Program-made: the position numbers and the translations under genes | Notes under the pieces: generated by a model | Databases searched by the model: none | What the model saw: the letters and a program-made list of their open reading frames with translations, nothing else | Told to the model about the DNA's origin: nothing | Shown here: positions 1-64,000 of the stretch, one piece after another | Position numbering within the stretch: the stretch's first letter is position 1 | Layout of the letters: the number at the start of each line of letters is the position of its first letter | Source of the DNA: Escherichia phage APECc02 | Reading direction: 5' to 3' (one strand) | DNA: 64,000 nucleotides | Sequence record: NC_041869.1

Positions 1-79
1 GCATGTGCTGATCAGTATTGTCCTGATGGTCAGTGATCTATTGGAAACGGTTGGCACCTTGTTTTAAAGAGCGGTAAAA

Positions 80-271
80 ATGAATATCGAACAAGTTAGA
101 AAGGTATTAGCGGTACTGCGTTACCATAATCATAGAAAGGTCATAGACGATCCTGATTATGTTGATTCAAGCCTGGAAGGGGATACACTACAAGCCATAA
201 GTAACATGCAAGAATTGCTAAAGCGCATGACAGAGAAAAACCGACCGGACTACATAGGCGAAAAAATATAA
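80..271 (+). CDS. hypothetical protein
   Basis: ORF from track, purine-rich RBS-like motif upstream, followed by hairpin plus T-run. Confidence 0.45.
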   Translation: MNIEQVRKVLAVLRYHNHRKVIDDPDYVDSSLEGDTLQAISNMQELLKRMTEKNRPDYIGEKI

Positions 272-287
272 TCCTTATTGACTAGAA

Positions 288-316
288 AACAGGGCTTGCA
301 ATGGTCCTGTTTTTTG
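288..316 (+). terminator. rho-independent terminator-like hairpin (AACAGG...CCTGTT + TTTTTG)
   Basis: inverted repeat followed by T-run read directly. Confidence 0.55.
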
Positions 317-482
317 TTATACTTATTCCACGGCAGGCACCTGGTGACGGGGGGAGACAACCACCGGGCCTGCCTGTCATATAAGAACTATAAAAACCGT
401 TGACATCTGCCAGGGGGTGGGGTAACATTTATCTTGAAGGGGCAAAAGTGCCCACACAACAACCAGAAGAGAGGAAAACATT

Positions 483-755
483 ATGTCAAGCTGGATTAAT
501 CAAGAAGTCGAATCACGTTTTAATGCTATTTGGGATCTCATCGAAAAAGAAGACGGCACATCAAGCCCCTACCTCAACAATTTGGAATTCCATTTTGTGG
601 AAGCGATGAACGCAGAACATGATCACGAAGGTGGCGCGGATGAGTTCGCTAAAGGTTATGGCTTTAACAATGCCAACGAAATGATCGAGGCGGTAGTACT
701 CCAGGCTGAGGAAGATTATCAATTAAAAACGCTTGAATTCTGCCGCCGCAAGTAA
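483..755 (+). CDS. hypothetical acidic protein
   Basis: ORF with AGAGAGGA RBS. Confidence 0.5.
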   Translation: MSSWINQEVESRFNAIWDLIEKEDGTSSPYLNNLEFHFVEAMNAEHDHEGGADEFAKGYGFNNANEMIEAVVLQAEEDYQLKTLEFCRRK

Positions 756-815
756 TAAGATAATGACACGGGCCAAAAGGCCCACTAATCAGAACCACAC
801 AAAGAGAGAAAGAAA

Positions 816-1034
816 ATGACAACCCGTAAAATTAAAGTTGTTTGCATTGAATCGACTGGGGGCGCTTTTGTAGTTGGTCAGGAATATAATGCGGTTTTAA
901 TGGGTACGGATTGGAAGGTTAAAGGCCTTAATGGTTACGAGTACGGCACTACTTGCGGCTTGCGTGGTCGAATCGGATACGTGAGTTTAGACAATAAAGA
1001 AAAATTTGTTTTCGACACCGTTGTGAGTAAATAG
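816..1034 (+). CDS. hypothetical protein
   Basis: ORF with AAGAGAGA RBS. Confidence 0.5.
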   Translation: MTTRKIKVVCIESTGGAFVVGQEYNAVLMGTDWKVKGLNGYEYGTTCGLRGRIGYVSLDNKEKFVFDTVVSK

Positions 1035-1111
1035 CATGAATTGCTAAAGACTGATCTGCGAACTGCTGTATTATCAACTAATCAAAACGAACCACATAAA
1101 GAGGAAACATC

Positions 1112-1375
1112 ATGAAACGTCTGGATCAGCTTAAATTAGTTCAGTACATGGCCTACAGAATTCTTGAAGTCCAGAAAGGTAGCAAAAAAGAGGTTTGCGA
1201 GAAAGCTTATAAGATCTTCACTCGTAAAAAAGATGATTGGATGTTACGCCAGACCAAAAAGGCTGACATCTTGGGGTACCTGGAAGAAGAGATCCGCCTT
1301 GAAGAGCAAGAAGAGATCCGCCGTAGTGAGGCAGATTATCAGGCAGCTTGGGAAAACTGGATGAGCAACAAATAA
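1112..1375 (+). CDS. hypothetical protein (Lys/Glu-rich)
   Basis: ORF with AAGAGGAAA RBS; overlapping alt-frame ORF 1164-1364 rejected. Confidence 0.5.
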   Translation: MKRLDQLKLVQYMAYRILEVQKGSKKEVCEKAYKIFTRKKDDWMLRQTKKADILGYLEEEIRLEEQEEIRRSEADYQAAWENWMSNK

Positions 1376-1394
1376 TACAACAAGGTGCACGGTC

Positions 1395-1419
1395 AGGGGC
1401 TTAAAGCCCCTTTCTTTTT
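1395..1419 (+). terminator. rho-independent terminator (AGGGGC-TTAAA-GCCCCT + TTCTTTTTG)
   Basis: GC hairpin plus T-run immediately after ORF 1112-1375. Confidence 0.65.
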
Positions 1420-2027
1420 GTCTCCTCTTTTCCTACCACAAATGGCCCCGCCTGGCAAATGGAATAATCAACAAGCCAGCAATTAACCCCACTGTACAAA
1501 CATACATATAAAATAACTATTGCATAATTTTTCATTGTGTGGTAGCAGGGCCATTTTTACACGTTTTTCCTTCCAAAATTGCACGTAATGCAGCATTTGC
1601 ACAAAATTTAACCTGATGCATATCTTCAATAGCTTGTCAACAACTAAAAATCTTTATAAGTCATACACTTACATAACTACAAAAGCGTTTTCTACGTGAA
1701 AAATCGAGTATAACTATAGCCGCCAGATCTCAGAATTTACGTACGCTCGCCATTCTATAGCCTGCTAAGCATTTATTCCAACCATAGAATAACGGAATAG
1801 TCAATACCTGCATAAAATAATTATTCGTGTAAACTGCATAACATAAATCGGCCCAGGTGTCAACATTTTTCGTAAACAGTCTGGAATTGTCACGTTAGGT
1901 TACCATAAGCAGAGAAATCTTTAGTCGTCTAATGTTTACTGTACGTTACTATACTAACTGAAATCATTAGATGACTAATAGAAAGATAAGAAATAATTAA
2001 CAATACAATTATTTTATCTGTAACAAT

Positions 2028-2222
2028 AAGGCAACTATGCAAACGAATGGCATGGCGCGACGGAGTCGCGACATAATATAAAAGCAGTAACCATCACCCC
2101 CGTGATAGTTTGTCTGCAAACTATTAATCAGATCATAGTTGCCTTGTATTTAGTTAATCATGACATAACAAGCAAGGCAACTATAGATCTGCTAATAGTT
2201 GCCCTGCTTTTATATTATGTCA
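2028..2222. repeat. nested inverted repeats: 18-bp perfect arms GACATAATATAAAAGCAG (2070-2087) / CTGCTTTTATATTATGTC (2204-2221); GGCAACTAT motif 4x in alternating orientation; 8-bp stem hairpin 2105-2124
   Basis: read directly from sequence. Confidence 0.7.
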
Positions 2223-2317
2223 TAGAAACACCCGAAGGGGTGACCAAAGGTTACCTGGCATAGCCAGTGAAAGATTATTAACTTGCTAATCTTTATCATG
2301 CAAACGAATGGCATGGC
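2037..2317. repeat. 20-bp perfect direct repeat ATGCAAACGAATGGCATGGC at 2037-2056 and 2298-2317
   Basis: exact match seen in sequence. Confidence 0.8.
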
Positions 2318-2336
2318 TTATCATTTCTGTGTAAAT

Positions 2337-2381
2337 AGTCTATGCGTAAACTGTCAAGGCGTAAACAATCTATGCGTGAAC
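2337..2381. repeat. direct repeats TCTATGCGT(A/G)AAC x2 plus GGCGTAAAC
   Basis: seen in sequence. Confidence 0.6.
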
Positions 2382-2409
2382 AGTGAAACATGAAATAATA
2401 ACAGTTGTT

Positions 2410-2505
2410 ATTGTGTCATATTGTGCTGCAGCGTGTTGAGTATGTTTAAGGTGCCCAGTATGTCACCATTATGTCACTATTGTGTCATAGTGTCATAGTA
2501 TGTCA
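2410..2505. repeat. cluster of short (A/G)TGTCA(C/T) direct repeats, 6-8 copies at ~8-11 bp spacing
   Basis: seen in sequence. Confidence 0.6.
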
Positions 2506-2973
2506 GACAAGTTTTTCCCCTCTTTGTCAAGTGCTGCATGAAAAAATTTACAAGCTGGTATGGTAGCATTTTTGCGGCCTTGTTTACATTCAGTAATGTA
2601 TGTATAACCCTTGATGTGTGGGCGTTTAGACGTCTAGACGGTCAGAAGTCTGCAGGTCAATATCTAATCTATTGGCTGCTAACTATATCCCCCACAAATA
2701 ATAAGAAATATAATTGTTATGTGCGTAAACAGTAACTCATGTTATCAATCCCTGTATGGATCGCCAGTGGTGCGCATAATGGGTATTATGTTAAATTGCC
2801 CGTAATGATAACTATTCTCACAATGATAGGTATTCTCATTCACCCCCACAAGATAGGTTGCAAATGTTGTGCCACTGTGTGAACGGCCTAGCCTATTAAT
2901 TTGCCTCACTGCCTTGATATTTGAGAATTGTTATAAGAATGAGAAGTATTCCCATTTCGTCCGCCTGGCAGCA

Positions 2974-3316
2974 CTCCTGTAGGTCCTGCAAGGACTCTAG
3001 CTGAAAGCTAGACCCTTCGGGCCTCCCTGTAGGTCAGGTCAAAATCGTGGTAGAATTGGGCCTGTTCAGATATTTCTGGCTGACTCTTCAGGTCTGTGTG
3101 GGAAAAGCCAACCTCTCCGGCGGGGCAGGGGGTCATGACGGGAAAATTGCAGGTCAATTAAAAAATTTACGTGGTGTATGAAGCGCTCTTCAGGTAAGGC
3201 ATGTATTATGGGATGAAACCCTCTTCAGGCAATGATATTTGTGGGTGTGATATTTGCTGGAAAGCCAGATATGACGGGACTCCCGGCGGGGCAGGGGTAG
3301 TACAGACAGGGAAAAT
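2974..3316. repeat. GC-rich repeat family: CTCTTCAGG x3 (3085, 3186, 3221), CCGGCGGGGCAGGGG x2 (3117, 3282), ATGACGGGA x2, CCTGTAGGTC x2
   Basis: seen in sequence; no ORF with RBS. Confidence 0.6.
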
Positions 3317-3993
3317 ATGAGAATGTAGTTGGGGAAATTGATCAGACAGGTAGAGTATGGAATATGTTACAAGTATGTTAAATATGGAGGTTGAATATCT
3401 GTAGGATTTGTGTGTAAAATCAAAGACTTAAGGGGTGTTGTGGTATTTTCTATAAATAATTCAAGTTTAATAGGCAATATTTGTCTCTATCCGCTTTGTG
3501 TGGTAAACAGATTCAGATTAGATTGGTTTACAAGTGTATACATAATATACAAATTAAAGATACAAGAAACCCCCCTCCCCCCTTCGGCTACCATTCACCT
3601 TTTCCTCTGACTGGTACTTAAACACTTATTCAGACTCTTCAGGTTATCACCCATATATCATATGGCAGTGACTGGTGTCCTCCGGCCCCTCTTTCGTCAC
3701 CCGTCCGCTTCGCCATGCTAATGCCATAGCTAATGGTTCGGTTGTTCACCCTGTTCACTCAGGTGTATCTCTATACCCCTTCAAACCGAAGAGAACAGAA
3801 AACCCGAATTACTCGGTAAAAGAAAAGAGAAGAACTTAATTTTATCAGGATAGGCAAGAATGTCAAGGCATGACTGCTCACTAAACAAGCAAACAGTCAT
3901 GTGTGGGAGGTAAGTGATTGTGGTGGTAGGAAATTTAGTTGAAAGATGTGTTATAGGTGCTTCCAGCACTTTAGCCGGGCAGCTAATTGTGTG

Positions 3994-4209
3994 TCAGTCC
4001 AGCGGTTCATCCTCTACTTCACTGAAATCAATGTTCATGGTCTCTTCCCAACCATCGATCTCAGCACAAGAGTGGAGTTCTTTAGGGTTTACTCCCAAAG
4101 CCTCAGCAACAGAGTCTATATTTAACACCTCTGGCAGGTATGATTCATCGAATTCAAGGTAAATCAGGCCACGAGTGTTGTCAGCTCCACCAAATATCTC
4201 TATCTTCAT
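3994..4209 (-). CDS. small acidic protein (MKIEI... N-terminus)
   Basis: ORF with GAGGAG RBS; first gene of leftward block. Confidence 0.5.
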   Translation of the reverse strand: MKIEIFGGADNTRGLIYLEFDESYLPEVLNIDSVAEALGVNPKELHSCAEIDGWEETMNIDFSEVEDEPLD

Positions 4210-4330
4210 AAAATCTCCTCTGGGAATGAAAGTGTGAACAGGGTTTTATACGTTCTAATGCACAGGAATTATACACGTTTGCCTCTTCAGGCCATGCTTC
4301 AGCATGAGGAACCTGTGTGGGCTCGGTGCT

Positions 4331-4744
4331 TCATAGTCTACCACCCCTGAACTCTTCGTGCTCAGGCATAATAGAGAACCAGATATCTACGATGTCTTCC
4401 CACGTCAGGTCATCAGCCTCAGGATCTACCTGGAGCGAAGATGAAGAATCTTCAGAATCGAAGTTTTCCTCTTGCACTGGCTCAGTCAAGGGACATATAG
4501 TCACTCCTTTGGATGTCTCTTCAGATGCATGTGTGTTTATCATGTTCCACCCGTGAGTATTCCGGCAACAGCCACTATGGACGTAATGATCATCAGGATC
4601 ACCACCAAAACCTCTGACAATGTTTTCATTGTGTATCCCATATTCTCCAAACGATGTGTGGATACTATCACTGGATCGGTAATGTGTCAACAGAAACGCC
4701 GCGAGGGTTTGGTTAAAATCCGAGCGTATGGTGATTTGGGTCAA
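4331..4744 (-). CDS. hypothetical protein
   Basis: longest ORF co-oriented with block; opposite-strand overlaps rejected. Confidence 0.4.
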   Translation of the reverse strand: MTQITIRSDFNQTLAAFLLTHYRSSDSIHTSFGEYGIHNENIVRGFGGDPDDHYVHSGCCRNTHGWNMINTHASEETSKGVTICPLTEPVQEENFDSEDSSSSLQVDPEADDLTWEDIVDIWFSIMPEHEEFRGGRL

Positions 4745-4903
4745 AACGGACGTGCGTTCTCGCTACGCTCGAAATATGGAGTTGTTTGTAGGGAGCTCTT
4801 AAACGCTCTGTAATGAAATTAACTACCCAAGGTATGCAATCGTGCACCAGACAAAGAAAAGGACGCCACAGAGCGTCCTAGGTGTCTTAAATTTGATATT
4901 TTG

Positions 4904-5215
4904 CTATACCCACGAGGGCTTATCAAGGTTGGAGTAGCTGAAAGGTGTCAAAAGGTGACTGTCAAAATCTCTCAAACTATCCAAATCTTTTTCCTCGTCC
5001 TGACACCATCTGTGCCTACATTTGTTGTTGTAGTGCATGGAATGCATAGCGTTCTGCAACTTAACAGGCACAAGTGATTCAGGAGTAGATAGTATTGTTG
5101 GGTATGCCAGAACCACCTCAAACAGTGGAAACACATCGAAACTAAAGTCTACCTCTGCAGAGGTTGATGGCATATAGGAGTATTTAGCCGCCTTTGTAGA
5201 CATAATCCACCTCAC
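4904..5215 (-). CDS. hypothetical protein
   Basis: ORF, co-oriented, 4-nt overlap with upstream gene. Confidence 0.45.
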   Translation of the reverse strand: MRWIMSTKAAKYSYMPSTSAEVDFSFDVFPLFEVVLAYPTILSTPESLVPVKLQNAMHSMHYNNKCRHRWCQDEEKDLDSLRDFDSHLLTPFSYSNLDKPSWV

Positions 5216-5544
5216 ACAGGTTTGATAATACCTTCACCGAATAGCTCTTCGTATCTAATCTTGTCCGGATCCCACTCCTGTATAATTTCGAAGACAATAT
5301 CCAACCCAGGAACAATCACTTCTCCAGTGTCAAGCTTAGCAAGAACAAAACCGGAAGGTTGAATGGTTTCCCAGTTACGGCGATCAGAATAAAATACTTC
5401 GAAAATATCACCAACCTCAATCCGTTTCTGTTGCTCAAGATGCTGAAGGTTCTCTTTCATACGGATGCAGCGTATTTTTCGTGCAGGCCATAGACCACCT
5501 GCATCACGTTCATTCAATTCTTTTACAGTGATCGGTATACCCAT
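5212..5544 (-). CDS. hypothetical protein
   Basis: ORF co-oriented. Confidence 0.5.
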   Translation of the reverse strand: MGIPITVKELNERDAGGLWPARKIRCIRMKENLQHLEQQKRIEVGDIFEVFYSDRRNWETIQPSGFVLAKLDTGEVIVPGLDIVFEIIQEWDPDKIRYEELFGEGIIKPV

Positions 5545-5564
5545 CTCAAGTCTCCTTCATGGAT

Positions 5565-5593
5565 AGTAAAAAGAGGGGCCTAAGCCCCCCCTC
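5565..5593 (-). terminator. hairpin terminator (AGAGGGG...CCCCTCT, T-run on minus strand)
   Basis: inverted repeat plus T-run downstream of gene 5601-5906. Confidence 0.5.
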
Positions 5594-5600
5594 TTTGTCA

Positions 5601-5906
5601 TTATTCTACAGAGCGTTTGAACAGAATGTCTGCCTCAGACATGTGCTCAACCTCTTCTTCGATTTTAGCTCGACGTTTTTCAGCCTCATATCGAATATCG
5701 AACTCGGTAGCCACCAGAGATTTGATGAATTTAGGAGAATACAGATGATCCTGCTTCTCAACAAGAATGATATCCTTGATGGCATCTTTCAAATCTTTAA
5801 TCTGAAGCTGGAGTTCCACCAGTTCTTCAATTGTTTTGCGAAGGCGATCACGTTCTGCAGTGTCAGAAGGAAGAGAGGTGAACAGTTCAACTTTAGATTT
5901 AGCCAT
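5601..5906 (-). CDS. hypothetical coiled-coil protein
   Basis: ORF, charged/heptad-like composition. Confidence 0.5.
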   Translation of the reverse strand: MAKSKVELFTSLPSDTAERDRLRKTIEELVELQLQIKDLKDAIKDIILVEKQDHLYSPKFIKSLVATEFDIRYEAEKRRAKIEEEVEHMSEADILFKRSVE

Positions 5907-5934
5907 AGTAAGAGTCTCCTTATGTTGTTTTAAA

Positions 5935-6252
5935 TTAACGTTCTACAAAAATACCGTTCAGTTCAATAACCAGGAATTTCTGGTCTTCACTATCGTCTCG
6001 TGCCAGCACCTCACAGACGTATCGGTCATCCCCATCATCATCGCAGTCAAATACAAGACTGAGGACTTTATCATGATAAACCTTCGCCACTACCGCCTCG
6101 TAAGTATTGCCGATTGTGAATCCAAGATAATCTCCAATGCATTTGACAACAACATGATCACCAGCATTCAAGTCAATCTTCGTCATTACTGCGCTCCTTG
6201 GGTAATAATACTGTATGTAAAACTTTAACCAGAGATGTGAATAACGCCCCAA
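5935..6252 (-). CDS. hypothetical protein
   Basis: ORF co-oriented. Confidence 0.5.
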   Translation of the reverse strand: MGRYSHLWLKFYIQYYYPRSAVMTKIDLNAGDHVVVKCIGDYLGFTIGNTYEAVVAKVYHDKVLSLVFDCDDDGDDRYVCEVLARDDSEDQKFLVIELNGIFVER

Positions 6253-6341
6253 AACACACCGATAGCGCTAAAACAGACAAGGCCATCATTAAAGCTTCAG
6301 TAAAATCAGTCACTCCTCACCTCTTGTTAGTCACTATACTG

Positions 6342-6605
6342 TCATTTATCCTTGCCGTCAAGAACTTTTTTAAATCTTTCAGGGATATCGCCTGTTCTTA
6401 GATAGCTCATGACCTCACAAGGTTCCCACTTGAATTTCTTACAAAGCAGGGCGGCTGAGATTGTTTCATTGCGAAAAGAAAGGATATTAATATCCCATTC
6501 TGAGAATCCCAACTTCCGAAGGGTAGCTACAGAAATCCTCACCGCAACCCAGCAGCAAAAACATGCAACAAACGCCACTGCTATAACCCACATCAGGATG
6601 TTCAT
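6342..6605 (-). CDS. small membrane protein (N-terminal TM helix)
   Basis: hydrophobic N-terminus MNILMWVIAVAFVACFCCWVAV. Confidence 0.45.
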   Translation of the reverse strand: MNILMWVIAVAFVACFCCWVAVRISVATLRKLGFSEWDINILSFRNETISAALLCKKFKWEPCEVMSYLRTGDIPERFKKVLDGKDK

Positions 6606-6694
6606 ACAAGCACCTCACTGAAATACAAGACACAGTGTTAAGGTTACAGACCAGCAAATAATTAACAGTGCCGTTGCAACCTTGGCAAGATTTA

Positions 6695-6982
6695 TCATAG
6701 TGCCTCTAAGATTTCATATCCTTCGGGTCGGAATACAAGCCACTCCGTGGCTCCGTTTGGTCGATACGCTTTATACAGAACAACCTGATCTCGGCACATG
6801 CACATAGCTACATAGTTTTCATCCACACCTGCAGCCTGCATTGCAGCTTCTTCTCCGGCAACTGCTTTGCTTACAACCTCCTTAGTAGGCAAGTGTGCGA
6901 TCAGCTCGTCACCATCCTTAATTCCAAAATGGCTGAGTTCTCCATTGGTATCTTTAATCTTAATCTTAACCAAATCTTTCAT
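6695..6982 (-). CDS. hypothetical small protein
   Basis: ORF co-oriented. Confidence 0.5.
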   Translation of the reverse strand: MKDLVKIKIKDTNGELSHFGIKDGDELIAHLPTKEVVSKAVAGEEAAMQAAGVDENYVAMCMCRDQVVLYKAYRPNGATEWLVFRPEGYEILEAL

Positions 6983-7311
6983 TAGTCTTCCTCCAGGTTC
7001 AAAGGTCCTAAGATTTCATATGCCAGATTAGAAGTTACCAGAGGGTCTTCTGCATCTTTAGTATTATACCACCCGTGAATAACCAGAGTCCCACTTTGTT
7101 TCATGTCCAACTGTAACTCTTCTGCCGTTTCCTCATCCAGCTCCAAGATTTCCATAAGGTATTTGATGTTAGGAAGGTATGCAGCTGTTACAGTTCCCTC
7201 CACCAAACCTTCGGGCCAACCTACATCTGGATGACAAGTAGGAACCAGGTTGGTCAGCTTAATGGTGTACGCTTTTTCTGCACGAGCCTTCAGTAACGGG
7301 TCAATCTTCAT
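6982..7311 (-). CDS. hypothetical small acidic protein
   Basis: ORF co-oriented, start/stop overlap. Confidence 0.5.
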   Translation of the reverse strand: MKIDPLLKARAEKAYTIKLTNLVPTCHPDVGWPEGLVEGTVTAAYLPNIKYLMEILELDEETAEELQLDMKQSGTLVIHGWYNTKDAEDPLVTSNLAYEILGPLNLEED

Positions 7312-7661
7312 TATTCGTCCTCCTCTTCGGTGCCTGCTTCCAGTAATAAGTTAAGAATATCTTCTGCACAAGGCTCATAGAACTCTTGGCCTTCATTATC
7401 GATGATTTTGTAGTCATCTCCGCGAATAATCAGAGGATCACTCTCAAAATTATCGAGACCTTTAACAACGACAACACGATCGATTGCCATCATTGTAAGA
7501 ACTTTATCGACATCTTCCTCTGCTACACCATACTGCAGCAGAATGTCTTTGGTAGGAGGAACAGCATCCACCACAACACCGTTACCAAAACCTTCCGGTA
7601 AGTTAGCTAAAATATCTTCCGGAACCACACTAACATCAAAACCAGTAATTTCTACTTTCAT
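7311..7661 (-). CDS. hypothetical small acidic protein (MKVEI...)
   Basis: ORF co-oriented. Confidence 0.5.
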   Translation of the reverse strand: MKVEITGFDVSVVPEDILANLPEGFGNGVVVDAVPPTKDILLQYGVAEEDVDKVLTMMAIDRVVVVKGLDNFESDPLIIRGDDYKIIDNEGQEFYEPCAEDILNLLLEAGTEEEDE

Positions 7662-7922
7662 TTACAGCACCTCTTCGTCAACTACTTCATAAAAATGGCC
7701 TGGGATTGCAATAGCGTTCTCACCTTCACCTACAAACACAGTTCCGTCAAGAATCAACATCATAAGAGTTTCTGGAATATCCTCTTCCTGAACGTTGCCA
7801 AAACCTTTAATCAGCTCGTAGGTTGGAAGATTTACCTCTAAGATGTCACCATCTTTAGAGCGGAAATCAACACCATCCTGAATCTCTGCCATTTCAAGGT
7901 TTTTCAGTTTAATCTTCATCAA
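7662..7922 (-). CDS. hypothetical small acidic protein (MMKIKL...EVVDEEVL)
   Basis: ORF co-oriented. Confidence 0.5.
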   Translation of the reverse strand: MMKIKLKNLEMAEIQDGVDFRSKDGDILEVNLPTYELIKGFGNVQEEDIPETLMMLILDGTVFVGEGENAIAIPGHFYEVVDEEVL

Positions 7923-7998
7923 TCAGTCTCCCGTCTTGTTAAGATGAAGGTATTATTTCACACAGGGTTGGTGTTGTCAACACCTGTGTGCAAGAAAA

Positions 7999-8394
7999 TT
8001 ACTGAAACAGTGCGGATAAATTACCTTCTGGTGGGAACTTATCTGCCAAAAACGGTGTTAGCACAGTAGCCTTCTGAAGATCTGGGGTCCACTCGTTGTT
8101 CAGAACATCCCAGTAGTACGCAATGTTGCTGTGTGGGTGCCGCATTACGAACTTTTTCCCTTCGTAGTCATCTGAAACCTCTACAGAAGAAATAACAACA
8201 GAATCTTCAAGGGTTTCTTCATAGAAAGATCCGCCTTCAAATTTCCAACGAGATGCAAGAGCCCCTGCCTTGAACGCTGCAGATAACGGACTGTCGGCAA
8301 GAACATACATTTCTTGCACTCTGTCGCTGCGATCTTTGCTTCTTACGTTGTATACAGTATCTGAGCTATACTCAACACGGTATAGGCTTACCAT
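7999..8394 (-). CDS. family-B protein (HPxS...YW...WTP motif), paralog of 10202-10612
   Basis: shared motif FVMRHPHSNIAYYWD..WTP vs FVIVHPDSRVKHYWN..WTP. Confidence 0.55.
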   Translation of the reverse strand: MVSLYRVEYSSDTVYNVRSKDRSDRVQEMYVLADSPLSAAFKAGALASRWKFEGGSFYEETLEDSVVISSVEVSDDYEGKKFVMRHPHSNIAYYWDVLNNEWTPDLQKATVLTPFLADKFPPEGNLSALFQ

Positions 8395-8726
8395 TACCGC
8401 ACCTCCTCAATAACTTCCACATCTGAACCCACCACAAATGCAAAAGGACAGGTTTCATGAAAGACATCCGGATCGCCGCCAAGCTTGCTAACAATTTCTC
8501 CACCACTAATAAACACAAGCTCACCGATATTCATCAGATTGCTGAAATAGTATCCATAATGATTAAAGAATGCAGCAGGGTCAGGTAGACTAGTGGCCTC
8601 AAGCACTACATCGGTTGAGGTTACTTTCTTATCATAGCCTCTCGCCTTCTGAGATGCAAGATCTGCAGAATCCTCAGGCGACCGGAGATGCACAGGAATT
8701 GTTTCACCAATAAAGCGTACTTTCAT
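8394..8726 (-). CDS. family-A-like small acidic protein (MKVRF...DVEVIEEVR)
   Basis: ATG at 8726 preferred over upstream non-ATG start in track. Confidence 0.5.
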   Translation of the reverse strand: MKVRFIGETIPVHLRSPEDSADLASQKARGYDKKVTSTDVVLEATSLPDPAAFFNHYGYYFSNLMNIGELVFISGGEIVSKLGGDPDVFHETCPFAFVVGSDVEVIEEVR

Positions 8727-8730
8727 ATTA

Positions 8731-8994
8731 TCACCCAACAACCATAGCTTCAAAAGGGGTCATGAACGAATAAACGGCATCATCATCTGCTTCAGGGAAT
8801 GCTCCCAAAGACTTCATGTCTGAGCCCTTGACAAATACAAGGTTTTGATCAAAGGCTTCTTGGGGGTCAATCCGATACATATCTCGTAGGATATCACTTA
8901 CCTCCTCATCAAGAGGTGAGTATGCTGTGCACGTTTTTCCGATCAAGCTTTGAGAATCAGGGTATCCACCTGAAGTTTTAAAATAAACAATCAT
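8731..8994 (-). CDS. family-A small protein (VFVKGSDMKSLGA motif)
   Basis: motif shared with 10613, 10857, 14516 ORFs. Confidence 0.5.
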   Translation of the reverse strand: MIVYFKTSGGYPDSQSLIGKTCTAYSPLDEEVSDILRDMYRIDPQEAFDQNLVFVKGSDMKSLGAFPEADDDAVYSFMTPFEAMVVG

Positions 8995-9085
8995 ATAGTA
9001 TCACCTCTGGTAAGAGATTGGGATTCCTTTCCCACAAATAATTACAAACCTTCCTTGTCGAGGAAGTATGCTAATCCAAGCAGGA

Positions 9086-9355
9086 TTATTCCTCTACAAT
9101 CTCATACACATCCGGAGTTACAATCAACTCTTCTCCGTTACCCGGTGCAACAAACACCACCATTCCTTCAGGTGTGTGCTTTTTAGCCATCTCGATAACA
9201 TCTTCTCGCAGAGCTGGCTCCATCAGATCAAAACCTTCACCAAGGGCATCACGAACCACCTTCATATAGTCAACTGGTTGTGCTTCGACAATCATGCCTT
9301 CAACCAGTCCACAATTTTTGTCTGCCAGCTCAGTTTGGAATAATTTAATTTTCAT
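9086..9355 (-). CDS. hypothetical small acidic protein (MKIKL...YEIVEE)
   Basis: ORF co-oriented. Confidence 0.5.
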   Translation of the reverse strand: MKIKLFQTELADKNCGLVEGMIVEAQPVDYMKVVRDALGEGFDLMEPALREDVIEMAKKHTPEGMVVFVAPGNGEELIVTPDVYEIVEE

Positions 9356-9381
9356 TTAGAGGTCTCCTCAATTATTTGATA

Positions 9382-9483
9382 TTAATAGCCGTAACCTAAC
9401 ACATTAACTACAACTGCGATTGCAAACATAATTTCAAAGCATGCAATCTCTACATTTGGGACTAATTTCTTAATCACACCCAT
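9382..9483 (-). CDS. possible 33-aa hydrophobic peptide
   Basis: short ORF with GAGGTG RBS in a 150-bp gap; below track size cutoff. Confidence 0.25.
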   Translation of the reverse strand: MGVIKKLVPNVEIACFEIMFAIAVVVNVLGYGY

Positions 9484-9505
9484 TGTAGCACCTCATTCTC
9501 CAAAG

Positions 9506-9811
9506 TCAATCTTTACTTTGCCTCTCCCCCTTACCTTTCTTTCTACCGCACTTAGCCAGTTGACGTGCTGCAACATCTACCATACGGTCAGTTGCCTCGT
9601 AAGCATCACTGCCTTTAGCTTTGGCAATAACTTCTTTTCCAGAATTGTCAAAAATGAACGCCATAACTTCCTGGTGATCATTTTCAACTTTTACACTCAC
9701 ACGTGCATAGTTGGCAGAGGGGTGCAAACGCTCCAGCTTAGACATTTTGTTGGAAATGAAAGACACCATACCTTCAGTGATTTCTACGTTGCCAGTGATT
9801 TCAATTTGCAT
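9506..9811 (-). CDS. hpf: ribosome hibernation promoting factor / RaiA (YfiA) family
   Basis: MQIEITGNVEITEG..KLE..VKVE..ARQLAK aligns along its length with bacterial HPF. Confidence 0.8.
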   Translation of the reverse strand: MQIEITGNVEITEGMVSFISNKMSKLERLHPSANYARVSVKVENDHQEVMAFIFDNSGKEVIAKAKGSDAYEATDRMVDVAARQLAKCGRKKGKGERQSKD

Positions 9812-9830
9812 AACGTGTTCCTTTTAAAGA

Positions 9831-9849
9831 AGAGGGGACCAAACCCTCT
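9831..9849 (-). terminator. hairpin (AGAGGG-GACCAAA-CCCTCT)
   Basis: inverted repeat with T-rich flank on minus strand. Confidence 0.4.
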
Positions 9850-9893
9850 TTGAAAACAATGATACTAAATCTGAAGCGTTGTGTCAACAGTTT

Positions 9894-10184
9894 TTACAGA
9901 TTGTTGTCGATAGTTTTTAAAATATCCACAGCAAGATCTGCCATTTTTCGAACATACTCTGCAAACTCAACAGGATCCTTGATCAAAGAATTCACAGGGT
10001 CGTACCCTAGAGCGTTCAAAATGGTTGCAGCATCTACAACCTTCTCATCATTTGCGAAGATCTCTCCGTCAAACTTGTAGGTCCATTTTGAGTCAACCTT
10101 AGCAGAGCAGGGTTTGTCCATGCTTGTTACACCATCGTCTTTAAACTCTCCTGCGTTATCAATATTCAGAACTAAATCCATCAT
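9894..10184 (-). CDS. hypothetical protein
   Basis: ORF co-oriented. Confidence 0.5.
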   Translation of the reverse strand: MMDLVLNIDNAGEFKDDGVTSMDKPCSAKVDSKWTYKFDGEIFANDEKVVDAATILNALGYDPVNSLIKDPVEFAEYVRKMADLAVDILKTIDNNL

Positions 10185-10201
10185 AGTGGCACCTCACTGT
10201 T

Positions 10202-10612
10202 TCAGTTTAGCTTTTCTTCAACAACCCCATAACTTGGGGCAGAGTCAAGAGCTTTCTGGTTTAAAAGTGGTGTAGCAGAATCTGCAAACGGTGTCCAAGT
10301 TTTTGTTCTGGCATTCCAGTAATGCTTCACTCTAGAATCTGGGTGCACTATAACAAAAACTTTTTCACTTGTCAACACATTAATTTCTTCCACACCTTTG
10401 CTGATAATTTCTCCGTCATATCCCCCGGTCTGGTATCCTTCGTACCAGGTTCTTGCATAGGCATAGCCAGCCTGCCAGCATGCAGCCTCCTCCGAGGTGG
10501 AGACTACGTAGAAGTCTTTCTCAAATTCTGGGATACGCCCTTGCTTTACGCTCCAAGCTCCGCGAATTTTCATTGTAACTTTGAACAGTTTATTTTTCAC
10601 AACGGTTACCAA
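10202..10612 (-). CDS. family-B protein, paralog of 7999-8394
   Basis: shared HPxS..YW..WTP..TP(F/L)L motif. Confidence 0.55.
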   Translation of the reverse strand: MVTVVKNKLFKVTMKIRGAWSVKQGRIPEFEKDFYVVSTSEEAACWQAGYAYARTWYEGYQTGGYDGEIISKGVEEINVLTSEKVFVIVHPDSRVKHYWNARTKTWTPFADSATPLLNQKALDSAPSYGVVEEKLN

Positions 10613-10867
10613 TCACAGCTCTACAATATCTGCATCTGACCCTGCCCCAAAGGCATAATAGGACTCTTCCCCGAAATAATATTCCGGTGCACCAGCAGCG
10701 ATCAGGTCTGATCCCAAGATAAACACCACGTTGTGGCCTACATAACTGTGATGTTGCCGCACAGGATCATCCCACGGCAACCCTTCAAAGTATACCGCAG
10801 GAACGACCTTTCCCTTCAGGAAGGATTGTCCCAAGTAGACGTTAGAATCAAGAATTTTAACCTTCAT
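10613..10867 (-). CDS. family-A small protein (MKVKIL...GSDLIAAGA...DIVEL)
   Basis: paralogous to 10857-11084 and 14516-14749. Confidence 0.55.
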   Translation of the reverse strand: MKVKILDSNVYLGQSFLKGKVVPAVYFEGLPWDDPVRQHHSYVGHNVVFILGSDLIAAGAPEYYFGEESYYAFGAGSDADIVEL

Positions 10868-11084
10868 GATCGTCCTCCACTATCTCTACATCCTCACCAA
10901 GGGCAAAGTTGTAGGTCCACTGACTGTCAAAGCAGTCCTGAGATGCACCAGCGGCAATAAGATCTGCACCTTTTATTTTTAAAAGGTCAGGATAATCTTC
11001 GTTAGGGATAGCGGTAAACACTTTCCCCACTAAGGGCTCCTGACCAATATAGAAGCTTGAATCTAAAACTTTAACTTTCATCAA
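10857..11084 (-). CDS. family-A small protein (MMKVKVL...GADLIAAGA...VEIVED)
   Basis: paralog; tandem with 10613-10867. Confidence 0.55.
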   Translation of the reverse strand: MMKVKVLDSSFYIGQEPLVGKVFTAIPNEDYPDLLKIKGADLIAAGASQDCFDSQWTYNFALGEDVEIVEDDHEG

Positions 11085-11368
11085 CGGTCTCCCTCAGGCG
11101 GTTGTGGGACGTAAACACTGTTACGAATATCGTCAGCAGTGTAGTAATAAGTGGTTCCAACCCTGTCTCGGGCTGCAATGTACTCTGCTATACCAATAAG
11201 TGCCATTGATTTGGTGGCGTATCTTCCCAACTCGTTAGCTCCCCAGTAGAATTTAGACCAGTAGGGAATAAGACCGAACAAATATACCTTTTGACGAACT
11301 TCCCAGTAAGTGCCTTTTCCGACAAGTTTAAACTCTACTTCACTACTGTTAATCTTTTTCATTATCAA
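11081..11368 (-). CDS. hypothetical protein
   Basis: ORF co-oriented, overlapping stops. Confidence 0.5.
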   Translation of the reverse strand: MIMKKINSSEVEFKLVGKGTYWEVRQKVYLFGLIPYWSKFYWGANELGRYATKSMALIGIAEYIAARDRVGTTYYYTADDIRNSVYVPQPPEGDR

Positions 11369-11661
11369 TCTCCCTCTACCGTGGTCGGATTGTCAGTAAG
11401 AAATTGAGCATTGGCTGGAGGCACGCCTGACATTTTCCACACAACCATAAGTTTGTAACCAGGCACTCTATTAAGTGCAGATCGAGTAGAGTTTGTGCAC
11501 GTATACTTTCGCTTTCCAAACCCGTTCTCCATCATAATCCAGTACCCAGTATCTTTGTCACCAGGTATCGGTAGACCACCTTCATCAACCCACTGAATGG
11601 ACCACGGCACGATGGCTACAGCTTTATATTTAAACTTTTTAAACCACTCAAAAAGTTTCAT
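11365..11661 (-). CDS. hypothetical protein
   Basis: ORF co-oriented. Confidence 0.5.
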   Translation of the reverse strand: MKLFEWFKKFKYKAVAIVPWSIQWVDEGGLPIPGDKDTGYWIMMENGFGKRKYTCTNSTRSALNRVPGYKLMVVWKMSGVPPANAQFLTDNPTTVEGD

Positions 11662-11756
11662 AATTCAGCCTCGCATAGACATAATCACTATAAACAGGCA
11701 AACAATGAATCCGAATGCCACGCCACCCATAAACGTTAATATTGATGCAATCATAG

Positions 11757-11942
11757 TCAATCAGCCTCGCTTGGCAACTCTTCTACCTTAACATGCCGAA
11801 AAGTGTTACCGTAATGGTTGATCCATGACATCAGCTCGCTTTCTTGCTCTTCCTCTGGGATGAACTCTCGAATGCTGACAAGTTTTAAGAAAACCCAATC
11901 ACAATCTGCACCCATTCTACCAGACAGGCAATAGTGCTTCAT
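11757..11942 (-). CDS. hypothetical small protein
   Basis: ORF co-oriented. Confidence 0.4.
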   Translation of the reverse strand: MKHYCLSGRMGADCDWVFLKLVSIREFIPEEEQESELMSWINHYGNTFRHVKVEELPSEAD

Positions 11943-11960
11943 AAAACCCTCCCGCCTGGT

Positions 11961-12155
11961 TTAGAATATTGCTTCTTCCATTGCGCCTGAGAGCAACAAA
12001 GAGGTGATCTGGCTAACATTCATCTCAGACTCTACTTCCTCCCCTTTGAAAGGTTCGCGGCAGAATAGGACTGTTTCAGGACTTTTACTTCGAACAATAT
12101 AATACAAATCATTCAATGTGTTGTAGTAATAAGTGTTAAAACGTAAGTTTTTCAT
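11961..12155 (-). CDS. hypothetical small protein
   Basis: ORF co-oriented. Confidence 0.4.
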   Translation of the reverse strand: MKNLRFNTYYYNTLNDLYYIVRSKSPETVLFCREPFKGEEVESEMNVSQITSLLLSGAMEEAIF

Positions 12156-12439
12156 TTTCTAGTCCTCTTCTTAGATTTTTGGGGAGAAACGCTTTCTGCA
12201 ATACGAGACAGACGTTCTTCTGAAGCCTTACCTACTCCAGGTTTTTTGAGTGGATTATCTTTATGACCACAATCCAACTGGATATTGGATACCTCTCCAA
12301 CTTTGTAAGTCAATTCTAGCAAAAGGTTGTCGTCCTTGTCAAATGTTTTTACGATAAATTTTTTATCGTTCTCCTGAACTTCATATCTGGTACCTGCAGT
12401 ATACAGCATGGTGCCATCAGCATAGGATATCCAGATCAT
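12152..12439 (-). CDS. hypothetical protein (basic C-terminus)
   Basis: ORF co-oriented. Confidence 0.45.
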   Translation of the reverse strand: MIWISYADGTMLYTAGTRYEVQENDKKFIVKTFDKDDNLLLELTYKVGEVSNIQLDCGHKDNPLKKPGVGKASEERLSRIAESVSPQKSKKRTRK

Positions 12440-12783
12440 TGAGCCTCCTTTTGCTGCAACAGCATTAACTCTTTGTTAGAGATCTTTACTGCTGTTTTTA
12501 TTGTTCCATCTTCACGAAACCACGACCAGAACTCTACAGTGTCACCACTATCAAGTAAAGCATGCCCATGGTAAAAATCTTTGTCCTTAGACAGTTTCTC
12601 ATCTATATCTGCATCAACACATTCGTGATCCATAGCATTTTGCCTGAACGCATCGGTTATGCCAATGCACGCCTTGCTCTCAAGACTGGTATATCCGATA
12701 TCTTTTAATTCAGTTTCCCAAGTCCAGTACCCTATAAAAGCTAAAACAGCTACCCACAGTAATAACGTTTTAATCTTTGGCAT
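12436..12783 (-). CDS. membrane-anchored or secreted protein (N-terminal signal/TM)
   Basis: N-terminus MPKIKTLLLWVAVLAFIGYW. Confidence 0.45.
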   Translation of the reverse strand: MPKIKTLLLWVAVLAFIGYWTWETELKDIGYTSLESKACIGITDAFRQNAMDHECVDADIDEKLSKDKDFYHGHALLDSGDTVEFWSWFREDGTIKTAVKISNKELMLLQQKEAQ

Positions 12784-12845
12784 TCTCTCTACCTCTTTCT
12801 TAGTTTATTTCACTATGGCACATCCTTTGTGCCATATCTCAACTA

Positions 12846-13316
12846 CTACTTAAATAGTAGTTCAAAATAGTGCAAAATTAACAGAAGTTGAACTACACCT
12901 AGTGCAACGGCAAGTATGTTAATCTTAGAATCGAAAAACTTCTTAACTTTTACTCTAAAAGGTTCCTTAATGTCCTTTACGATCCTATCTATAGATGACC
13001 TCATATCTCTGATTACCATCCTGAACATTAAAGACGGATGCTCCCCCATCTCTGTAACGGAATCGAAAACATACTCTCTTCGGTCATAAGGGCCGCCAGC
13101 TCTGCGTATTAACCTCTCCACAGAGACCTCGAACGTCACACCTGTAACGTAATCATCTATAACAAGTCGTGACGGGTCTTTACCTTTACTATCAAGAGGT
13201 ATCAAAGTTATCTTTCCAGATTTTGTTAAAATTTCCCCTTTTTCAAGCAAGGTGTACCAATGCTCTCTGCCAAGACTGTTGAGGCACGTTTTTACATATT
13301 TAACAAACATCGTCAC
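12846..13316 (-). CDS. tail-anchored membrane protein (C-terminal TM)
   Basis: C-terminal hydrophobic stretch INILAVALGVVQLLLILHYF. Confidence 0.45.
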   Translation of the reverse strand: MTMFVKYVKTCLNSLGREHWYTLLEKGEILTKSGKITLIPLDSKGKDPSRLVIDDYVTGVTFEVSVERLIRRAGGPYDRREYVFDSVTEMGEHPSLMFRMVIRDMRSSIDRIVKDIKEPFRVKVKKFFDSKINILAVALGVVQLLLILHYFELLFK

Positions 13317-13718
13317 CCCTCATCGCACGTCTGATATAACCACTCTATAAAATCTTGATACCATTCGCCCTCTGAGCGCTCCGTAGGCCAATAATCTTCA
13401 CCCTCTCGTGCATTAAAATCTGAGTATTCAACTTTCCACTCCTTTACCAGCTCGTGGAGAAGGTTTTCAGCCTGCTCTAAAGATTTATTTTTTTACCATT
13501 GCTGTCTCCTTTTTCAAGATAGTTATACATCAGAACTGCACCACCTAAGATGGCTACCAGTAACAATACCCCAGATAGCATCTCAATAAACATGGCTTGA
13601 AACACTGGAAGGCCTCCCTAAATTAACGCACCATTTTAAATACATGCTCTTTTCCCATAAAGGTGCCTGGCTAAGATCTGCGTAGAACGCAATCTCTTTA
13701 AGAACAGTATAAACAGTT

Positions 13719-13955
13719 TTAGGTGCGGTCTCCATCCCTACCCTCCTTTTTCTCCTTACGGATATTCTTGTAGTAATCAACCAAGCACATTATCACGATG
13801 AAGATAACAACAGGCCAAAAAGGTGCAGCAGTGATGATGGTGATAAAATCATCAAACTTCACCCTTCGTCTGGACACGATGCATACACCTGTCAAGAATA
13901 CCGCTGTTATAACGGACATTACCAGGTAACCTATTAGCACAACATTTATACTCAT
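13719..13955 (-). CDS. two-TM membrane protein with charged C-terminus (holin-like topology)
   Basis: two hydrophobic helices then KNIRKEKKEGRDGDRT. Confidence 0.35.
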   Translation of the reverse strand: MSINVVLIGYLVMSVITAVFLTGVCIVSRRRVKFDDFITIITAAPFWPVVIFIVIMCLVDYYKNIRKEKKEGRDGDRT

Positions 13956-13985
13956 TGGTCCTCCCTTTGTAGGTTAAATTGTATA

Positions 13986-14519
13986 CTACAAATGGTCGCT
14001 GAGGGTGTCAAGAAAATTATCCCGTTCTTTCTCAGAGTTTTCATGTGTGTAGCTGAAAAACATATCGAGAATAACCTTATTGATATATTCCAGCTCCTCT
14101 GTGTTCAGATGCTTAGCAGGATCTACAATGACATCCCAAATATCATACAGACCGCACTCATGATACCCATAACGCCACTCAATTGTCAAGCTGAGCGGCA
14201 AATCTTTACCTTCACAAACAACCTTCCATCTACATATGTTGGTATCTGGTCGTACCTGTGCACGGTACACCTGCACAAAATCCAATTTGAATTTGAGGTA
14301 CTCGTCATACAATTTAAGCACAAAGCTCTCGATTTGTGGAGACACTTTTGCAGCAAACTGTGCGTATTTGTACTTGCACTGGATGATCTTTCTGCGTTTT
14401 GCAGTTAAATTTTTTGCCGCCAGTTGTTCTTCAGTGTATCTCCACCTACGATCAACAAACGCAACAGGGTCTTTGTCCCCATAGAGGTCTTCCCAGTTAA
14501 TCAGAAGCATACCTGTCAC
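13986..14519 (-). CDS. hypothetical protein
   Basis: ORF co-oriented. Confidence 0.5.
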   Translation of the reverse strand: MTGMLLINWEDLYGDKDPVAFVDRRWRYTEEQLAAKNLTAKRRKIIQCKYKYAQFAAKVSPQIESFVLKLYDEYLKFKLDFVQVYRAQVRPDTNICRWKVVCEGKDLPLSLTIEWRYGYHECGLYDIWDVIVDPAKHLNTEELEYINKVILDMFFSYTHENSEKERDNFLDTLSDHL

Positions 14520-14749
14520 TCCTCCACAACTTCAAGGCCTTTACCGCCTCGCTCTGGCAGATTACTTAAAGATAGGTAATACATATAATCAGGAGAGATC
14601 CTGCCAGACTCTGCACCTGCAGCTAGTAAATCCTTCCCTTTAACCAGGACAACATTCTCGTTTGCAGATAGCCGTTTTGCTTCCACAATTTTACCAACAC
14701 AGTCAACCAAGGAAGGGTACCCTAAATCTGTAAGAAATTTAACTTTCAT
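14516..14749 (-). CDS. family-A small protein (MKVKFL...GKDLLAAGA...LEVVEE)
   Basis: paralog of 10613 and 10857 ORFs. Confidence 0.55.
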   Translation of the reverse strand: MKVKFLTDLGYPSLVDCVGKIVEAKRLSANENVVLVKGKDLLAAGAESGRISPDYMYYLSLSNLPERGGKGLEVVEE

Positions 14750-14786
14750 GCTACCTCCTACCTACCATCCCTGGTAAGATAAATTA

Positions 14787-15185
14787 TTACTGAACAGAGC
14801 GCGGTGCTGGGAAGGATAACTCTTCTAAAGAGAAGATTTCATTTCCTACCACCCAAGTTGCTGGGTCATCTGGATCAACAGGTTGGATAATCATTACCTC
14901 ATCCGCCTCGCACACACGTTTCCCACCCATAGTAGCGTCAGCCACTAACATACGCGGCTCTTCAGAAATGCACAGGTAGCCACCTCGGCCCACTGTTCCT
15001 TCCACGGGATCCTGCCCTTTGACCACAATGAATACCTTCTCTCCTGTGGCGATATTACTTTTCACACTAACAGTTTGACCAACTTTAGATGTACCGATCT
15101 TGGTGGCTTCAAACATTAAATCCCGAATTACTGTTGCATAGTTGCCGGACACTTTCTTACCTTCTTTAGTAATCTCAATCTTCAT
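14787..15185 (-). CDS. hypothetical protein (MKIEI...)
   Basis: ORF co-oriented. Confidence 0.5.
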   Translation of the reverse strand: MKIEITKEGKKVSGNYATVIRDLMFEATKIGTSKVGQTVSVKSNIATGEKVFIVVKGQDPVEGTVGRGGYLCISEEPRMLVADATMGGKRVCEADEVMIIQPVDPDDPATWVVGNEIFSLEELSFPAPRSVQ

Positions 15186-15457
15186 AATCTAGGCTCCTTA
15201 AATGAATCTATGTAATCAATTAAATCCCAAGCATCGCGATGGGCTGTCAGAGGGTATACTTCTCCGAGAGGGATCATAGCAATAAGTCTATCAAAAACCC
15301 AGTCTGGACGCAACATTTTATGGTGATATTCCCACTCACCTTCCACAGATTTTTTCTGAGTTATCAGGATCTCTGTGTAGTGTTTCTCCTGTCTTGAGTA
15401 GATTGAAAATGACTTGTACATAAATGACCCCCTCTTGTTGAAAACAACAATACACAA
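15182..15457 (-). CDS. hypothetical protein
   Basis: ORF co-oriented. Confidence 0.45.
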   Translation of the reverse strand: MCIVVFNKRGSFMYKSFSIYSRQEKHYTEILITQKKSVEGEWEYHHKMLRPDWVFDRLIAMIPLGEVYPLTAHRDAWDLIDYIDSFKEPRL

Positions 15458-15772
15458 CTACCAGGTTACTGTCAAGTAGGCAACCGTATTATTTTTCTCT
15501 GGGGAGATGCCAACAACATCTACCTGCAGACCTCCTGCCCTTAAATCTCCAACAATGTGAGGGAAGTAATCTGAGAGATGCGAGGGTAGATTTATCGAAA
15601 ATCCGCACCCCAGAAAGCCTGCTAACGCTTTATTTTGTATCTCCCCCACAATCGCATCATAAATGGAGTTAAGCTCGTCAGGGAGCGTTACAGGACGTTT
15701 TAGCGCTAACTGGTGTAATTTGTCCTTAGCACTCATTTTCATTTCAGGTCTACCTCTGGAGGTGCCAACCAC
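15458..15772 (-). CDS. hypothetical protein
   Basis: ORF co-oriented. Confidence 0.45.
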   Translation of the reverse strand: MVGTSRGRPEMKMSAKDKLHQLALKRPVTLPDELNSIYDAIVGEIQNKALAGFLGCGFSINLPSHLSDYFPHIVGDLRAGGLQVDVVGISPEKNNTVAYLTVTW

Positions 15773-16272
15773 ATAAACGGCGGCAAGTCTAAACGGTTTT
15801 TCTTATCCCACACAAAATATGCATATGCTTGCCCGTCAGTTCTGCCGTTTGATTGAAATGATGGACGCTTAGATATTGTGATCACAGTAGTAGGTGCATT
15901 ATCAAGCCACCATTCAAATCTGGCTTTGCTTTCCAGAAAATTAAGACGCAAAAGCATAATAACTACGTCAGCATCTTTCAACGCCTTGTCTACAAACTCA
16001 CGAGCCAGGCTGTATGGTGGGTTGGTGATAATACAGTCAACATGGTTGTATTCTGTATTCAGATAGTCAACACCTTCTTGTATTTCTCCCCATGCAGATC
16101 CTAACGGCATACGGGAGTAGAACACACCTGAGGCACTATTCCTGCAAGGCTCTAAGTAGGTCCAGTCTTCTGGGAACGGAATAAGGTCATACAGCCCTTC
16201 TGCACACCACTCCGGTGTCACATACTCATCGTAGGCGTTACGTTGTTCATCAGGTTTTCGAGCACAAGTCAT
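15739..16272 (-). CDS. DNA N6-adenine (amino) methyltransferase, small NPPY-motif type
   Basis: catalytic motif IV CIITNPPYSL. Confidence 0.6.
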   Translation of the reverse strand: MTCARKPDEQRNAYDEYVTPEWCAEGLYDLIPFPEDWTYLEPCRNSASGVFYSRMPLGSAWGEIQEGVDYLNTEYNHVDCIITNPPYSLAREFVDKALKDADVVIMLLRLNFLESKARFEWWLDNAPTTVITISKRPSFQSNGRTDGQAYAYFVWDKKNRLDLPPFMWLAPPEVDLK

Positions 16273-16290
16273 GCAAATCTCCAGATCATA

Positions 16291-16312
16291 AAAGCCCTCC
16301 GAAGAGGGCTTT
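16291..16312 (-). terminator. hairpin AAAGCCCTC-CGAA-GAGGGCTTT
   Basis: perfect 9-bp stem with tetraloop between genes. Confidence 0.4.
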
Positions 16313-16323
16313 AGAATTAATGT

Positions 16324-17373
16324 TTAAGCTTCTTCGACAATTCCTGCACCCAGGATTTTTTCATTGAGCTCTTTTGCTGTTTTAATAATATTGTCCACCA
16401 GACGCTTGCGAGTCTTATCTTTTACCTTAACCTCTTCACCGCCGTTTAGGGTTGTCTTCAATTGGGACAAAATGTCTTGAAGTTCAACGACAGAGAATCG
16501 CTGCAGATCTTCTGAGGTAATCTCACCTAAGGCAATCTTAACGGTCTCACCACTTTCCATCTGCAGGTTCAGGAACACAGTGTGAACATCACCTTTCGAA
16601 CCACCAGCTTTTGCAGATTCAACAGCATGAACTAACTCATCTAAAGAGGTACACTGGTGAATCTCCGGGAGACCTGCTTCACCTAACACACCTTCTTCAT
16701 CACCTTTTGCCAGAAGCTTTTTCGGTTTTTGTCCGTTCTGGATGCGTTGTATGTTACCTTCATCCAGAATGATAGCTCCAGTTCGAGCTGCCAGCTCCTC
16801 TCCGTCCAACCACACTTCACCACCAGCTGTGATGGATGCGATCTCATCTTCTGTCAGCACCCAACCGTAGTATTTTTCGATCAGGCGTTCGAAACGCTTT
16901 TTCCAGTAGCTGACCTGAGTATTCATGTTCACACCGTTACCATAAGTGCCACCTTGATAGTAGTGGAACATAAATTCTGTGTCCGGAGCCACAGTACGTT
17001 CTTTGCAACCCAGCCATAAGATTGTTCCCGCAGAGCAGCACATCCCTTCCGCATGTGCAACAACGCTTGCCTGAGACTCGCGGAATGCCTGCAGATAAGC
17101 CATCGCAATGTGCACGCAACCACCAGGGCTGTTAATGATCACTCGAATGCTTTCTTCAGGCTGAGCCATACGGATCGTCTGCAGGCGAGACATATGATCC
17201 TGCAGGTCTTCCAAATCGTCGATATAAAGAACGTGGTCAACAACAGGTGTTGGGTAGCTGTATGTCTCCATAATACCACCCGGCATACCGAACATTTTAT
17301 TACTCATAGGTTCGAAACCGTTCTGTTTTTCTTTCATGCCGTGTACCATGGTGCTGCGAGGTGTTAAATTCAT
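16324..17373 (-). CDS. ClpP-like serine peptidase (S14 fold) with C-terminal extension
   Basis: INSPGG motif, Ser in CCSAGT, His in MFHYYQGG, matching ClpP catalytic layout. Confidence 0.65.
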   Translation of the reverse strand: MNLTPRSTMVHGMKEKQNGFEPMSNKMFGMPGGIMETYSYPTPVVDHVLYIDDLEDLQDHMSRLQTIRMAQPEESIRVIINSPGGCVHIAMAYLQAFRESQASVVAHAEGMCCSAGTILWLGCKERTVAPDTEFMFHYYQGGTYGNGVNMNTQVSYWKKRFERLIEKYYGWVLTEDEIASITAGGEVWLDGEELAARTGAIILDEGNIQRIQNGQKPKKLLAKGDEEGVLGEAGLPEIHQCTSLDELVHAVESAKAGGSKGDVHTVFLNLQMESGETVKIALGEITSEDLQRFSVVELQDILSQLKTTLNGGEEVKVKDKTRKRLVDNIIKTAKELNEKILGAGIVEEA

Positions 17374-17433
17374 GAGAAATCCTTAATATTGGAAGTTGAA
17401 AGCTATTTATTTAAACCTGATTCACATTTACCT

Positions 17434-17745
17434 TTATTTAGCAATCACTAGTGAATACTTACGATTGTCAGAAGCATCACAGCTCAATGATTGCCAGTCT
17501 ACCACATACCACGTATCATTGTCAACAATTACTTTATCGCCTGTTCTGTAGCAGGTACTGCTTTCAATAATCCGAGACTCGATAAAGAATCTGTGTCGGC
17601 GCTCACGTAGCAACGCTAAGTTGATTATATTACCACCGCTGTCCTTGATCCACACATTCTTGGATCCTTTATTTGCCAAAATTGTCTCGCCGTTGTAGAC
17701 AAACAGGCAGTATATTTTATTCAGTTTCTCTTGTATTGTAGCCAT
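17434..17745 (-). CDS. hypothetical protein
   Basis: ORF with AGAGAGAAGGA RBS downstream of promoter. Confidence 0.5.
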   Translation of the reverse strand: MATIQEKLNKIYCLFVYNGETILANKGSKNVWIKDSGGNIINLALLRERRHRFFIESRIIESSTCYRTGDKVIVDNDTWYVVDWQSLSCDASDNRKYSLVIAK

Positions 17746-17773
17746 ACTGTCCTTCTCTCTGTTTTGTCCGATA

Positions 17774-17802
17774 ATAATATCTAAAGCTTACCTATTTGTC
17801 AA
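17774..17802 (-). promoter_or_regulatory. sigma70-type promoter on minus strand (TTGACA-N17-TATTAT)
   Basis: plus-strand ATAATA 17774-17779 and TGTCAA 17797-17802. Confidence 0.55.
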
Positions 17803-17846
17803 CAACTGTTTTAGATATTTAAGGGTGGAATAACCACCCTTCTGTA

Positions 17847-18635
17847 TTACTCGGAAACAGGGGTCCAAATATGATTTGCACGATCCTCAATAAGATTGAG
17901 TGCGATCTGACGACCCAACCCGGAACGAACGACATCGTCTGGACTATCAAAGCTGATCATTCCAACCTCAGGATCTGGATGACGAGTAAAGAAATCCGTC
18001 ACCCATGCAAGGCCAGATTTACCAGGGATGTCACGTTGGCTATTATCACCCATAATTACAAGGGTGGCCTGATCAGAGATCCTTGTGATAATTGACAACA
18101 TTTCTTCAGGGTTAGTTTGCTGTGCCTCGTCAATCAGGACAAAGCATCGCTCATCGAAACTACGACCACGAATGCTTTCAACTTCACAAATCTCGATACG
18201 ACTGTTCTGACCGTCTCCCAGCATTGCGGCAAAAGCACCTTTGCCAACACGACGACAAATCGTGTCCATCATGCTTCGAAGATAGGGCCACAGTTTCTGC
18301 ATTGCATTTCCGGGTTTAAATCCTGAAGTCTTTCCTGTCTGGACGTAAGGACGTGCAACAATGATCTTATCAATCTCGTTCTTACGCAGAAGATCACCTG
18401 CATATGCAGATGCCATAAATGTCTTACCGGATCCAAACACACCGTTTACAATAATAATCTTACGTGACCCCAGATAATCAAGATACTTTTGCTGCTTCTT
18501 ATTCATTGGTCGGAGAGCTGGAGCGGTGTGCTCTCTTTCGTCAGCAAATTTCTCAGCAGCCTTACGCAGGCGATCAGATTTGCGAGCCTCTCTAGCTTCA
18601 TCACGCATGCGTTTTGTTTCTTTAGCTCGACCCAT
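17847..18635 (-). CDS. phoH: PhoH-like ATPase
   Basis: Walker A GVFGSGKTF plus PhoH-like downstream blocks; AAGGAG RBS. Confidence 0.8.
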   Translation of the reverse strand: MGRAKETKRMRDEAREARKSDRLRKAAEKFADEREHTAPALRPMNKKQQKYLDYLGSRKIIIVNGVFGSGKTFMASAYAGDLLRKNEIDKIIVARPYVQTGKTSGFKPGNAMQKLWPYLRSMMDTICRRVGKGAFAAMLGDGQNSRIEICEVESIRGRSFDERCFVLIDEAQQTNPEEMLSIITRISDQATLVIMGDNSQRDIPGKSGLAWVTDFFTRHPDPEVGMISFDSPDDVVRSGLGRQIALNLIEDRANHIWTPVSE

Positions 18636-18673
18636 GTTGGGACTCCTTTCAGATTGAGATGTGCCAAGTACTT

Positions 18674-19024
18674 TTACTGCAACAGTTTTTCAATAGCCGC
18701 TTCCATGCTGCTTGCAACAGCCTGAACTCGGATATTCATCTCTTCTTGGTGGATCAGCTCCTTAAGCTCTTTAATGGTAAATTCTTTAGAGAAACCTTCC
18801 ACCATAATCTTGTGCAAGGCTTCTTGCGTGTCTACTTGCAAGAACTTTTCCAGTTTGTTGGCAGAGGCTTCTAAATCAGCCCGAATACGAGGGTCATCTG
18901 TGCGATTCAGCATTAGGCGTAAGCCATCAAGATTAGTAGAAATAGCATCTGCATGTTGAGTAACTAACCGTGGCAAAATGAGGTCTACAAACTTATTAGC
19001 CAAATCGATACGTTCTTGTGTCAC
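18674..19024 (-). CDS. hypothetical protein (GTG start)
   Basis: ORF co-oriented; GTGA overlap with upstream small ORF. Confidence 0.45.
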   Translation of the reverse strand: MTQERIDLANKFVDLILPRLVTQHADAISTNLDGLRLMLNRTDDPRIRADLEASANKLEKFLQVDTQEALHKIMVEGFSKEFTIKELKELIHQEEMNIRVQAVASSMEAAIEKLLQ

Positions 19025-19134
19025 TGTTGCACCCCCTCTTCATCTTCATGATGTTTCTTTTCACGCTTGTGTTTTTTCTTAAGCTCAAGCGCAATCTCTT
19101 TCTTGTACGCCTTCTTCAAGGCTTTTTTAGCCAT
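19021..19134 (-). CDS. possible 37-aa Lys-rich peptide
   Basis: GGAGG RBS 7 nt upstream of ATG; stop overlaps next start; below track cutoff. Confidence 0.3.
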   Translation of the reverse strand: MAKKALKKAYKKEIALELKKKHKREKKHHEDEEGVQQ

Positions 19135-19196
19135 TTGGCACCTCCTCTGCTTTCATTACGCTAATTATAACCAACTTAACAAAACTTTGTCAACAA

Positions 19197-19670
19197 TTAG
19201 TCAACCTGAACCCAACCACCTGCTGCCTTTTTAAACATTCTTTGGTTATCACTACCTCTGAAGGGTTTTTTGGTTGGGTTATCTTTTTCGTACTTACCAT
19301 CCATAATGTAATCGACACTATCTTTAATGTAATCGGGAACCTCTTCAAACAAATACCCTGTGTACACCCAGATAGTTTTTGTGTTGCCGAAGTGTTCACG
19401 GATAGCGCTAATGATCGAGTACATACCCTCAATATTGTAAGGCGCTAAAGGTTCGCCACCGCATAATGTAACGCCAGTAATGTGTTTCGGCTCTATAGAG
19501 TGAAGTATACTCTCAATAGTGTCATTTGTTAACGGTTCCCCTTTAGCTGGTGACCAAACACTTTTGTTTTGGCAACCGACGCAGTGATGTGGGCAACCAG
19601 AACAGAACACCGTTGTCCTAATGCCTGGGCCGTCAACCATGCTACACTCTATAATATTAACAACATTCAT
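19197..19670 (-). CDS. nrdG: anaerobic ribonucleotide reductase activating protein (radical SAM)
   Basis: CSGCPHHCVGCQN cysteine motif; adjacent to nrdD. Confidence 0.85.
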   Translation of the reverse strand: MNVVNIIECSMVDGPGIRTTVFCSGCPHHCVGCQNKSVWSPAKGEPLTNDTIESILHSIEPKHITGVTLCGGEPLAPYNIEGMYSIISAIREHFGNTKTIWVYTGYLFEEVPDYIKDSVDYIMDGKYEKDNPTKKPFRGSDNQRMFKKAAGGWVQVD

Positions 19671-19903
19671 TCCTTATCCTCTTTTAGGTAAGGATATTCA
19701 GGCCCACAATAAGCTCTATCCAAGAAAACAGCTTCTTCCCCTCTGGAATCAGTAGATCTATAATACCCATCACCATGGTAACTAACGAACCAGTGGCACC
19801 CATCATCGCTTTCTACTGTTGTGGCTCTGTCCGAATGAAAGATAATTTCGTAATCCTTACCGAATGTAAACCATCTGTTAGCTTTTACACAGACACCTAT
19901 CAT
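19667..19903 (-). CDS. hypothetical protein
   Basis: ORF overlapping nrdG start by 4 nt. Confidence 0.45.
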   Translation of the reverse strand: MIGVCVKANRWFTFGKDYEIIFHSDRATTVESDDGCHWFVSYHGDGYYRSTDSRGEEAVFLDRAYCGPEYPYLKEDKE

Positions 19904-20054
19904 AAGGAACCTCTCTTCTGTGGTGTGCTTCTATTCAAGATAAACCTATAAAAGTCCATTTGATGAAGCCGTATAACTTTTTATACTTACGCTTCAGTGC
20001 TAACAATTTTATCTTGATTTTCTTGATAGATTCCCGCATTTCGACCCCTTATGC

Positions 20055-20171
20055 TTATAAGTACTCCGCATCGCATTCAGGGCAATGCCAAATAAAATCG
20101 TCCAGTGCCTTGCACCAACGAAGATTGCAACGACAACCACACTTGCAAATTTTATAAATACCTTTAGACAT
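20055..20171 (-). CDS. possible 38-aa Cys-rich zinc-ribbon peptide
   Basis: AGGGGGGG RBS; C-x-C-x-C...C-x2-C pattern; below track cutoff. Confidence 0.3.
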   Translation of the reverse strand: MSKGIYKICKCGCRCNLRWCKALDDFIWHCPECDAEYL

Positions 20172-20235
20172 ACTGTACCCCCCTAGCTCACTGTGTGTCA
20201 ATAATATGCCACATCCTTGTGGCTTTTGTCAAGTA

Positions 20236-22359
20236 TCAGCAACTACAACTTCCATAGTGCTTAACTCGCTCGATAACTTCCGCTTGCTTACCTTTATTGT
20301 AAGGACGGGAGTTAGGACTGGAAAGGTATCCAGACACACGTCGAATTACACTGATCGTTCCCTCTTCATGGTTTCCACACTCTGGGCATACAAAGCCTTT
20401 AGCTGTTGCACTGAACTCACCAGAGAAACCACACTTGAGACATTTATCCACAGGTTGGTTAATACCAAAATACATAATATGTTTATACCCGAAGTCAACA
20501 AGAGCCTCTAAAGCATCCAGGTTGTTTTTCAGGTTAGGTGTCTCTACGTATCCAATGTTGCCACCAGAGGAGATCATAGCAAAACCTTCCTCATACTCCC
20601 ACTTATCAAAAGGAGAGCTATTTATCCACACTGGCTGATGGAAACTGTTGGTGAGATATTCATGCTCGTGCTTTAACACTTCTGGATATTCACGATCCAG
20701 ACAGGTTGCAGCTTTATAGCATAGACTCTCAGAAGGAGTGCCGTACAAGCTAAATGCTAGTCTACTTTCCTTCTTGTATCGCTCACAAGCATCTCTCATG
20801 TGCTGAAGGATTCCAAGAGCTAAAGCCTTGTCACCTTCTCTGCCCAAAATCTGACAGGTTTCATACACACCAATATACCCAATACTGATGGAAGCGTACC
20901 CGTCATAGAAGAGTTTATCAATACTTTCTTCGGGATCCAGGCGAGCAAGAGCGCCTTCACACCACATGATGGGGTTCTGCCCTGCCTTTGTTCCTTTTAG
21001 ACGGTTAACCCTTACAAGGTGAGCCTCGTATGCAAGATCCAAGTATTCGTCAAGAACTGCAAAGAAATCAACACCTTCCGTCTTAGCTTTTGCCGCAATC
21101 ATTGGCAGGTTAAGGCTAACAACGCCTAAGTTAAATCTGCCAAGGTATTTCTCCTCGCCTGTTTCCAAGTCATTGTATTTACTAAGAAAACTCCTGCAAC
21201 CCATGCTAGTTACTTTGCCATCTGTCGAGCCTGTCACTTTTCTATTTAGTGGTACAGATACGAAGTCAGGATAGATACGTTCTGCACAGCATTCCAGAGC
21301 TAATCGTTTCAAATCATAGTTAGGATCCCCAGGGTTCATGTTGACACCCTCTTCCAGGAAGAACAGCACTTTAGGGAACACAGGTGTGATACGTTCTTCA
21401 CCAAGACCCATTTTGTGGACTTTCAAGTAGTTTTTGGTAATCATTCTACCAAAGACCGAGGTATCTAGTCCTAAACTTAATGTGATGAATGGAGTTTGCC
21501 CGTTGACAGAGGTTAACGTATTGATTTGATAGAGCAAAGTCTGCATGCTGTCAAATACATCTTTATCTGTCATTTGCATTGCAACAGTTTCAGCATCCGG
21601 CAACCAATGTTCCTGGCAAAATTTAAGGTTCTTCTCATAGGTTGCTTCAGCATACTGTGCCAGATAATGATCAATATGGCTCATAGTCTGACCACCATAT
21701 TGAGCACTAGCTACCGCGCTAGAGATTTGACTAAGGATTGTTGTTGCAACCCCTATTGACTTCGGCTTACTGACATGGGCGTTGCCAATGTTGAATCCGT
21801 TTTCCAACATATCTGGATAATTTACCAAACAACAGTTTGTTAACGGGCTGATCAAGTAGTCAAGATCATGCACATGGATGAAGCCTTTATTGTGCTCTTC
21901 TGAAACACGGTCTGGCAGGATCTGTGTTGATGCAAGGTGTTTGCTAAGGATGCCTGCAAGCAGGTCACGATGAGTGTGTACATGATTAGTGGGCTTATTT
22001 GCGTTTTCTTTTGTAAATTCATCACAAGTTCGATCCAAGAAGCCACTAATATCTGCAAGCAGTTTTCCACCTGCCTCTCTGTTATTATCTCTTGTCTGTC
22101 TATACTGGATGTATTCTCTGGCTGCACATTTTAAACCCATATCCATAAGAGCATCTTCAACAAGGATATGGATATTTTTTACAGAGATCGTGCACTGGTC
22201 GGTTGGCAGATTGTTAGCAACAACTTCATTAACCGCACAAGCGATCCGGTAAGCTTCTTCTTCAGTATGCCCAGACTCAAGTAAGGCGGACTCTGCCGCC
22301 TTGATCACCTTAATTCCGTTATAGAACTCTTCTCTACCGTCCCGTTTTACAACTTTCAC
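20236..22359 (-). CDS. nrdD: anaerobic ribonucleoside-triphosphate reductase
   Basis: 707 aa, C-terminal glycyl-radical-like RVSGY and Cys-rich zinc site. Confidence 0.85.
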   Translation of the reverse strand: MKVVKRDGREEFYNGIKVIKAAESALLESGHTEEEAYRIACAVNEVVANNLPTDQCTISVKNIHILVEDALMDMGLKCAAREYIQYRQTRDNNREAGGKLLADISGFLDRTCDEFTKENANKPTNHVHTHRDLLAGILSKHLASTQILPDRVSEEHNKGFIHVHDLDYLISPLTNCCLVNYPDMLENGFNIGNAHVSKPKSIGVATTILSQISSAVASAQYGGQTMSHIDHYLAQYAEATYEKNLKFCQEHWLPDAETVAMQMTDKDVFDSMQTLLYQINTLTSVNGQTPFITLSLGLDTSVFGRMITKNYLKVHKMGLGEERITPVFPKVLFFLEEGVNMNPGDPNYDLKRLALECCAERIYPDFVSVPLNRKVTGSTDGKVTSMGCRSFLSKYNDLETGEEKYLGRFNLGVVSLNLPMIAAKAKTEGVDFFAVLDEYLDLAYEAHLVRVNRLKGTKAGQNPIMWCEGALARLDPEESIDKLFYDGYASISIGYIGVYETCQILGREGDKALALGILQHMRDACERYKKESRLAFSLYGTPSESLCYKAATCLDREYPEVLKHEHEYLTNSFHQPVWINSSPFDKWEYEEGFAMISSGGNIGYVETPNLKNNLDALEALVDFGYKHIMYFGINQPVDKCLKCGFSGEFSATAKGFVCPECGNHEEGTISVIRRVSGYLSSPNSRPYNKGKQAEVIERVKHYGSCSC

Positions 22360-22634
22360 TTTTTCTCTCCAAAACCATTCTTAACAAAAGAGATGAAATC
22401 GTCGGCACCGCCTATATGGATACTGTCAAGATTGCTTTCTAAGAAGATTTGCGGCAACGTTCTGGGGACAATTGGACTACACTTCTCAATAAGCTCTTCT
22501 TTTGTGTAGCCCTCGCCAAGTGTCTTATATACAAAAGGCAGACCTTTGCTGATTGCAAATTCTTTTGCTCTGACACAATGTGGGCAGTTATCCTTACCGT
22601 AAATGATGATGAAAAAAGATTTTTCGCAGCTCAT
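22356..22634 (-). CDS. glutaredoxin / NrdH-like redoxin
   Basis: CPHC active site in thioredoxin-fold context, between nrdD and nrdB. Confidence 0.75.
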   Translation of the reverse strand: MSCEKSFFIIIYGKDNCPHCVRAKEFAISKGLPFVYKTLGEGYTKEELIEKCSPIVPRTLPQIFLESNLDSIHIGGADDFISFVKNGFGEKK

Positions 22635-22637
22635 ATA

Positions 22638-23726
22638 TTAAAACTCCCAAATTTCTTCTTCAGCGTCGTTAACAGTTGTGTTGACGCGGTAGTCAGTGTT
22701 CGACATTTCTTGGTTCGCCGTCTGTTGCAATGAAGGTTTCATCCACACCTGCATAAACGGTAGCGGGTCCTTTGCTGGCGGCACAAAGTCTTTGTCGATG
22801 TCGTAGTAATCATAAATTGGTGAGCAGTTATAGTCAACCCACTCTTTAAGCAACGGTGAGTTAAGACCTATAATCGCTCTTCCTTCGCTGAAAATATAGT
22901 CACTCCAACCGTACTCTTTGGTTCGTACTTCATCAAGAATCTCTTTTAACTCCCCCTTTATCTCAAGGAAGCTTTTCTCCCATGCGGGATCATTAAGCAG
23001 GATATCAATGATGGCAAAATCACCTTTCGAATGTAGCATTTCGTCAAGCATGATTTTTTGAACAAGCTGCGCCACCTGAACAAAGATACCCTGTTCAGCT
23101 ACTGCGAAAGTGCATGCAAAACTTGCAATAAACTCAATACTTTCCAGAGCTAAAAGTGCAAAAAGCGCTCTAAGAATGCATTTCCGCACAACATCTTCTT
23201 CAACACTAGAAGGATCCAGTCGGTATTTTGCACCAATAACCTCTAGCTCTTGCATGTATTTGACAATAACACCGGATCTGCTCAGAACGTTTTGGTTTTC
23301 CTGAATCTCTTCTATAATCTCACGGGCATTGGGGAGGCATTGTCTAACAATCTCTGAGTAAGTTAGTGCGTGAAGAACTTCAATCTCCGACTGTTTCATC
23401 AATAGAGTGAAAAGCTCACTATTAGTGATGAACGGTGAAAAGAGGCAGATGATCGATCTTGCCGCAACGCTATCAGCCTCCCATTGCCACATCAAGGTCT
23501 GTACCATCACGTCATAAGTTGACTTTGAGCATGTTACAAAATCTGAAATAGATTGCGACAAATCCACTTCATCCTCTGCCCAATCTTGTTCTTTTTGTTT
23601 TTTGTATAGTTCAAACAGTTGTGGATATTTTTTGTTGATAGAGTCGTACATACCCATTTGCTGTCCTAAAAACAGCGGATAGTCACCAGTTTTATGAGCG
23701 GTGTTCTCAGCATTAAATACAGCCAT
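22638..23726 (-). CDS. nrdB: ribonucleotide reductase class Ia beta subunit
   Basis: 362 aa, di-iron ferritin-like composition; operon position next to nrdA. Confidence 0.8.
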   Translation of the reverse strand: MAVFNAENTAHKTGDYPLFLGQQMGMYDSINKKYPQLFELYKKQKEQDWAEDEVDLSQSISDFVTCSKSTYDVMVQTLMWQWEADSVAARSIICLFSPFITNSELFTLLMKQSEIEVLHALTYSEIVRQCLPNAREIIEEIQENQNVLSRSGVIVKYMQELEVIGAKYRLDPSSVEEDVVRKCILRALFALLALESIEFIASFACTFAVAEQGIFVQVAQLVQKIMLDEMLHSKGDFAIIDILLNDPAWEKSFLEIKGELKEILDEVRTKEYGWSDYIFSEGRAIIGLNSPLLKEWVDYNCSPIYDYYDIDKDFVPPAKDPLPFMQVWMKPSLQQTANQEMSNTDYRVNTTVNDAEEEIWEF

Positions 23727-23740
23727 TATTCTAACCTCTA

Positions 23741-23758
23741 AAATGGGGCCGAAGCCCC
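23741..23758 (-). terminator. intercistronic hairpin GGGGC-CGAA-GCCCC
   Basis: stem-loop between nrdA and nrdB. Confidence 0.35.
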
Positions 23759-23765
23759 TTTAAAA

Positions 23766-26081
23766 TTATAGTGCACAACTTTCGCAATACGGATCTTCAA
23801 CTGAACTATCTGCAATCAAAGGATAGTTCTTTCTGGTTTCATCTTCAGCCTGTTTCTTGGCATGAAGTTCCTCTGCCAAGGAGTCACCAGCACCAACCCT
23901 AGAGTTTAAATAATACCATGTCTTCATCCCGAATTTAGTGGCACGGATAAGGTACCCTAGCTGCTCCTTCATTGAAATTTTACCATCTTTCAACTTGGTG
24001 TAGTCTATGTATAAATCCGCGCTGATTGCCTGACCTGTGAATTTTTGAATCACGGCATACATATCGATCATGTCGTTAGTATCAACGTCCCAAGCCGAAG
24101 TGTAATACTCTTTCAACTCATCATAGTCAGGAACGATAAACAGCACCTGCCCTTGTGGCGACTTTTTAAAGATAATGTGCTCACGGACAGGATAAACCCC
24201 GTTAGTGGTGTTTGTTGCCAGCGAAGAGCTTTCATTAGGCATATATGCTTCAAGAACGCTATTACGTAGCCCACCATTCTCAATGATTTCTTTACGTAAC
24301 CCTTCCCAATCCTGTTTAAGAGAAGGATCTTTCACCACGCTATCGACCTCTTTGTTATAGGTGTCGATTGGTAACCAACCTTCTGGATATTTTGTTTTAT
24401 GCATCCACTCGCAGACACCACGCTCTTTTGCCAACCGTAAACTTGCCTTATGCAAGCTGTAGCTGTGAAGTTCTGCAAGATCGTGAACGAGCTGTTTACT
24501 TTCAGGAGACCCGTAAGTAACCTTGTGGCTGGCAATAAAATGTGCAACATTGGTAAGGCCAACCCCGATGGATCTGCGTTTTTTAACTGTGCTTTCCATA
24601 TTTTCATACGGATATGTCATGATTTCCATAACATTGTCAATCATAAGCACCGTATAGTATGCAACATCCTCATACTCCTCTGGAGTAACCCTCCCAGCTA
24701 CAAGAGATGACAGGAAGCACAATGCAACCTCTCCATCATCAGCATCGTACTTGAAGATATTACGCATATCTGAATAGCCTTTTGTCGGGAGGGCTATTTC
24801 TGCACACAGGTTGCTTGAATAGATCACATCTTTAAAAGGTGTATGTCTATTCATCTCATCTGTCCAGTATACGTACAGCCTTCCCACCTCAGTGCGCTGC
24901 GTGATCAGTTCAACAGCAAGATCTCTAGCTCGGATCCATGTTTTAGGAATACTGTCATCTTTAGCAATACGATCAACCTCTGCATCAAACTCCTCCATAG
25001 ACATGGTGAAGATACCCTCATGCAGTTGAGGCGCGTGCTTATAAGAAACAAGCATCCAATCTAAATTCTTAGCCACACGGTTGATAAACGACCTATTAAT
25101 ACCGATGGAGTAGTCCATGGTGTTGATTCTTTTTGAAGCAACAGTCATAGGGTTTCTCAAACGGATTAGCTCATCAATCTGCGGGTCCAGTGCAAGGAAT
25201 GATACTGTTGCAGAACCACCACGTGATTGTTGTCTGTTCTCCTTAACCCCAGCATCAATACCTCGATAATATGGAATCTTACCCATGTGTTTAATAGTGT
25301 TACCACGAACACCATCGCCTGCAGATCTTGAGGATAAGTAGTAGCCGATACCTGCTTGATTAACCGTCATTGTGTACGCAACTTCACGTGCCACACCAAT
25401 AGATTTTGCTGTATCGTCAGCTTTTATTACACAACAAGATGCATACCCTGTCTTACCTGTGCGCAGCCCGTTTAAGTACGGTGTCGGGGCATTGATCTTT
25501 AAGTCGGACAGATACGTGTATAATTTTACAACATCGTTGATACGACGTTCTTTCGGCATATTCTTCATGACAGCCATTGCTATCCCCATAAACATCATCT
25601 GGGGAGATTCAAACAAGGTGTCTTTAAGAGTATCCTTGATCCCATATTTGTCGCGAAACTGTTTAAGGACTGCATAGCCATAACCGAGATCTTTACTGTG
25701 GTCAATAACAGCGTCTAAAGTGTTTAGCTCGGTAAAGCTATAGCCCATATCCTCCCAATACCCTTTCTCAACCATGGTATTGTAAAATGATGGTAAGGAA
25801 GGGATCTTTGTAAACCCTCCAAAAGCCTCTTTATAAATCTGACCAATAAGAACACGACCAGCCATACGGGAATGTGCTTCGTCTTTACGGCTAACACAGG
25901 AGTCTATGATAGCTTGGTTAACTTCTTTGGTTGTACATCCATCATACAGTCGTTTGTATGCATCCAGTGCAATGTGTGACCAATTGCCGTTACCGTCGTC
26001 ACCGAAAATAGCTGCCTTATTTAAACGTTCTGGATCGAATGCCACTTCACATCCGTTGCTTTTAATTACCTTGGTGATCAA
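23766..26081 (-). CDS. nrdA: ribonucleotide reductase class Ia alpha subunit
   Basis: 771 aa, N-terminal ATP-cone-like region, C-terminal CESC-like tail. Confidence 0.85.
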   Translation of the reverse strand: MITKVIKSNGCEVAFDPERLNKAAIFGDDGNGNWSHIALDAYKRLYDGCTTKEVNQAIIDSCVSRKDEAHSRMAGRVLIGQIYKEAFGGFTKIPSLPSFYNTMVEKGYWEDMGYSFTELNTLDAVIDHSKDLGYGYAVLKQFRDKYGIKDTLKDTLFESPQMMFMGIAMAVMKNMPKERRINDVVKLYTYLSDLKINAPTPYLNGLRTGKTGYASCCVIKADDTAKSIGVAREVAYTMTVNQAGIGYYLSSRSAGDGVRGNTIKHMGKIPYYRGIDAGVKENRQQSRGGSATVSFLALDPQIDELIRLRNPMTVASKRINTMDYSIGINRSFINRVAKNLDWMLVSYKHAPQLHEGIFTMSMEEFDAEVDRIAKDDSIPKTWIRARDLAVELITQRTEVGRLYVYWTDEMNRHTPFKDVIYSSNLCAEIALPTKGYSDMRNIFKYDADDGEVALCFLSSLVAGRVTPEEYEDVAYYTVLMIDNVMEIMTYPYENMESTVKKRRSIGVGLTNVAHFIASHKVTYGSPESKQLVHDLAELHSYSLHKASLRLAKERGVCEWMHKTKYPEGWLPIDTYNKEVDSVVKDPSLKQDWEGLRKEIIENGGLRNSVLEAYMPNESSSLATNTTNGVYPVREHIIFKKSPQGQVLFIVPDYDELKEYYTSAWDVDTNDMIDMYAVIQKFTGQAISADLYIDYTKLKDGKISMKEQLGYLIRATKFGMKTWYYLNSRVGAGDSLAEELHAKKQAEDETRKNYPLIADSSVEDPYCESCAL

Positions 26082-26386
26082 TTTGCTTCCTCCACTTCAT
26101 TAACGTATTTATCAAGGCAGGTATCAGTATCTTGCTGGATAAAGGTATCCTCTTCTACAGAGATATTTATAATTTTACCTGTATACTCGTCATAATAAAC
26201 ATCATCATACATTTTAATATCGTTTGTCAGGCCGTTGAACCAAAGCCAACCAACATATTCTGCCCGACTTGCAAAACCAAGATCCTTCCACTTGGAGTTA
26301 TGACTCATCTTCACCACCTTAGCTTTCAATACCGAATAATTTTTCCAGGCGATGCAGATCTTCAAAATTGAAAGGTTCATCAACAA
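26078..26386 (-). CDS. hypothetical protein
   Basis: ORF co-oriented; start may be downstream of track start. Confidence 0.45.
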   Translation of the reverse strand: MLMNLSILKICIAWKNYSVLKAKVVKMSHNSKWKDLGFASRAEYVGWLWFNGLTNDIKMYDDVYYDEYTGKIINISVEEDTFIQQDTDTCLDKYVNEVEEAN

Positions 26387-26819
26387 TATGAATATCTTCA
26401 GCCTTTTCAGATTGTTTTGTATACTTTCTTACATTAACACGATCCTCTACGGGGATATCATACGGGAGATCTTGAACAAGCATTGCCTCACCAGGTGCTT
26501 TATCTACATCTAAAATATCTACACCGTTATACATTTGTGGGTATCTAAAGTCTGCACGCATGACACCAGCAAATACATCTGCCTTTCGATAATGTGTTGG
26601 CTTATTTTTGCATCGAACGTTTTTTCCACGAAGAACATCAATACTTTTTAAATCAAACCCTACGGCAAAGAGTGCAGCTCGGAGACCGTTTCGTGTGCGA
26701 ACGTTAAACCCGGGGACGGTAGATAGAAAATCTAAAGTAACTGAAATAAATGTCTTTTTAGGAATCATAACATTACTCATATCTGTCTCCATTTCTGGCT
26801 CACCAACAAAGTGAGCCAT
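26319..26819 (-). CDS. hypothetical protein
   Basis: ORF; promoter at 26821-26849 suggests a later Met as true start. Confidence 0.45.
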   Translation of the reverse strand: MAHFVGEPEMETDMSNVMIPKKTFISVTLDFLSTVPGFNVRTRNGLRAALFAVGFDLKSIDVLRGKNVRCKNKPTHYRKADVFAGVMRADFRYPQMYNGVDILDVDKAPGEAMLVQDLPYDIPVEDRVNVRKYTKQSEKAEDIHIVDEPFNFEDLHRLEKLFGIES

Positions 26820-26820
26820 T

Positions 26821-26849
26821 ATTATAGATTATCTAATACTATTAGTCAA
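26821..26849 (-). promoter_or_regulatory. sigma70-type promoter on minus strand (TTGACT-N17-TATAAT)
   Basis: plus-strand ATTATA 26821-26826 and AGTCAA 26844-26849. Confidence 0.55.
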
Positions 26850-26878
26850 CACAAAAGTTACCTATCGCTGTGATAGGA

Positions 26879-27862
26879 TTAACCTTTCACGAAGTGGTTA
26901 TTAAGCAGTTGTCTGTGCTGAACCCACCCACAAAAGTTGGCAGACCAGAATTTACCATCACGGTCTTGATGGGTTACACCTTCCTGCCAAGTACTGATGT
27001 CTTGTGTGATTTCACATGAAGACAGGTAGTAGTTTAAACGTTCCATTGCGTTATCGTGATCCATAGGTGTTGCCTGGTGCTCGTAAGGGCTTGCATGAAT
27101 ACGATCCCCACCAATCAATTTTTTAGCCACACTATCTGCCTTTTCAAACGTGCTGTCAATATTTCGATAAGATACTTGTGCACAGCAACTAGCACTGATA
27201 GACAGAGCTTCTTTAGTATCGAGAATGCAGAGCTTTCCTTCTGTGTCACGTACAGCGTAGTTAAACTCTCCGTCCAAATAAACGTGCTCTACATATGGGG
27301 TGTGCCATTGACCCGGTTTAAGGATTTCAGGAGTGCTATTCTCAAGAGCCTCCCACATACAACTAGCTAACATCTGAATCGTAGGATCCGCATCGTGCCA
27401 GCAACGGAGGTGGAAAAAATTATTCCACTCGGTGCTTGTTACAACTGTTTTCATGCGCTGGAACGGCTCCACTAAGCGGTTACATACTTGCTTATGGTAA
27501 CCAGCAAGGGCGAACTTCTCTGCATGCCAAGCGGCGTTTTTTGCAGCTTCTTTCCAAAACTCTTCAGGAGTTAGCTCCATGTCAGTGTACTCTACACGGA
27601 TCTTTTGATCGTGTTCCCCACCATCTTCCATTCCTCGCTTATTTACACCGAAGCGAACTGGCATTGCCGGATTCTCCACAATCTGTTGCAGCATCTTGCC
27701 GACAGGTACTGCACGGGAAGACATGGCGTTTCGGCTGAACACTCGGTGCGTCATAAGCTCTGAGTGAATAATTCGAGGATACTCTAGTTCAAAAGTGGTG
27801 ATACGCTTACCTTTCTCGGAAATGCTGTCAGCAATAATCTTTGCAGTGCACAGTTTTAGCAT
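26879..27862 (-). CDS. thyX: ThyX (Thy1) family flavin-dependent thymidylate synthase-like protein
   Basis: THRVFSRNAMSSR aligns with the ThyX RHR-x7-S signature, first Arg replaced by Thr. Confidence 0.55.
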   Translation of the reverse strand: MLKLCTAKIIADSISEKGKRITTFELEYPRIIHSELMTHRVFSRNAMSSRAVPVGKMLQQIVENPAMPVRFGVNKRGMEDGGEHDQKIRVEYTDMELTPEEFWKEAAKNAAWHAEKFALAGYHKQVCNRLVEPFQRMKTVVTSTEWNNFFHLRCWHDADPTIQMLASCMWEALENSTPEILKPGQWHTPYVEHVYLDGEFNYAVRDTEGKLCILDTKEALSISASCCAQVSYRNIDSTFEKADSVAKKLIGGDRIHASPYEHQATPMDHDNAMERLNYYLSSCEITQDISTWQEGVTHQDRDGKFWSANFCGWVQHRQLLNNHFVKG

Positions 27863-28062
27863 TATTTAGCTCTCCTTGTTTTAATTTTGGAAATTTCGTC
27901 TGGGTTTATGTTGGCCTTAAATGCAAGGTATCTGTTGAACATGTCAGAGCACATATCTTGGGTGATCCTAGAGGCATACACTAGCTTACCTCCTAGATCA
28001 TACACCTCTAGCCAGTCACCGTATCTGACTACAGGATCGCCACCTTTAGAACATCTGCCCAT
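27862..28062 (-). CDS. hypothetical small protein
   Basis: ORF co-oriented. Confidence 0.4.
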   Translation of the reverse strand: MGRCSKGGDPVVRYGDWLEVYDLGGKLVYASRITQDMCSDMFNRYLAFKANINPDEISKIKTRRAK

Positions 28063-28063
28063 T

Positions 28064-28657
28064 TCAAATACCTTCTAAAAATTTTCCTATTTTATACCAG
28101 CTATTAGCGGTATAGTCAACACTGACCTTTAACTCCTCGAATTGCTCATAAGGCGTATCTTTTAGGATTTTAATAACTTCAGGTCGTGAAGCGAATTGGT
28201 TCAGGTATTCATGCCTGTCATCAATTATAACATCTACAGCCACATTTCCTTTGAAATGTGTGGCGTAGAATCCGTGGCCCTGGGTGTGATCGTCCAGATC
28301 CATAAAATCACTGGTCCAACGCTTTAAGAACCTTGATTTAGATGCAAGGTGACCTTTCTTGCATACCGAGATAAATGCAAGCTTGTGACCACGAGCCACC
28401 AAATCTTTCATAACCTCAATAGCCCCCTCTTCAGGCTTAAGGAAGTCGTAGAGGAACGGATCACTCCAGAAATCAAAAGGTCCTATGATGTTTTCTTTGG
28501 GACGATCAGGCCAATACTTTGACAGATCGTAATACATTAGCCCATTAGAAGGTTTAGCTACTGTCTTACTGGCTGGACCATACAAACGCTCCAACCACTC
28601 CCACCATGCTGTTCCTGAATCTACCAGTGTCAGATCTACATCAATTCCGATTAACAT
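28064..28657 (-). CDS. HAD-superfamily hydrolase, deoxyribonucleotidase-like
   Basis: N-terminal DxDxT motif IDVDLT. Confidence 0.55.
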   Translation of the reverse strand: MLIGIDVDLTLVDSGTAWWEWLERLYGPASKTVAKPSNGLMYYDLSKYWPDRPKENIIGPFDFWSDPFLYDFLKPEEGAIEVMKDLVARGHKLAFISVCKKGHLASKSRFLKRWTSDFMDLDDHTQGHGFYATHFKGNVAVDVIIDDRHEYLNQFASRPEVIKILKDTPYEQFEELKVSVDYTANSWYKIGKFLEGI

Positions 28658-29265
28658 TCTTCTTGGGCCTCTTTAGCATCAATATACTTGCACACAATCT
28701 CCGATGCACACTCCCAAGGTGCACCTTCAGGGTTTACAACATCAAACTCAACCCCTTTTATTCCGTTCTTTTCCAGACTTAGATAGGTTCTGGAATCATT
28801 TCCCCAGTCATATCCTACACGGTGAATACGGAACAACAACAGATCTCCACCTGTGCTGTATGCGTACTCGCTAAGGCATGCCAGCTCCTCTTTGAATCCC
28901 CCATCGGAGTAAACAATAACCCCTTTACCTTCAGGGAAATCTTTCTTCAAAGATGCGACTGCGGCTTTACCGAAAGCATCTTCACCAAAGATAGGTTTAA
29001 TCAGATTTTCACTACAATGGATCATCCATTCTCGCGGAGAAACATGCTTGCCGTCTATCATTAAGAAAGGGCAAGGCTCTTCTTTGTAGTGACGGTCATA
29101 AAGTGCATTCCAGAGTTGAGGAGTTACACCAGCTGCCTTAATTGCCACACTGAAGAGCATTTCCTTAACCTCGCGGTGGTGTGAGTTAGGAATAGCTTCC
29201 AACAAGAGATCTGCAATGTGATCCTTACCACTGCTGGGTGGGGCGTTAAGAACAATAATATCCAT
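28651..29265 (-). CDS. deoxynucleoside monophosphate kinase-like (T4 gp1-like)
   Basis: N-terminus IIVLNAPPSSGKDHIADLL resembles T4 dNMP kinase. Confidence 0.55.
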   Translation of the reverse strand: MDIIVLNAPPSSGKDHIADLLLEAIPNSHHREVKEMLFSVAIKAAGVTPQLWNALYDRHYKEEPCPFLMIDGKHVSPREWMIHCSENLIKPIFGEDAFGKAAVASLKKDFPEGKGVIVYSDGGFKEELACLSEYAYSTGGDLLLFRIHRVGYDWGNDSRTYLSLEKNGIKGVEFDVVNPEGAPWECASEIVCKYIDAKEAQEEC

Positions 29266-29468
29266 TAAAAACCTCCGTGGTATTCTTCAACTGCATCAAT
29301 AATACTTTTACACTTATCTACCAGCTCGTTAGCCACTACAGAATCGTCTTCCCAAACAGCCTCCTCAATCTGATCAAGCAATGATCGCATCTTACTCATC
29401 ATTTCTGGGATAAAGTTTTCTGAAAAGCTGTCTGGAATTGTTAACTCTAGTGTCATTTCGGTCTCCAA
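29265..29468 (-). CDS. hypothetical small acidic protein
   Basis: ORF co-oriented. Confidence 0.4.
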   Translation of the reverse strand: METEMTLELTIPDSFSENFIPEMMSKMRSLLDQIEEAVWEDDSVVANELVDKCKSIIDAVEEYHGGF

Positions 29469-29483
29469 TCATACTATGCGTTA

Positions 29484-29942
29484 TTAGAAGTTTGTTTTTA
29501 CACGTCCCTTCTCATCAACCTCGTTGTTAGCTAAAAGCGTTACAAAGTCTGTGAAACGAACATGAAGAACCCTTTTCTTATCAAGGTATCCTAAAGCCAC
29601 CCCTGAGAAATTTAGCATCAAAGGGGCTAAAGAAGCTCTGGCACTGAAATGCTGTTGTTCTACCCTTCCAACACCCTTAGTGTAGGATGGGTTAAGATTG
29701 TAAGTTCTGAATCCCAGTTTTGTTGGAGCTTTAGAATTAAAAACGACTTTATAGCGTTTCTTACTCAACTTATGCTCCAGGATAAGCATTCCCTTATCAC
29801 CTTTGATAAGTTGAAAATCTGTAAAGTGCTCTTTTAAGACGAAAGGTAGTGCCAGTCCCATCGCCTGTCCTCTTTGTACCGCTGTCTCACCAAAAGCTTT
29901 TGCATCAGTAAGTTCTTTGGTCAAGTCTATGCTTTTGATCAT
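29484..29942 (-). CDS. hypothetical protein
   Basis: ORF co-oriented. Confidence 0.45.
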   Translation of the reverse strand: MIKSIDLTKELTDAKAFGETAVQRGQAMGLALPFVLKEHFTDFQLIKGDKGMLILEHKLSKKRYKVVFNSKAPTKLGFRTYNLNPSYTKGVGRVEQQHFSARASLAPLMLNFSGVALGYLDKKRVLHVRFTDFVTLLANNEVDEKGRVKTNF

Positions 29943-30753
29943 ACCTGGTCTCCAAAATGTATTGTAGTTCTTTCTTACCTATACTCTTCATTCCAGCAGT
30001 CTTACCTGCTTCTTCTTGAAAAGAAGAATAGCATTCAGCAAACACTCTGTCAACACCGTTAACTAAAGATTTTATGAAATATGTTGATTCTTCAGATTTT
30101 GGGTCATCATCCCCCAATACTTTTCCAGCATTATACCCAACACGTCTTACACAGAAGTCGTAGTCATCTGGTGTGCTAAAAGAAAATAACTTATTCTCTC
30201 CAATCTCTACAGGATCCCTATTGCACGCCTTTTTCTCCCAAATTTGGAAAACACATGGCACGTCATAAGGTTTGCCATTAAGTAAAAACGAATTCTTAGG
30301 GCACCTTTCGCTGTAGACAAGGTGCATCGACATGTCCAGTTTGTTTGCAAAAAATATTTTTTCAAATGTCCGTGGCAAGATGAAGGCTATAGCCCCTCCA
30401 AGCTCTAGCAATGATGCACAATGGTTAAAGAATTTGCAAGCTAAGGATGAATTCTTGCCAAATGGTGGGTTACCTATGAAGACATCTGCCTTGGGATGCA
30501 CCTCCAAGAAGTTTGCCTGAATGCACGGTGTTGGTCCTTCAAATTCAGGATCTGGTACTAAATCGTACGACAGTATCTCTGAAAATAGTTTTGAAAAAGA
30601 ACCCCTTCCAGCAGAAGGCTCAACGTATGCACAATTCCCATACTTATCTTTTACTTTACCAACAAGATATTCTGCATACTCAGGGTTTGTGTAGTATTTG
30701 TCGTTGGACTCTTTCTTGCTCAAAGTGCCTCCAAAAGGAAAAGGGAGGCGCAA
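29905..30753 (-). CDS. DNA amino-methyltransferase (N6A or N4C)
   Basis: motif I EPSAGRGSF and motif IV FIGNPPFG. Confidence 0.65.
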   Translation of the reverse strand: MRLPFPFGGTLSKKESNDKYYTNPEYAEYLVGKVKDKYGNCAYVEPSAGRGSFSKLFSEILSYDLVPDPEFEGPTPCIQANFLEVHPKADVFIGNPPFGKNSSLACKFFNHCASLLELGGAIAFILPRTFEKIFFANKLDMSMHLVYSERCPKNSFLLNGKPYDVPCVFQIWEKKACNRDPVEIGENKLFSFSTPDDYDFCVRRVGYNAGKVLGDDDPKSEESTYFIKSLVNGVDRVFAECYSSFQEEAGKTAGMKSIGKKELQYILETRYDQKHRLDQRTY

Positions 30754-30760
30754 GCCTCCC
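30725..30760 (-). terminator. hairpin GGGAGGC-GCAA-GCCTCCC with T-rich tail on minus strand
   Basis: inverted repeat plus TTTTCCTTTT. Confidence 0.5.
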
Positions 30761-30768
30761 TATAATTG

Positions 30769-31752
30769 TTAGATTATCTGAATCAGGGTATTTTTCATTT
30801 CTTCTCTGGTTCGGATGTTGTTACGGTCACGAACAACAGATCCACAACCTTCGCAGCGGTATGTTTTAAATGCACTCAGTTGAGTATACGCCAAAGCTTC
30901 TTCCTCGTGAAGGTGTTCTCCACCACAGCGTGGGCAACGAACTTTTGGCTCCTCATCCTGGTAGTACAATGACATGTTGGGGTGCTGCTTAGCAAACGGG
31001 CGAGCCAGCAAATACAGGCCTTCCAGAGATAGGATATCGCCAACATTGTACTCCCGCATCTGTTTAAACGCCTCAAGATCACCGTGAACACACTTGATCC
31101 ACATTTCAAATGTGTGGTCAATCAGTTTCTGTCGGGCAAGTTGGAAGTATTTGCATGCATACTCCAAAGTGTTTGCATTCAAACGGAATGCCTTCTTGAT
31201 CATTTTAAGGGTGTCAACCTCTTTGTAGGGGCTTGTTGGAGGCAATCCGTGAAATGCAAATCGTTGGTTGGCCCACCCACAGTCAAAACCTGAATTGTGG
31301 GCTACTGCGATATCACATTTATCCAGATAATACCACAAATCCTGAATCAATTCGAGATCATTGTGAATATCCTCATCCCACATTTTGTAATCAGGAAGAG
31401 CGCAGTCAACCACACTAGGACTGTCTAACCACTTACCTGCGAAAGTTAGCATGTAGGGCATAATTTCAATACCGCAGGTTTGAATGTTGGTCTTATAGTG
31501 CCCAAAGAACCAGCCGTTTGTTGGAGATGTCTCTGTATCATACACCCAAACTTTAGCACCTTTGTGCTCTTCAAGGAAACGCTCCGTTGCTTCTCCTACA
31601 ATCTCTGACATATTCTCTTGTGCACGTTTAAGCTGTAGTCGGATCCAGCTCTCACGTGACTCACGGCCTAAAAATTCACGAGCAATTTGTCTATTAGTGT
31701 ATCCCTGTTGCTTTAGTGTTAAAATTTGCTCAAGAGTTAACTTTGTCATCAT
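30769..31752 (-). CDS. DnaQ-like 3'-5' exonuclease domain protein with N-terminal HTH-like and C-terminal zinc ribbon
   Basis: VWVYDTETS acidic motif, later H/D residues, CPRCGG...CEGCG. Confidence 0.4.
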   Translation of the reverse strand: MMTKLTLEQILTLKQQGYTNRQIAREFLGRESRESWIRLQLKRAQENMSEIVGEATERFLEEHKGAKVWVYDTETSPTNGWFFGHYKTNIQTCGIEIMPYMLTFAGKWLDSPSVVDCALPDYKMWDEDIHNDLELIQDLWYYLDKCDIAVAHNSGFDCGWANQRFAFHGLPPTSPYKEVDTLKMIKKAFRLNANTLEYACKYFQLARQKLIDHTFEMWIKCVHGDLEAFKQMREYNVGDILSLEGLYLLARPFAKQHPNMSLYYQDEEPKVRCPRCGGEHLHEEEALAYTQLSAFKTYRCEGCGSVVRDRNNIRTREEMKNTLIQII

Positions 31753-31764
31753 CGTTAAGATTCC

Positions 31765-31986
31765 TTAGTAAAACTGAAGAATGTCTTTTAAAGCGAAGTC
31801 ACGATATTCGCCCTTGTCTACATCGAAGGCACGCATCAACCACTGCTCTTCTTTATGATACTCTGTAGAGCCAAACCATAAATTAGGCTCAGTAACGCAG
31901 CGATCTGCAACAACACCTTTCCAGTTACGGTATTTCATCCTGATCAGGACTGAGTCGCAAGGATTGAATACCTTTTTCATCCCCAT
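31765..31986 (-). CDS. hypothetical small protein
   Basis: ORF co-oriented. Confidence 0.4.
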   Translation of the reverse strand: MGMKKVFNPCDSVLIRMKYRNWKGVVADRCVTEPNLWFGSTEYHKEEQWLMRAFDVDKGEYRDFALKDILQFY

Positions 31987-32530
31987 AGAAATCTCTCTCC
32001 TCAGTTTTCTTTATAAACTCCTGCATGTAGGACTCAATAGCCTCATGCTTGGTGCACTCTGGATTAATGACAAGATTGAGATCTGATTCTGCTCGTGCAA
32101 TGATCGTAGCTTTAGAGCATCTCCTCAAGAACTTTGTCATATCATCTCTGTAGTTTTTGTGGAGCGGGAAGTCGCTGTAGTCTTTCTCCAAATAGTCAGC
32201 CATCCGGCGCAACGCCTCTGATAAACTGCAATCTGTATACTCGTTACAGTATTTCATCCAGTATTTAAGCACATACCCCTCAAAGGTATTAGTGCATTGT
32301 GACAAAACACCCCTGCAACGACCAGTCAGATGGTCATGATCCAAACAAGGCTTACGAAGTGGCTCGCACAAGATCGGATCAAGACCATCCTGCTCCTCTG
32401 ACAATTCTTTTCGAAAGTTGGCTATGTCCTTAGAATCTTTTAACCACCCGTTATGAACGGGGGCTTTGACAGCTTTCTTTCTTATTTTACGCTTTGCGAT
32501 AATCCCTCCAGATGCGCCCTGCCTATCCAA
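31925..32530 (-). CDS. recombination endonuclease VII (T4 gp49-like)
   Basis: C-x2-C...LDHDH..G..RG.L..C.N motif and C-terminal similarity to T4 Endo VII. Confidence 0.65.
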   Translation of the reverse strand: MDRQGASGGIIAKRKIRKKAVKAPVHNGWLKDSKDIANFRKELSEEQDGLDPILCEPLRKPCLDHDHLTGRCRGVLSQCTNTFEGYVLKYWMKYCNEYTDCSLSEALRRMADYLEKDYSDFPLHKNYRDDMTKFLRRCSKATIIARAESDLNLVINPECTKHEAIESYMQEFIKKTEERDFYGDEKGIQSLRLSPDQDEIP

Positions 32531-33111
32531 TAAGCATCTGCGAGATCGGCCTTACCTTGTACCAAATTGATCCCATCTAGGAACCCAGGTTCAGATACTT
32601 CGCAGGCCTTAACCATCAACTTTTTATCCATCGTAACAGGTTTCTTCACAGTATGCTCTTTACCTGTCTTTTTGTCAAGCTTTTTCTTCTCCTCGAAAGC
32701 AAGTTCCTCAGGAAGATGACTACGAGCAAACTTTTTGGCAGTTGTTGGTGTCACTGTGTGGACCTTAAACAGGCCGTCATTTTCACAATCGGCTAAGGCA
32801 TCCCAAAGCATAACTTCAAGACCGTAAAACAACCCAGCCAGTTCACGTGTGGCATCCCCGCGTGATCCAAAGGAAAGCCCTTCCATAACTACGGTGTCAA
32901 CGCCGTGCGTGTGGATATAATATCTGACCTGTTTGCAGATCCAGTCAATACGCTCAGCAGCTGTTGCAAAAGAAACCGTCCCTGGTTTCTTCTCTTTTGC
33001 AGATGAGCTTTGAGTTCGTAACACAACCTTATGAACAGGCTTTCCATCGTCCCATACAACGCAAGCTGTGTGCGTCAACGACTGGTCTATGGATAATAGA
33101 CGCTCTCTCAT
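32482..33111 (-). CDS. RuvC-like Holliday junction resolvase
   Basis: LSIDQSL..ACVV, VVMEG, DAYWIGRAH mirror RuvC catalytic D/E/D/H layout. Confidence 0.5.
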   Translation of the reverse strand: MRERLLSIDQSLTHTACVVWDDGKPVHKVVLRTQSSSAKEKKPGTVSFATAAERIDWICKQVRYYIHTHGVDTVVMEGLSFGSRGDATRELAGLFYGLEVMLWDALADCENDGLFKVHTVTPTTAKKFARSHLPEELAFEEKKKLDKKTGKEHTVKKPVTMDKKLMVKACEVSEPGFLDGINLVQGKADLADAYWIGRAHLEGLSQSVK

Positions 33112-33443
33112 GCTTCTTCGTCCTCCTCTCCTTCATCAGGAGCGTAAGCCTTATCTTTGAACAAGACGAGAGAGCAAAGCTTAACATCTGTTTCCACACT
33201 GGTGAACATGCATAACCGCTCGCCCTCAATCAGCTCACAATCCTCTTTTAAAACAGCAGACCATACACGGTCATCTGCGTAATCATCCGTGTACAGGATG
33301 TATGAAATGGTGTCATCTTCATACAACCGCCACATACCTGTGGCAACAACGAATGTATTTTTTGTTTTAAGTGTCCCTGTTGTGTGATCATCCTCAAAAA
33401 CAGCTTCCATAATTGCGTTATCTACAGAATTTTTAGTCATCAA
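33108..33443 (-). CDS. hypothetical protein
   Basis: ORF co-oriented. Confidence 0.45.
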   Translation of the reverse strand: MMTKNSVDNAIMEAVFEDDHTTGTLKTKNTFVVATGMWRLYEDDTISYILYTDDYADDRVWSAVLKEDCELIEGERLCMFTSVETDVKLCSLVLFKDKAYAPDEGEEDEEA

Positions 33444-34579
33444 ATTGCTCCAACATTTCTAAGAACGTTAACAAGTTTTGTTTGATCATTGAATGTTCGC
33501 TTCATATACAAACAGTCAAAAATTATACTCATCCATTGACCTACGGAAATTCTACGATCAATACCATTGAAGTCAGTATACTTAACAACACCTTTCGGGA
33601 ACCACTTCTTGTACTGATCAATAATAGCCATCCACATCTCCTTTGGAGTGCTGCACTGAGACAGTAGGTAGAATGCTGAGGCATCTCCGAACTTACCCTT
33701 ACCGATAAGTCCCTGATACGGCTTGATGTTGTCAGCAGAGTCACCACACAGCATTTGGTATCCGAAGAACAGCATTCCGTAACCACCAACCTCTCCATTA
33801 GGCTTCATGAAGATGTTCCCCATACCGTTATCGATCAGCATAGGGGTTTCCCTTACAAAATCTCCCTTATCGTTTCGCATGGGATCGAACACAAGCCCCG
33901 GTAGTGTTCTTTGGTCCTTATCAATAGAGATAATAAACTTGTTGAACTTACCTGTTTTTTGGTAGTGGTTCCAACCTTCAAATTGCTGGATAGCTAACCA
34001 GTCATCAGCCTCGATACCGTTGATCACTTGAGCATTATACTGCTTTTGGAGATACTGTCTTGCATCTCCAAGCAGCAGTGGTCGAAGAGTATTGTTACGG
34101 TTGGCTTTGTATCTTTCCGGCATTGGAAGATCTAGTCTGAAGTTACCTGTGCCTCCCAACACCCCGACACATCGCTCTTCCGGAATACCAAGATAGTTAA
34201 GAACTGCATTTGCCTTACATTTTATTGTGTGCAAGCAGTTCTCTACAGGGTCAGGTGTTTGGATATCCAAGACATCAAAATCTTCACGTGTCCACGGAAT
34301 AAACTCCTTACCAGACTTTTTACATGCGGCTTCACGGTTGGTATTCTCAGCTTTTAGCCAACCACCAACGGTGTTCTTCTGACGCCCCCAGAACTCTGTT
34401 CGTGTTTTAAACATCTTCTTACGTCCGGAGGCTTTGTGTGTTACCTCAATTGTCCTTTTTTCACAACTTGCTGCAGCTTGATATGCAACCTGATCGAAGT
34501 CATAATAAACTATAGCGTCAGGTTCAAGAAGATCAGCCAGACAATCTATGGACTCAATAAGTGGATATTCTCTACTCAA
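33440..34579 (-). CDS. 5'-3' exonuclease / flap endonuclease (RNase H-like)
   Basis: YKANR and GIEADD motifs typical of FEN/5'-exo family. Confidence 0.6.
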   Translation of the reverse strand: MSREYPLIESIDCLADLLEPDAIVYYDFDQVAYQAAASCEKRTIEVTHKASGRKKMFKTRTEFWGRQKNTVGGWLKAENTNREAACKKSGKEFIPWTREDFDVLDIQTPDPVENCLHTIKCKANAVLNYLGIPEERCVGVLGGTGNFRLDLPMPERYKANRNNTLRPLLLGDARQYLQKQYNAQVINGIEADDWLAIQQFEGWNHYQKTGKFNKFIISIDKDQRTLPGLVFDPMRNDKGDFVRETPMLIDNGMGNIFMKPNGEVGGYGMLFFGYQMLCGDSADNIKPYQGLIGKGKFGDASAFYLLSQCSTPKEMWMAIIDQYKKWFPKGVVKYTDFNGIDRRISVGQWMSIIFDCLYMKRTFNDQTKLVNVLRNVGAI

Positions 34580-34880
34580 AGACCCTCCTGTTAGTTATTC
34601 TGCAAGATGGTTGGATGCTGTAATGGAATGCATCATCACTCTCTGCAATAAGTGACTCAACATCCCAATACTTTTCAAAAAGGAACGGATTAGACCCCCA
34701 GTGGTGGGTTATTTTCATCAAGGAGTCTGGTATCATATAACCACAGATCTTAATTACATCGCCAGGTTGAATTGTGTTTTCATGAAGGTTGCTTGCCTTC
34801 TTCAGAATCATACCTTTATGATTCTCGTTTGCATACAACTGGACAATATCTTTATCTTCAACAATAAAAATTTTAAGCAT
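34572..34880 (-). CDS. hypothetical protein
   Basis: ORF with AGGAGAA RBS downstream of promoter. Confidence 0.5.
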   Translation of the reverse strand: MLKIFIVEDKDIVQLYANENHKGMILKKASNLHENTIQPGDVIKICGYMIPDSLMKITHHWGSNPFLFEKYWDVESLIAESDDAFHYSIQPSCRITNRRVFE

Positions 34881-34914
34881 ACCTAGTTCTCCTAGTTTAT
34901 AGATATCTGACCGA

Positions 34915-34944
34915 TAATATCAGATTAATAACACTTTTGTCAAG
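34915..34944 (-). promoter_or_regulatory. sigma70-type promoter on minus strand (TTGACA-N18-TATTAT)
   Basis: plus-strand ATAATA 34915-34920 and TGTCAA 34939-34944. Confidence 0.5.
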
Positions 34945-35233
34945 ACTTTTTAGTCTTTCTTGGAGAGCTTTTTGTTGATCTTTTCCTTTTGTGGTAGATT
35001 CCAAGTGCAGCGTTTTCTTGGGCGCACGTTTTAACAGTTCTCAGACAAGAGCTTTCAGCTTTAGGCAGGTTTAACTCCCACCAACCAAGCCAGTAAAGTT
35101 CTGATTCAGACAACTGCTCAGATTCAGCCTTCCGATACAAGGCTTGCATACCTCTGATGATATCGTCCAGAGGTGTATCGAATACAAAAGCTGTCTTATC
35201 GAATTTCTCTTTTACAGATCTCTTAGCCATCAA
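34940..35233 (-). CDS. hypothetical protein
   Basis: ORF co-oriented. Confidence 0.45.
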   Translation of the reverse strand: MMAKRSVKEKFDKTAFVFDTPLDDIIRGMQALYRKAESEQLSESELYWLGWWELNLPKAESSCLRTVKTCAQENAALGIYHKRKRSTKSSPRKTKKS

Positions 35234-35687
35234 GGTAACCCTCTATCCACGAAAAGTCAGTCTTCCATTCTGGAACTTTACTAAGCTCGCGCCACTCTGC
35301 AAAGCAGTCTCGGTAATACGCCTCTGCCATACCTCTGGTGATCTTATTCACCTTAGCCAACTGATTAACTGCCTGAGCATACTTTCCACGGATATTTGCT
35401 AATCCAGGATGTACCGATGTGTGACAATCTGGGCACAACGCTATCAGTCCGACAAGCCGGATCACTCCCTCTTCGAAAGTGTAAAGTTCATGACACTCCA
35501 CTGGATGTTTGCTGCCTTTACCGCCGCACACCTCGCAAGTGTAGTTTGCCTCTCTGTAGCACTTCTTACGGATCTTATCCCACTCACTCTTCTTCACAGC
35601 GTTTCGGAGGTTATTATACCAAGCTGTTTCTGGGATCAGTTGCACAATAAGCCTGCGTTCAGACCTCATTAAACGTCCGTCTTCCAC
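35223..35687 (-). CDS. zinc-binding protein, possible HNH-type nuclease
   Basis: CEVCGG..H..ECH...CPDCH cysteine/histidine pattern. Confidence 0.35.
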   Translation of the reverse strand: MEDGRLMRSERRLIVQLIPETAWYNNLRNAVKKSEWDKIRKKCYREANYTCEVCGGKGSKHPVECHELYTFEEGVIRLVGLIALCPDCHTSVHPGLANIRGKYAQAVNQLAKVNKITRGMAEAYYRDCFAEWRELSKVPEWKTDFSWIEGYLDG

Positions 35688-35696
35688 GTATCCCCC

Positions 35697-35918
35697 TTAT
35701 TCAAAGAAATGGGTGCGAGGGCAGGAACCTGCCTCGCCTTGTTTCACAAGCTCGTAGAGCTCACCTTGGCTTGTCTCATAAAGGCAAATACGTTTACCAT
35801 TGTCCCGATACACATCGACAAGATACGCTGTTTCACCTGCAAACACGACACCACAGGCCAGACATGCTGCCATGAACAAAATTGCCAACAGAAAATCTTT
35901 CATGGTTAAACACTCCAT
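35697..35918 (-). CDS. small secreted or membrane protein downstream of endolysin
   Basis: N-terminal hydrophobic MKDFLLAILFMAACLACGVVFAG. Confidence 0.4.
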   Translation of the reverse strand: MECLTMKDFLLAILFMAACLACGVVFAGETAYLVDVYRDNGKRICLYETSQGELYELVKQGEAGSCPRTHFFE

Positions 35919-35966
35919 AACATTTTATGAGGTAACAATACCACGTCCGTGTGGTTATGTCAATGA

Positions 35967-36437
35967 TCAATCCAGGACAATGCCGCCTGCCTTTTTAAAC
36001 ACCTCGATCAACTTCTCGATCTTCTGTTCATGCTGACCATATCCCGCGCCGGGTAACGAAGCCCAGCGGGAACGGCATTTGCGGATAGCTTCGTGGATAC
36101 GCCCTTCGTCAATGTCGGCGAGAGCCTTGCACTCACGGATCAGTTGCAACGCAATCTTGTCCTGACTGGCAGGGCCAAAATCTGGTAATCCTAACTGTTT
36201 CATGTAGTGTTTAGCAAACTTCTCCAAAACCTGGTAACGACCAGCAGCGGAGGAGGTAAGTTTAGCATTTAGCTTAACGTAAACACCTGGATGCTTGCTG
36301 TAATCGCTGAACAGCTTGCCGCCGACTATGACATCGTACCCCCGATCCTTGGTAGGTTGTCTACCATTATCTGTTCCTTCCGAATATGCGATCATATCCA
36401 AGAAAGCTTTTCGTTGAACATTTTTATCAAGTTTCAT
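35967..36437 (-). CDS. endolysin, lambda R-like lytic transglycosylase
   Basis: QRKAFLDMIAYSEGTDNGRQ...GRYQ...WASLPGAGYGQ matches lambda R nearly motif for motif. Confidence 0.9.
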   Translation of the reverse strand: MKLDKNVQRKAFLDMIAYSEGTDNGRQPTKDRGYDVIVGGKLFSDYSKHPGVYVKLNAKLTSSAAGRYQVLEKFAKHYMKQLGLPDFGPASQDKIALQLIRECKALADIDEGRIHEAIRKCRSRWASLPGAGYGQHEQKIEKLIEVFKKAGGIVLD

Positions 36438-36561
36438 TTTTCATACTCTCCAGTTTGCTCATAACTAACCCGATCAACAACACTGCATAGTGTGGTTATG
36501 TAGGTGCCAATTGAAAAACCATCATTCAATTGGCTACCGTTACCTACTAAACCATCCTACA

Positions 36562-37845
36562 TCATTCCAGAACCTCCCAAGTATCTGGGTTAACATTTCG
36601 GACGCAGATACCGACAGGGAATTGGTAGTTGTTGTCTTCTGTCCTTGCTTGATATTTGAAGGTGACAAACTTGCCGATCATTTCCTGCATCCTGTCATAG
36701 CTACGCTCCTCGTGCGTGCCTTTCATCTTCATTTTAACAACAACACCTTCCTTGTCAACACAGATAAGAACACCTTCATCATTCTTATCTTTCTCAACGT
36801 CAATAACTTTCACCTCTGCGTCGTTGAACTTTTTCCATTTCAATGCTTCAGATGTTCGCTGACCATACTCATATTTACCACAGAAGTTACGCATAATGGT
36901 ACCTTCATATCCTTCAGACATAAATATACCAACAGACTCTTCGCACCGATCAACCGTATATGCAAGCTCTGCATCAACAACCTTAATATGATCAAGCATC
37001 AAAGAAGTAATAGCACCGTTTGCCTCCATAAGATCCTTACAGCGACCAGACTCTGTTTCAGGATCCCACCACACCTTATCGCTAGGAATATCGAAAATAT
37101 GATACTCTAAGTCGTAGCTGCAGTACCCTCCGTAACGCAAATCATCACGAACAGGCTCAACATCAACAGGAATGTCCACCTTGTTGAAGTTTTTGTATGT
37201 TGCTAAACCTGCTTTAATCGCAGCCTGACGGCGTTTTTTATCTGCCTTGTAGTCTTTATCGATCTCGGCCTGAATTTCTTCCTGTGTGCGCCACCGTTTA
37301 GCAAGAGACACTATTTTCTGCAGAGGCAGACCATGAATATAGAGCTCTCCGTCGAGCTGTTTAATCCCGGTGGTTAGGTGGAAAGAGCGAAGTTGCTCCA
37401 GAAGCTTTCCTTGAATAGGGTAGGACTTATTACCACGGGAAATAAATTTAGGCTCACCATTCTGGAAAACAACAAGTAGACGAAGGCCATCTAACTTACG
37501 CAAGATCCAGCAAGGTAATTTAAGTGCCTTGCCACGCTTCAGGTAGTCATGCACCAACATGGGTAAAAGATCAACACCTTGCTCACAATCTTCCATACTC
37601 TCCACGTACCCGAGTCGGACCTGTTTTTCCCACTTACTGATCGCTTCCAGCTCGGCCTGTTGCTCAGCTGTAGTTTCATTGGCGCGACCCACGTTCTTAG
37701 GTGTGCAGATCGTCTCTTTGTATTGCAGTTTACCATCAAGCTTGCCAAACTCTACGATAACCTTATCACCATCCGTGAATACTTTCCACTGTTGGTAGCT
37801 GCCATCTTTGTTCAGTGCGTACAGTGTTGTTTTGATTTGATGCAT
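36562..37845 (-). CDS. ATP-dependent DNA ligase
   Basis: adenylation motif I KLDGLR, motif IV-like EGYEGTIM, motif V KWKK. Confidence 0.8.
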   Translation of the reverse strand: MHQIKTTLYALNKDGSYQQWKVFTDGDKVIVEFGKLDGKLQYKETICTPKNVGRANETTAEQQAELEAISKWEKQVRLGYVESMEDCEQGVDLLPMLVHDYLKRGKALKLPCWILRKLDGLRLLVVFQNGEPKFISRGNKSYPIQGKLLEQLRSFHLTTGIKQLDGELYIHGLPLQKIVSLAKRWRTQEEIQAEIDKDYKADKKRRQAAIKAGLATYKNFNKVDIPVDVEPVRDDLRYGGYCSYDLEYHIFDIPSDKVWWDPETESGRCKDLMEANGAITSLMLDHIKVVDAELAYTVDRCEESVGIFMSEGYEGTIMRNFCGKYEYGQRTSEALKWKKFNDAEVKVIDVEKDKNDEGVLICVDKEGVVVKMKMKGTHEERSYDRMQEMIGKFVTFKYQARTEDNNYQFPVGICVRNVNPDTWEVLE

Positions 37846-38114
37846 TACTCGGCCTCTTCCTTAAAAATTTTAAACATCTCTTCTTTACTCATTACCAACC
37901 AGTCCCCCATAAAATCAACAAGCCAATCACCCTGGTACAAGACTAGGTTACCAAACGGCTCTACAAGCTCACACATGCGACGAAGATCTCTGGTCCGAAC
38001 AGGTGACGATGTAAACACACCTGTATCAATCCACCGTTGCAGATCAGATACTGATGAAGAGCTTCCGTCAAACTGGTGTGCTTCTACAGGTTTAGCAAGA
38101 TTAAATAACGGCAT
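37845..38114 (-). CDS. hypothetical protein
   Basis: ORF co-oriented. Confidence 0.45.
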   Translation of the reverse strand: MPLFNLAKPVEAHQFDGSSSSVSDLQRWIDTGVFTSSPVRTRDLRRMCELVEPFGNLVLYQGDWLVDFMGDWLVMSKEEMFKIFKEEAE

Positions 38115-38439
38115 TGCAGTCCTCCTTATCTAATAGATCTTTTATTGGGTAAACAAGCAGGTGTGGATCGTAATAATTTATAGTTTTATTCTGCCACACT
38201 ATGAACTTAATTACAACTAAATTTACCACATCTTTATCTCCATGTAGTCCAACACACAGATTTGTCCATATTTTGTGGTTGAATACTTTGCTGTCGATGT
38301 AGATCTTAGTGTCAAACTTATCCTCTATCCTGCCTATAAGTTTAACCAACTCTTTCATCTGATCCCCAAACACAGCATCGTTTTCAAGATCTCTAGAGTG
38401 CTTGTACATAACTATCTGCCTCACTTGCATACTTTCCAC
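38101..38439 (-). CDS. hypothetical protein
   Basis: ORF co-oriented. Confidence 0.45.
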   Translation of the reverse strand: MESMQVRQIVMYKHSRDLENDAVFGDQMKELVKLIGRIEDKFDTKIYIDSKVFNHKIWTNLCVGLHGDKDVVNLVVIKFIVWQNKTINYYDPHLLVYPIKDLLDKEDCNAVI

Positions 38440-38472
38440 AACAAGTAAAGCCGGGTAATCCCGGCCATGTTG

Positions 38473-39186
38473 TTAAATATACTCTGCTACATCCTTGAAG
38501 CTCGAAGGCTTCATGATCTTACCTTTACTGTCAAGGAATATGATAACTTTATTACCGTTGTAGAATTCTTCCTTAGCAACAAAACCTTCATATCGACCAT
38601 CAAAGCGTCGCTCAAGATCTTTAATCTCCAACTCTATGAGTTGTTCAGCAGGCATATCTGCACTGGCACCGTGTGAATACCGTAGATGGTTGACCCGTGC
38701 AAACTTGCTGTCATTCGATTTGAGAACCTTACGCATCATCCCGCACACATCGCCGCGAAGCTGGAACAGCAAAGCTGTTGACAACTCCGCTAAACGGTAA
38801 GCTGACGCTCTTTGCTTGGATGTGTTTTTCGCAGCGATCAGTGTGTCATAGAACTCACCGATCTTGAACTTAAGACCTTGTGGATTATCAAACAGGTTTG
38901 ACCACTTTTCGTGATTGTCATTAACAAGATAAGCTGCATAACTTGTGACAACGTGAAGATCGCAGGCCTCCTTTAGCAGGTGATCTCCACCATCACCTTT
39001 CTCCAGCTCTTCCAAAACTTCATTGAACTCTTCCTCAATGAAGCTAAGCTGTAATTCGAATGGTGTGTATGATTTTTTCACTTTAGCTGCCACACGGTTC
39101 CAGTTTTCCACCCAGTTGGCAGACCAAAGGTAGTTTTCAGGTTGGGATAGTTTTTCCAGGTTGTCAATTAATTTAGTATTCAGCAT
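38473..39186 (-). CDS. hypothetical protein, possibly MazG-like
   Basis: acidic helix EEEFNEVLEELEKGD; weak. Confidence 0.3.
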   Translation of the reverse strand: MLNTKLIDNLEKLSQPENYLWSANWVENWNRVAAKVKKSYTPFELQLSFIEEEFNEVLEELEKGDGGDHLLKEACDLHVVTSYAAYLVNDNHEKWSNLFDNPQGLKFKIGEFYDTLIAAKNTSKQRASAYRLAELSTALLFQLRGDVCGMMRKVLKSNDSKFARVNHLRYSHGASADMPAEQLIELEIKDLERRFDGRYEGFVAKEEFYNGNKVIIFLDSKGKIMKPSSFKDVAEYI

Positions 39187-39199
39187 TAAAGGTCTCCTT

Positions 39200-39961
39200 T
39201 TAAAGTTCCATAAAGTTTTCTACAGTCTCAATGAATGTTTTATCAGAGAAGGCATCAACCGCACCGTTAAACCAAACTGGGATGCCGCGATCCTCATACT
39301 GGTAAATATCACTACGTGAAATGCCATTCTCCTCTAGATGCTGTGAGTCGTATTTATTAACGATCAGTAGTTTGGTTCCCTTATTGCAGGCAGGGAATAG
39401 CTCCCAGTTAAAATTGATAACTGTGTTGGAGCACCCTACAAGGATAACCATATCATTGCTCGTAAGAGAAGTCAACAGGTCATACATGTCTGTATACTTC
39501 GGAGCTACTTCTCCGAAGAACACCACATTAGGCTTAACCCAGGTATACTTTCCTGCGTCTACCTCAGAGTATCCAATGTCCTTAATGACGTCACTTCCTT
39601 CATCGTCCTCATAGACTATTTCTGGCAAATACCCGTGGACATGTAAAATATCTTCATGTTTTACACCAGCACGCTCCAGCAAATCATCTACATTGGTGGT
39701 AAGGTTGATCACACGACCAGACCAGCGGGAATACCACTCAGCGATCCGAAGATGTGCAAGGTTAGGCTCAACACTGCCTAAAGCTACACGACGTGCATTG
39801 TAAAAGTCATGCACCTTATAGTAGTTCTTGGCAAAGGTGTGGATGTTGCACACCTCATCGATGCTGAAATTCTCCCACATTGCAGTGCTACCAGATCGGA
39901 AAGTGGGAATACCAGATTCAGCGCTCAAACCAGCACCGGAGATAATAATCAGTCGTCGCAT
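39200..39961 (-). CDS. Sir2 (sirtuin) family NAD-binding protein, lacking canonical Zn-binding Cys pairs
   Basis: SGAGLSAESGIPTFR, LHVHG, VVFFGE, ILVGCS motifs. Confidence 0.75.
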   Translation of the reverse strand: MRRLIIISGAGLSAESGIPTFRSGSTAMWENFSIDEVCNIHTFAKNYYKVHDFYNARRVALGSVEPNLAHLRIAEWYSRWSGRVINLTTNVDDLLERAGVKHEDILHVHGYLPEIVYEDDEGSDVIKDIGYSEVDAGKYTWVKPNVVFFGEVAPKYTDMYDLLTSLTSNDMVILVGCSNTVINFNWELFPACNKGTKLLIVNKYDSQHLEENGISRSDIYQYEDRGIPVWFNGAVDAFSDKTFIETVENFMEL

Positions 39962-39969
39962 AAGTGTCC

Positions 39970-40320
39970 TCAGTAGATGTTTTGTTTAATCTCTATTCCA
40001 AACTTTTTAAACGAGTCAGCTGCAAGCATGAATTTACGAGCCGCTGATGGGTTAGAAGTATGCACGAAAATCTTCACGTTGTCAACTACAGGAGGCTTAC
40101 CAAATACAAATTTTTCCTCTAGGATGCAGAAGCAATCGTATCCTTCAAAAATTTCTCCCAAGTCGCTGTCAAAATGCCACTCAGAAACTCGTCTATAAAG
40201 CTTTCTCTTGTCATTGATGAAATCCATAAACTCAGAAGAGTTCTTCAGCCAAAGAGCATCTTGGAGCCCGTAATTTGACGGATCTCTCAAGTCATCCAGC
40301 CACACAATCAACTTCTTCAT
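39970..40320 (-). CDS. hypothetical protein adjacent to Sir2-like gene
   Basis: ORF co-oriented; no motif recognised. Confidence 0.45.
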   Translation of the reverse strand: MKKLIVWLDDLRDPSNYGLQDALWLKNSSEFMDFINDKRKLYRRVSEWHFDSDLGEIFEGYDCFCILEEKFVFGKPPVVDNVKIFVHTSNPSAARKFMLAADSFKKFGIEIKQNIY

Positions 40321-41252
40321 TGCATATAGTCCTCGTTGTGGAAATAGTAGTCAAGTATCTCGCGGCGTTCCTGCTCAAGGAGACAGTTCCACACATCTTC
40401 TGTGTAATTGCTACGAATGAAGTTTACCATGCCGTAAAACTCTTCGTCAACACGTTTAAAGATATCCTCATCCCAAATCTTCCAAGCTTTACCTCTCATT
40501 ACGGCCTTCCGTGCCAAATAGTACGGAGACTTGATCTTCAGCTGCAGATCATAAGGGTAGTAAGGCTTACGAATCATATACCCTTCACCTCTTGTTTCTG
40601 CAGCTAATTCTTTTGCATAACTGAACGGAATTTCACGCACAGTGTGAGGACGTTTTGCACCAAGGTATTTGGCAATCCCATCTAAAGCTGCCTCTGGTAG
40701 CATTATTCCAGAATCATTATATCTGCAACCTATCAAATATGCGCCATGATCTTCCTGAACAATATGCGGATCTGAAGGGTGACAAATTTCAAACATGAAT
40801 GTCATGTTTTCATTGCCCATAACCTTCTTGATAAGATCTAAATTACCACATTGCTCCTGGATGGTTTCCTTTGCGAGGTTACAATATGGAGAATCAAGAG
40901 ATCCGGTTGTTGAGAACAATAGTTCACCTTTATGAGAGGATACCACACCAAGGAATCCGTTCTTTTTCTCTACCGCCGTCACAAGCTTATTGTCAGGCAG
41001 GTTGGTGGAGTTTTCTCCCAAGTTAAACACTTTTGTGAAGGGCCATGCCACAACATTTCCTTCATTACCGACAACAATGCCTCGGCACTCCAGTAAACGA
41101 GGGGACAAATGCCATAAATTGTTGTAAAATACTTTTCTGGCATATTTATAGATCTTTAACCCAAGATCCGGGTAATATCTACTGGTTACAAGACCTTTGT
41201 CAACTAGGTCGTCTGCATTAAAATACTTCATCATACGTTCCTCATTTGTCAT
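40317..41252 (-). CDS. RNA ligase 1 (T4 RnlA-like)
   Basis: LLECRGIVV, FTKVFNLGEN, KKNG adenylation motif, LLFSTTGSLDS match T4 Rnl1 blocks. Confidence 0.8.
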   Translation of the reverse strand: MTNEERMMKYFNADDLVDKGLVTSRYYPDLGLKIYKYARKVFYNNLWHLSPRLLECRGIVVGNEGNVVAWPFTKVFNLGENSTNLPDNKLVTAVEKKNGFLGVVSSHKGELLFSTTGSLDSPYCNLAKETIQEQCGNLDLIKKVMGNENMTFMFEICHPSDPHIVQEDHGAYLIGCRYNDSGIMLPEAALDGIAKYLGAKRPHTVREIPFSYAKELAAETRGEGYMIRKPYYPYDLQLKIKSPYYLARKAVMRGKAWKIWDEDIFKRVDEEFYGMVNFIRSNYTEDVWNCLLEQERREILDYYFHNEDYMQ

Positions 41253-41295
41253 TTTGTCAGTCTATCCTGCCACACAAATAACCTAGTGTCAACAC

Positions 41296-41324
41296 TTGAA
41301 ATTAACAAAACAGTTAGGTATACT
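41296..41324 (+). promoter_or_regulatory. sigma70-type promoter (TTGAAA-N17-TATACT)
   Basis: hexamers read directly; upstream of kinase gene. Confidence 0.5.
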
Positions 41325-41352
41325 ATCGTTGAAATTAAAACGGAGTATTACT

Positions 41353-41763
41353 ATGTCTAAAATGCTATATATCGTGCGTGGTCTACCAGGGTCTGGCAAA
41401 TCAACACTGGCAAATGCGCTATCTTTAGAAGGTCTGTATCCACATTTTGAGAACGACATGTTCTGGTACGACGATGATGGAAATTACAACTGGGATGCAA
41501 GTAAAGTAACACTTGCAGCAAAATGGTGCAAAGATAACGTAGAAGATATGATGCGTATGGGATACGACCGTATCGTGGTAAGTAATACGTTTACAAAAGA
41601 AAAATATGTGCAAGAATATATTGACATGGCGATCAGTCATGGGTATAGTTATACCGTGATCGTGGTTGAAAACCGCCATGGTAATAAAAGCATTCATGAT
41701 GTTCCAGACAGGGTTGTGGATCGTATGGAACGCCAGCTTAAAAATTGCATTAAACTTAAATGA
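41353..41763 (+). CDS. polynucleotide 5'-kinase (T4 Pnk kinase-domain-like)
   Basis: Walker A GLPGSGKST; start taken at MSKMLYIV with GGAG RBS. Confidence 0.65.
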   Translation: MSKMLYIVRGLPGSGKSTLANALSLEGLYPHFENDMFWYDDDGNYNWDASKVTLAAKWCKDNVEDMMRMGYDRIVVSNTFTKEKYVQEYIDMAISHGYSYTVIVVENRHGNKSIHDVPDRVVDRMERQLKNCIKLK

Positions 41764-41770
41764 GGAATGT

Positions 41771-42325
41771 ATGAAATACTTTGTAACAAGCGACACACAC
41801 TTTCTCCACCAGCGGGTCATGGAGTTCGACTCATGTCAAAAACACAGATCTCAGTATGATCACAATCTTGACAGTATGAATGCGGGAATCATCACCGAGT
41901 GGAACTCTGTTGTGTCACCTGCAGACACTGTGTTCCACCTGGGAGATATTGCGTGCACTAATGATAAGAATATCAACAAATTGCTCCCAGATGTTCTAAA
42001 TATGTTGAACGGACATATTATTCTTGTTCGTGGTAACCATGACACAAGGACGACTGTCAGAATTATGAAAGAGTTCGGTCATGAGGTTGTAGATTATTAC
42101 GAGCTTCGCCACAACAAGAATTTGATCTGTATGAGCCATTACCAGTTTGCAAAGTGGAACAGAAAGCCTCACGGATCAGTCCAACTGTTCGGTCATGCTC
42201 ACGGAACCACACAGCAGTTGTTTGGCAGGCAGTTTGATGTCGGTTGGGATGTGTGGGGGAGACTCTTACCATTAGAAGAGGCATACCGTATTGCAATGAG
42301 TCTTGCTATTGACAGCGGGGAGTAA
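41771..42325 (+). CDS. calcineurin-like metallophosphoesterase
   Basis: DTHF, GD, GNHD motifs; start at MKYFV with GAGGA RBS. Confidence 0.65.
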   Translation: MKYFVTSDTHFLHQRVMEFDSCQKHRSQYDHNLDSMNAGIITEWNSVVSPADTVFHLGDIACTNDKNINKLLPDVLNMLNGHIILVRGNHDTRTTVRIMKEFGHEVVDYYELRHNKNLICMSHYQFAKWNRKPHGSVQLFGHAHGTTQQLFGRQFDVGWDVWGRLLPLEEAYRIAMSLAIDSGE

Positions 42326-42372
42326 TCCCTGCTATTTTAAAGAAAATTGCCACACAAGGAGAATCAGGAGAT

Positions 42373-42723
42373 ATGAAAGATGGGGATAAGCTGCTATATC
42401 TTAAAGTCCCCCTTGAAATACTGTCTATGTCAAAAGTTTTGAATGACACAACTGGGGAGGTTGTTGTTCTTGACTTGTATGACAAGATCGTATACTGCTA
42501 CCTGCACAACTGGTATAAGCTTGGAGGAAGTTCACGCTTCACACCCAGCACAAGGAAAATTGCAGCAGATGTTGGGATAAAGAAAACAAAAGCAGCAGCG
42601 TGCGTTAAAACTTTAGAATGTGCAGGAGTGGTTGAAATATCCACACAAGGGAGAGGTAAAAGATGCACATTTTCCAAAGTTTTGCCACCAGAAGAGGTTA
42701 TTCGAATGTCAACAACTGGTTAG
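42373..42723 (+). CDS. hypothetical protein, possible DNA-binding
   Basis: ORF with AAGGAGAA RBS; immediately upstream of iteron array. Confidence 0.45.
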   Translation: MKDGDKLLYLKVPLEILSMSKVLNDTTGEVVVLDLYDKIVYCYLHNWYKLGGSSRFTPSTRKIAADVGIKKTKAAACVKTLECAGVVEISTQGRGKRCTFSKVLPPEEVIRMSTTG

Positions 42724-42796
42724 ACCAGTAAAAACTTAAATATCTGTACTATAAGGATTCGTATGTTTTATGTTCGCTCTGGAACAGAGGTTAGTA

Positions 42797-42880
42797 ACTG
42801 TCCGTGATACGGACACTACTGTCCGTCACGCGGACACATCTGCCCGTAATACGGACACTAACTGTCCGTGATACGGACAC
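42797..42880. repeat. four tandem ~21-bp iterons, each palindromic (CTGTCCGT-N4-ACGGACAC)
   Basis: copies at 42797, 42818, 42839, 42861. Confidence 0.8.
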
Positions 42881-42884
42881 ATAA

Positions 42885-43015
42885 AGAATATAACTAAAAT
42901 AACTAAATAATAAAAAATAAAAGATCTAGTACTTATGGTACTAAGTACATATACTTAACTTATGTAGAATATACTAGATCCTAAGTACCATGTTTTAAAT
43001 TTATTACTTACTATG
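42885..43015. other. AT-rich tract with short direct/inverted repeats (CTAAGTAC, AGTACT)
   Basis: composition and repeats seen directly. Confidence 0.6.
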
Positions 43016-43020
43016 GGTAG

Positions 43021-43270
43021 TGTCGGCCCTTCATTGGCACTCGCCTACGAGGGGCGAGATGCCGGGCCTCCCTGGTGCACACAATAACAGAAGTGCATAC
43101 ATGCAGGTCTGTTAACATGTGTGGGAGCGAAGCGATAGCGCAGGCCAAAGGCCGAGCACTGATGTGGACCACCGACGAAAGCTTGCCAGCGCCGTAAGGA
43201 GTCGGTTGAGAGTCTCCCGCGCGAGCTTGGATGAAGTTTATGTGTGGAAACGGACAAGAAGGCCCCTAAA
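43021..43270. other. GC-rich ORF-free island with multiple hairpins (candidate structured RNA or acquired fragment)
   Basis: marked GC shift versus flanks; no plus-strand ORF; several GC stems. Confidence 0.35.
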
Positions 43271-43383
43271 TCGCTCCACAGCTATATAAACTATACCAGG
43301 TAAGGCAATCGCACCAGTTTGATAGAAAAGCTCGTTACAAAGCGATACAGTGAGTTTTTCTATAACTTGAAGAGGAGGTAGTT

Positions 43384-43962
43384 ATGAGTCCACGCAAAGA
43401 TGACCGTGAAAAGATTGCAAAACGTTATCAGAATGAAGAACAGATGGAGAAAACTTTCAAGTGGAAGCCAGGTTTCCAGCGTAATCATTCTAACGCTCGT
43501 GATCGTAAGCATCCGGATAAGTGGTTAACACCGCCAAATGATGGCATTCAGGTTGGTGATGAGAAGGAGCTGTCACCTGGAAAAGATGGCAACTACATTC
43601 GAACTAAGGAAGCAGGTCCAAAGGATGACAGCTATCTTGTAGATAAGGTTCTTGACGGTGTTGATGTAGGTGTTGACACTGTACGAAACCTTTTTCTTGG
43701 TTGGTATCGCACAGGGTTTTTCGACATCAAGGCTATTCGTCGTGTTTGTGATATTAAAAAGTCTGCCTACGATGATGATTCCCTACATCGCACTCTGAGA
43801 CAATACTCAGAGAGATACGGTCATCCAGTTATCACTCTTGACGATATTAACGAAGTTATGTATCATGTAGAGGTTGTTGCAGGTAGGTTCGGTGATGCAT
43901 ATCTCGGTATTCTCTCTGCAAAGGATGAGGTAATGTTAAATAAGATTTACTATGAACGCTGA
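43384..43962 (+). CDS. hypothetical protein
   Basis: ORF with GAAGAGGAGG RBS. Confidence 0.55.
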   Translation: MSPRKDDREKIAKRYQNEEQMEKTFKWKPGFQRNHSNARDRKHPDKWLTPPNDGIQVGDEKELSPGKDGNYIRTKEAGPKDDSYLVDKVLDGVDVGVDTVRNLFLGWYRTGFFDIKAIRRVCDIKKSAYDDDSLHRTLRQYSERYGHPVITLDDINEVMYHVEVVAGRFGDAYLGILSAKDEVMLNKIYYER

Positions 43963-44161
43963 GGGGCGATTAATGAACAATCCGGTAGCAAAGAACTGTA
44001 ATAAATTCAACAAGTCTGCGATTCACACTGACAGGAAAAAGAGTTGGTTTCCTGACATTGACGAGGAGCTTGAGAGTTACTTTGAAGATTTAGTCACCAA
44101 TGCAGAGGAGGTTGCGATTAAAGAATACGCAGACAGGAGGGATAAGGCCGGAATCTGTTGA
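43952..44161 (+). CDS. hypothetical small protein
   Basis: ORF with GAGGGG RBS. Confidence 0.45.
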   Translation: MNAEGRLMNNPVAKNCNKFNKSAIHTDRKKSWFPDIDEELESYFEDLVTNAEEVAIKEYADRRDKAGIC

Positions 44162-44186
44162 CAAAAATAATGTTACCTGATAAGAT
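44158..44186 (+). promoter_or_regulatory. sigma70-type promoter (TTGACA-N17-TAAGAT)
   Basis: hexamers read directly. Confidence 0.5.
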
Positions 44187-44237
44187 CTGCAATATGATGT
44201 GATACAATTTTAACTTACGAGGTCTACAGGTAATGCT

Positions 44238-44480
44238 ATGTTTAAGGTTAAGCTCGTTTTTCGTTCCATGAATGAGGATTATTTAGAAGATGAAGGTGAA
44301 TTTCGTGCACTGGATGATGCAATAGATTTTGCCAACGACTTAGCTTGTATGAATACGGGTTATGGGCTATGCTGTTGGGATGGTGGTGTTCAGATCGGTG
44401 ATAGCAAGATCTTCTACTTCTACCCTGAGCCCGATAACAAACAAATTAAGTATGTTTTATTTATTTGTGCTTTACAATGA
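44238..44480 (+). CDS. hypothetical small acidic protein
   Basis: ORF downstream of promoter. Confidence 0.45.
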   Translation: MFKVKLVFRSMNEDYLEDEGEFRALDDAIDFANDLACMNTGYGLCCWDGGVQIGDSKIFYFYPEPDNKQIKYVLFICALQ

Positions 44481-44767
44481 GGTTGTTTTCGTGTATCATG
44501 ATGAATATCCAATTTAAAGATGAATTTGATGGCTTTATCTCCGGATGCTTTGAAACAGGGTTCGGAGAAGGCTGAGTTACCCTTAGAGGGCTTGATAGTG
44601 CACCACACTTAAAATGGTAGGGGCAGCCAGCACATGACGATGTGACCCCAGCCAACCTGTAATAAGGTCGAGCCAAAGCGCGGTAATGGGCTCTGGTAAC
44701 CCACTTGTTGGGTCTTGCTGGTCCAGGACGCTGGACAAGTCGCAGGGAATACCACCCTGCGGCGAAC

Positions 44768-44796
44768 TTGACAATCAGTATTTGCTATGATAAAAT
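44768..44796 (+). promoter_or_regulatory. sigma70-type promoter (TTGACA-N17-TAAAAT)
   Basis: hexamers read directly. Confidence 0.55.
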
Positions 44797-44824
44797 CCAC
44801 CTATCACGTGATAATGGAGGAAAC

Positions 44825-45163
44825 ATGGCGGATACAACTAAAAAGCGTCGCCGTAGAGGCAGACCTCTGAAAGAGGAGTCCAACGCCATTCAGCTAGAGA
44901 AGAACATCCTTGATATGAAGGAATCTTTTATAGCGATGGTTCCAGAAGCTCACAAAGTTTTAAGAGAGCTGATGTTGGACCCGAAAACCAAACAAAATAT
45001 TCGTCAAAGCATTGCAGAGTATGTTCTTGATAAGGCAGACCGAATGCAGGAAGAATATGATGAGATGTTTGGTGAAGAGGAAGAGGTGGTAGTAGAAGAG
45101 GCTGAAAAACCAGCACCTTTTATGCCATTTACCACAGAAATACAGCCTGTTGGCAATAGTTAA
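44825..45163 (+). CDS. hypothetical DNA-binding protein (KKRRRRGRP basic N-terminus, acidic C-terminus)
   Basis: ATG with GGAGGAAA RBS just downstream of promoter. Confidence 0.5.
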   Translation: MADTTKKRRRRGRPLKEESNAIQLEKNILDMKESFIAMVPEAHKVLRELMLDPKTKQNIRQSIAEYVLDKADRMQEEYDEMFGEEEEVVVEEAEKPAPFMPFTTEIQPVGNS

Positions 45164-45172
45164 AATATTTTC

Positions 45173-45201
45173 TTGACAAACTTTGCTTAACAGTGTAATA
45201 T
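45173..45201 (+). promoter_or_regulatory. sigma70-type promoter upstream of tRNA cluster (TTGACA-N17-TAATAT)
   Basis: hexamers read directly. Confidence 0.55.
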
Positions 45202-45259
45202 TGTAAACATGGTCTCCCACCTTTTCTGGCGGCTAAGGTGTAAAAGAAAGCCACCCAGT

Positions 45260-45334
45260 GCCCTGTTAGCTTAGTGGATAAAGCAGCGGCCTTCTAAGCC
45301 GTTGACACTGGTTCGAGTCCAGTACGGGGTGCCA
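45260..45334 (+). tRNA. tRNA-Arg (anticodon TCT), CCA encoded
   Basis: cloverleaf folded by hand: 7-bp acceptor, anticodon loop CTTCTAA, GTTCGAGTC T-loop. Confidence 0.75.
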
Positions 45335-45338
45335 AATT

Positions 45339-45425
45339 GGGGAGTTATCCCGTAGAGGTAGCGGTGTAGACTGTAAATCTATTGTCATTGCGACTCGGGT
45401 GGTTCGACTCCACCACTCCCCACCA
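45339..45425 (+). tRNA. tRNA-Tyr (anticodon GTA), long variable arm
   Basis: anticodon arm AGACTGTAAATCT identical to bacterial tRNA-Tyr; acceptor pairs; CCA encoded. Confidence 0.8.
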
Positions 45426-45539
45426 AATTTACATTTTTAAATGCATAAATCATACAGATAATGGCATTGATATTTATCGTCGTTTATACTAGTCACTAAC
45501 TGCTCGAAAATCAGTGTCATTATCAGTATTGTTTATAAA

Positions 45540-45630
45540 TGAGGGTAGGGAGCAATGGTGCTCAAGCGGTCTTGAAAACCGTCCCGTTGAGGATGACTCG
45601 ATGATGGTTCGATTCCATTACCCTCAGCCA
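45540..45630 (+). tRNA. tRNA-Ser (anticodon TGA), long variable arm
   Basis: anticodon loop CTTGAAA, long variable arm, T-loop TTCGATT; 5' boundary uncertain by 1 nt. Confidence 0.65.
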
Positions 45631-45728
45631 TATTGTTGACCTTGTAATTAAGCGAAAGCCGGAAGCAGAACCGGATTATCAAATGTTACAGTCGTCATCG
45701 CCGACTAGCAACATGGTCAACATACTGA

Positions 45729-45825
45729 GCTAGGTAAGCCCTTTGGCAAGGGCGAGGATTTTTAATCCTGAAAATAGACGAGGTAGTCGTTGAATACATA
45801 GGTGGTTCGATTCCATCACCTAGCA
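45729..45825 (+). ncRNA. atypical tRNA-like element (acceptor and T-arm intact; possible TTT anticodon; ~31-nt variable region)
   Basis: GCTAGGT/ACCTAGC acceptor pairing and GGTTCGATTCC T-arm, but non-canonical middle. Confidence 0.3.
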
Positions 45826-45832
45826 CCTTTTT

Positions 45833-45908
45833 GCTGATGTAGCACAATTGGTAGTGCAATTGATTTGTAATCAATAGGTTGCAGGTTCGAGTCCTGCTAT
45901 CAGCACCA
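45833..45908 (+). tRNA. tRNA-Thr (anticodon TGT), CCA encoded
   Basis: acceptor GCTGATG, D-arm GCAC..GTGC, anticodon loop TTTGTAA. Confidence 0.75.
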
Positions 45909-45909
45909 T

Positions 45910-45984
45910 GGCCCTGTAGCTGGAAGGTTCAAGCAAGCGACTCATAATCGCCAGACGGTGGTTCAATTCCACCCAGGGCCACCA
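45910..45984 (+). tRNA. tRNA-Met or Ile2 (anticodon CAT), CCA encoded
   Basis: acceptor GGCCCTG/CAGGGCC, anticodon loop CTCATAA. Confidence 0.75.
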
Positions 45985-45995
45985 AATAATAAATA

Positions 45996-46072
45996 CTCCG
46001 CGTAGCTCAGCTTGGTAGAGCGCCTGATTTGGGATCAGGAGGTCGAGTGTTCGAATCACTCCGTGGAGACCA
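45996..46072 (+). tRNA. tRNA-Pro (anticodon TGG), CCA encoded
   Basis: canonical D-arm TAGCTCAGCTTGGTAGAGC, anticodon loop TTTGGGA. Confidence 0.75.
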
Positions 46073-46118
46073 CTTTCAGTTATACTTTAAACATATACAA
46101 ACAAAAGGAACCTTTAAA

Positions 46119-46388
46119 ATGTATACACTTAAAATTGTAGAGCGTGTAAATCCAACCCATACTGTAGATTTTCGTGACGATTTCAATCCTCTGGCTGTAA
46201 ATCTTCGAGAGTCATATCATGAACTCAGCTGCGATGCAGTGGTGGTCTTTTTTGAAGACAACTCTGAAGGGGCAGTAGCTTGTGTTGTTGATAGTGAGCA
46301 GAAGTTTTATATTTACAGAGATGTAGATGCATACTTGATGAATGAAAATGCAGTTACTGTTAGAATCATCCACCGAGTGCCTCGATAA
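46119..46388 (+). CDS. hypothetical protein
   Basis: start at MYTLKIV (track start overlaps tRNA-Pro); AAAGGA RBS. Confidence 0.5.
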   Translation: MYTLKIVERVNPTHTVDFRDDFNPLAVNLRESYHELSCDAVVVFFEDNSEGAVACVVDSEQKFYIYRDVDAYLMNENAVTVRIIHRVPR

Positions 46389-46440
46389 GTATTAGTCTCC
46401 TTTTAGTTAGTTTCGATCTATTTAGGTTACTCAATTTTAA

Positions 46441-46484
46441 CCCGCCCCGTTAGCTGTATAGCTGTATAGCTGCGGGGTTTTTTC
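46441..46484 (+). terminator. hairpin terminator with three AGCTGTAT repeats in loop, then TTTTTT
   Basis: CCCCG...CGGGG stem plus T-run. Confidence 0.55.
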
Positions 46485-46501
46485 GTTTCTGGAGCCTTAA
46501 A

Positions 46502-46900
46502 ATGATTTCAGTTTTAACATGGCTGAGTAGGTATAGAGGGATCATAAAAGGTTTAGTTTTTGCAGCTGCGCTAGGTACAGCTTATCTTGGGGCCGTATAT
46601 TGGTTTAACTCTAAGCTTAATGAAGCCTACCAAGAGGGTGTGTCAGCAACAGAGTTAAAGTGGGAACGGATCCTTGATCAGCAACAAAAGCAGGCCGACA
46701 AAATTAAAATGGGCCACGCAGAGGAGGTTAAAAACCTTGAAAAATCCCTTTCTGATCTGCAGGATAAATTAAATATGGCTGAGAAGGCAGGTAAAGAAAA
46801 GCAGATTATCTACCTCCAGTCACCTGAAGGCAAGAAGTCAACACTTCCTGATCAGCTTATAGATATTTATAATGAGAGTATCAATCAGGAGGATCAATGA
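46502..46900 (+). CDS. i-spanin-like (N-terminal TM plus coiled coil)
   Basis: TM helix GLVFAAALGTAYLGAVYWF then charged helical region; overlaps o-spanin start. Confidence 0.55.
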   Translation: MISVLTWLSRYRGIIKGLVFAAALGTAYLGAVYWFNSKLNEAYQEGVSATELKWERILDQQQKQADKIKMGHAEEVKNLEKSLSDLQDKLNMAEKAGKEKQIIYLQSPEGKKSTLPDQLIDIYNESINQEDQ

Positions 46901-47184
46901 GAGTTGCTACACTGTTTATTGCGTGCTTGTTATTATGTGGGTGTGCAACCAGCGTTGAGAGAGAATACAAGATTGACCCTCCGGATGTAGGAAGGTTGAT
47001 TGTTAAACCCCCGGAAGGTGCCATGAAACCACCTGCTAAAGCTATGCCTTTGAAGAAAGGTGCTCCAGATGCAGTAAATTCTGGCATTATGAGGGATAAT
47101 AATTTGTCTTGTAGCAATGATAGAGCTAAATTGATCATTTTGCAAGACTATATTAGAACACTGTTTCCAAAGGAGAGAGGTTAA
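46897..47184 (+). CDS. o-spanin-like outer membrane lipoprotein
   Basis: lipobox-like LLLCGC after signal sequence, Pro-rich mature region. Confidence 0.55.
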   Translation: MRVATLFIACLLLCGCATSVEREYKIDPPDVGRLIVKPPEGAMKPPAKAMPLKKGAPDAVNSGIMRDNNLSCSNDRAKLIILQDYIRTLFPKERG

Positions 47185-47618
47185 TGTCTAAGATTTCTAA
47201 GATTTACGGACCGTGTTCTGAAAAGCAGAAGATGATCCTCGAAAACGATGCAGATATTTTGGTAATCGGCGGTGCCGCAGGGTCTGGCAAGTCGTTCCTC
47301 TTGCAGTTGATGCCGCTTAAAATTATTGATGACCCACACAGCTCTGTGGTTATGTTCCGAAGAACAACCCCGCAGTTGGAAGGTGAGGGTGGACTATGGC
47401 CTAAAGCAGTAGCTATTTATAGTGATCTGCCTGAAAACATTAAGCCAAAGTTTAGAGAGAAGGATCATAAGTTCATTTTTCCACGGTTTGATCCGAGCAC
47501 TGGCAAGTGGGATAGAAGCAAAAAGGGAGCTGTTGTAAAATACTGCCACATGGAGTATGTACAAGATAAGCTTAACCATCAGGGGCTTGAGTACACCATG
47601 GTTTGCTTCGATGAGGGT
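47184..47618 (+). CDS. terminase large subunit, exon 1 (ATPase Walker A to Walker B)
   Basis: Walker A VIGGAAGSGKSF; reading frame ends at MVCFDEG then TAA at inferred intron start. Confidence 0.7.
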
Positions 47619-47668
47619 TAATTTGTAGCTCTCGTAAAACCTCCCTAATTGCGGGGAAATCTTTATTA

Positions 47669-47697
47669 TTGACACCACCAACCTGTTATGGTAACAT
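47669..47697 (+). promoter_or_regulatory. sigma70-type promoter inside intron (TTGACA-N17-TAACAT)
   Basis: hexamers read directly, upstream of intron ORF. Confidence 0.45.
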
Positions 47698-47836
47698 AAT
47701 AGAGGCTTCGAAGAGAGATCGAAGGTATGGTAACAGTGTGTTAATTTAGATAATCCGCAGCGAAGCATCCGAGAGGATGAACGTTCAACGACTAGTCGAA
47801 AGACGTAGAATCAAGCGATTCGAAACGGGAGGGTGA

Positions 47837-48427
47837 ATGTGTAATACTAAAAAATGTATGGATTGCCAAAGAGTTCTGCCTATTGATGATTTCTTTTTAT
47901 CATCTAAGAGCAAGGATGGATACTCAGGTACATGCAAGGAATGCTATATGTACTACAGGAAGGGTGGATCTCGTAAAAACAAAAATATGGTTAAGAGAGA
48001 TGACGCAGCATTGTTTATTCAAGACTTGCTGAAGAAAGGTGAACTTTTTGAATGCAAATCTTGTCATGAAAGTATGCTCGCTGATAGTTTTTACACAAAA
48101 CGTGACTATGGTAAAGTATATCTGGTTACGAACAGGTGTAAGATGTGTGAAAAGTTTTATCAGATTGAGAAGAAATTTCACATAACAAAAGATGAATACT
48201 ATCGTCTACTCTCAGATCAAGATCATAAGTGTGCCATTTGTAGAATATCTCTTAATGAGTATAGGACGCAAGGGTACAGAGATTTCTTTTGTGTTGATCA
48301 TGACCATAAAACTGGTGCTGTAAGAGGGTTGCTTTGTGATAAATGCAACAGAGCTTTAGGTTTCTTCCAAGAAGATGAGGAAACTATTCTTAGAGCGGCA
48401 GAGTATTTACACATTCATAAGATATAG
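47837..48427 (+). CDS. Endo VII-like HNH homing endonuclease (intron-encoded)
   Basis: CAICRISL...CVDHDHKTGAVRGLLCDKCNRALGFF matches T4 Endo VII zinc/HNH motif. Confidence 0.7.
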   Translation: MCNTKKCMDCQRVLPIDDFFLSSKSKDGYSGTCKECYMYYRKGGSRKNKNMVKRDDAALFIQDLLKKGELFECKSCHESMLADSFYTKRDYGKVYLVTNRCKMCEKFYQIEKKFHITKDEYYRLLSDQDHKCAICRISLNEYRTQGYRDFFCVDHDHKTGAVRGLLCDKCNRALGFFQEDEETILRAAEYLHIHKI

Positions 48428-48501
48428 TCTGGTCTGCATGGAGACATGCAGCTGCCTGAAAATGGCGGGGCAAGACTAGCGACCTTGCCCGAACATAAAC
48501 G

Positions 48502-49623
48502 ACACAGTTCGAATGGGAGCAGATAGACTATCTGATGTCTCGTCTGCGATCTCAGTCAAAGTATCCATCAAGAATGGTTATCAGCTGTAACCCTGATTCA
48601 GAACACATGCTTGCCAAACTGGTTAGGTGGTGGTTGGACGATGAAGGGTATCCAGATCCGGAGAAATGTGGTAAGAAAAGGTATTTTATCAGGCGTGACG
48701 GTGAATTTATCTGGGGAGACTCTAAAGAGGAGTTGATAGAGAAATACACCACGGTTAACGGACTGGGTGTGGAGATCAAGCCAAGACCGTTGTCATTCTC
48801 GTTTATAGGCGCAACAATATTCGATAATCCTGTCTGCTTGAGAGACAACCCAGAATACCTTGCTTTCCTTGAAGGTCTGCCTGAGCTTGAAAAAGCCCAG
48901 CTTCTTCATGGTAACTGGTTTGCAAAGCCTGAGGGTGCAAACTATTTTCAAAGATCTTTCCTTCGTGATGCCGATAGAGTACCTCTTGGATCAGTGTCTT
49001 GCAGGGCATGGGATAAAGCAGGAACCGAGAGAACTTCCGGTAATAAATTTCCTGACTTTACCGCCAGTGTCAAGGTAAGTAAAGATAGCGACGGCTTTTA
49101 TTACCTGTCCGGGGATTATTGTCCTGAGAACGTGGATGACGGGAGGTATTCCACAGGTCTGGAAGGCAAGTTCTGTAAAAAGGCTGGTGAACGAGATGTG
49201 ATCATCAGGAAACAGGCGCAGTTTGATGGTGATGATTGTATAATCGTATTCTCTGTGGACCCCGGTCAGGCAGGTAAGAGTGAGTTCTTAACCTCCTCCA
49301 GATCCTTGCTTGCCGAAGGGTTTAGGGTTGAAGAAGACCCAATGCCTTCCAACAAATCTAAACTGACAAGGTTCTCACCTTTTGCCAATCTTGCCCAACA
49401 AGGAATGGTGAGGATTGTAAAATCCAGTTTCCATCCTGATACTCTGGAAGCATTTCTGACTGAACTTGAAAAATTCAACGGGGAAAGATCAACATTTAAC
49501 AGAAAAGACGACTGGGCCGACTGTGTAGCTTCTGCGATTAATTTCCTGGAGAAAGAGGAGGTAGCACTTCCTTGTGTGATTCCATCAATCTCATCACCTT
49601 CTATGTTCAAGCGTTTTATCTAA
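48502..49623 (+). CDS. terminase large subunit, exon 2 (nuclease domain)
   Basis: frame open from 48499; contiguous with exon 1 if intron removed; exact 5' boundary inferred. Confidence 0.6.
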   Translation, partial: TQFEWEQIDYLMSRLRSQSKYPSRMVISCNPDSEHMLAKLVRWWLDDEGYPDPEKCGKKRYFIRRDGEFIWGDSKEELIEKYTTVNGLGVEIKPRPLSFSFIGATIFDNPVCLRDNPEYLAFLEGLPELEKAQLLHGNWFAKPEGANYFQRSFLRDADRVPLGSVSCRAWDKAGTERTSGNKFPDFTASVKVSKDSDGFYYLSGDYCPENVDDGRYSTGLEGKFCKKAGERDVIIRKQAQFDGDDCIIVFSVDPGQAGKSEFLTSSRSLLAEGFRVEEDPMPSNKSKLTRFSPFANLAQQGMVRIVKSSFHPDTLEAFLTELEKFNGERSTFNRKDDWADCVASAINFLEKEEVALPCVIPSISSPSMFKRFI

Positions 49624-49626
49624 GTG

Positions 49627-49655
49627 TTGCCAATCTTAATTAGATGTGGTAGAAT
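49627..49655 (+). promoter_or_regulatory. sigma70-type promoter (TTGCCA-N17-TAGAAT, TGn-extended)
   Basis: hexamers read directly. Confidence 0.5.
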
Positions 49656-49673
49656 AGAGTAATCGGAGATACT

Positions 49674-49701
49674 AGCCCTCTAACACGAGGGCTATTTTGT
49701 T
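49674..49701 (+). promoter_or_regulatory. leader hairpin plus T-run between promoter and portal start (attenuator-like)
   Basis: AGCCCTC-TAACAC-GAGGGCT then ATTTTGTT. Confidence 0.35.
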
Positions 49702-49725
49702 ATACTGTTTTGAGGGGTAAAGCTT

Positions 49726-51282
49726 GTGTCCAAAAAGAACCGCAGGAAACACAACGCCACAGCCAAAACTGTGAATAAATCTGGGAACGCAGGCGCACCA
49801 ACTCATAATGTTCGTATGAGTGAGATCGGTTCTGGCGCACTTTCCCAAATTATGGCAGAATCGCAATCTATGATGGTTGAGGAATTGCGTTGGCCTCAGC
49901 TGATTGCCACCGTGGAGACTATGAAATGTGATTCCACAGTTGCTACTGCCTTAGATACAAAATATGTTTTCATCACGAAAGCATTCAATGATTTTAAGAT
50001 CCTCTATAATGTTAAAAGTGAAGACTCTAAGAAAGCTGCCGAGCTTATAGAGTATTCTTTGCGTAATTTGGCAAACCAACAAACTCTTCGAGATATTGCA
50101 AGAAGCGCAGCTACCTTTAACGAGTATGGTTTTTCACTGTTTGAGAAAGTATACCGCAGAGAGAAAGAAGGTAAATATGCCGGGATGCTTCTTATTGATA
50201 AAATTGCATTCCGACCTCAGGCCAGTTTGTCCAGATCAGAGCCGTTTGTCTTTGACAAGAATAGTAGAACACTGACAGGTATTTATCAATCACCTAATGC
50301 ATTTCTAAACACTCAGAATGCACGCTGGGCTGGACCTCTTGCTGCAATGCCTTCAAAAGGCTTTAATGAGCCTGAAATTTTCATCCCTGCTAAAAAGCTT
50401 ATGCTCATGACCCTGTCAGGAACAGAATCTAACCCTGCAGGTGTGTCACCGATGATAGGTTGCTACAGATCTTTCCGTGAGAAAGTTCTGATTGAAAACC
50501 TTGAGGTTGTTGGCTGTTCCAAAGACCTTGGTGGTGTGCTTGAGCTGAAAATTCCTTCCAATATTTTGAACAAGGCCAGCATTGACCCGAATTCAATGGA
50601 AGGGAGAATGGTTGCAGACCTTATGCTTGACGCAGCAAACGCCCATAGTGGTGAGCAAAGTTTCTTTATACTTCCGTCTGATAGAGATAAGTCTGGTAAA
50701 GAGCTTTACTCCATGACCCTGAAGGGGGTTGACGGTATGGGTAAGCAGTATTCCACTAAAGATTTGATTGATGCCCGTAAGAAGGCGATTCTTGACCGTT
50801 TCGGTGCTGGCTTTATTAACCTCGGTAACGATAACGTTGGATCCTTCTCTCTGTCTGAGTCAAAACAGTCTATCCATGGTCATTTTGTTCAGCGTGATAT
50901 AGATATTATCACTGAGGCCTTCAATAAAGATCTTATTCCACAGCTTCTGGCATTGAATGGTATCATCCTTGAAGATGATGATATGCCTAAACTGAAACCT
51001 GGTCTGATTGAAGAAGTGGATATGGAGAGCTTCTCCAAGTTTGTCCAGAGGATCGGTGCTGTAGGTTACTTGCCAAAAACTCCTGCAGTAATTAATAAGA
51101 TTCTTGAAGTTGGCGGGTTTGATGAAAGATTTGACGAGGACATGGATCAGGAAGAGCTGATGAAGCTCTTGGGCCAGGACATTAGTAGGGCTGGTGATGG
51201 AATGGCTGCAGGATCCACTGGCAACGGCACTTCTAAGATGTCATCAACCAGAGATAATTCCATATCCAACATGGAAAATTAA
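49726..51282 (+). CDS. portal protein (GTG start)
   Basis: 518 aa immediately after terminase; GAGGGG RBS; call by position and size. Confidence 0.55.
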   Translation: MSKKNRRKHNATAKTVNKSGNAGAPTHNVRMSEIGSGALSQIMAESQSMMVEELRWPQLIATVETMKCDSTVATALDTKYVFITKAFNDFKILYNVKSEDSKKAAELIEYSLRNLANQQTLRDIARSAATFNEYGFSLFEKVYRREKEGKYAGMLLIDKIAFRPQASLSRSEPFVFDKNSRTLTGIYQSPNAFLNTQNARWAGPLAAMPSKGFNEPEIFIPAKKLMLMTLSGTESNPAGVSPMIGCYRSFREKVLIENLEVVGCSKDLGGVLELKIPSNILNKASIDPNSMEGRMVADLMLDAANAHSGEQSFFILPSDRDKSGKELYSMTLKGVDGMGKQYSTKDLIDARKKAILDRFGAGFINLGNDNVGSFSLSESKQSIHGHFVQRDIDIITEAFNKDLIPQLLALNGIILEDDDMPKLKPGLIEEVDMESFSKFVQRIGAVGYLPKTPAVINKILEVGGFDERFDEDMDQEELMKLLGQDISRAGDGMAAGSTGNGTSKMSSTRDNSISNMEN

Positions 51283-51301
51283 AAATTATCAACACAGGGG
51301 G

Positions 51302-51330
51302 TTGCAAAACCTCCTTTGGCGTGATAAAAT
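51302..51330 (+). promoter_or_regulatory. sigma70-type promoter (TTGCAA-N17-TAAAAT)
   Basis: hexamers read directly. Confidence 0.5.
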
Positions 51331-51349
51331 AATCCACATGGGGAATAAG

Positions 51350-51769
51350 ATGCCACAGGAAGAAATGATTTCCTACGAAATCATCTACGAACCTGACACT
51401 AAAGATGCTCACGGTGAGTGGATGAGTAAAGACACCATCAAAAAGGCTAAAGATAACTGGGACGCAGCATACGCCGCAGGCCTAGTTTCTGAAAACCTTT
51501 TTCACTTGACCTCTACAGATGCTTTCACTATTGAAAAGACGTGGATTCAAGAAGAGTTTGATGTTGTAGTAATTGGCACTGAGCAGGTCATCAAGGCTGG
51601 CTCTTGGGTTGCTAAAGTTAAATACAATAATCCTGAATTATGGGAAGCTAAGAAGGCTGGCATTGTTGGTGGCCTAAGCATTCAGGCAACAGGTAATGTT
51701 GATGAAGAAACTGGTGAAATTACCAACGTAAACTTCGGGATCAGTGTTGTAGAAGAGGGCAATGAATAA
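51350..51769 (+). CDS. head morphogenesis protein, function unknown
   Basis: start at MPQEEM downstream of promoter. Confidence 0.45.
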   Translation: MPQEEMISYEIIYEPDTKDAHGEWMSKDTIKKAKDNWDAAYAAGLVSENLFHLTSTDAFTIEKTWIQEEFDVVVIGTEQVIKAGSWVAKVKYNNPELWEAKKAGIVGGLSIQATGNVDEETGEITNVNFGISVVEEGNE

Positions 51770-52746
51770 TGTCTGAAAAAACGATTACTATTAAAGAGAA
51801 GGGGATTGCCCTGTGCCATAAGGCGCAAGGCTATAGCGCTAACAACAGACCTGTATCTCTTTTGATGAAGAGTGATCTTAAGCCTGAGCAGTTAACAGAC
51901 GATATTGTTAAGGCACTTCGCCAAGTTACTGTGGAGCTTAGTTTTGAAGAATACCTGCGTCGTTTCTTCGATATGTGGTATGATGATGCTAAAGCACTTG
52001 CACACATGCTCGGTTTTGAGATTGAAGAGGAGGCTTGGGCTAAAGAGCATCCTGATTGGGAATGGGCGCAAGCTGACGCAGAGTCTTGTATTGCATGGCT
52101 GGAAGAGCGTTGTGATAACGTGACCATTCATAAAGCTGCAAAAGAAGGTAAGCAGCTTAGCGTGGTAGATCAGTACAGCCTGTTAAAAACACAACAGATT
52201 TTTGAACAAGTAACCGCTGATCTCTTCGATAAAGAAGGGAACCTGATCAAGGCGGTACAGGAACCCGCTGAGGTGGATAAAACTGCCGAGGTGGATGATG
52301 TTGCAAAATCCGCAAATACCGAGGAGAATCCGGTGGACGTAACCAAAACTAAAGAGTATCTGGATCTGCTGAAGCAAGTAGAAGAGCTGAAAGCAACCCA
52401 GAGTAAAGCTGAAGAAATCATCAAGGCCCAGGTTGAAGTTGAAAAAGCTAAAATGCTGACTAAGGCTCAAGCTTTAAGCTTTGTTGGTGAAGAAGATCAT
52501 GCAACCCTGGTTGACTTCATGCTGGAAAAAGCTAACGAACCTATCGTAGCTATGCTGGAGAAAGCTCAAGCAAAAATTGAAGAGCTGGAAGCAGAGGTGC
52601 ATAAAACCAAAGAAGAGTTTGCCACCACTGAACATGGTAATGATGGCGAACCTGTTGTGGATGATATTGCGAAATCCGCAGAAGAAATTCTTGCTGAAAA
52701 CGTTGCAAAAGCACTTGCTCGTGCACGTGCAGAATCTACCAAATAA
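51769..52746 (+). CDS. scaffolding protein-like (acidic, coiled-coil)
   Basis: Glu/Lys/Ala-rich helical composition; position before capsid gene. Confidence 0.5.
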   Translation: MSEKTITIKEKGIALCHKAQGYSANNRPVSLLMKSDLKPEQLTDDIVKALRQVTVELSFEEYLRRFFDMWYDDAKALAHMLGFEIEEEAWAKEHPDWEWAQADAESCIAWLEERCDNVTIHKAAKEGKQLSVVDQYSLLKTQQIFEQVTADLFDKEGNLIKAVQEPAEVDKTAEVDDVAKSANTEENPVDVTKTKEYLDLLKQVEELKATQSKAEEIIKAQVEVEKAKMLTKAQALSFVGEEDHATLVDFMLEKANEPIVAMLEKAQAKIEELEAEVHKTKEEFATTEHGNDGEPVVDDIAKSAEEILAENVAKALARARAESTK

Positions 52747-52765
52747 GACATTAACGGGGAAATAA

Positions 52766-53155
52766 ATGATTACCGCTCAATATTCTGATATCGTGCTCGG
52801 CAAAGTTGATTCTAGCGATGCTGGCTACAATTTTAAAGAGATGGAAATTACACTGACAGAGCACCATCATGCTGGTACTGTTGTAACAGAAACTGGCACT
52901 ATCGCTAACGATGATGGCTCAGACGTTTATGGTGTTCTTGTAGACCGAGCTCTGGTAAAAGATGCAGGAAAAGTTCATCTCGCTGAGCCTCTGCAAACAG
53001 GTCAGAAATATAAACTGGTTGTTGCAGTTCACGGTGTTACCTTTGCAAAAGATAAGCTGCTAGGGTCTAACGGTGAAGCAGCTAAGCAGGCTGTTCTTGA
53101 AAAGCTGGAAGCTCTGGGTAACAAAGTTCACGTCCAGACTCTTGGTGAAGAGTAA
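52766..53155 (+). CDS. head decoration-like protein
   Basis: 129 aa immediately before major capsid gene. Confidence 0.4.
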   Translation: MITAQYSDIVLGKVDSSDAGYNFKEMEITLTEHHHAGTVVTETGTIANDDGSDVYGVLVDRALVKDAGKVHLAEPLQTGQKYKLVVAVHGVTFAKDKLLGSNGEAAKQAVLEKLEALGNKVHVQTLGEE

Positions 53156-53203
53156 GCCCTAAATTGTTCGGGAAAATATTTAAGTTTTACTTTGGAGAAA
53201 TAA

Positions 53204-54211
53204 ATGATTACTCGTAAAGATGAATTTGGCATTGTTGATTTAGGTGCTACTCTGGACCTTGTTCCGCGTCAATTCCGACTGATTACTGGTATGGATCTGT
53301 TCGAAACCCGTCTCGGCACCTCAACAATTGCTCAGATTGAGCGTGTTGATGAAGTTGTAACCGACATTCCGGCACGCCGTCGTGGTGGTGAGCGTAACTA
53401 CGTTGGTAGTGAACGTGCTCAGGTTAAAAACCTGAACATCCCGTTCTTCCCTCTGGACAAAGGCATCACCGCAGCAGATGTTCAGAACTTCCGTCGTTAC
53501 TTCACCCCTGATGCTCCGAAAACTGTTCAGGACGTAGTAACCCGCGTTGTTCGCCGTATCCGTGTTTCTCATGAAGCACTGCGTGAGAAAGCGCTGTTCC
53601 AGGCTATTCTGGGTAAATCCTATGCACCTGGTGACACAACCTGTCAGTATGACTACTACACTCTGTGGGGTGTGTCTCAGAAGTCTGTTGAGATTGACCC
53701 TGCAAAAGCAGATCAGGATCCGATGGAGGTTCTGGAAGAAGCTCGTCTGCACATCGCGCTGCAAGCTGGCGATAACGCAGCTGGCTATCGTATTGTAGCC
53801 CTGTGCTCACCAGAGTTCTTCAGTGCTATTACCCATCACCCTCTGGTAGAACTGGCATACACCTATTACGGCTCTGCTCAGGAACCTCTGCGTCGCCGTC
53901 TGGGTGCTGGCGGTCAAGACAGCGTATACCGTGTGTTTGAGCATAAAGGTATCACCTTTATCGAAGATATCTCTGGCAATATTCCTAAGAAAGAAGCTCG
54001 CATTCTGCCGATGGGTATTGATCAGATGTTCCAGCTGCACTTTGCTCCGGCAGACGATGTTAACGAAGCAAACACTCCAGCACAGGAACTGTACATGTGG
54101 TATAAACACTCTGCATACCTGCGTGAAGAGAAGATTGAATCTGAAACTTCCATGCTGGCAGTTAACACCCGCCCAGAGCTGGTTGTTAAAGTAACTCTGA
54201 AAAGTGAATAA
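53204..54211 (+). CDS. major capsid protein
   Basis: 335 aa, codon usage biased to CGT/CTG/GGT, strong terminator downstream; position. Confidence 0.6.
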   Translation: MITRKDEFGIVDLGATLDLVPRQFRLITGMDLFETRLGTSTIAQIERVDEVVTDIPARRRGGERNYVGSERAQVKNLNIPFFPLDKGITAADVQNFRRYFTPDAPKTVQDVVTRVVRRIRVSHEALREKALFQAILGKSYAPGDTTCQYDYYTLWGVSQKSVEIDPAKADQDPMEVLEEARLHIALQAGDNAAGYRIVALCSPEFFSAITHHPLVELAYTYYGSAQEPLRRRLGAGGQDSVYRVFEHKGITFIEDISGNIPKKEARILPMGIDQMFQLHFAPADDVNEANTPAQELYMWYKHSAYLREEKIESETSMLAVNTRPELVVKVTLKSE

Positions 54212-54234
54212 TCACTAAGGTGATTCATCCCATA

Positions 54235-54266
54235 TGGGGAGGGGGTTCTCCCCTCCCCTTTTTATT
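54235..54266 (+). terminator. rho-independent terminator (GGGGAGGGG-GTTC-TCCCCTCCCC + TTTTTATTT)
   Basis: perfect 9-bp GC stem plus T-run. Confidence 0.75.
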
Positions 54267-54291
54267 TATTAGGGTTTACCAGGAGTGTCCC

Positions 54292-55137
54292 GTGAAGAGA
54301 GCTGTATATCCAGTTGAGTATGATCCTCTATTAAGAGTTTTCAACAATCAGTTAAGTTTTTATCAATTTTTAGCACAATATAATCCAGAAATCAATGTTG
54401 GTTTATCAGCCCTGCTGCCACCAACAGAATTCGTTATCGGCAGTGTTCACTATCCATGTAGAACGATTGTAGACTTCTTCGAGAAGATTGCAAAACATAC
54501 AGGCCTGCCAATTGATACTGGTATTTCAACTATCCGTATGGGTGTTATTCTTCTGTTCTTCACAGAGAACCTTGATGAAAGCACTTTAACACTGCAAAGC
54601 GGGGATGTCAATATCACACTCACCCCGTCAGTGTTTAAAGAGGTAGATGCGGCTTTCCAAGTTTCCGTGGCAGAGGGCCATCTATGGGACCCTGTAGGGA
54701 TGCCTAAAAAAGTGACCATAAACGATGAGCAATGCAACATTGTTTATGAAGAAGATACCCAAACTTTCACCATTGAGTGGCCTAAGAAACGTTCTCAGGT
54801 TGTAAATCTTGGGCTGGTTTCTACGATAGCTCCACCGCCTGAACCAGAGCCTGAGCCGCCTGTAGGCCCTACTGAACCCAGTGGTGACGGTGAAGAATCT
54901 CCAGATCCGGCTGCACCGGAAGGCACTGAGCAGGATCCTGAACAGGCACAAGAATCAAGATCTTCTCGCAGTGATGTTGATGCCCTACTACAGCAGGCCG
55001 CAGCTCTTAACAACGAAGATGACAAAAGTGGTTCAAAAGATGCACTCCAAACCTTCGCCAAAGAGTACGGTGTTACCTTAAGTAAGGCAAAAACTTTCCA
55101 AAATATGATGAAAGATTTTGAGGCTGCACTGGCATAA
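54292..55137 (+). CDS. structural protein with Pro/Glu-rich linker (GTG start)
   Basis: AGGAG RBS before GTG; track ATG start overlaps terminator. Confidence 0.45.
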   Translation: MKRAVYPVEYDPLLRVFNNQLSFYQFLAQYNPEINVGLSALLPPTEFVIGSVHYPCRTIVDFFEKIAKHTGLPIDTGISTIRMGVILLFFTENLDESTLTLQSGDVNITLTPSVFKEVDAAFQVSVAEGHLWDPVGMPKKVTINDEQCNIVYEEDTQTFTIEWPKKRSQVVNLGLVSTIAPPPEPEPEPPVGPTEPSGDGEESPDPAAPEGTEQDPEQAQESRSSRSDVDALLQQAAALNNEDDKSGSKDALQTFAKEYGVTLSKAKTFQNMMKDFEAALA

Positions 55138-55147
55138 TTTTGTTAAG

Positions 55148-55180
55148 GCCCCTTCCAAATCAGGAATGGGGCTTTATTTT
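55148..55180 (+). terminator. hairpin terminator plus TTTATTTT
   Basis: GCCCCTTCC...GGAATGGGGC stem plus T-run. Confidence 0.55.
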
Positions 55181-55196
55181 TACGAGGTATTTTCAA

Positions 55197-55817
55197 ATGG
55201 CATGGTATGAAGATGAAGAGATTATCACGTCCCCGCCTAACCATGATGGTGTAGTTGATACCCCAGAAGAACCACCAAAAGAAGATCCTGTACCTCCGGA
55301 ACCTGATCCAGACCAACCTCTTATTAATATTATGAGGTTGTTGCTTGGCAATGTTGATGAGGAAACCCTCCCTGACGAGGTAATTAAAACATTCCTTGAC
55401 ATGGAGAAGCTGAAACTAAATTATCCGGCAGACCCTGATAAGCTACCTCTGCTTAAGTACAATGTGCTTGTGCAGCTTGTGCGGTGGCTGATGATGCAGG
55501 AAGTGTCCAGCGGTAATGCAAGTATAACTTCCCGTCTGGAAAAAATAGGTGATGAGACCATAGAGATTCGTGGTGGATCTTCCTACGCCCAATGGAAAGA
55601 CTTTCTTGATTGGCTGCTGGCACACCCTGACTATGTAGATTCTGAGCTGGATGCTTACAGCAGAATGATTATCATTGGTGGTGTTCGTGTAGACGAAGGA
55701 ATTCGGGTTAAATTTAATGAAAACAGCAACGGACCGTTCGATGTCCAGGGGATTACACCTATCAGTGGTCTAAATAACCAACCTCCTCGCCACCCAAGAC
55801 GCAAACGCAGTTTTTAA
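55197..55817 (+). CDS. hypothetical structural protein
   Basis: start at MAWYEDEE. Confidence 0.45.
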   Translation: MAWYEDEEIITSPPNHDGVVDTPEEPPKEDPVPPEPDPDQPLINIMRLLLGNVDEETLPDEVIKTFLDMEKLKLNYPADPDKLPLLKYNVLVQLVRWLMMQEVSSGNASITSRLEKIGDETIEIRGGSSYAQWKDFLDWLLAHPDYVDSELDAYSRMIIIGGVRVDEGIRVKFNENSNGPFDVQGITPISGLNNQPPRHPRRKRSF

Positions 55818-55823
55818 AAATTG

Positions 55824-55852
55824 TTGCTTTTGATGTATCTTTGTGGTAAAAT
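55824..55852 (+). promoter_or_regulatory. sigma70-type promoter (TTGCTT-N17-TAAAAT, TGn-extended)
   Basis: hexamers read directly. Confidence 0.5.
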
Positions 55853-55870
55853 ACATTAGTGAGGGATATA

Positions 55871-56329
55871 ATGCTAAAGGTTAAATGTCAAACAAGGTTC
55901 AACCTAAAGCGCTTAGATCGCTTCTACAAAGACCTTGTGAGACTTGAAAGTAAAACAATAACCTACGGCTTTTATGACGAACCTCACCCGTCAGGCTTAA
56001 ATATGGCAACATTGGCAGCCATTCACAACTTCGGTTGGAACGGGCTGCCTGTTCGCAATTTCATGGAGACAGCCTTTGCATTTCATAGTGCTCAACTGCA
56101 GACTTTGACAGAAAAATTGTTGAGAGCTATGGCTAGAGGATCAAGTGCAGAGGCTATTCTTAAGCAGATGGGGGACACAGGGGCCAAAGCTATCCAGTTT
56201 GTTATTGAGGCTGGGCAGTTTAGTAATCCTACTGTTAGTGAGCAGTGGGCACAAGAAAAGGGCTTCAACGAGGCTATGCGGCATTACGATGTGCTGCTTG
56301 AATCTGCAACCTTTAAAATCGGACAGTAA
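55871..56329 (+). CDS. head-tail joining / virion morphogenesis protein (tentative)
   Basis: start MLKVK with GAGGGA RBS; call by position. Confidence 0.4.
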   Translation: MLKVKCQTRFNLKRLDRFYKDLVRLESKTITYGFYDEPHPSGLNMATLAAIHNFGWNGLPVRNFMETAFAFHSAQLQTLTEKLLRAMARGSSAEAILKQMGDTGAKAIQFVIEAGQFSNPTVSEQWAQEKGFNEAMRHYDVLLESATFKIGQ

Positions 56330-56344
56330 AAATAAGGGGGTTGA

Positions 56345-56770
56345 GTGGCAGCAGGTTATAAGCTGATAGGAAAGAACAGACTAATACCTCGTAAAACATT
56401 CAAAGGTCGCCACAGAGTGTATAACAAAACAGTTGGTGGCCCTTTTGCCAACGAGGGGTTAGAACTTGAGTATGAAGAGTTCGATGTCTTAGAGTGCGTT
56501 GTGCAGCCGTTGACAGGAAGGGCAGCTAAAGATTACTCCTCTCAAATAAACCCTGAAGGTGACAGACAGTACGAGGCTTTTACAGTTTACTCCTCAACCA
56601 AGTTGTATAGTCCGGATGAAGGAACATATGCAATGGCTGACCAAATTCAGCTGCCCGACATCCGTGGTGACTTGAAATGGTTTACTGTTTTAAAATGCGA
56701 TGCATATGTTACCTCTGGTGGTGGGAGATATAGATTTTTTGTGGTAGAAGAGCCTGAAGGAGAAAACTGA
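56345..56770 (+). CDS. hypothetical structural protein (GTG start)
   Basis: AGGGGG RBS. Confidence 0.45.
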   Translation: MAAGYKLIGKNRLIPRKTFKGRHRVYNKTVGGPFANEGLELEYEEFDVLECVVQPLTGRAAKDYSSQINPEGDRQYEAFTVYSSTKLYSPDEGTYAMADQIQLPDIRGDLKWFTVLKCDAYVTSGGGRYRFFVVEEPEGEN

Positions 56771-57321
56771 TGGAAGCTTTCGAAAAAGTTTTTTCTGATC
56801 TTGAAACAACCATTGCTAAGCTCGTCAAGGTTGCCACAGGAAGAACTGTAGTTCTGGCAGAAAGCTTTACCATACCTAAGCCGGAAGGTGAGTTTGTACT
56901 TTTACAAACCTTGGCGATCAATCCAACCACTTGGGAAGATAATGAGTTTCAAGACGCGGAGGGTAATGCCTACGTCACCCACAGTTACACTGTTACTTAT
57001 CTGTTAACAGCTTATCGTGGCAGGGCATATGCTGCACTTAGCAGAGTATTGCAAGCAATAAACCTTCCGATGTTTTATGACAAGTATTTCCCTCTGGGAT
57101 CGTGCTTTGCCTACTCTAACAATTCAACAATCTCACCTCAAAGAGTGCCGTTGAATAAGCAGACGTATGAAAATAGAGCCACTGTGATGCTGACATTTAA
57201 CGTAAGGTTTGTTGAAACAGACATTGGGGCTTTTGAGGATCTTCAGGGAATTAAGGCTGAAATAACCACACACTTCCCTTCACCCAATTCTGGTAAAGCG
57301 GTTACAGACAGTGGTCAGTAA
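56770..57321 (+). CDS. hypothetical structural protein
   Basis: TGATG stop-start overlap with upstream gene. Confidence 0.5.
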   Translation: MEAFEKVFSDLETTIAKLVKVATGRTVVLAESFTIPKPEGEFVLLQTLAINPTTWEDNEFQDAEGNAYVTHSYTVTYLLTAYRGRAYAALSRVLQAINLPMFYDKYFPLGSCFAYSNNSTISPQRVPLNKQTYENRATVMLTFNVRFVETDIGAFEDLQGIKAEITTHFPSPNSGKAVTDSGQ

Positions 57322-57393
57322 TCGTTATAATTGTGTAGTGTAATGATTACACTGCGTGTTTGATATCCGTGCACAGATATTAAGAGGAAACAA

Positions 57394-58770
57394 ATGCCAT
57401 ATTTAGATAAAGTGGTAGATGTTACAGTTAACCTCGGAACCCAGCCTATTGACACTGTAGGTTTCGAAACTCCCCTGTTCATCGCTATCCACAACAACTT
57501 TACTGAGCGAGCTCGCGTATACGCTGAGCTGGATCAGATGGTGGAAGATGGTTTCGCACAAGGCTCTGCAGCGTATGAGTTTGCAGCAAAAGCTTTTGGT
57601 GGTGTATTCCCTCCACAATACGTTATGATCGGCAGACAGGCCAAAGAAAAGACCACTGTAGATTTTAAAGGTATTGCTGCCGCAGCTGATACCGATGTCG
57701 TAATGACTATTGCAAAAGGTAGCTACAATACTTCTTTGATAGTGCCTATCTCTGGTGGAACAGGTGCAACTCAGATTGCAGAGTCAATGAAGACTAAAAT
57801 TGAAGCAGATGATAGCTTGAACGATATCACTGTAGAGGCTGCTGAAGGTGTTCTCACCATCACGGGTGATTGTACTGTTGGTTATCATACTGGCAACTAT
57901 ACAATCAAAAATATCGCCAATGCTGAAAAACCTTCTACAGTAGTTGATAAGATCAATGCTGAGCGTGACAATTGGTACTTCCTGTGCCATGAAGACCACA
58001 CCGACATTGAAGCATGTGCTAAGTGGGCTCAGGCTAACTACAAGCTGCATGTCTACTCTACTGCAGAAGATGTGACTGGTAAAGATAATAACATCGCCAC
58101 CAAACTGATGGCTGCACAATATGACAGTGTTGGCATGTACGATCCTCGTGCTGATAAAGATTTTCCAGAGGGTGGTATCGTAGGCGCTATGGCATCCAAC
58201 GATCCGTCTTACGGTGACAGCTTGCACTTAAAACAGATGCCGGGTGTGATTGCACCATCTCTGACTTTAACTCAGCGTATGGCGATTTGGGAAAACCACG
58301 TTAACTTCTACAGGATGATTAACGGTGTCGGTGCTTTCTGGGAAGGCAAGTGTGCTTCAGGTCAGTATGCAGACGCTATTCGTTTTGCACACTGGATCAA
58401 GTTCAGATCTGAAGAATCCATGTTTGGGTACATGCATCGTCGCTCCAATATGGGTTTAAGCATGAAGATGTCTGATGATGATCTTCCGGTTATCAAGTCT
58501 GTCCTGATGAACAACCCAATCAACACTGGCATTAAGAATGGTGCGATCCTGACAGGTTTCGACGAAGACAATAATGTATTCTACGACCCGATCATCACAG
58601 TTCCTAAACGTGCAGAAATCCCAACCAATCAGTTGGCTGCTCGTGTTCTGGAAGGTGTGAAAGTAGAACTGGTGTATAACAACGCCCTGCACTTCGTTCG
58701 TATCCGGATCAATGTCCTTCTGGACAAAGTTGGTTCTAAATCCACCAATGCTGTTGCAATGACTGAATAA
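57394..58770 (+). CDS. tail sheath protein
   Basis: 458 aa directly upstream of 157-aa tube-sized gene, chaperone and tape measure. Confidence 0.55.
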   Translation: MPYLDKVVDVTVNLGTQPIDTVGFETPLFIAIHNNFTERARVYAELDQMVEDGFAQGSAAYEFAAKAFGGVFPPQYVMIGRQAKEKTTVDFKGIAAAADTDVVMTIAKGSYNTSLIVPISGGTGATQIAESMKTKIEADDSLNDITVEAAEGVLTITGDCTVGYHTGNYTIKNIANAEKPSTVVDKINAERDNWYFLCHEDHTDIEACAKWAQANYKLHVYSTAEDVTGKDNNIATKLMAAQYDSVGMYDPRADKDFPEGGIVGAMASNDPSYGDSLHLKQMPGVIAPSLTLTQRMAIWENHVNFYRMINGVGAFWEGKCASGQYADAIRFAHWIKFRSEESMFGYMHRRSNMGLSMKMSDDDLPVIKSVLMNNPINTGIKNGAILTGFDEDNNVFYDPIITVPKRAEIPTNQLAARVLEGVKVELVYNNALHFVRIRINVLLDKVGSKSTNAVAMTE

Positions 58771-58780
58771 GGAAGCCTAG

Positions 58781-59254
58781 ATGGAAACTCAAATTTTAAC
58801 TCCTTATGCGTATGACCCTAAAAAGGTCAAACTGTATCTGATGCAGCAGCGTGTCACTGGCTTCGCTGCTGACACCAAGATTGTTGTTTCAAGAAACGAA
58901 GACAACATTTACCCTCACGTCGGTGTGGATGGTGAAATGTCTGCGGCTCTGTCTCGTAACCAATCTGGTGTTATGACCGTGTCTTTGCAGAACACTTCTG
59001 TATGGAACGCTTACCTTTCTGACTGGCAGAAACAGGCATCGATTACTGGTCTGGTATTCTTCCCAGTTCTGCTGGAAGGTAGCCAGGGTCCTGGTATTTC
59101 CACAATTGGTTGGATCCAGAAACAGCCTGACCTGACTTACGGAACCGAAGTAGGTCAACTGGACTGGGATATCGGTATTCTGGATGCATGGCTCAACCGT
59201 GATAACATCACTGGTGCTCTTACTGGCCTCGCAGGTCTTGCAGGTATTATCTAA
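58781..59254 (+). CDS. tail tube protein
   Basis: 157 aa after sheath, followed by strong terminator. Confidence 0.55.
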   Translation: METQILTPYAYDPKKVKLYLMQQRVTGFAADTKIVVSRNEDNIYPHVGVDGEMSAALSRNQSGVMTVSLQNTSVWNAYLSDWQKQASITGLVFFPVLLEGSQGPGISTIGWIQKQPDLTYGTEVGQLDWDIGILDAWLNRDNITGALTGLAGLAGII

Positions 59255-59271
59255 GGGCACACTTTAGCATA

Positions 59272-59303
59272 AGCCTCACCTTCGGGTGGGGCTTTTTGCT
59301 TTT
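59272..59303 (+). terminator. rho-independent terminator (AGCCTCACC-TTCG-GGTGGGGCT + TTTTGCTTTT)
   Basis: GC stem, UUCG loop, T-run. Confidence 0.7.
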
Positions 59304-59344
59304 ATGGTTTTGACACACGTTCTTGAATTGCTTGGAAGGTTAAA

Positions 59345-59373
59345 TTGACAATGCACCATAATCATGGTAAAAT
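59345..59373 (+). promoter_or_regulatory. sigma70-type promoter (TTGACA-N17-TAAAAT, TGn-extended)
   Basis: consensus hexamers read directly. Confidence 0.6.
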
Positions 59374-59416
59374 ACACAAATATGGTGCACAACATGACTA
59401 ATAAGGATGCTATAAA

Positions 59417-59890
59417 ATGGCTATAAACTTTAGACCTACAACAGAGATTGATTTAGCAGGGCACAACTTTGTGATCACCCACTGGGGACCGATGAAAGCA
59501 ATGAAAAACATGCCTAAAATCGGTAAGATTGTGGCTGTCCCGCTAGGTGCTATCGGTGGATCTATTATCTCAGGCGGTCAGAACATGGCAGAGGTCCTTC
59601 CTACAGCTCTGGCTTACCTGTTCCAAGAACTTGATGATAACTCTATCGAAGAGTTATTTAAAATTTTGTTCGAAGATATTACCGTAGATGGTGTGGATAA
59701 GCTTAACCCGGATGTTGTGTTTGCAGGGCATCTGCTGGAGATGATTAAGCTGGCAGGTAAGGTTCTGGAGGTTAACTACGGCTGTTTTTTCACACAAGAC
59801 GGTTTAGGAAGCCTTCTGGAGATGTTACAGCAGATGGGTATGATTCAGCAGGTGAACAACCTGGATCAGACTCCGGAAGAGCAGGAATAA
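59417..59890 (+). CDS. tail assembly chaperone (G-like)
   Basis: 157 aa upstream of tape measure; contains slippery heptamer. Confidence 0.6.
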   Translation: MAINFRPTTEIDLAGHNFVITHWGPMKAMKNMPKIGKIVAVPLGAIGGSIISGGQNMAEVLPTALAYLFQELDDNSIEELFKILFEDITVDGVDKLNPDVVFAGHLLEMIKLAGKVLEVNYGCFFTQDGLGSLLEMLQQMGMIQQVNNLDQTPEEQE

Positions 59891-60150
59891 GCAAGGTTGT
59901 TGTGAGGGCCAGTGAGTGGGCAGCCAAGAACAGTTCACTCAACTGGTTCGACTTTCTTTGGTGTAGGGTGCTCAAGAATTTCAAAGGGGAAAATTTTGAA
60001 TCGCTAAATCTTGCAGATATGGCGTATTTCCTGAAGCTCTGTGAGTATCTTGATATCGAAGAATTCCTAGATACCGTCCAAAACAGGGAAATGGAGCGGG
60101 AGCAGAAGGCTGCCGCAGCTGCTGCGAAAGCTAAGCGCAGGAGAGGATAA
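59417..60150 (+). CDS. frameshift-extended tail assembly chaperone isoform (GT-like), about 243 aa
   Basis: joining zero frame to -1 frame at 59791. Confidence 0.5.
59785..59791 (+). other. programmed -1 ribosomal frameshift site T_TTT_TTC
   Basis: X_XXY_YYZ heptamer in zero frame; -1 frame open from 59776 to 60150. Confidence 0.55.
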
Positions 60151-60154
60151 TCTA

Positions 60155-60190
60155 AGGGCCGGATTCCTTTTCTGGGATCTGGCCCTTTTT
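60155..60190 (+). terminator. hairpin plus TTTTTATT
   Basis: GGGCCGGAT...ATCTGGCCC stem. Confidence 0.5.
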
Positions 60191-60204
60191 ATTATGAGGA
60201 AACC

Positions 60205-62541
60205 ATGGCTACAAACAAAATAGTTGCCACAACAGTCAACAAGATTGGCTTTGAGATAGAGAACTCCTCCTACAAAAAAGCTGTAGAGAAAATTCGCAGT
60301 ATTGGGAGGGAGTTCAGGAAACTGGGCGAGGATTTTAACTCAGCCAACCCCATGAGTAGATGGCAGGCGGTAGCTGTTAAAACCCAGCAGACAATGCAGC
60401 GGGTTGCCAGACAGCAATCTCAGGCAAATGCTAAACTGCACAGAGAGAGCGTAGCACAGGCCAAGAAAGAGGCTGCAGTAAGGGCTGCAATAGAACGTAG
60501 GGAGAATGCGAGACGTAAACAAGCTGTAGGTAATCTTACCGCTAAAAATCCAGAAATGGCTAGGATGCGTAAGTTCTACCAGCAGCAAGCTAAAGAGGCC
60601 AAAAAGGCTGCCAAATCTGCACCAGTGTCTTACGGTGGTTATAAGGCACCTAAGGCAAGAGTTTTGGCTAATGCCAAATCTTTCAAATATATCCCAGGTA
60701 ACCCTAATATGGGTGGTGTGGCTTCCGACCCTAACCTTGTGAAAGCTCAGACAGCCGCTATGAATCGTTATCATAGACAGCTAAGAAGAGACAGTAAAGC
60801 TGGTATGGATAATAGGCTTATGTCGGATCGTGAGGCAAGGAGAACCCACCTCTACAACTCCGCGATAAGACTTTCTGCCAAGTATGGGGCCGGATTCCGT
60901 GGAAGCTTGCCAGGATACTCAGAGTTAGAGTCCAGGTTTGCTCGCGGGGAGATGAAGAAGTCAACCTTTAACGCCCACCTGTCAGCGCTGCAGTCTGGGT
61001 TTAAAAGCGCCACCAGCCAAACGCTTACACTAGGCGATGCCATGAGAGACTTACGTAGATCTGTTATTAATGCAACAGCTGCGTATACAGCTTTTTCTGG
61101 ATTTGCTGCGGTTAACAGATCCGGTCACATGATGGAGGGGGCAAGTGCTGCTCTTACTGCTGTCACTGGAGATCCAAACAAAGCCAACAGTGAGGTTGCG
61201 TTTGTCCAGCAAGAGGCTATGCGTCTTGGTTTTGATCTCAAATCTGGTCTTCAAGGTTACGCCCAGATGTCGGTAAACGCCAAAAACCAGATGACAAATC
61301 AGGAAGTGCATGAGCTGTTTTCTGCATACTCCCAGTATGCTGCTGCTTATGGTGCCGATGAGGTAAAATACCAGCGCGGTATTATGGCTATCCAACAGAT
61401 GCTTGGCAAGGGACAAGTAATGTCCGAAGAACTGAAGCAACAACTTGCTGAAGCATTGCCTGGTGCATACGAACCTTTTATCAAGGCCACCAAAGAGGCT
61501 TTTGGTCTTTCTGAACTCTCCATGGATCAGTTCATGGACATGATGAAGAAAGGTGAGGTTAAAACAGCCAAGATCATGAAGTATGTGGCTAAGTACATGA
61601 ACGAGGCATCTGCAGCTGGTTATGAAAGAATGCAGAAGTCTAACGTGCTGGCAGAAAACAGACTGAAAACCTTCATCGAACTGACTCGTCAGAAACTGTT
61701 CACCCGTTGGTCTGACGAACTAACAGAGTTCTATTATACACTAATCCGCACTGGTGAGACTCTGCAATTTGTGTGGGATGCCTCTGGTGATTTTGTTAGC
61801 GGGTTTGTGAGAGGCCTTAACTGGGTAGTTGGTGAACTAAACAACACTATAGTCAAGATCCGCATGTTTTTCCTTGAATGGGGGATTAAATGGGGATTCA
61901 TAACAGCTAAGACGAAGGAATATTCTGAAGAGCTTCATGACACCTTTAGCTATGCTAAATGGGCAGGGTTTGCTGCTGCCATCATGCTGGTAGTCAACGC
62001 CCTAACAAAAGGTTTTGTCATGGCATCCATGCTTGTAAAAACCTTTAAATTCCTTAACTCTCTAAGGGGTGCAGCTGGAGCAGCGGGTGCCGCTACTACA
62101 GAAGGATCTGGTGGTGGAGCTCCGGCAGGAAAAGGTGGGGGTGGCCTCAAGACACCTGGTGGCAAAGTTGGTCTGCTCGGTAAGCTGGGCATTATCGGTA
62201 CAATACTAAGCGCCGGGGAATTATTTAATGACCGTTACAACCCACTAAGTGAAAGAAATCAGCAGCTAGATACTATCAGCGATATGATTCGCAAAGATAT
62301 CATATCGGGAGGTAACGGGTTTGTTAATCCTTTGGACACCTTACCTGGCGGGACTCTTCCGTTGCCGGGTGGCCCTGGTTTTGCTTCTCAATTAAGAACT
62401 ATGGAAATGCTACCTTTAGAGATCAGTGATGGGAAAATCACGATTTCAATAGATGAGGGTGAGTTTAACAAAATATTTGATGCAAAACTTGAGTGGGAGA
62501 ACAATAAAGATATCAACTTCATGTCTACCGACCTTTGGTAA
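60205..62541 (+). CDS. tail tape measure protein
   Basis: 778 aa, Ala/Gln-rich helical N-part, hydrophobic segments, Gly-rich tract. Confidence 0.7.
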   Translation: MATNKIVATTVNKIGFEIENSSYKKAVEKIRSIGREFRKLGEDFNSANPMSRWQAVAVKTQQTMQRVARQQSQANAKLHRESVAQAKKEAAVRAAIERRENARRKQAVGNLTAKNPEMARMRKFYQQQAKEAKKAAKSAPVSYGGYKAPKARVLANAKSFKYIPGNPNMGGVASDPNLVKAQTAAMNRYHRQLRRDSKAGMDNRLMSDREARRTHLYNSAIRLSAKYGAGFRGSLPGYSELESRFARGEMKKSTFNAHLSALQSGFKSATSQTLTLGDAMRDLRRSVINATAAYTAFSGFAAVNRSGHMMEGASAALTAVTGDPNKANSEVAFVQQEAMRLGFDLKSGLQGYAQMSVNAKNQMTNQEVHELFSAYSQYAAAYGADEVKYQRGIMAIQQMLGKGQVMSEELKQQLAEALPGAYEPFIKATKEAFGLSELSMDQFMDMMKKGEVKTAKIMKYVAKYMNEASAAGYERMQKSNVLAENRLKTFIELTRQKLFTRWSDELTEFYYTLIRTGETLQFVWDASGDFVSGFVRGLNWVVGELNNTIVKIRMFFLEWGIKWGFITAKTKEYSEELHDTFSYAKWAGFAAAIMLVVNALTKGFVMASMLVKTFKFLNSLRGAAGAAGAATTEGSGGGAPAGKGGGGLKTPGGKVGLLGKLGIIGTILSAGELFNDRYNPLSERNQQLDTISDMIRKDIISGGNGFVNPLDTLPGGTLPLPGGPGFASQLRTMEMLPLEISDGKITISIDEGEFNKIFDAKLEWENNKDINFMSTDLW

Positions 62542-62552
62542 TAAACTGTGCA

Positions 62553-62578
62553 AGGGGGCTCCGGCCCCCTTTATTTTA
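62553..62578 (+). terminator. hairpin GGGGGC-TCCG-GCCCCC plus TTTATTTT
   Basis: GC stem plus T-run after tape measure gene. Confidence 0.6.
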
Positions 62579-62584
62579 TCGGTG

Positions 62585-62613
62585 TTGTAAAAACGGCTAT
62601 TTTATGATACAAT
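62585..62613 (+). promoter_or_regulatory. sigma70-type promoter (TTGTAA-N17-TACAAT)
   Basis: hexamers read directly. Confidence 0.45.
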
Positions 62614-62646
62614 ATCTAGATGGTATCGGAGTGTCCTGGAGAGGTT

Positions 62647-63531
62647 ATGCCAAGCAATATAGTTGATGAAAAAGACCTGTACAAGCCTCAAGAGGTTAAA
62701 TCTCCAAAGGCTGAAAAGGCAGAGCAGCAAACTGAAAGCGATGTAAAGTACACTATGTTTGTCAGCGGTCTTAACTATGGCGGTCGCAATACGGGGATGA
62801 AGGGTAAAAACTTTACTAACGATCTTGCCATTATCTTCGATCAGGTTGAGAATTACTCTTTCAAACATTCTGTTGATAAGACTGGGTTTGCGGTGGAAGA
62901 TAAATCTACCCTGTCAGACCACGCCGTAATTAAAGATGGTGTATTTTCTTTTACTGGTAGGGTAAATACATCCCCACACATAATCTATGAGCAAAACTAC
63001 ATTGATAGGAATACTGACTCTAAAAACCCTGCAGCATCTATGCGACCAGGCGCTGCATTGGAGGCTTTGACTGAGATTATCAATAAGCGACAGTTGGTTT
63101 CTTTGGTTACCGAGGAGAGACTTCTTGAGAACTACATCATAACCAGTCTTTCTGCCAACAAGTCTGTTGGTGAAGGCGCTGCAATGGTGTTTGATGTAGA
63201 ACTTACAGAGTTCCGCACATTCTACTTGAATAAGGTTGTTAATGCAACTGTATACAGCAATCCTAAGAAAGTAGGCAAGACCCAACAAAAAGGCGCTGTC
63301 AACGACTGTAAGAATGGTAGTAACGTAGGTAACAAGAGGGACACAGGAGCATTCGCAGACACTGCATCCACAAACGCTGCAGAGGAGTGGCAGCCATACA
63401 AATCTATGATGTGGACAGATGAAAACGGTGTTACCCAATCGGCTGCGGATTGGTATTATCAGGAATATGGAAGACCTTCTACCATAGTCCCATCTGAGCA
63501 GGGAAACTACAACAAAGTTAACGGGAAATAA
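62647..63531 (+). CDS. tail protein downstream of tape measure
   Basis: start at MPSNIVDE with GGAGAGG RBS. Confidence 0.45.
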   Translation: MPSNIVDEKDLYKPQEVKSPKAEKAEQQTESDVKYTMFVSGLNYGGRNTGMKGKNFTNDLAIIFDQVENYSFKHSVDKTGFAVEDKSTLSDHAVIKDGVFSFTGRVNTSPHIIYEQNYIDRNTDSKNPAASMRPGAALEALTEIINKRQLVSLVTEERLLENYIITSLSANKSVGEGAAMVFDVELTEFRTFYLNKVVNATVYSNPKKVGKTQQKGAVNDCKNGSNVGNKRDTGAFADTASTNAAEEWQPYKSMMWTDENGVTQSAADWYYQEYGRPSTIVPSEQGNYNKVNGK

Positions 63532-63543
63532 GGGGAGCGTATA

Positions 63544-63924
63544 ATGGAGCTTAAAGATTGGTGCATAATCACCTTTGTGTGGGACATTGACGGCTTTCCT
63601 GACCAAACCATGCGTGTTGTTTTAGACAATGAAACGTATGAAATGCGTATGCAATGGAATGAGAGGGATGAGTCCTGGTGGTTATCTCTTGGTCCAGTAG
63701 GTGATAGCCCTTTAGTAACCAGAAAAGTAACAGCTTGTCAAGATATTTTAGACGGGCTGCATTACAGAGATGATTTACCGAAAGGAAGACTGATGGTGCT
63801 GTCGTTTAAAGACGATCAATATTGGGGTAGAGTTGGAAGATATAACCTTGGGGCGAGATCTGAGCTACAACTTGTATACGGCACCCCGGTTGATCTTTAC
63901 AAGGAACAGCAAGGGTTAGAATAA
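63544..63924 (+). CDS. hypothetical tail protein
   Basis: AAGGGGAG RBS. Confidence 0.45.
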   Translation: MELKDWCIITFVWDIDGFPDQTMRVVLDNETYEMRMQWNERDESWWLSLGPVGDSPLVTRKVTACQDILDGLHYRDDLPKGRLMVLSFKDDQYWGRVGRYNLGARSELQLVYGTPVDLYKEQQGLE

Positions 63925-64000
63925 TGGCAGAGTACAGACGTAGAACATGGCGATTATTGTTTGGTCGTCCTGTAGAACATGGCGGCAAATCAAAAACCAA
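63924..64000 (+). CDS. hypothetical protein, 5' fragment (runs off window)
   Basis: ATG overlapping upstream stop (TAATG). Confidence 0.35.
   Translation, partial: MAEYRRRTWRLLFGRPVEHGGKSKT

Follow-up and report, generated by a model that had tools for sequence, protein, structure and literature searches.

HPF-type factors bind vacant ribosomes, which are scarce in growing cells. Phage-encoded relatives have been described: Mizuno et al. in 2019 counted hpf with the ribosomal proteins that viruses encode and assigned the coliphage copies to the gammaproteobacterial HPFs (PMC6375957), and Mathieu et al. in 2020 noted hpf in five rV5-type isolates (PMC6969025). The gene analyzed here is orthologous to ORF144/gp139 of phage rV5 (ABI79209, YP_002003641), which by 2008 was annotated in the rV5 record as similar to a Klebsiella sigma54 modulation protein. 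Dozens of records name it 'sigma 54 modulation factor', 'ribosome hibernation factor', 'HPF' or 'RaiA'. In MT884008-11 and OR062525/OR062530 the orthologs are called 'ATP-dependent protease La type I', which is clearly wrong for a 105-aa S30AE protein. That hpf exists, is homologous to bacterial HPF and comes from a phage is already known from the databases and the 2019 paper.

Mizuno et al. expressed the rV5 gene in E. coli NM522 with pBAD24 as the vector. The crude extract contained peptides of rV5 HPF, among them the C-terminal VKIDFGE, and purified 70S or 100S ribosomes contained none; expression left the 100S peak unchanged, and the small 100S peak was not visibly reduced either. The ribosomes had been pelleted through 500 mM NH4Cl from cells harvested at OD600 = 1, the end of exponential phase, and the authors suggest that the negative result might stem from dissociation in salt or from the growth phase (PMC6375957). 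Elsewhere, a high-salt wash was used 'to remove any associated factors' before HPF add-back (PMC4889938). We consider the rV5 binding test weak because high salt strips such factors and because the cells were taken at the end of exponential phase. Its outcome lowers confidence in stable binding, yet it is compatible with binding and not decisive.

Our literature search found no Vequintavirus transcriptome or expression timing and no functional work on phage HPFs after 2019. There is nothing fundamentally new in the existence of hpf. Here we add its residue-level departures from cellular HPFs, the purifying selection acting on it and the frameshifted tail of the copy in the window. Lytic phages that carry hibernation factors are rare, and a clear phenotype would show how phages manage idle ribosomes.

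A short HPF-type gene in Escherichia phage APECc02

The window is the whole 64,000-nucleotide stretch of the APECc02 genome (NC_041869.1) that was analyzed, and the gene lies within it as follows:

9506..9811, minus strand: coding sequence of a short HPF-type protein (S30AE/HPF-YfiA family), 101 aa, supported by the ORF, Pfam and NCBIfam profiles, a PDB sequence match and a fold search with a structure model

The ORF runs from an ATG start to a TGA stop over 101 codons, and an exact-sequence look-up found its product to be identical to APECc02 YP_009593616.1. In Pfam, the protein matched PF02482 (Ribosomal_S30AE) with an E value of 8.2e-13 and 49.3 bits (gathering score 23.7), the match spanning residues 3-91 and profile positions 1-86 of 88; in NCBIfam, it matched TIGR00741 (HPF/YfiA family) with 47.3 bits (cut-off 40.9). 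Among all PDB chains searched with phmmer, its best match was E. coli HPF (2rql, 4v8h, 6h4n; E 5e-12), with residues 1-88 aligned to residues 1-88. Using E. coli HPF as a tblastn query, we obtained a single match in the window, the hpf ORF, with 43% identity over 88 aa; across the whole domain, identity was about 40-43%.

The initial annotation, made from the sequence alone and naming no strand, had claimed likeness to HPF/RaiA along the ORF, and the end-to-end alignment with E. coli HPF, together with the profile span, bears this out. All of the motifs it had named are found (MQIEITG, NVEITE, SKLER, VKVE and ARQL). It had proposed an HPF/RaiA profile search as a check, with a null result as refutation, and both profiles scored above their curated thresholds. 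Judged from its sequence, ORF 9506..9811 is a genuine, well-conserved phage copy of bacterial short HPF.

Distribution and selection

The description of the gene as phage-encoded was also confirmed: the 4 kb around hpf matched 119 records and, among the records listed, the flanking sequence was 97.5-98.5% identical to rV5-like Vequintavirus genomes. Using the window protein as a tblastn query, we found hpf in 116 rV5-like phage records, while the E. coli HPF query matched 128 of 50,697 phage records, about 116 of them rV5-like. A scan of IMG/VR contributed only two further rV5-like hpf loci. Across these collections, hpf is a signature of the rV5-like phage genus and rare among phages generally. 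Among the records with an rV5-type region are 18 MG0656xx entries ('Campylobacter phage', C. jejuni), with about 95-99% protein identity; wrong labels or contamination seem likelier here than a true host jump.

A word-indexed protein search gave six close relatives only, and an exhaustive search was needed to reach cellular relatives. Exhaustive phmmer against 1.84 billion cluster representatives gave 29 matches at E up to 1e-3, comprising one close relative (P0004; 65% identity, 103 aa) and cellular HPFs at no more than 45% identity, the best of which resembles an enterobacterial short HPF. P0004 is encoded on phage-like contigs of 125-137 kb, where the small-ORF block is syntenic and has the gene at the corresponding place. 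We assign these contigs to a sister lineage because no more than about one-third of the block can be aligned with Vequintavirus genomes, the nucleotide identity there being about 78-82%. The contigs (L004-L007, from E. coli assemblies and metagenomes) apparently represent an undescribed sister lineage of Vequintavirus with a 65%-identical HPF ortholog; it occurs in NCBI only as contigs in E. coli assemblies and is not in the phage collection searched.

Within the genus, the hpf core (88 codons) had dN/dS values of 0.02-0.13, and the comparison with P0004 gave dN 0.27 with saturated dS. These estimates clearly point to maintenance of the protein by strong purifying selection.

Predicted structure and subfamily

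The AF2 model of the window protein (pLDDT 86.3) has the element order E2-7, H13-29, E33-42, E47-55, E60-67 and H70-90. When this model was searched against the PDB with Foldseek, the first 36 matches were all HPF, YfiA or protein Y (pY) chains. Superposition on the HPFs of V. cholerae and E. coli gave TM scores of 0.84-0.92 and an rmsd of 1.1-1.6 A; these two were the best matches, with TM 0.84 for the query and 0.92 for the target and rmsd 1.1 A for V. cholerae HPF.

Below family level, the protein scored short of both equivalog models, with 56.4 bits for HPF (NF007780; cut-off 125) and 20 bits for RaiA (NF007654; cut-off 158). Identity to E. coli RaiA was 25% by tblastn, versus 43% for E. 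coli HPF, and no RaiA chain appeared among the PDB sequence matches at E up to 0.01. Compared with the PDB, the RaiA query sequence was 112/113 correct and the RMF query 55/55. By these measures, short HPF (YhbH) is a closer relative of the window protein than RaiA is. The RefSeq name 'ribosome-associated translation inhibitor RaiA' is right only at the family level, because the HPF model and identity favor short HPF. PF02482 was the sole Pfam domain detected, with no second domain found, and the protein stops 11-17 residues past helix alpha2. A long HPF is ruled out, as there is no C-terminal dimerisation domain; the length of 101 aa (105 in rV5) agrees with a single-domain short HPF of ~95 aa lacking that domain.

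Ribosome-contact positions

We aligned the phage proteins with 19 cellular sequences, namely E. coli HPF, RaiA and 17 cellular representatives. The phage protein retains the near-invariant residues of the family (G7, T12, K22, G58, A63, D69, Y71, D75 and Q84). In E. coli HPF, contacts with 16S rRNA have been reported for the basic residues K23, K26, K80, R83, K87, K89 and K91 (bioRxiv 10.1101/2025.10.07.680626; also S. aureus HPF mutagenesis). Five of the seven are retained, the equivalents of K23, K26, R83, K87 and K91 (K22, K25, R83, K87 and K91 in the numbering of the window protein). Both phage lineages replace K80 (by V or T) and K89 (by G or S), as well as E/D51 (M or S), T53 (F or R), M70 (A) and I74 (T), and the hallmark DMYAAID reads DAYEATD in both. 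Among the cellular sequences, K80, K89 and E/D51 are each conserved in 16/19 and M70 and I74 each in 15/19, position 53 being more variable.

Several of the replaced positions touch 16S rRNA in solved complexes (bioRxiv 10.1101/2025.10.07.680626). The replacement pattern is compatible with the same RNA-binding face at an altered, probably lower, affinity, a reading that agrees with the loss of the rV5 protein from ribosomes in high salt. Taken by itself, the pattern could equally reflect a changed target.

A frameshifted C-terminal tail

The window copy departs from its orthologs at the C-terminus, where two further features are located:

9526..9530, minus strand: G5 run (C5 on the plus strand) in the tail-coding sequence, from DNA alignments and protein variants
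9493..9525, minus strand: ancestral-tail sequence (KGKVKIDFGE plus stop in rV5), from DNA alignment

Orthologs usually end in …CGGKKGKGKGKVKIDF(G/L/W/V)(E/D), and most are 105 aa long. In the DNA alignment, the G run at 9526..9530 has one G more than in rV5, ime and L008, accompanied by an adjacent A-to-G change. The resulting +1 frameshift converts the usual C-terminus …GKGKGKVKIDFGE (105 aa) into …GKGERQSKD (101 aa). The usual tail absent from the window copy reads …GKGKVKIDFGE in rV5, and the last 11 residues differ. Past the A-to-G change, every base of 9493..9525 is conserved, out of frame and mostly beyond the new stop.

In phage Murica, the tract in question, GGGG(A)AAA, carries a -1 change, and the protein ends in …GKGKAK at 99 aa. 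The 101-aa tail also occurs in a second sequence (P0001), and because this sequence differs at two core positions and carries the same tail, we favor the reading that the tail is a real variant. The evidence argues for this, with a homopolymer sequencing error as the remaining possibility. We consider it unlikely that both tails are made by programmed frameshifting at the G5 run, given that this run is short and forms no standard slippery site.

The phage tail, which is disordered in the AF2 model, comprises 13-17 residues with a net charge of +4, versus 7 residues in E. coli HPF. The sister-lineage ortholog ends in …RTAKWDY, loosely similar to …VKIDF. This likeness hints weakly at a functional C-terminal motif, as it is seen in two lineages only and the end is missing in two viable isolates.

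Promoter, translation signals and neighboring ORFs

The signals that precede hpf and the ORF that follows it are located as follows:

9859..9887, minus strand: sigma70-type promoter, TTGACA-17 nt-TATCAT, 11/12 matches, from a motif scan; equivalent to rV5 P144
9819..9823, minus strand: Shine-Dalgarno-like AAGGA, 7 nt before the ATG, from the sequence; an RBS is annotated at the equivalent place in Murica
9382..9483, minus strand: 33-aa hydrophobic ORF, phrog_15151, equivalent to rV5 gp140, from the ORF list, the rV5 record and a PHROG match

At the place corresponding to the promoter, the rV5 record annotates 'Sigma70-type promoter; P144', and the sequence upstream of hpf is near-identical in rV5. 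The 65%-identical ortholog is also headed by its own TTGACA box, with AAACTG before it (AAACTGTTGACA). Two further candidate elements were rejected. A 5'-UTR hairpin at 9830..9850, between the -10 box and the RBS, folded no more stably than shuffled sequence (z = -0.1), and the 65%-identical lineage lacks it. The other element, a second site resembling a promoter (9509..9482), overlaps the next ORF's start codon and was attributed to chance, the count of such sites being that expected from shuffles.

The 33-aa ORF begins 9 nt past the ancestral hpf stop, which its GAGGTG RBS overlaps. The two genes are probably co-transcribed, and the overlap of RBS and stop makes translational coupling possible. 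The small hydrophobic ORF is conserved; in the sister lineage with the 65%-identical ortholog, it has no gene call.

More broadly, hpf lies within a long same-strand run of small ORFs, and the first 12.8 kb of the window has no ORF of at least 150 aa. The rV5 genome was described as containing '88 mainly small ORFs', and the hpf block is that stretch (PMC3606486). All eight neighboring ORFs tested matched PHROGs of unknown function, and a Pfam scan covering seven of the eight gave no match at E up to 0.01. Several Vequintavirus records give one neighbor, an 89-aa ORF at 9086..9355 on the minus strand, the name 'sigma 54 modulation factor' (ime_76 is an example). We regard this as an annotation error, apparently propagated from the neighboring gene, and not as a second HPF: the ORF has no Pfam match, and its sole PHROG match is phrog_11868, of unknown function. 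Using E. coli sequences as tblastn queries, we found no RMF homolog and no second HPF or RaiA within the 64-kb window.

Paralogous small genes flank hpf on the minus strand at 7999..8394, 8731..8994, 10202..10612 and 10613..10867. One pair, of 131 and 136 aa, belongs to phrog_7379, and another, of 84 and 87 aa, matches phrog_5009; all four genes are of unknown function, and the pairs suggest duplicated modules inside the small-ORF block. Elsewhere in the window, a tRNA cluster at 45260..46072 on the plus strand contains Arg-TCT, Tyr-GTA, Ser-TGA, Thr-TGT, Met-CAT and Pro-TGG. It includes a tRNA-like element of 97-99 nt at 45729..45827, to which ARAGORN assigned a four-base anticodon ('atcc') and Rfam a weak tRNA score of 35.5 bits; this could be a degenerate, intron-containing or long-variable-arm tRNA.

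Proposed role and alternative explanations

The initial annotation had read the gene as an HPF homolog that silences or stabilises ribosomes. The homology stands at the level of profile, pairwise alignment and fold, while the ribosome silencing or stabilising is a proposal; in its one, weak test, the rV5 ortholog was absent from salt-washed 70S and 100S ribosomes and left 100S unchanged. Modulation of ribosomes by phage HPF is nonetheless plausible. The reading we prefer, to which we give a probability of roughly 0.5, is that phage HPF is made early and binds the decoding channel of idle 30S and 70S particles weakly and reversibly, parking 70S rather than 100S ribosomes. This functional reading rests on homology, fold, a promoter-like signal and selection, from which we infer binding, site, timing and benefit.

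The protein would be a diverged short HPF of the YhbH type, consisting of one S30AE domain without a dimerisation domain. Host RNA polymerase would transcribe the gene from its own sigma70-type promoter, presumably early, and the product would then act like its cellular relatives. Contact with the ribosome may be made through the retained basic residues of helix alpha1 (K22, K25 and R28) and helix alpha2 (R83 and K87) and through the disordered, Gly/Lys-rich tail. Idle 70S ribosomes would be parked weakly and reversibly, a RaiA-like outcome with no 100S formation; parking of 70S and not 100S is expected because the window encodes no RMF, the dimerisation domain is lacking and contact residues are replaced. 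The likely benefit would be a pool of idle ribosomes that is buffered or protected during infection.

Mizuno et al. proposed a different role, in which the phage protein acts as an anti-hibernation decoy, competing with host HPF or RaiA for their site and perhaps, through its longer basic tail, with RMF. It would bind weakly without supporting 100S formation, so that host ribosomes would stay out of deep hibernation, or leave it, and be available for phage mRNAs; expression gave no increase in 100S (PMC6375957). The absence of K80, K89 and further contact residues is in line with weakened binding and ready displacement, the tail of 13-17 residues (net +4) exceeds the 7 residues of E. coli HPF, and in RaiA the tail reportedly extends towards the site of RMF (bioRxiv 10.1101/2025.10.07.680626). 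However, the tail varies and carries frameshifts in two phages that were isolated and are viable, an early sigma70 promoter suits any early function, and overexpression did not visibly lower the small 100S peak (PMC6375957). On balance, we consider the decoy a credible but less probable role. A more specific form, which strikes us as doubtful, holds that Vequintavirus HPF is a weakened, tail-extended anti-hibernation factor that occupies its site transiently, while its Gly/Lys linker and K-(I/W)-D-(F/Y) end disturb RMF or another partner. Were this true, 100S/70S hibernation would be prevented or reversed, the ribosomes of slow-growing or starved hosts would become usable by the phage, and V80, G89 and DAYEATD would be adaptive rather than the product of drift.

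The replacements at contact positions common to both phage lineages (DAYEATD, V/T80 and G/S89) would also suit a repurposed fold, in which an HPF/dsRBD-like scaffold was kept and the ribosome work lost. The only experiment was negative for ribosome association (PMC6375957), and Acb4 of phage SPO1, which is structurally similar to V. cholerae HPF 4HEI, illustrates that such a fold is adaptable to immune evasion (PMC11722364). Yet about 40% identity to true HPFs across the domain, with K22, K25, R83 and K87 kept, is unexpected if RNA or ribosome binding had been abandoned, and we judge repurposing to be quite improbable. Membership of the Acb4 anti-CBASS sponge family itself was rejected: PF13876 (Acb4) gave no match at E up to 1, and Acb4 chains were absent among the 50 best Foldseek matches in the PDB. 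The frameshifted C-termini of the window copy (APECc02) and Murica, together with the fact that no phenotype is known, might instead be taken to indicate a decaying, functionless passenger gene picked up from one of its hosts. Such decay is very hard to reconcile with a core dN/dS of 0.02-0.13, conservation in a second lineage at saturated synonymous divergence, the presence of hpf in 116 rV5-like records and its own promoter and ribosome-binding site, which leaves this the least credible of the explanations.

Comparison with known systems

Among cellular proteins, the closest comparison is E. coli short HPF (YhbH; 2rql, 4v8h, 6h4n), which shares ~40-43% identity over residues 1-88 and likewise lacks a dimerisation domain. 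Unlike it, the phage protein has a longer, Gly/Lys-rich, disordered tail, misses the NF007780 cut-off and has K80, K89, D51, T53, M70 and I74 replaced; no partner RMF is encoded within the phage window, and the rV5 ortholog showed neither stable ribosome association nor an effect on 100S. E. coli RaiA (YfiA, protein Y) is similar in fold, family and the presence of a C-terminal extension past helix alpha2, but identity to it is only 25% and the score against its equivalog model is far below the cut-off. The RaiA tail is also different in character, with ~25 residues that are basic and then acidic (net -4), whereas the phage tail is Gly/Lys-rich (net +4).

Among phage proteins, Acb4 (PF13876, SPO1) is comparable in being a small protein whose monomer resembles the dsRBD/HPF-type fold, while its extra helices and tetramer are features of Acb4 itself (PMC11722364). 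Phage bS21, bL12 and bL9 and the HPFs of jumbo phages (Cronobacter GAP32 and Xanthomonas XaC1) are likewise host-derived, ribosome-associated auxiliary genes of lytic phages. Incorporation into ribosomes was shown for bS21 and bL12, whereas it was not seen for rV5 HPF (PMC6375957), and the HPFs of the jumbo phages were acquired separately and are more distant. The nearest system is rV5 ORF144/gp139 itself (PMC6375957), which is the same gene at the same position, behind the same promoter and with a core (residues 1-88) that is 99% identical; the window copy differs from it in being frameshifted, with 101 rather than 105 aa and a C-terminus that lacks the …VKIDFGE end.

What the first reader, a model, noticed from the sequence alone, without database searches (positions are those of the whole stretch)
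15739..30753. Two amino-methyltransferases with different catalytic motifs (NPPY and NPPF)
Two unrelated-looking DNA amino-MTases in the early region suggest protective methylation of phage DNA against host restriction at two different target sites.
Basis: partly seen in the sequence, partly recalled or inferred. Interest (0 to 1): 0.35.

Follow-up and report, generated by a model that had tools for sequence, protein, structure and literature searches.

The report
Two adenine methyltransferases of an rV5-like coliphage
The window comes from an rV5-like E. coli phage, and the two genes are real, long-annotated DNA adenine methyltransferases: one is already shown in a near-identical phage to methylate GATC, and the other probably methylates GTAC, so the finding is correct but ordinary.

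Summary
Two minus-strand genes, 15739-16272 (177 aa, TNPPY) and 29905-30723 (272 aa, GNPPFG), are the only long ORFs in the window with a (D/N/S)PP(Y/F/W) motif.

The window is a Vequintavirus (rV5-like myophage), 97-98% identical to many records. Both genes have been annotated as DNA N6-adenine methyltransferases since rV5 (gp118, gp096).

They are not unrelated. Profile-profile comparison aligns the whole catalytic domain (97% probability). The larger protein adds a C-terminal domain of about 100 aa.

The small enzyme is 176/177 identical to Bas51 bas51_0176. Published D69G, D79G and T83P mutations of that gene abolish GATC 6mA in virion DNA and let the phage escape two retrons.

The same data show about 510 methylated GTAC adenines that do not depend on that enzyme. 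I count 258 GTAC sites, so essentially all are methylated. The NPPF enzyme is the best candidate, but this is an inference: the genus also carries a type III Mod-like methyltransferase outside the window.

An anti-restriction role is plausible and untested. These phages are reported as exceptionally sensitive to the restriction-modification systems tested.

Verdict: already known, low interest.

The parts
15739..16272 (-). MTase A: 177-aa minimal N6-adenine DNA methyltransferase, made of the catalytic Rossmann domain only. It is the orthologue of rV5 gp118 and Bas51 bas51_0176, and GATC-specific by published genetics on that orthologue.
16012..16023 (-). Motif IV of A (NPPY, aa 84-87), preceded by the invariant T83.
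   Evidence: T83, N84, P85 and P86 are invariant in 29 homologues. The T83P mutation is loss-of-function in Bas51.
16120..16152 (-). Motif I of A (EPCRNSASGVF, aa 41-51). This is the gamma-type 'EPxxxxGxF' AdoMet-binding loop. More distant homologues have EPCxGxG.
   Evidence: Alignment A1; coordinates.
16060..16068 (-). The D69-Y-L motif of A (motif III-like). D69 is nearly invariant and is the site of the published D69G escape mutation.
16292..16311 (-). G+C-rich hairpin (AAGCCCTC-TTCG-GAGGGCTT followed by a T run) between clpP-like and MTase A. GGAG at 16279-16282 and the ATG at 16272 follow it.
   Evidence: Read directly from the sequence.
29905..30723 (-). MTase B: 272-aa gamma-class, type-II-derived orphan N6-adenine DNA methyltransferase. 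It is the orthologue of rV5 gp096 and Bas51 bas51_0200, and the probable GTAC enzyme (inferred). The mechanical ORF extends to 30753.
30460..30471 (-). Motif IV of B (NPPF), within the invariant GNPPFG.
   Evidence: G94, N95, P96, P97, F98 and G99 are invariant in 31 homologues.
30595..30621 (-). Motif I of B (EPSAGRGSF, ORF aa 45-53).
   Evidence: E45, P46, S47, A48, G49, G51 and F53 are invariant. Coordinates.
29908..30216 (-). C-terminal domain of B, about 100 aa (RRVGxxAGKV ... TAGxxS(I/L)xKxEL). A lacks it. It is the presumed target-recognition domain.
30742..30761 (-). Terminator-like hairpin (8 pairs, 6 G-C, T-rich tail) between the DnaQ-like exonuclease gene and MTase B. GGAGG at 30728-30732 and the TTG start at 30723 follow it.

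Best explanation
The window is a Vequintavirus (rV5-like E. coli myophage). Its nucleotide-metabolism and replication arm carries two orphan S-adenosylmethionine-dependent DNA N6-adenine methyltransferases. They are distant paralogues with the same gamma-type motif order (motif I before motif IV). MTase A (177 aa, TNPPY) is only a catalytic domain. During infection it methylates the adenine of essentially every GATC in phage DNA, so it acts as a phage-encoded Dam analogue. This is shown by published genetics and nanopore sequencing on an orthologue that is 176/177 identical. MTase B (272 aa, GNPPFG) has the same core plus a C-terminal recognition domain of about 100 aa. It belongs to a family that forms type II restriction-modification pairs in bacteria. 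It most likely writes the GTAC 6mA that is found on essentially every GTAC site of the related virion DNA and that does not depend on MTase A. That assignment is inferred. The likely benefit is immunity to restriction enzymes whose sites are or contain GATC or GTAC. For A, substituting for host Dam on fast-replicating phage DNA is another possible benefit. These roles are inferred and not shown. A demonstrated cost is that A's activity triggers retron abortive infection.
For: - Identity of the phage: 112 phage records cover at least 80% of 15000-31000 at 95-99% identity. The window is collinear with Bas51 92268-140659 followed by 1-17488.
- Prior annotation: rV5 gp118 and gp096 and their BASEL equivalents are annotated as DNA or N6-adenine methyltransferases.
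- A tied to GATC: of the four Bas51 MTases, only bas51_0176 has D69, D79 and T83, the residues mutated in retron escapees. It differs from the window protein at one residue.
- Nanopore 6mA counts in PMC12548924: wild type GATC 1405, GTAC 509, other 576; T83P mutant 35, 511, 349.
- Site counts: Bas51 has 703 GATC sites (1406 adenines) and 258 GTAC sites (516 adenines). Both motifs are therefore about 99% methylated on both strands, and GTAC methylation is independent of A.
- Homology of A and B: hhalign 97.3% probability.
- Type II ancestry of B: PADLOC MTase_II at 3.7e-34, and adjacent REase_II-like genes in 22 loci plus 5 loci out of 80.
- The alternative GTAC candidate: the only other adenine MTase of the genus (bas51_0070) is a type III Mod homologue (PADLOC MTase_III 1.5e-205; PDB Mod and EcoP15I Mod). 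By established knowledge that class normally marks one strand of short asymmetric sites, not both strands of a 4-bp palindrome.
Against: - No experiment links B to GTAC, and bas51_0070 cannot be excluded.
- B has no significant Pfam or NCBIfam hit and no PDB sequence hit.
- My palindrome-avoidance test on bacterial loci carrying B-like R-M pairs singled out no site. GTAC O/E was 0.71 in those loci and 0.75 in the others.
- Protection from restriction is untested, and the BASEL study reports Vequintavirinae as exceptionally susceptible to RM systems.
- GTAC is under-represented in the phage (O/E 0.53-0.59). That is not what full self-protection would predict, although CTAG is equally depleted.
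Confidence: 0.7

Rival explanations
1. The GTAC methylation is written by the type III Mod-like methyltransferase of the genus (the bas51_0070 orthologue, outside this window). MTase B then has a different specificity that was rare or missed, or it is weakly active or inactive on phage DNA.
For: Bas51 has three adenine-MTase genes but only two clear motifs were reported. 349 'other' methylated adenines remain in the T83P mutant and are unassigned. Nothing experimental ties B to any motif.
Against: bas51_0070 is a full-length type III Mod homologue. By established knowledge such enzymes typically hemimethylate asymmetric 5-6 bp sites, which would fit the roughly 350 'other' calls better than 516 palindromic adenines. 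B is the only remaining type-II-like enzyme with a compact recognition domain, and its homologues pair with small type II REases.
Confidence: 0.22
2. MTase B is not a DNA enzyme. It is an RNA (rRNA or tRNA) adenine methyltransferase used by the phage to modify host or phage RNA.
Confidence: 0.05
3. The methyltransferases do methylate phage DNA, but their main selected function is not anti-restriction. For A it would be a Dam-replacement role, for example keeping GATC fully methylated to avoid MutH nicking, or serving replication or packaging control as Dam does in phage P1. Alternatively the role would be evasion of defence systems that read methylation state.
For: In the T83P mutant only 35 of 1406 GATC adenines pass the 60% call threshold. 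The E. coli hosts named in the paper (MG1655, a BL21 derivative) are presumably dam+, so host Dam apparently does not keep up and the phage supplies its own enzyme. Vequintavirinae are not notably RM-resistant. Methyltransferase mutants had slightly lower titres without any retron (S3/S4 tables).
Against: No data on MutH, packaging or replication in this phage group. GATC- and GTAC-targeting restriction enzymes are common in bacteria, so anti-restriction remains the simplest benefit. The titre differences are stock titres, not fitness assays.
Confidence: 0.3

Closest known systems
Bas51 (Escherichia phage WalterGehring) bas51_0176 N6-adenine methyltransferase, the retron Asa1/Squ1 trigger (PMC12548924)
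   Same: 176/177 identical to MTase A. Same genomic position, downstream of the clpP-like gene. D69, D79 and T83 are present. GATC 6mA depends on it.
   Different: One substitution (V174A) near the C-terminus. Nothing else distinguishes them. The window's own phage has not been tested.
Classical phage Dam enzymes (T4/T2 Dam, P1 Dam, T1 Dam) and the Pfam PF05869 'Dam' family of small phage N6-adenine MTases
   Same: Phage-encoded orphan enzymes that methylate GATC in phage DNA (own knowledge for T4, T1 and P1). The PF05869 profile is 169 positions long, similar in size to A, and gives a weak hit to A (19.2 bits, aa 69-143). 8 of 29 family members hit it at E<=0.01.
   Different: A is below the PF05869 gathering score (28.1) and below TIGR01712 (16 vs 97 bits). 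T4 Dam is an alpha-class enzyme with a separate recognition domain (own knowledge). A has gamma-type motif order and no recognition domain.
M.TaqI and other gamma-class type II adenine MTases (M.BseCI, CamA, MmeI methylase module)
   Different: Sequence identity is only 15-21%. The chains matched are larger (382-751 aa) and bind other sites. A lacks the recognition domain altogether.
Known GTAC N6-adenine MTases: M.HpyAXII (H. pylori, gamma class, catalytic N87), M.CviQI, M.PabI (PMC2588503)
   Same: They write the same product that is observed on the related virion DNA (GT6mAC). M.HpyAXII is also a small gamma-class enzyme whose motif IV asparagine is at about residue 87 (N85 in the 272-aa form of B).
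   Different: The known GTAC enzymes are only 15-18% identical to one another, so shared specificity does not imply shared family. They are partnered with restriction enzymes; B is an orphan.

Membership tests
Amino (N6-adenine/N4-cytosine) DNA methyltransferases | Catalytic motif IV (D/N/S)PP(Y/F/W), conserved across homologues | tested here: met
   A has TNPPY with T83, N84, P85 and P86 invariant in 29 sequences. B has GNPPFG invariant in 31 sequences.
Amino (N6-adenine/N4-cytosine) DNA methyltransferases | AdoMet-binding motif I and a Rossmann-like class I MTase fold | tested here: met
Gamma-class architecture (motif I before IV, recognition domain C-terminal) | Motif order I then IV | tested here: met
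   A has motif I at aa 41-51 and motif IV at 84-87. B has motif I at 45-53 and motif IV at 95-98.
Gamma-class architecture (motif I before IV, recognition domain C-terminal) | A C-terminal target-recognition domain | tested here: inconclusive
   B has a conserved C-terminal domain of about 100 aa, which lets it align over 229-253 residues to TRD-bearing enzymes. A ends about 20 residues after motif VIII and has no such domain. The feature is met for B and not met for A.
Pfam PF05869 'Dam' / NCBIfam TIGR01712 phage N6-adenine MTase | Score at or above the curated cut-off | tested here: not met
   A scores 19.2 bits against a cut-off of 28.1 for PF05869, and 16.1 against 97.05 for TIGR01712.
Pfam PF07669 Eco57I-type methylase / PF02384 N6_Mtase | Score at or above the curated cut-off | tested here: not met
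   B scores 15.5 bits against 25.3 for PF07669. No N6_Mtase hit was found for either window protein.
PHROG families 799 (A) and 5172 (B) | Strong match to the family profile | tested here: met
   A matches phrog_799 at 8.1e-67. B matches phrog_5172 at 4.4e-129, a family annotated 'unknown function'.
Type II restriction-modification methyltransferases (for B) | Homologues encoded next to a type II restriction endonuclease | tested here: met
   22 of 80 bacterial loci have a same-strand downstream gene of about 215 aa matching PADLOC REase_II PDLC03460. Five more loci have a different REase_II-like gene, PDLC03550. B itself matches MTase_II PDLC03255 at 3.7e-34.
Orphan (solitary) phage methyltransferase | No cognate restriction endonuclease beside the gene in the phage | tested here: inconclusive
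   The neighbours of A are a clpP-like gene and a small hypothetical gene. The neighbours of B are a DnaQ-like exonuclease and a 152-aa hypothetical gene. The 152-aa neighbour has no PDB sequence hit and no counterpart in the bacterial R-M loci.
GATC-specific Dam-like activity (A) | GATC 6mA depends on the gene | not testable with these tools
   Shown in the literature for the 176/177-identical orthologue: 1405 calls fall to 35 in the T83P mutant. I verified only that 1405 equals 99.9% of the 1406 GATC adenines in that genome.
GTAC-specific N6-adenine MTase (B) | GTAC 6mA depends on the gene | not testable with these tools
   GTAC 6mA exists at 509-511 of 516 adenines and is independent of A. 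Assignment to B is by elimination and by enzyme class. The palindrome-avoidance test was uninformative.

The most novel reading that the evidence does not exclude
MTase B, a member of a widespread family with no significant Pfam-A match here (PHROG 5172, 'unknown function'), is the GTAC-specific N6-adenine methyltransferase of Vequintaviruses. The published Bas51 methylome left this activity unassigned. MTase A would represent a minimal class of sequence-specific GATC enzyme: 177 aa with no recognition domain, so it must read its site through loops of the catalytic domain or by oligomerising.
Probability: 0.55. Interest if true: 0.3.

Novelty: already known. Interest (0 to 1): 0.2.

Why it matters
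The practical value is modest. Knowing that rV5-like therapeutic and typing phages carry fully GATC- and GTAC-methylated DNA predicts three things. Some restriction enzymes cannot cut their DNA or restrict them (MboI/DpnII-type, RsaI, KpnI-type). Methyl-dependent nucleases of the DpnI type could target them. Retrons that sense GATC methylation will abort their infection.

Assigning GTAC to MTase B would annotate a large uncharacterised family found in phages and in bacterial R-M systems. A 177-aa GATC-specific enzyme would also be a useful minimal model for sequence recognition without a dedicated recognition domain.

Tried and rejected
- Pfam, NCBIfam and PDB sequence searches of both proteins gave only sub-threshold or no hits. 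Scanning every member of both family alignments gave nothing better.
- Many B homologues carry a precomputed PF26055, but that model is not in the local Pfam copy, so I could not name it.
- To infer B's specificity I compared observed and expected counts of all 16 four-base palindromes. I used 180 kb of bacterial loci where a B homologue is paired with a restriction-enzyme-like gene and 478 kb where it is not. No palindrome was selectively avoided. GTAC O/E was 0.71 versus 0.75.
- Pfam and NCBIfam scans of the neighbouring restriction-enzyme-like genes, and a PDB sequence search of one of them, gave no named family, so no specificity could be read from them.
- The genome scan returned no Helicobacter locus among the 80 kept, so homology to M.HpyAXII could not be tested.
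- Foldseek against AFDB50 was unavailable. BFVD hits were unannotated phage proteins.
- Literature searches for RsaI digestion of Vequintavirinae DNA, and for GATC with Vequintavirus, found nothing.
- I considered that the published 'Bas51 N6 adenine methyltransferase' might be B or the type III Mod-like enzyme. I rejected this because only bas51_0176 has D, D and T at positions 69, 79 and 83.
- I considered that the 152-aa gene overlapping B's 3' end might be a restriction partner. No support was found.
Full report
**What is there.** The stretch 14-32.5 kb is a run of minus-strand genes. They include a ClpP-like protease, PhoH, NrdG/NrdD, glutaredoxin, NrdB/NrdA, ThyX, a DnaQ-like exonuclease and endonuclease VII. 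Megablast of 15000-31000 finds 148 phage records. Of these, 112 cover at least 80% of the query, mostly at 95-99% identity, and nearly all are Vequintavirus (rV5-like) coliphages. The window is collinear with Escherichia phage WalterGehring (BASEL Bas51, MZ501111), positions 92268-140659 followed by 1-17488.

**The two candidates.** They are ORF A (15739-16272, minus strand, 177 aa...VDCIITNPPYSLA...) and ORF B (29905-30753, minus strand...DVFIGNPPFGKNSS...).
- A six-frame scan of the whole window for [DNS]PP[YFW] finds nine hits.
- B most likely starts at the TTG at 30723, giving 272 aa. That codon follows GGAGG and corresponds to the MSKK... N-termini of homologues. It is also the start annotated in rV5 and the BASEL phages.
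- The upstream TTG at 30753 sits inside a terminator-like hairpin.
- A similar hairpin plus GGAG precedes A.

**Already annotated.**
- In rV5 (2008) the genes are gp118 'DNA methyltransferase' and gp096 'putative DNA N6-adenine methyltransferase'.
- In the BASEL genomes both are 'putative N6 adenine methyltransferase'.
- The exact A protein of this window is on record from 599 contigs.

**What the proteins are.** Neither reaches a Pfam or NCBIfam cut-off, and neither has a PDB sequence relative.
- A matches phrog_799 ('DNA methyltransferase') at 8e-67. B matches phrog_5172 ('unknown function') at 4e-129 and also phrog_799 at 2.6e-13.
- Alignments of diverse homologues show invariant T-N-P-P in A and G-N-P-P-F-G in B. 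Both have an upstream EPxxGxG-type motif I and a D-aromatic-L motif.
- Profile-profile comparison of the two alignments gives 97.3% probability, E 2.7e-11. It aligns A residues 10-161 with B residues 13-178. The two are therefore distant homologues with the same gamma-type motif order, not unrelated enzymes.
- B continues for another 100 or so conserved residues that A lacks.
- The AlphaFold models are confident (pLDDT 87.5 and 90.7).
- B's longest structural alignments (229-253 residues) are to the DNA adenine methyltransferases M.BseCI, CamA, MmeI and M.TaqI. The RNA-methyltransferase hits cover only the core of about 150 residues.
- B matches a PADLOC type II methyltransferase model end to end, at 3.7e-34.
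- Of 80 bacterial loci encoding B homologues, 22 have a conserved same-strand downstream gene of about 215 aa that matches a PADLOC type II restriction-enzyme model. Five more have a different such gene.
- B is thus an orphaned member of a type II R-M methyltransferase family.

**Experimental anchor from the literature.** A 2025 PLoS Biology paper (PMC12548924) isolated Bas51 escapees of retrons Asa1 and Squ1.
- All escapees had mutations in 'the Bas51 N6 adenine methyltransferase'. Engineered D69G, D79G and T83P each abolished retron defence.
- Over-expression of the enzyme was toxic.
- Nanopore sequencing showed a GATC 6mA motif that nearly vanished in the T83P mutant.
- Bas51 has four annotated methyltransferases: bas51_0070, 0074, 0176 and 0200. 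Translating all four shows that only bas51_0176 has D, D and T at positions 69, 79 and 83. It is 176/177 identical to window MTase A.
- The three mutated residues fall in the conserved D69-Y-L motif, at D79 just upstream of motif IV, and at the invariant T83 next to NPPY.

**Methylome counts.** The paper's source data give methylated adenines as follows.

| Phage | GATC | GTAC | other |
|---|---|---|---|
| Bas51 wild type | 1405 | 509 | 576 |
| Bas51 T83P | 35 | 511 | 349 |

I counted 703 GATC and 258 GTAC sites in the Bas51 genome, that is 1406 and 516 adenines. Both palindromes are therefore about 99% methylated on both strands in virion DNA, and GTAC methylation does not need MTase A. To my knowledge E. 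coli K-12 has no GTAC methyltransferase, so a second phage enzyme must write that mark. The paper does not assign it.

**Who writes GTAC?** The remaining adenine methyltransferases of the genus are B and bas51_0070. The latter lies outside this window. It is a full-length type III Mod homologue, by PADLOC MTase_III at 1.5e-205 and by PDB matches to Mod and EcoP15I Mod. By established knowledge such enzymes normally methylate one strand of short asymmetric sites. That would fit the roughly 350 unassigned 'other' calls better than a fully bi-strand-methylated 4-bp palindrome. B is a compact type-II-derived enzyme, the kind that typically serves 4-6 bp palindromes. The known GTAC adenine enzyme M.HpyAXII is likewise a small gamma-class protein with its catalytic Asn at residue 87. 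I therefore assign GTAC to B with roughly 65% confidence. This is an inference by elimination, not a demonstration. My attempts to strengthen it, through palindrome avoidance around bacterial B-type R-M pairs, named restriction-enzyme families and structural libraries, were uninformative.

**Function.** Methylation of phage DNA at two sites is as good as shown for this genus.
- That it protects against restriction is plausible for enzymes whose sites are or contain GATC or GTAC. RsaI, for example, cleaves only unmethylated GTAC.
- No such experiment exists. The BASEL study found Vequintavirinae 'exceptionally susceptible' to RM systems. From my own knowledge, the recognition sites of the systems named there do not contain GATC or GTAC.
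- The T83P phage has almost no GATC methylation, although the E. coli hosts named in the paper are presumably dam+. This suggests host Dam cannot keep pace and that A acts as a Dam replacement. Mismatch-repair or replication and packaging roles therefore remain open.
- The one demonstrated consequence is negative for the phage: A's activity triggers retron abortive infection.
- The fall of 'other' calls from 576 to 349 in the mutant hints at some off-target activity of the domain-less A. That fits its toxicity, but it could also be base-calling spill-over.

**Verdict.** The feature is already known and annotated, and one enzyme has been characterised. The only new element is the inferred link between B and GTAC. 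Interest is low.

Noticed in passing
window 13986-14519 (-): This ORF is the orthologue of the Bas51 'putative glycosidase' bas51_0171 (R87 is present in bas51_0171). [quoted passage not shown] It lies five genes downstream of MTase A. How it perturbs the retron is unknown.
   Followed up: partly
outside the window (Bas51 MZ501111 64456-65781 and 67042-67806; loci L004:14456-15781 and L004:17042-17806): The genus carries two more annotated methyltransferases. One is a type III Mod-like N6_N4 enzyme (PADLOC MTase_III 1.5e-205). The other is a 'Dcm-like C5 cytosine methyltransferase' that has no Pfam or PADLOC hit. Neither is in this window (tblastn negative).
   Followed up: partly
window 29484-29942 (-): A 152-aa hypothetical gene overlaps the 3' end of MTase B by 38 nt. 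Its only detected relative beside a B homologue is in a phage-like MAG contig (L007), where it sits on the other side of the methyltransferase. It has no PDB sequence relative.
   Followed up: partly
window 20236-22359 (-) versus Bas51 112532-113570 and 114866-115664: nrdD is one uninterrupted 707-aa ORF here. Bas51 has two extra segments at this locus that carry annotated homing endonucleases, one of them splitting nrdD. This is a presence/absence polymorphism of selfish elements.
   Followed up: no
phage records MG065644-MG065689 (hits H21, H27, H82, H96-H98 and others): About 20-30 GenBank records named 'Campylobacter phage', with host Campylobacter jejuni, encode proteins 98-100% identical to these rV5-like coliphage methyltransferases. 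They have rV5-like genome sizes. The host label looks doubtful, suggesting contamination or mislabelling.
   Followed up: no
window-wide and whole Bas51 genome: GTAC and CTAG are the most under-represented 4-bp palindromes, with O/E 0.53-0.59 and 0.57 by a Markov expectation. GATC is at expectation (0.99-1.02). GTAC is thus depleted even though it is fully methylated in the related virion.
   Followed up: partly
window 45260-46072 (+): This is a cluster of seven tRNA genes: Arg-TCT, Tyr-GTA, Ser-TGA, Thr-TGT, Met/Ile-CAT, Pro-TGG and one 99-nt call. ARAGORN gives the 99-nt call a four-base anticodon. Bas51 annotates the corresponding gene as tRNA-Lys.
   Followed up: no
window 28064-29265 (-): A HAD-like hydrolase gene and a P-loop NTPase/kinase-like gene sit directly downstream of thyX (the thyX-proximal side; a 66-aa and a 67-aa ORF also lie in this interval), on the way to MTase B. 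They form a small nucleotide-metabolism module of unknown role.
   Followed up: no

Follow-up and report, generated by a model that had tools for sequence, protein, structure and literature searches.

A predicted flavin-dependent thymidylate synthase with permuted segment order and a remodelled signature in Escherichia phage APECc02 and its relatives

Introduction

ThyX is an antimicrobial target whose much-studied catalysis proceeds without an enzymatic nucleophile. Current mechanisms assign to the first arginine of its RHR motif both the stabilization of the anionic reduced flavin and the binding of dUMP, and the lid tyrosine is given a role too. The extended ThyX motif, reportedly set out by Ulmer et al. 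in 2008, reads Y44..H69..R95-H-R..S105-x-R-Y..R199 in M. tuberculosis (Mtb) numbering. The guanidinium of R78, the first RHR arginine in T. maritima (Tm) numbering, is directed at N1/C2=O of the reduced flavin FADH- (PMC11940539). This arginine hydrogen-bonds the isoalloxazine and dUMP, the lid tyrosine covers uracil C5 and flavin N5 and shields both from solvent, and MtbR190/HpR165 binds the FAD phosphates (PMC6514825).

Among ThyX-like enzymes, PolB (PDB 4p5a) is a UMP/dUMP C5-methylase of polyoxin biosynthesis, which belongs to bacterial secondary metabolism and retains the canonical segment order. Phages with modified DNA use pyrimidine hydroxymethylases and methylases of the ThyA superfamily, such as T4 gp42 and the SPO1 dUMP hydroxymethylase. 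These are unrelated to ThyX in fold and chemistry, being folate-only enzymes with a Cys nucleophile, and the phages that carry them resist restriction. By function, ThyX is defined as an FAD-bound enzyme that uses NAD(P)H and CH2H4folate to turn dUMP into dTMP and complements thyA; it is a homotetramer in which three subunits together build each active site.

Here we describe a ThyX-like gene in a 64,000-nucleotide stretch of Escherichia phage APECc02 (NC_041869.1; hereafter the window). Unlike PolB, it lies in a context of DNA precursor synthesis. Its product has the two segments of ThyX in inverted order and lacks two of the best-known active-site residues; we consider it likely to be a genuine flavin-dependent thymidylate synthase of a permuted ThyX variant.

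Results

The gene and its product

The gene begins with an ATG that shares one nucleotide with the stop codon of the upstream gene (TAATG) and is preceded by a ribosome-binding site. The features of the locus and of the encoded protein are as follows.

26879..27862, minus strand: ThyX-like ORF of 327 aa, annotated 'thymidylate synthase' in related phages
27872..27877, minus strand: ribosome-binding site AAGGAG, read straight from the sequence
27713..27751, minus strand: altered ThyX signature T38-H39-R40-x3-R44-x3-S48-S49-R50, followed by A51 at the position of the canonical lid Tyr (translation, family alignments, T. maritima alignment)
27320..27805, minus strand: ThyX fold core, residues 20-181, aligned with T. 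maritima ThyX 60-202 (hhalign, hmmsearch, Pfam)
27065..27217, minus strand: relocated module, residues 216-266, two helices and H256-A-S258-P-Y-E261-H262 (hmmsearch, hhalign, translation)
26879..27064, minus strand: family-specific C-terminal tail, residues 267-327 (conservation, pLDDT)

The original prediction had noted THR-x7-SSR in place of RHR-x7-S, and the translation bears this out: residues 38-50 read THRVFSRNAMSSR, that is T38-H39-R40-x7-S48-S49-R50, so the first Arg of the signature is absent and H39, R40 and S48 are present. The counterpart in T. maritima, located by hhalign, is R78-H79-R80...S88-G89-R90-Y91. The protein was also rightly described as longer than a minimal ThyX. Its 327 residues compare with 191-245 resolved in solved ThyX chains, and it exceeds canonical enzymes (T. 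maritima TM0449, M. tuberculosis Rv2754c, PBCV-1 A674R) by about 100 residues.

Family membership

Alignment to the Thy1 family model, which had been suggested as a check, placed the protein above the Pfam cutoff. Thy1 (PF02511) is its sole Pfam match (37 bits versus a cutoff of 24.8, E 3.8e-9), and no match to the ThyA-family model Thymidylat_synt was found. The Thy1 match spans residues 23-179 only and profile positions 60-191 of 191, so that the first third of the profile has no match and the C-terminal 150 residues are not accounted for. Over its full length the protein matches PHROG 85 ('thymidylate synthase', 2.9e-112).

The NCBIfam equivalog model for thyX, TIGR02170, scored 38.8 bits, below its curated cutoff of 87.9, which counts against a genuine thymidylate synthase. 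That the superfamily-level Pfam model passes whereas the equivalog model fails would suit a ThyX-fold flavoenzyme with another substrate or pathway (UMP, PolB-like) or with another flavin or reductant, for which 'thymidylate synthase' would be a mis-annotation. PolB-specific sequence similarity was not detected in PDB searches with the protein and the family profile.

The AlphaFold model, a monomer built on a 144-sequence alignment, has the three-dimensional fold of ThyX, and all its significant structural matches are ThyX. It replaced an earlier model from a shallow 25-sequence alignment (pLDDT 71, Foldseek TM 0.3-0.46). No solved ThyX was retrieved from the PDB by sequence, whether the query was the protein, its family profile or the C-terminal profile; what ties the protein to ThyX is therefore Pfam, the fold, and pairwise profile comparisons controlled by shuffling. 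Since the Pfam score exceeds its cutoff and the motifs are conserved across homologs, we do not regard the resemblance as due to chance.

In BFVD, other phage 'ThyX-like' proteins of 300-370 aa, from crAss-like, Gordonia, Sulfitobacter and Brevibacillus phages, resemble the model only weakly (TM about 0.3). Several distinct enlarged ThyX variants may thus exist in phages besides the permuted one.

Permuted segment order

In canonical ThyX, alpha1-alpha2-HxS/TPxEH precedes beta3-alpha3-RHR. The phage protein departs from this order, with the module at 221-265, after the core at 20-181. Aligned by hhalign with T. maritima ThyX (the sequence used is 219/220 identical to PDB 1kq4), residues 20-181 of the family correspond to Tm 60-202, and hmmsearch aligned this N-terminal part to Tm 58-90 and 156-199. 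In hmmsearch, a profile covering residues 183-327, the C-terminal part, matched the segment that canonically lies N-terminal to RHR: residues about 218-268 correspond to Tm 20-68, and the relocated module as delimited above (216-266) is homologous to ThyX residues 20-62. The matched elements are helix 1 (AARVSF versus CAQVSYR), helix 2, and H256-A-S-P-Y-E-H262 versus H53-E-T-P-F-E-H59. The score of this match was 17.1 bits, whereas shuffling the Tm sequence 2000 times gave no more than 4.5, and hhalign returned E 1.7e-4 across 43 columns. Run on the C-terminal half alone, Pfam gave no Thy1 match even with E allowed up to 10, and an approximate M. tuberculosis ThyX sequence, given no weight here, did not match the C-terminal profile.

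Where canonical ThyX runs A(20-62)-B(60-202), the phage protein therefore runs B-A. The two segments are connected by an invariant W-H187-x-P189-Y linker and a small beta-hairpin, and the chain ends in a tail that comprises a variable loop (reduced pLDDT of 65-71 at residues 271-290) and then the conserved N309, Q315 and R317; linker and tail are additions relative to canonical ThyX. From the compact, high-confidence model, the relocated module would occupy its canonical place in the fold.

A C-terminal WVQHRQ was considered as the remnant of a second alpha3-RHR copy, as expected of permutation by duplication, but gained no support: the N-terminal profile matched real C-tails no better than shuffled ones. 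No description of a permuted ThyX was found in the literature searched, and the variant is apparently undescribed.

Active-site residues

Seven of the nine positions of the extended ThyX motif are kept (Y232, H256, H39, R40, S48, R50 and R153), the losses being R95 to T38 and Y108 to A51. By alignment with T. maritima, the kept residues of the N-terminal part are H39 (TmH79), R40 (R80), S48 (S88), R50 (R90), R129 (approximately R147) and R153 (R174), and those of the relocated module are H256 (H53), S258 (T55), E261 (E58) and H262 (H59). R30 stands at the -8 position, like Mtb R87. Three active-site residues are replaced: TmR78/MtbR95 by T38, TmY91/MtbY108 by A51, and, within the fold core, TmR165/MtbR190 by T144. 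Because the replaced residues have published roles towards flavin and dUMP, these substitutions are real changes of the catalytic centre.

The two Arg-to-Thr changes, at FAD-phosphate- and isoalloxazine-binding positions, and the invariant residues H187, P189, N309, Q315 and R317, which have no canonical counterpart, again speak for a flavoenzyme of other specificity. Against it, the dUMP-binding and -polarizing residues S48, R50, R30, R129 and R153 are all conserved.

The loss of the canonical RHR arginine and of the lid tyrosine could also mark a catalytically dead ThyX relic retained in a structural or regulatory role, for example in a dNTP-synthetase complex. We hold this to be very improbable. 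The replacements are fixed across the family rather than drifting (T38 in 96%, A51 in 99% and T144 in 98% of sequences), and among representatives of 37-52% identity about 50 positions are at least 85% conserved, all mapped ligand-binding positions among them. The inteins described below point the same way.

At position 44, where canonical ThyX has Tyr, 127 of 132 sequences carry Arg or Lys. A basic residue is absent there in 3/4 of the sequences with Lys or Arg at 38 versus 2/128 of those with T38 (Fisher p=1e-4, a statistic that draws on only 4-5 sequences and is uncorrected for phylogeny), and one of these two T38 sequences carries Arg at 37. This anticorrelation suggests a shift of the positive charge from residue 38 to residue 44, and R/K44 may compensate for the lost first Arg of RHR. 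The remodelled signature of the family reads T-H-R-x3-[RK]-x3-S-S-R-A, in place of R-H-R-x7-S-x-R-Y.

Conservation and distribution of the family

The signature is invariant in 25 homologs of 55-82% identity. The query was also compared with 132 representatives of 37-52% identity. Thr occupies position 38 in 128 of these 133 sequences; two have Arg there and two have Lys. In the same set, H39, S48, S49, R50, A51, G77, M78, K124, R129, T144, N148 and R153 are invariant or nearly so, as are, in the second half, H187, P189, S223, S231, H256, S258, E261, H262, N309, Q315 and R317. On these alignments, the altered signature is a family trait and not the mutation of a single phage.

A word-indexed search retrieved 7,443 relatives, the best 120 of which are almost all 318-347 aa long and lie on contigs of about 140-150 kb, and an exhaustive profile search of 1.84 billion cluster representatives returned 5,496 clusters at E<=1e-3 (3,340 at E<=1e-30). 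By tblastn, 1,034 of 50,697 phage records carry the permuted ThyX gene, annotated there only as hypothetical or as thymidylate synthase. The carriers include Vequintavirinae, phAPEC8-like phages, Vibrio ICP1, Pseudomonas phages of the PAK_P1/Pakpunavirus types, N4-like podophages, Caulobacter phiCbK-like phages and Cellulophaga phiST. A scan of one genome per species from 185,579 bacterial and archaeal species, which used narrow search patterns and is indicative only, gave 17 loci, mostly on MAG contigs of 9-130 kb. The family appears to be essentially phage-borne.

About 20 'Campylobacter phage' records (host C. jejuni; MG065635, MG065653, MG065662, MG065672, MG065677 and others) match the window at 26000-30000. 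They show 98% identity over 4 kb to E. coli Vequintavirus, and others match phAPEC8-like phages; the C. jejuni host labels on these GenBank records look doubtful.

Inteins in long relatives

Sixteen family members, none of them from the window, are 520-680 aa long.

Long relatives, first set: P0128, P0135, P0137, P0139, P0157, P0160, P0161, P0171
Long relatives, second set: P0175, P0184, P0194, P0198, P0200, P0214, P0233, P0246

A tandem-duplicated ThyX as the explanation of their length is ruled out by inteins, which Pfam found in all seven long relatives scanned (Intein_splicing with HNH, or LAGLIDADG_3). Judged from the sequences, the inserts occupy about six different sites, all within conserved motifs: H33|S34, R40|V41, F42|S43, S48|S49, H155|x156 and H256|A257 in query numbering. 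The gene in the window is intein-free. Inteins commonly home into ligand-binding motifs of essential replication enzymes. Here they sit in motifs that map to the flavin and dUMP sites of ThyX, which is an independent sign that these motifs form the active site, and their homing at several independent sites, as into the active sites of essential enzymes, argues against a dead relic.

Genomic neighbourhood

The 4-kb stretch around the gene is 99.7% identical to Vequintavirus Escherichia phages (rV5-like myoviruses of about 136 kb), among them RudolfGeigy (Bas52, BASEL collection), whose counterpart gene is annotated 'thymidylate synthase' and whose product (gp188, QXV84267) is identical or nearly so to the protein described here. 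In RudolfGeigy, the genes of a minus-strand block are, in order, those for a class III NTP reductase, its activator, glutaredoxin and the class I reductase beta and alpha subunits; then come two small unknown genes, the ThyX-like gene, another small unknown, a HAD-type and a P-loop gene and two further unknowns, followed by an N6-adenine methyltransferase and a DnaQ-like exonuclease. By this annotation nrdAB, nrdDG and grx adjoin the ThyX-like gene. The neighbours of note in the window are listed below.

23766..26081, minus strand: class Ia ribonucleotide reductase alpha subunit (ORF and RudolfGeigy annotation)
28064..28657, minus strand: HAD-superfamily 5'(3')-deoxyribonucleotidase-like gene (Pfam NT5C, 27.1 bits versus a cutoff of 24.8; phrog_420), with DVDLT at residues 6-10 as its DxDxT motif
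28651..29265, minus strand: T4-gp1-like dNMP kinase-like P-loop gene (phrog_139 'deoxynucleoside monophosphate kinase', 4.4e-44; PSSGKD P-loop)

The annotation of RudolfGeigy, the 99.7%-identical relative, lists no ThyA, DHFR or second thymidylate synthase. The position of the gene among deoxynucleotide-synthesis genes, in a phage otherwise without its own dTMP route, is at odds with a ThyX-fold enzyme of another pathway, and we regard that reading as unlikely. Ordinary dTMP synthesis is favoured because the substrate-binding and -polarizing residues are kept, the gene lies in a deoxynucleotide-synthesis block, and the sister genome has no annotated alternative.

The presence of a HAD nucleotidase and a dNMP kinase nearby, put forward in the original prediction, is upheld by the matches listed above; the nucleotide-remodelling pathway that they were thought to fit is not. 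Both belong to the usual equipment with which phages supply dNTPs. Among 45 related IMG/VR loci flanked on both sides by 4 kb or more, tblastn detected NrdA in 16, the HAD gene and DnaQ in 14 each, and the kinase in 6. Since HAD and kinase accompany only a minority of related loci, the trio is a feature of the lineage and not a conserved pathway.

Of the two functions first proposed, a divergent thymidylate synthase agrees with the Thy1 score, the fold and the kept residues, and an enzyme making a modified pyrimidine fares less well. In the latter case, with A51 in place of the lid Tyr, water would reach the exocyclic-methylene intermediate and yield 5-hydroxymethyl-dUMP, or dCMP would be methylated, and phosphorylation by the adjacent dNMP kinase would ready the product for use in phage DNA. 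Such a pathway would resemble that of the ThyA-superfamily enzymes, in which a phage enzyme transfers one carbon to C5 of a pyrimidine dNMP and a phage dNMP kinase acts next. We found no support for such a product and consider it quite improbable. No hypermodification genes are annotated in RudolfGeigy, only DNA methyltransferases, and there is no other thymidylate synthase as a source of dTMP. The family occurs in phages of many unrelated lineages, for which no thymine replacement is described in the literature searched, and the HAD-kinase linkage is infrequent, as noted above. In contrast to Vequintavirinae, phages with ThyA-superfamily modifying enzymes resist restriction. Being sensitive to restriction does not by itself strictly rule out a small modification such as 5-hmdU. 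Vequintavirinae are exceptionally sensitive to restriction-modification (PMC8594841). For PaP1, a Pseudomonas phage of the Pakpunavirus type, a type whose phages carry the family, SMRT sequencing revealed sparse m6A and m4C only (PMC4177049).

Other features of these genomes were observed in passing. The window at 29905-30753 (minus strand), together with RudolfGeigy, shows four putative N6-adenine methyltransferase genes and one Dcm-like C5-cytosine methyltransferase; the phage group thus has several DNA methyltransferases, yet it is the one reported as exceptionally restriction-sensitive. In RudolfGeigy, the CDS of the class III anaerobic NTP reductase is joined from two pieces (window counterpart at about 19980-22150, minus strand), that of the DNA polymerase is in two pieces and that of the large terminase in three, which suggests introns or other interruptions in essential genes of the group. 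The window also carries seven tRNA genes at 45260-46072 (plus strand). Six are Arg-TCT, Tyr-GTA, Ser-TGA, Thr-TGT, Met-CAT and Pro-TGG; the seventh (45729-45827, 99 nt; Rfam tRNA 35.5 bits) has a four-base anticodon 'atcc' in ARAGORN, without an assigned amino acid.

Discussion

As a predicted thymidylate synthase, the ThyX-like enzyme would make dTMP from dUMP so that the phage can replicate its DNA. It would work in a dNTP-supply module together with aerobic and anaerobic ribonucleotide reductases, glutaredoxin, the dNMP kinase and the 5'-nucleotidase. The flavin/folate-site module (helix-helix-HxS/TPxEH), canonically ahead of RHR, lies behind the core in the chain. The substrate-polarizing and phosphate-binding residues are retained despite TmR78 to T38, TmY91 to A51 and TmR165 to T144, and R/K44, six residues downstream in the substrate loop, probably replaces the charge of the first RHR Arg on flavin N1/C2=O and dUMP. 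This activity is predicted from the residue mapping and the genomic context; no biochemical assay of any permuted-family member was found in the literature searched.

There is a small chance that the permuted Thr/Ala site performs altered chemistry, giving 5-hydroxymethyl-dUMP or another C5-modified pyrimidine at a low or regulated level, or that it works with another flavin, reductant or oligomeric state. If so, a distinct enzyme would lie behind more than 1,000 'thymidylate synthase' annotations in phages, ICP1 and N4-like, PAK_P1-like and rV5-like model phages among them. As matters stand, these genomes, some of them from model and therapeutic phages, carry the label on the strength of superfamily-level homology only, below the curated equivalog threshold.

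For APECc02 itself, with no sign of modified DNA from the genes and literature considered here, the role of the gene is most likely the ordinary one of supplying dTMP. The permuted ThyX is a case of a core metabolic enzyme with a permuted fold. As a very large and strongly conserved natural family that does without the first Arg of RHR and the lid Tyr, and whose chain order is permuted, it provides a ready-made test of which features of ThyX are essential.

What the first reader, a model, noticed from the sequence alone, without database searches (positions are those of the whole stretch)
31925..33111. Two different junction-resolving nucleases encoded side by side
An Endo VII (gp49-like) gene overlaps the start of a RuvC-like resolvase gene, and a third Endo VII-like HNH copy sits in the terminase intron. 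Having both resolvase types is unusual; one may have been repurposed, for example as a homing endonuclease or for debranching before packaging.
Basis: partly seen in the sequence, partly recalled or inferred. Interest (0 to 1): 0.4.

Follow-up and report, generated by a model that had tools for sequence, protein, structure and literature searches.

The report
Two resolvase genes in rV5-like phage
An rV5-like E. coli phage carries two intact, unrelated DNA-junction-cutting enzymes as neighbouring genes, a pairing conserved across its whole phage group and already annotated, whose newer details are that the Endo VII copy has no zinc site and probably starts at a rare AUC codon.

Summary
The window is a Vequintavirus (rV5/slur16-like coliphage, 99.6% identical to phage JohannBauhin). 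On the minus strand, a RuvC-fold nuclease gene (33111..32482) sits directly upstream of a T4 gp49-type Endo VII gene (32530..31925). Both keep their catalytic residues and both are under purifying selection. A third Endo VII-motif gene (47837..48427) lies inside a mobile group I intron (47619..48501) that splits the large terminase gene.

Resolvase families usually replace one another in phages, so carrying both is atypical. Here, though, the pair is a fixed ancestral feature: all 119 Vequintavirus records have it, as do 24 of 31 more distant loci. Some GenBank records already name both genes. Neither gene looks repurposed as a homing endonuclease; the intron copy is the homing enzyme, and that is published.

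Two details appear to be little noted:
- The resolvase-type Endo VII has lost the four structural zinc cysteines across its whole subfamily.
- Comparative evidence suggests it starts not at the annotated TTG but at a conserved AUC after a Shine-Dalgarno site inside the end of the RuvC-like gene. That would give weak, coupled expression.

Interest is modest.

The parts
32482..33111 (-). RuvC-fold nuclease gene (209 aa). Catalytic tetrad D9, E77, D189, D192. Carries a basic beta-hairpin insertion of about 30 aa (roughly residues 135-160) that short relatives lack.
   Evidence: phrog_159 at 3.3e-39. E77, D189 and D192 are invariant and D9 nearly invariant in 24 relatives. AF2 pLDDT 91.8. Top Foldseek hits are Tth, Dr, Pa and Ec RuvC and phage bIL67 RuvC.
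31925..32530 (-). Endo VII (T4 gp49-type) gene as annotated, 201 aa from TTG 32530. The probable true start is ATC 32500, giving 191 aa. Catalytic D64, H65, H67, R73, N81, E84. No zinc cysteines. Has a K/R-rich N-terminal extension and a C-terminal helical domain like T4 Endo VII.
   Evidence: Pfam PF02945 at 31.6 bits and phrog_423 at 2.7e-37. Aligns to T4 residues 37-153. Column counts. AF2 pLDDT 86.6; T4 Endo VII is the only confident PDB match.
32498..32509 (-). Shine-Dalgarno GGAGGG (32509..32504), then ATT, then the conserved ATC (32500..32498). This is the proposed non-canonical start of Endo VII, 16 nt before the RuvC-like stop codon TAA (32484..32482).
   Evidence: Sequence read. The same arrangement occurs in 10 of 11 diverged lineages, with ATA in one. 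GTG, ATG or TTG occupies the same position in lineages where Endo VII is separated from RuvC-like. PVP-SE1 gene 126 is annotated from this ATC.
33440..34579 (-). 5'-3' (FEN/T5 D15-like) exonuclease gene, 379 aa, upstream in the same gene string.
   Evidence: phrog_107 'exonuclease' at 1.5e-71. Annotated as putative 5'-exonuclease.
33108..33443 (-). 111-aa gene of unknown function. Its stop overlaps the RuvC-like start as ATGA.
   Evidence: phrog_7583 at 6.4e-57, no known function. Junction sequence.
31765..31986 (-). 73-aa gene of unknown function (weak WYL_2/SH3-like hit). It overlaps the last 62 nt of the Endo VII ORF.
   Evidence: phrog_3715 at 2.6e-26; Pfam WYL_2 only at E 0.021. Sequence.
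30769..31752 (-). DnaQ-like 3'-5' exonuclease gene, 327 aa, the last gene of the string.
   Evidence: phrog_403 at 6.1e-111. Annotation.
34914..34943 (-). Promoter-like site (TTGACA, 18-nt spacer, TATTAT, extended -10 TG) upstream of the gene string. Consensus match only.
   Evidence: 11 of 12 matches.
30742..30761 (-). Terminator-like hairpin (8 bp, 6 G-C pairs, T-rich tail) just after the DnaQ-like gene. Consensus match only.
47184..47618 (+). Large terminase exon 1. It ends just after the Walker B sequence VCFDEG, and its last base is T.
   Evidence: phrog_9526 and phrog_979. Junction defined against the intron-less allele L043.
47619..48501 (+). Mobile group I intron, 883 nt, last base G.
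   Evidence: Rfam RF00028 at 46.3 bits, E 3.9e-10, below the gathering score of 50. Vequintavirus records show three states: intron-less, intron without the ORF, and intron with the ORF. Terminase introns are published for rV5 (PMC3606486).
47837..48427 (+). Intron-encoded homing endonuclease of the Endo VII-motif (DHHRN) family, 196 aa. It keeps all four zinc cysteines, has an N-terminal zinc-ribbon region, and lacks the resolvase C-terminal domain.
   Evidence: PF02945 at 76.7 bits. Column counts. Best PDB sequence match is Hpy99I over residues 57-192. A JES-2013 intron-encoded protein (gp64) was placed in the published 'endonuclease clade'; the JES2013 record carries this intron with an 'endonuclease VII' ORF.
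48502..49623 (+). Large terminase exon 2.
   Evidence: phrog_979 at 2.4e-146. Junction.

Best explanation
The flagged region is part of a tightly packed minus-strand gene string in an rV5-like coliphage. The order is 5'-exonuclease, a 111-aa unknown, RuvC-like, Endo VII, a 73-aa unknown, then DnaQ-like exonuclease. It encodes two separate, catalytically competent, structure-selective DNA nucleases of unrelated folds.

Shown:
- The RuvC-like protein has the RuvC fold and the D-E-D-D tetrad.
- The Endo VII protein has the gp49 architecture: an N-terminal catalytic motif followed by a C-terminal helical domain. It keeps all catalytic residues and has lost the four structural-zinc cysteines.
- The tandem pair is ancestral and conserved across the rV5-like super-group of phages. 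Both genes are under purifying selection.

Inferred:
- Both enzymes cut branched replication and recombination intermediates. They probably divide the work by substrate, with Holliday junction resolution by the RuvC-type enzyme. The promiscuous Endo VII would do broad debranching, mismatch cutting and rescue of stalled packaging, as in T4.
- Endo VII is most likely translated from a conserved AUC codon 4 nt after a GGAGG Shine-Dalgarno site inside the end of the RuvC-like gene. Its synthesis would therefore be weak and coupled to RuvC-like translation.

For: Identity of the genes.

Catalytic residues:
- RuvC-like: E77, D189 and D192 are invariant and D9 nearly invariant across 24 relatives reaching down to Pfam-RuvC-positive proteins.
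- Endo VII: the equivalents of T4 D40, H41, H43, R54, N62 and E65 are present in 22 of 22 clade members. D, H, H, R and N are present in at least 144 of the 150 closest 50%-cluster representatives.

Purifying selection: 65 synonymous versus 10 non-synonymous codon differences in RuvC-like, and 42 versus 12 in Endo VII, window against L006.

Conserved pairing:
- 119 of 119 Vequintavirus records.
- 24 of 31 IMG/VR loci with RuvC-like at 35% identity or more have Endo VII within 1.3 kb downstream.
- The same order occurs in Vibrio phages S4-7 and 5P1b, Aeromonas phiA009, SSBI34, CB7 and PVP-SE1.

AUC start:
- The stretch between the RuvC-like stop and the first canonical start is coding in the Endo VII frame. 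Pairwise differences by codon position are 0, 10 and 40, with 36 synonymous versus 10 non-synonymous.
- Most lineages have no ATG, GTG or TTG upstream of it.
- GGAGG followed 4-6 nt later by ATC, usually then GCN, is conserved.
- GTG or ATG occupies that exact position in lineages with an independent start.
- Three lineages have TAATC or TAATA stop-start overlaps.
- PVP-SE1 gene 126 is annotated from the ATC.
- AUC initiates at about 1-2% of AUG in E. coli (bioRxiv 10.1101/063800).

T4 Endo VII releases packaging motors stalled on branched DNA (PMC9958956). Phage RuvC enzymes are promiscuous branch nucleases (PMC3864405).
Against: - No biochemistry exists for either protein.
[quoted passage not shown] Activity of a zinc-less version is therefore inferred from conservation only.
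- The window's RuvC-like protein has no Pfam RuvC hit, and its family profile reaches PDB RuvC only at E 0.2.
- Both genes lie in one early/middle-type gene string, far from the packaging genes, so no difference in timing supports a division of labour.
- In this genus a TTG start 30 nt upstream of the ATC is also open and conserved, so the AUC start is not proven for this particular genome.
- The 4-nt spacing between the Shine-Dalgarno site and ATC is short.
- Some relatives carry RuvC-like without an adjacent Endo VII (L013, L016, L027), so the pairing is not obligatory.
Confidence: 0.68

Rival explanations
1. One of the two enzymes no longer resolves junctions and has another job. For example, the RuvC-like protein could act as an RNase H-type primer remover or fork nickase in replication. 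Alternatively, the zinc-less Endo VII could work as a mismatch, host-DNA or anti-defence nuclease.
For: - HJ resolvase families are usually mutually exclusive in phages (PMC7824862), so redundancy needs explaining.
- Several GenBank records call the RuvC-like gene 'RNaseH'.
- It sits among replication exonucleases.
- It carries a roughly 30-aa insertion absent from short RuvC relatives.
- Endo VII has lost its zinc site and gained a basic N-terminal tail.
Against: - The best fold matches are RuvC resolvases, not RNase H.
- The positions of the tetrad (strand 1, strand 4, C-terminal helix D-x-x-D-A) follow the RuvC pattern.
- Endo VII keeps the resolvase-type architecture with its C-terminal domain, and rV5 gp97 falls in the published resolvase clade.
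- The 'RNaseH' labels are transferred annotations, not tests.
Confidence: 0.2
2. The two ORFs are joined by a programmed -1 ribosomal frameshift into one RuvC-Endo VII fusion protein. The conserved GGAGG would act as a frameshift stimulator, as in dnaX.
For: - Endo VII is in the -1 frame relative to RuvC-like in all enterobacterial loci.
- Most lineages lack a canonical start.
- L006 has a perfect G_GGT_TTA heptamer in the RuvC-like frame.
Against: - No slippery heptamer is conserved. The window has G_GGA_TTA.
- Vibrio phage S4-7 has the +1 frame relation.
- In L031 the Endo VII frame opens only one codon before the ATC.
- Lineages with an intervening gene make Endo VII separately, from GTG or ATG at the homologous N-terminus behind the same Shine-Dalgarno site.
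Confidence: 0.04
3. The Endo VII gene is a decaying or catalytically dead relic because its structural zinc site is gone. Only the RuvC-like enzyme is the working resolvase.
For: - None of 22 clade members has Cys at the T4 C26, C58 or C61 positions.
- T4 C23S and C61S mutants are inactive (PMC6083498).
- The Pfam score is low, 31.6 bits against 76.7 for the intron copy.
Against: - All catalytic residues are invariant in 22 of 22.
- There are 42 synonymous versus 12 non-synonymous differences.
- 133 of the 150 closest 50%-identity cluster representatives share the zinc-less state while keeping D/H/H/R/N. This is a long-lived subfamily, not a pseudogene.
- The model is confident through the former zinc region, with pLDDT 94-98 over residues 41-80.
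Confidence: 0.06
4. One gene of the adjacent pair is itself a free-standing homing endonuclease.
For: Endo VII-motif proteins include homing endonucleases (PMC6083498). Free-standing HNH genes occur nearby, for example at 35223..35687.
Against: - There is no presence/absence polymorphism: both genes are present in all 119 Vequintavirus records at fixed synteny and in distant genera.
- The motif is N-terminal and followed by the resolvase C-terminal domain. Published homing enzymes carry the motif at the C-terminus.
Confidence: 0.02

Closest known systems
Phage T4 endonuclease VII (gp49)
   Same: - Same fold: T4 Endo VII is the only confident PDB match.
- Same order of domains: N-terminal catalytic motif, then C-terminal helical domain, aligned to T4 residues 37-153.
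- D40, H41, H43, R54, N62 and E65 equivalents are all present.
   Different: - None of the four zinc-binding cysteines (C23, C26, C58, C61) is retained.
- It has an extra K/R-rich N-terminal extension of about 25 aa.
- Sequence identity is only about 26%.
- It is probably started from AUC and embedded in the upstream RuvC-like gene.
- It is encoded in a replication-nuclease gene string.
Lactococcal phage bIL67 RuvC and bacterial RuvC
   Same: - RNase H-like RuvC fold (Foldseek probability 1.0; TM 0.70-0.78 normalised to the target).
- Four acidic residues at equivalent positions: bIL67 D8, E71, D145, D149 (PMC3864405) against D9, E77, D189, D192 here.
- No RuvAB partner is encoded beside it.
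   Different: - Only 12-17% identity.
- No Pfam RuvC hit for this protein itself.
- A basic beta-hairpin insertion of about 30 aa before the last helices.
- Paired with a second resolvase gene.
F-CphI / DHHRN homing endonucleases and restriction enzyme Hpy99I (for the intron copy)
   Same: - Endo VII catalytic motif at the C-terminus, with the CxxC...CxxC zinc site intact.
- Best PDB sequence match is Hpy99I.
- Located inside a group I intron, like the intron-encoded members listed in PMC6083498, which include a protein of phage JES-2013.
   Different: Nothing substantive. The JES2013 record matches this intron plus ORF over the full query at 98.0% DNA identity. The insertion site is the terminase Walker B region rather than psbA or the DNA polymerase gene.
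Lambdoid phages encoding both Rap and a RusA-type resolvase (from general knowledge, not tested here)
   Same: A precedent for one phage carrying two branch-specific nucleases of unrelated folds.
   Different: Different enzyme families. Those genes sit in the nin region and are not translationally coupled.

Membership tests
Endonuclease VII (Pfam PF02945; T4 gp49 resolvase type) | Significant match to the family profile | tested here: met
   31.6 bits against a cut-off of 23.6; phrog_423 at 2.7e-37.
Endonuclease VII (Pfam PF02945; T4 gp49 resolvase type) | Catalytic residues D40, H41, H43, N62 (plus R54, E65) | tested here: met
   D64, H65, H67, R73, N81, E84. Present in 22 of 22 clade members.
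Endonuclease VII (Pfam PF02945; T4 gp49 resolvase type) | Structural zinc site CX2-4C ... CX2C (T4 C23, C26, C58, C61) | tested here: not met
   The window has D51, L54, S77 and T80. None of 22 clade members has Cys at three of the positions, and 4 of 22 at the fourth. 133 of the 150 closest representatives have at most one Cys at these positions.
Endonuclease VII (Pfam PF02945; T4 gp49 resolvase type) | C-terminal helical dimerisation domain | tested here: met
   Aligns to T4 residues up to 153. The model has helices at 87-178. Dimer formation itself was not tested.
Endonuclease VII (Pfam PF02945; T4 gp49 resolvase type) | Cleavage of four-way junctions and other branched DNA | not testable with these tools
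   Needs purified protein and synthetic junctions.
RuvC resolvase (Pfam PF02075) | Significant match to the family profile | tested here: inconclusive
   The window protein has no hit at E up to 1. Four of 24 aligned relatives hit RuvC, best E-value 1.8e-6. The family profile reaches D. radiodurans RuvC only at E 0.2.
RuvC resolvase (Pfam PF02075) | RuvC-type RNase H-like fold | tested here: met
   pLDDT 91.8. The top 13 Foldseek PDB hits are all RuvC proteins, E down to 2.8e-8.
RuvC resolvase (Pfam PF02075) | Four catalytic carboxylates (E. coli D7, E66, D138, D141) | tested here: met
   D9, E77, D189, D192. Three are invariant and D9 is nearly invariant in 24 sequences.
RuvC resolvase (Pfam PF02075) | Homodimer making paired nicks across a Holliday junction | not testable with these tools
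   Needs biochemistry or a multimer model.
Group I intron (Rfam RF00028) | Covariance-model match at the gathering score | tested here: inconclusive
   46.3 bits against a gathering score of 50; E 3.9e-10; the full model length is matched.
Group I intron (Rfam RF00028) | Precise insertion in a conserved gene, 5' exon ending in U, intron ending in G, reading frame restored on removal | tested here: met
   The intron-less allele L043 defines 47619..48501. Exon 1 ends in T and the intron ends in G. Exons of 435 and 1122 nt give an in-frame terminase of 518 aa. Self-splicing was not tested.
DHHRN (Endo VII-motif) homing endonuclease | D, H, H, R, N motif at the C-terminus, encoded in a mobile element with presence/absence polymorphism | tested here: met
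   Motif and cysteines. Pfam match at residues 110-192 of 196. 28 records carry the intron with the ORF, others the intron without it, and most are intron-less. Cleavage of the intron-less allele was not tested.

The most novel reading that the evidence does not exclude
In rV5-like phages the gp49-type resolvase is a zinc-independent Endo VII. Its translation starts at an evolutionarily conserved AUC (AUA in one lineage) codon embedded in, or sharing a UAAUC overlap with, the end of the RuvC-like gene. The phage would thus make its two resolvases from one message in a fixed and very unequal ratio. If so, this would be a conserved natural AUC start in a coliphage (only two non-canonical starts, both AUU, are confirmed in E. 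coli itself) and a built-in dosage control for a toxic, promiscuous nuclease.
Probability: 0.45. Interest if true: 0.55.

Novelty: new variant of a known kind. Interest (0 to 1): 0.35.

Why it matters
If both enzymes are active, rV5-like phages offer a natural system for asking why a virus keeps two unrelated junction-resolving nucleases. Most phages make do with one. The question is whether the reason is substrate specialisation, backup, or rescue of stalled packaging. These phages are numerous, easy to grow and used in phage-therapy collections.

A zinc-less Endo VII subfamily would show that the zinc knuckle, essential in T4, is dispensable for this fold.

A conserved AUC start coupled to the upstream gene would add a rare, comparatively well-supported case of non-canonical initiation. 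It also explains why public records disagree on this gene's start.

None of this changes how the two enzyme families are understood, so the overall importance is modest.

Tried and rejected
- **Annotated TTG start (32530).** It lies within the conserved RuvC-like 'ADAYWIG' coding sequence and has no Shine-Dalgarno site. A 95%-identical relative (L006) has an in-frame stop just after it. Rejected as the ancestral start, but not excluded for this genus.
- **-1 frameshift fusion.** No conserved slippery site, opposite frame relation in a Vibrio phage, and separate genes in other lineages.
- **Sequence-only links of the RuvC-like protein.** Pfam found nothing, phmmer against PDB gave only noise, and the family profile against PDB was weak at E 0.2. 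The fold search settled it.
- **Codon-position test on L007, L015 and L008.** L008 was out of register, so only the Seunavirus-like group result is used.
- **Second half.** A search string picked the wrong Endo VII start in L009, so that part is ignored.
- **Genomic context of distant Endo VII representatives.** P0100 is on a 1-kb contig and P0081 sits at a contig end next to SbcCD-like genes. Both are uninformative about an upstream RuvC-like gene.
- **Phage tRNA(CAT) at 45910..45984 as a special initiator.** It has a G1:C72 pair, so it is not an initiator type.
- **First structure job.** The typed T4 sequence was later verified as identical to PDB 1e7d/1en7.
Full report
**What the window is.** The 3.6 kb around the finding is 99.6% identical to Escherichia phage JohannBauhin. 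It is at least 90% identical to 119 records of rV5-like phages, genus Vequintavirus. Public annotation lists the same ORFs.

**Checking the observation.** Two minus-strand ORFs occupy 31925..32530 (201 aa) and 32482..33111 (209 aa).
- The first hits Pfam Endonuclease_7 at 31.6 bits (cut-off 23.6) and phrog_423. It aligns with T4 Endo VII residues 37-153, which includes the C-terminal helical domain.
- The second has no Pfam hit but matches phrog_159 'RuvC-like Holliday junction resolvase' at 3.3e-39.
- Thirty-three database relatives were found for the second ORF. The shortest carry Pfam RuvC.
- In an alignment of 24 of them, E77, D189 and D192 are invariant and D9 nearly so.
- The AlphaFold model of the second ORF (pLDDT 91.8) finds RuvC from Thermus, Deinococcus, Pseudomonas, E. 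coli and lactococcal phage bIL67 as its 13 best PDB matches, with E down to 2.8e-8. In bIL67 RuvC the catalytic residues are D8, E71, D145 and D149 (PMC3864405), the same layout.
- The Endo VII model (pLDDT 86.6) matches only T4 Endo VII with confidence.

Window versus L006 gives 65 synonymous against 10 non-synonymous codon differences for RuvC-like, and 42 against 12 for Endo VII.

**The third copy.** The large terminase gene is split into 47184..47621 and 48535..49623, with a 196-aa Endonuclease_7 ORF (76.7 bits) between them.
- Rfam reports a full-length group I intron match at 46.3 bits, E 3.9e-10, just under the gathering score.
- Comparison with the intron-less allele of phage EmilHeitz places the intron at 47619..48501. 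It follows the Walker B sequence VCFDEG. Exon 1 ends in T and the intron ends in G.
- Vequintavirus records show three states: intron-less (the majority), intron without the ORF (for example JohannBauhin and slur16), and intron with the ORF (28 records).
- The ORF keeps all four zinc cysteines and D/H/H/R/N. Its best PDB sequence match is restriction enzyme Hpy99I.
- This is published. Terminase introns were reported for rV5 (PMC3606486). An intron-encoded protein of phage JES-2013 (gp64) was placed in the 'endonuclease clade' of Endo VII-motif proteins, while rV5 gp97 fell in the 'resolvase clade' (PMC6083498). The JES2013 genome record matches this intron plus ORF over the whole query.

**Is the pairing unusual?** In general, yes. 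A comparative study of jumbo phages found Endo VII and RuvC in a 'nearly complementary pattern' (PMC7824862). In this lineage, no.
- All 119 Vequintavirus records carry both genes.
- Of 31 IMG/VR loci whose RuvC-like protein is at least 35% identical, 24 have an Endo VII homologue within 1.3 kb downstream, and one is cut off by the contig end.
- The same order (5'-exonuclease ... RuvC-like, Endo VII) occurs in Seunavirus, Certrevirus, SSBI34, Aeromonas phiA009 and Vibrio phages S4-7 and 5P1b.
- More distant RuvC-like genes, such as those of N4-like phages, stand alone. So do a few closer ones.
- Some GenBank records already name both genes. I found no paper that discusses the pair.

**Zinc site.** T4 Endo VII binds a structural zinc through C23, C26, C58 and C61, and C23S and C61S mutants are inactive (PMC6083498).
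- The window protein has D51, L54, S77 and T80 at these positions.
- Among 22 clade members, none has Cys at three of the positions and 4 have it at the fourth. D40, H41, H43, R54, N62 and E65 equivalents are 22 of 22.
- A profile search of 1.84 billion representatives found 366 proteins at E up to 1e-10. Of the best 150, 133 have at most one Cys at the four positions, and 11 have all four.

The zinc-less form is therefore a large, long-lived subfamily rather than a decaying gene.

**Where Endo VII translation starts.** The annotated TTG (32530) has no Shine-Dalgarno site. It lies within the conserved RuvC-like 'ADAYWIG' coding sequence and is followed by an in-frame stop in the close relative L006. 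The comparative evidence points elsewhere:
- Across diverged lineages the Endo VII frame stays open upstream of any ATG, GTG or TTG and encodes a conserved basic N-terminus.
- In the Seunavirus-like group, the stretch between the RuvC-like stop and the first GTG differs at codon positions 1, 2 and 3 by 0, 10 and 40. That is 36 synonymous against 10 non-synonymous changes, versus 0/39 and 8/33 in the other two frames. The stretch is therefore translated.
- A GGAGG or GGGGG element followed 4-6 nt later by ATC (ATA in one lineage), usually then GCN, is present in all 11 lineages examined. In three lineages the codon shares its A with the RuvC-like stop (TAATC or TAATA).
- Where another gene separates the pair, GTG, ATG or TTG sits at the same position behind the same Shine-Dalgarno site.
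- PVP-SE1 gene 126 is deposited with this ATC as its start. Other records use the TTG or a downstream TTG.
- AUC supports about 1-2% of AUG initiation in E. coli, and only two non-canonical starts, both AUU, are confirmed there.

In the window, the Shine-Dalgarno site is 32509..32504, the ATC is 32500..32498, and the RuvC-like stop is 32484..32482. A -1 frameshift fusion was considered and judged unlikely (see rival explanations).

**Context.** PHROG matches identify the neighbours as a 5'-exonuclease, two small unknowns and a DnaQ-like exonuclease. A promoter-like site at 34943..34914 and a terminator-like hairpin at 30761..30742 bracket the string, though these are consensus matches only. 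Gene junctions are overlapping or tight, for example ATGA at 33111. The rest of the minus-strand block encodes nucleotide-metabolism enzymes and a ligase.

**Mechanism.**
- Shown: there are two intact nuclease genes of the RuvC and Endo VII folds, an ancestral tandem arrangement, and an Endo VII coding region that extends upstream of any canonical start.
- Inferred: both enzymes cut branched DNA made during replication and recombination. Endo VII may also free packaging motors stalled on branches, as in T4 (PMC9958956). Endo VII is made at a low level from AUC, coupled to RuvC-like translation.
- How the work is divided between the two enzymes is unknown.

**Verdict.** The pair is an ordinary, conserved and already annotated feature of a well-sampled phage group. 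Two under-noticed variants attach to it: a zinc-less Endo VII and its likely AUC start. Interest 0.35.

Noticed in passing
window 32498..32530 (-); L052 2094..2096; L046-L048: Public records give three different starts for the same Endo VII gene. JohannBauhin, FV3 and JEP1 use a TTG 49 nt inside RuvC-like. EPFV3-03/2025 uses a downstream start (CDS about 159 aa). PVP-SE1 gene 126 uses ATC. Comparative evidence favours the ATC.
   Followed up: yes
L007, L015 and L031, at the RuvC-like/Endo VII junction: The stop and start overlap as TAATC or TAATA. The RuvC-like UAA shares its last A with AUC or AUA, which is the classic UAAUG coupling motif with a non-AUG codon.
   Followed up: partly
window 31925..32530 (-) and 150 database representatives (P0070, P0082-P0230): Zinc-less Endo VII is a large subfamily. 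133 of the 150 closest 50%-identity cluster representatives have at most one Cys at the four T4 zinc positions while keeping D/H/H/R/N.
   Followed up: partly
window 32482..33111 (-), residues about 135-160: The RuvC-like protein carries a lysine-rich beta-hairpin insertion of about 30 aa (LPEELAFEEKKKLDKKTGKEHTVKKPVTMDKK). Short relatives that hit Pfam RuvC lack it. Its role is unknown; it could contribute to DNA binding.
   Followed up: no
window 47619..48501 (+): The terminase intron exists in three allelic states among near-identical phages: absent, present without the endonuclease ORF, and present with it. rV5 itself has the gene in three pieces with a different HNH gene. This looks like a textbook homing-cycle snapshot.
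   Followed up: partly
window 45260..46072 (+): A cluster of seven tRNA genes. The element at 45729..45827 is 99 nt long, with an odd 4-nt anticodon call (Rfam tRNA 35.5 bits). The tRNA(CAT) at 45910..45984 has a G1:C72 pair, so it is not an initiator; it may be an elongator Met or an Ile2-type tRNA.
   Followed up: partly
window 35223..35687 (-): A free-standing HNH endonuclease gene (phrog_5200 at 1.6e-72), annotated as a putative homing endonuclease in BASEL phages. It is another mobile nuclease close to the nuclease gene string.
   Followed up: no
window 31925..31986 (-): The last 20 or so residues of Endo VII have low model confidence and are absent from most relatives. They overlap the start of the next gene (73 aa) by 62 nt.
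   Followed up: no
phage database records MG0656xx: About 20 records named 'Campylobacter phage' with host C. jejuni are 98-100% identical to E. coli rV5-like phages across these genes. The host labels look doubtful.
   Followed up: no
L018, L019, L022, L025, L049, L050, L056: In Certrevirus-like and SSBI34-like phages, a gene of about 190-215 aa with unknown function is inserted between RuvC-like and Endo VII. Endo VII then has a canonical GTG or ATG start behind the same Shine-Dalgarno site.
   Followed up: partly
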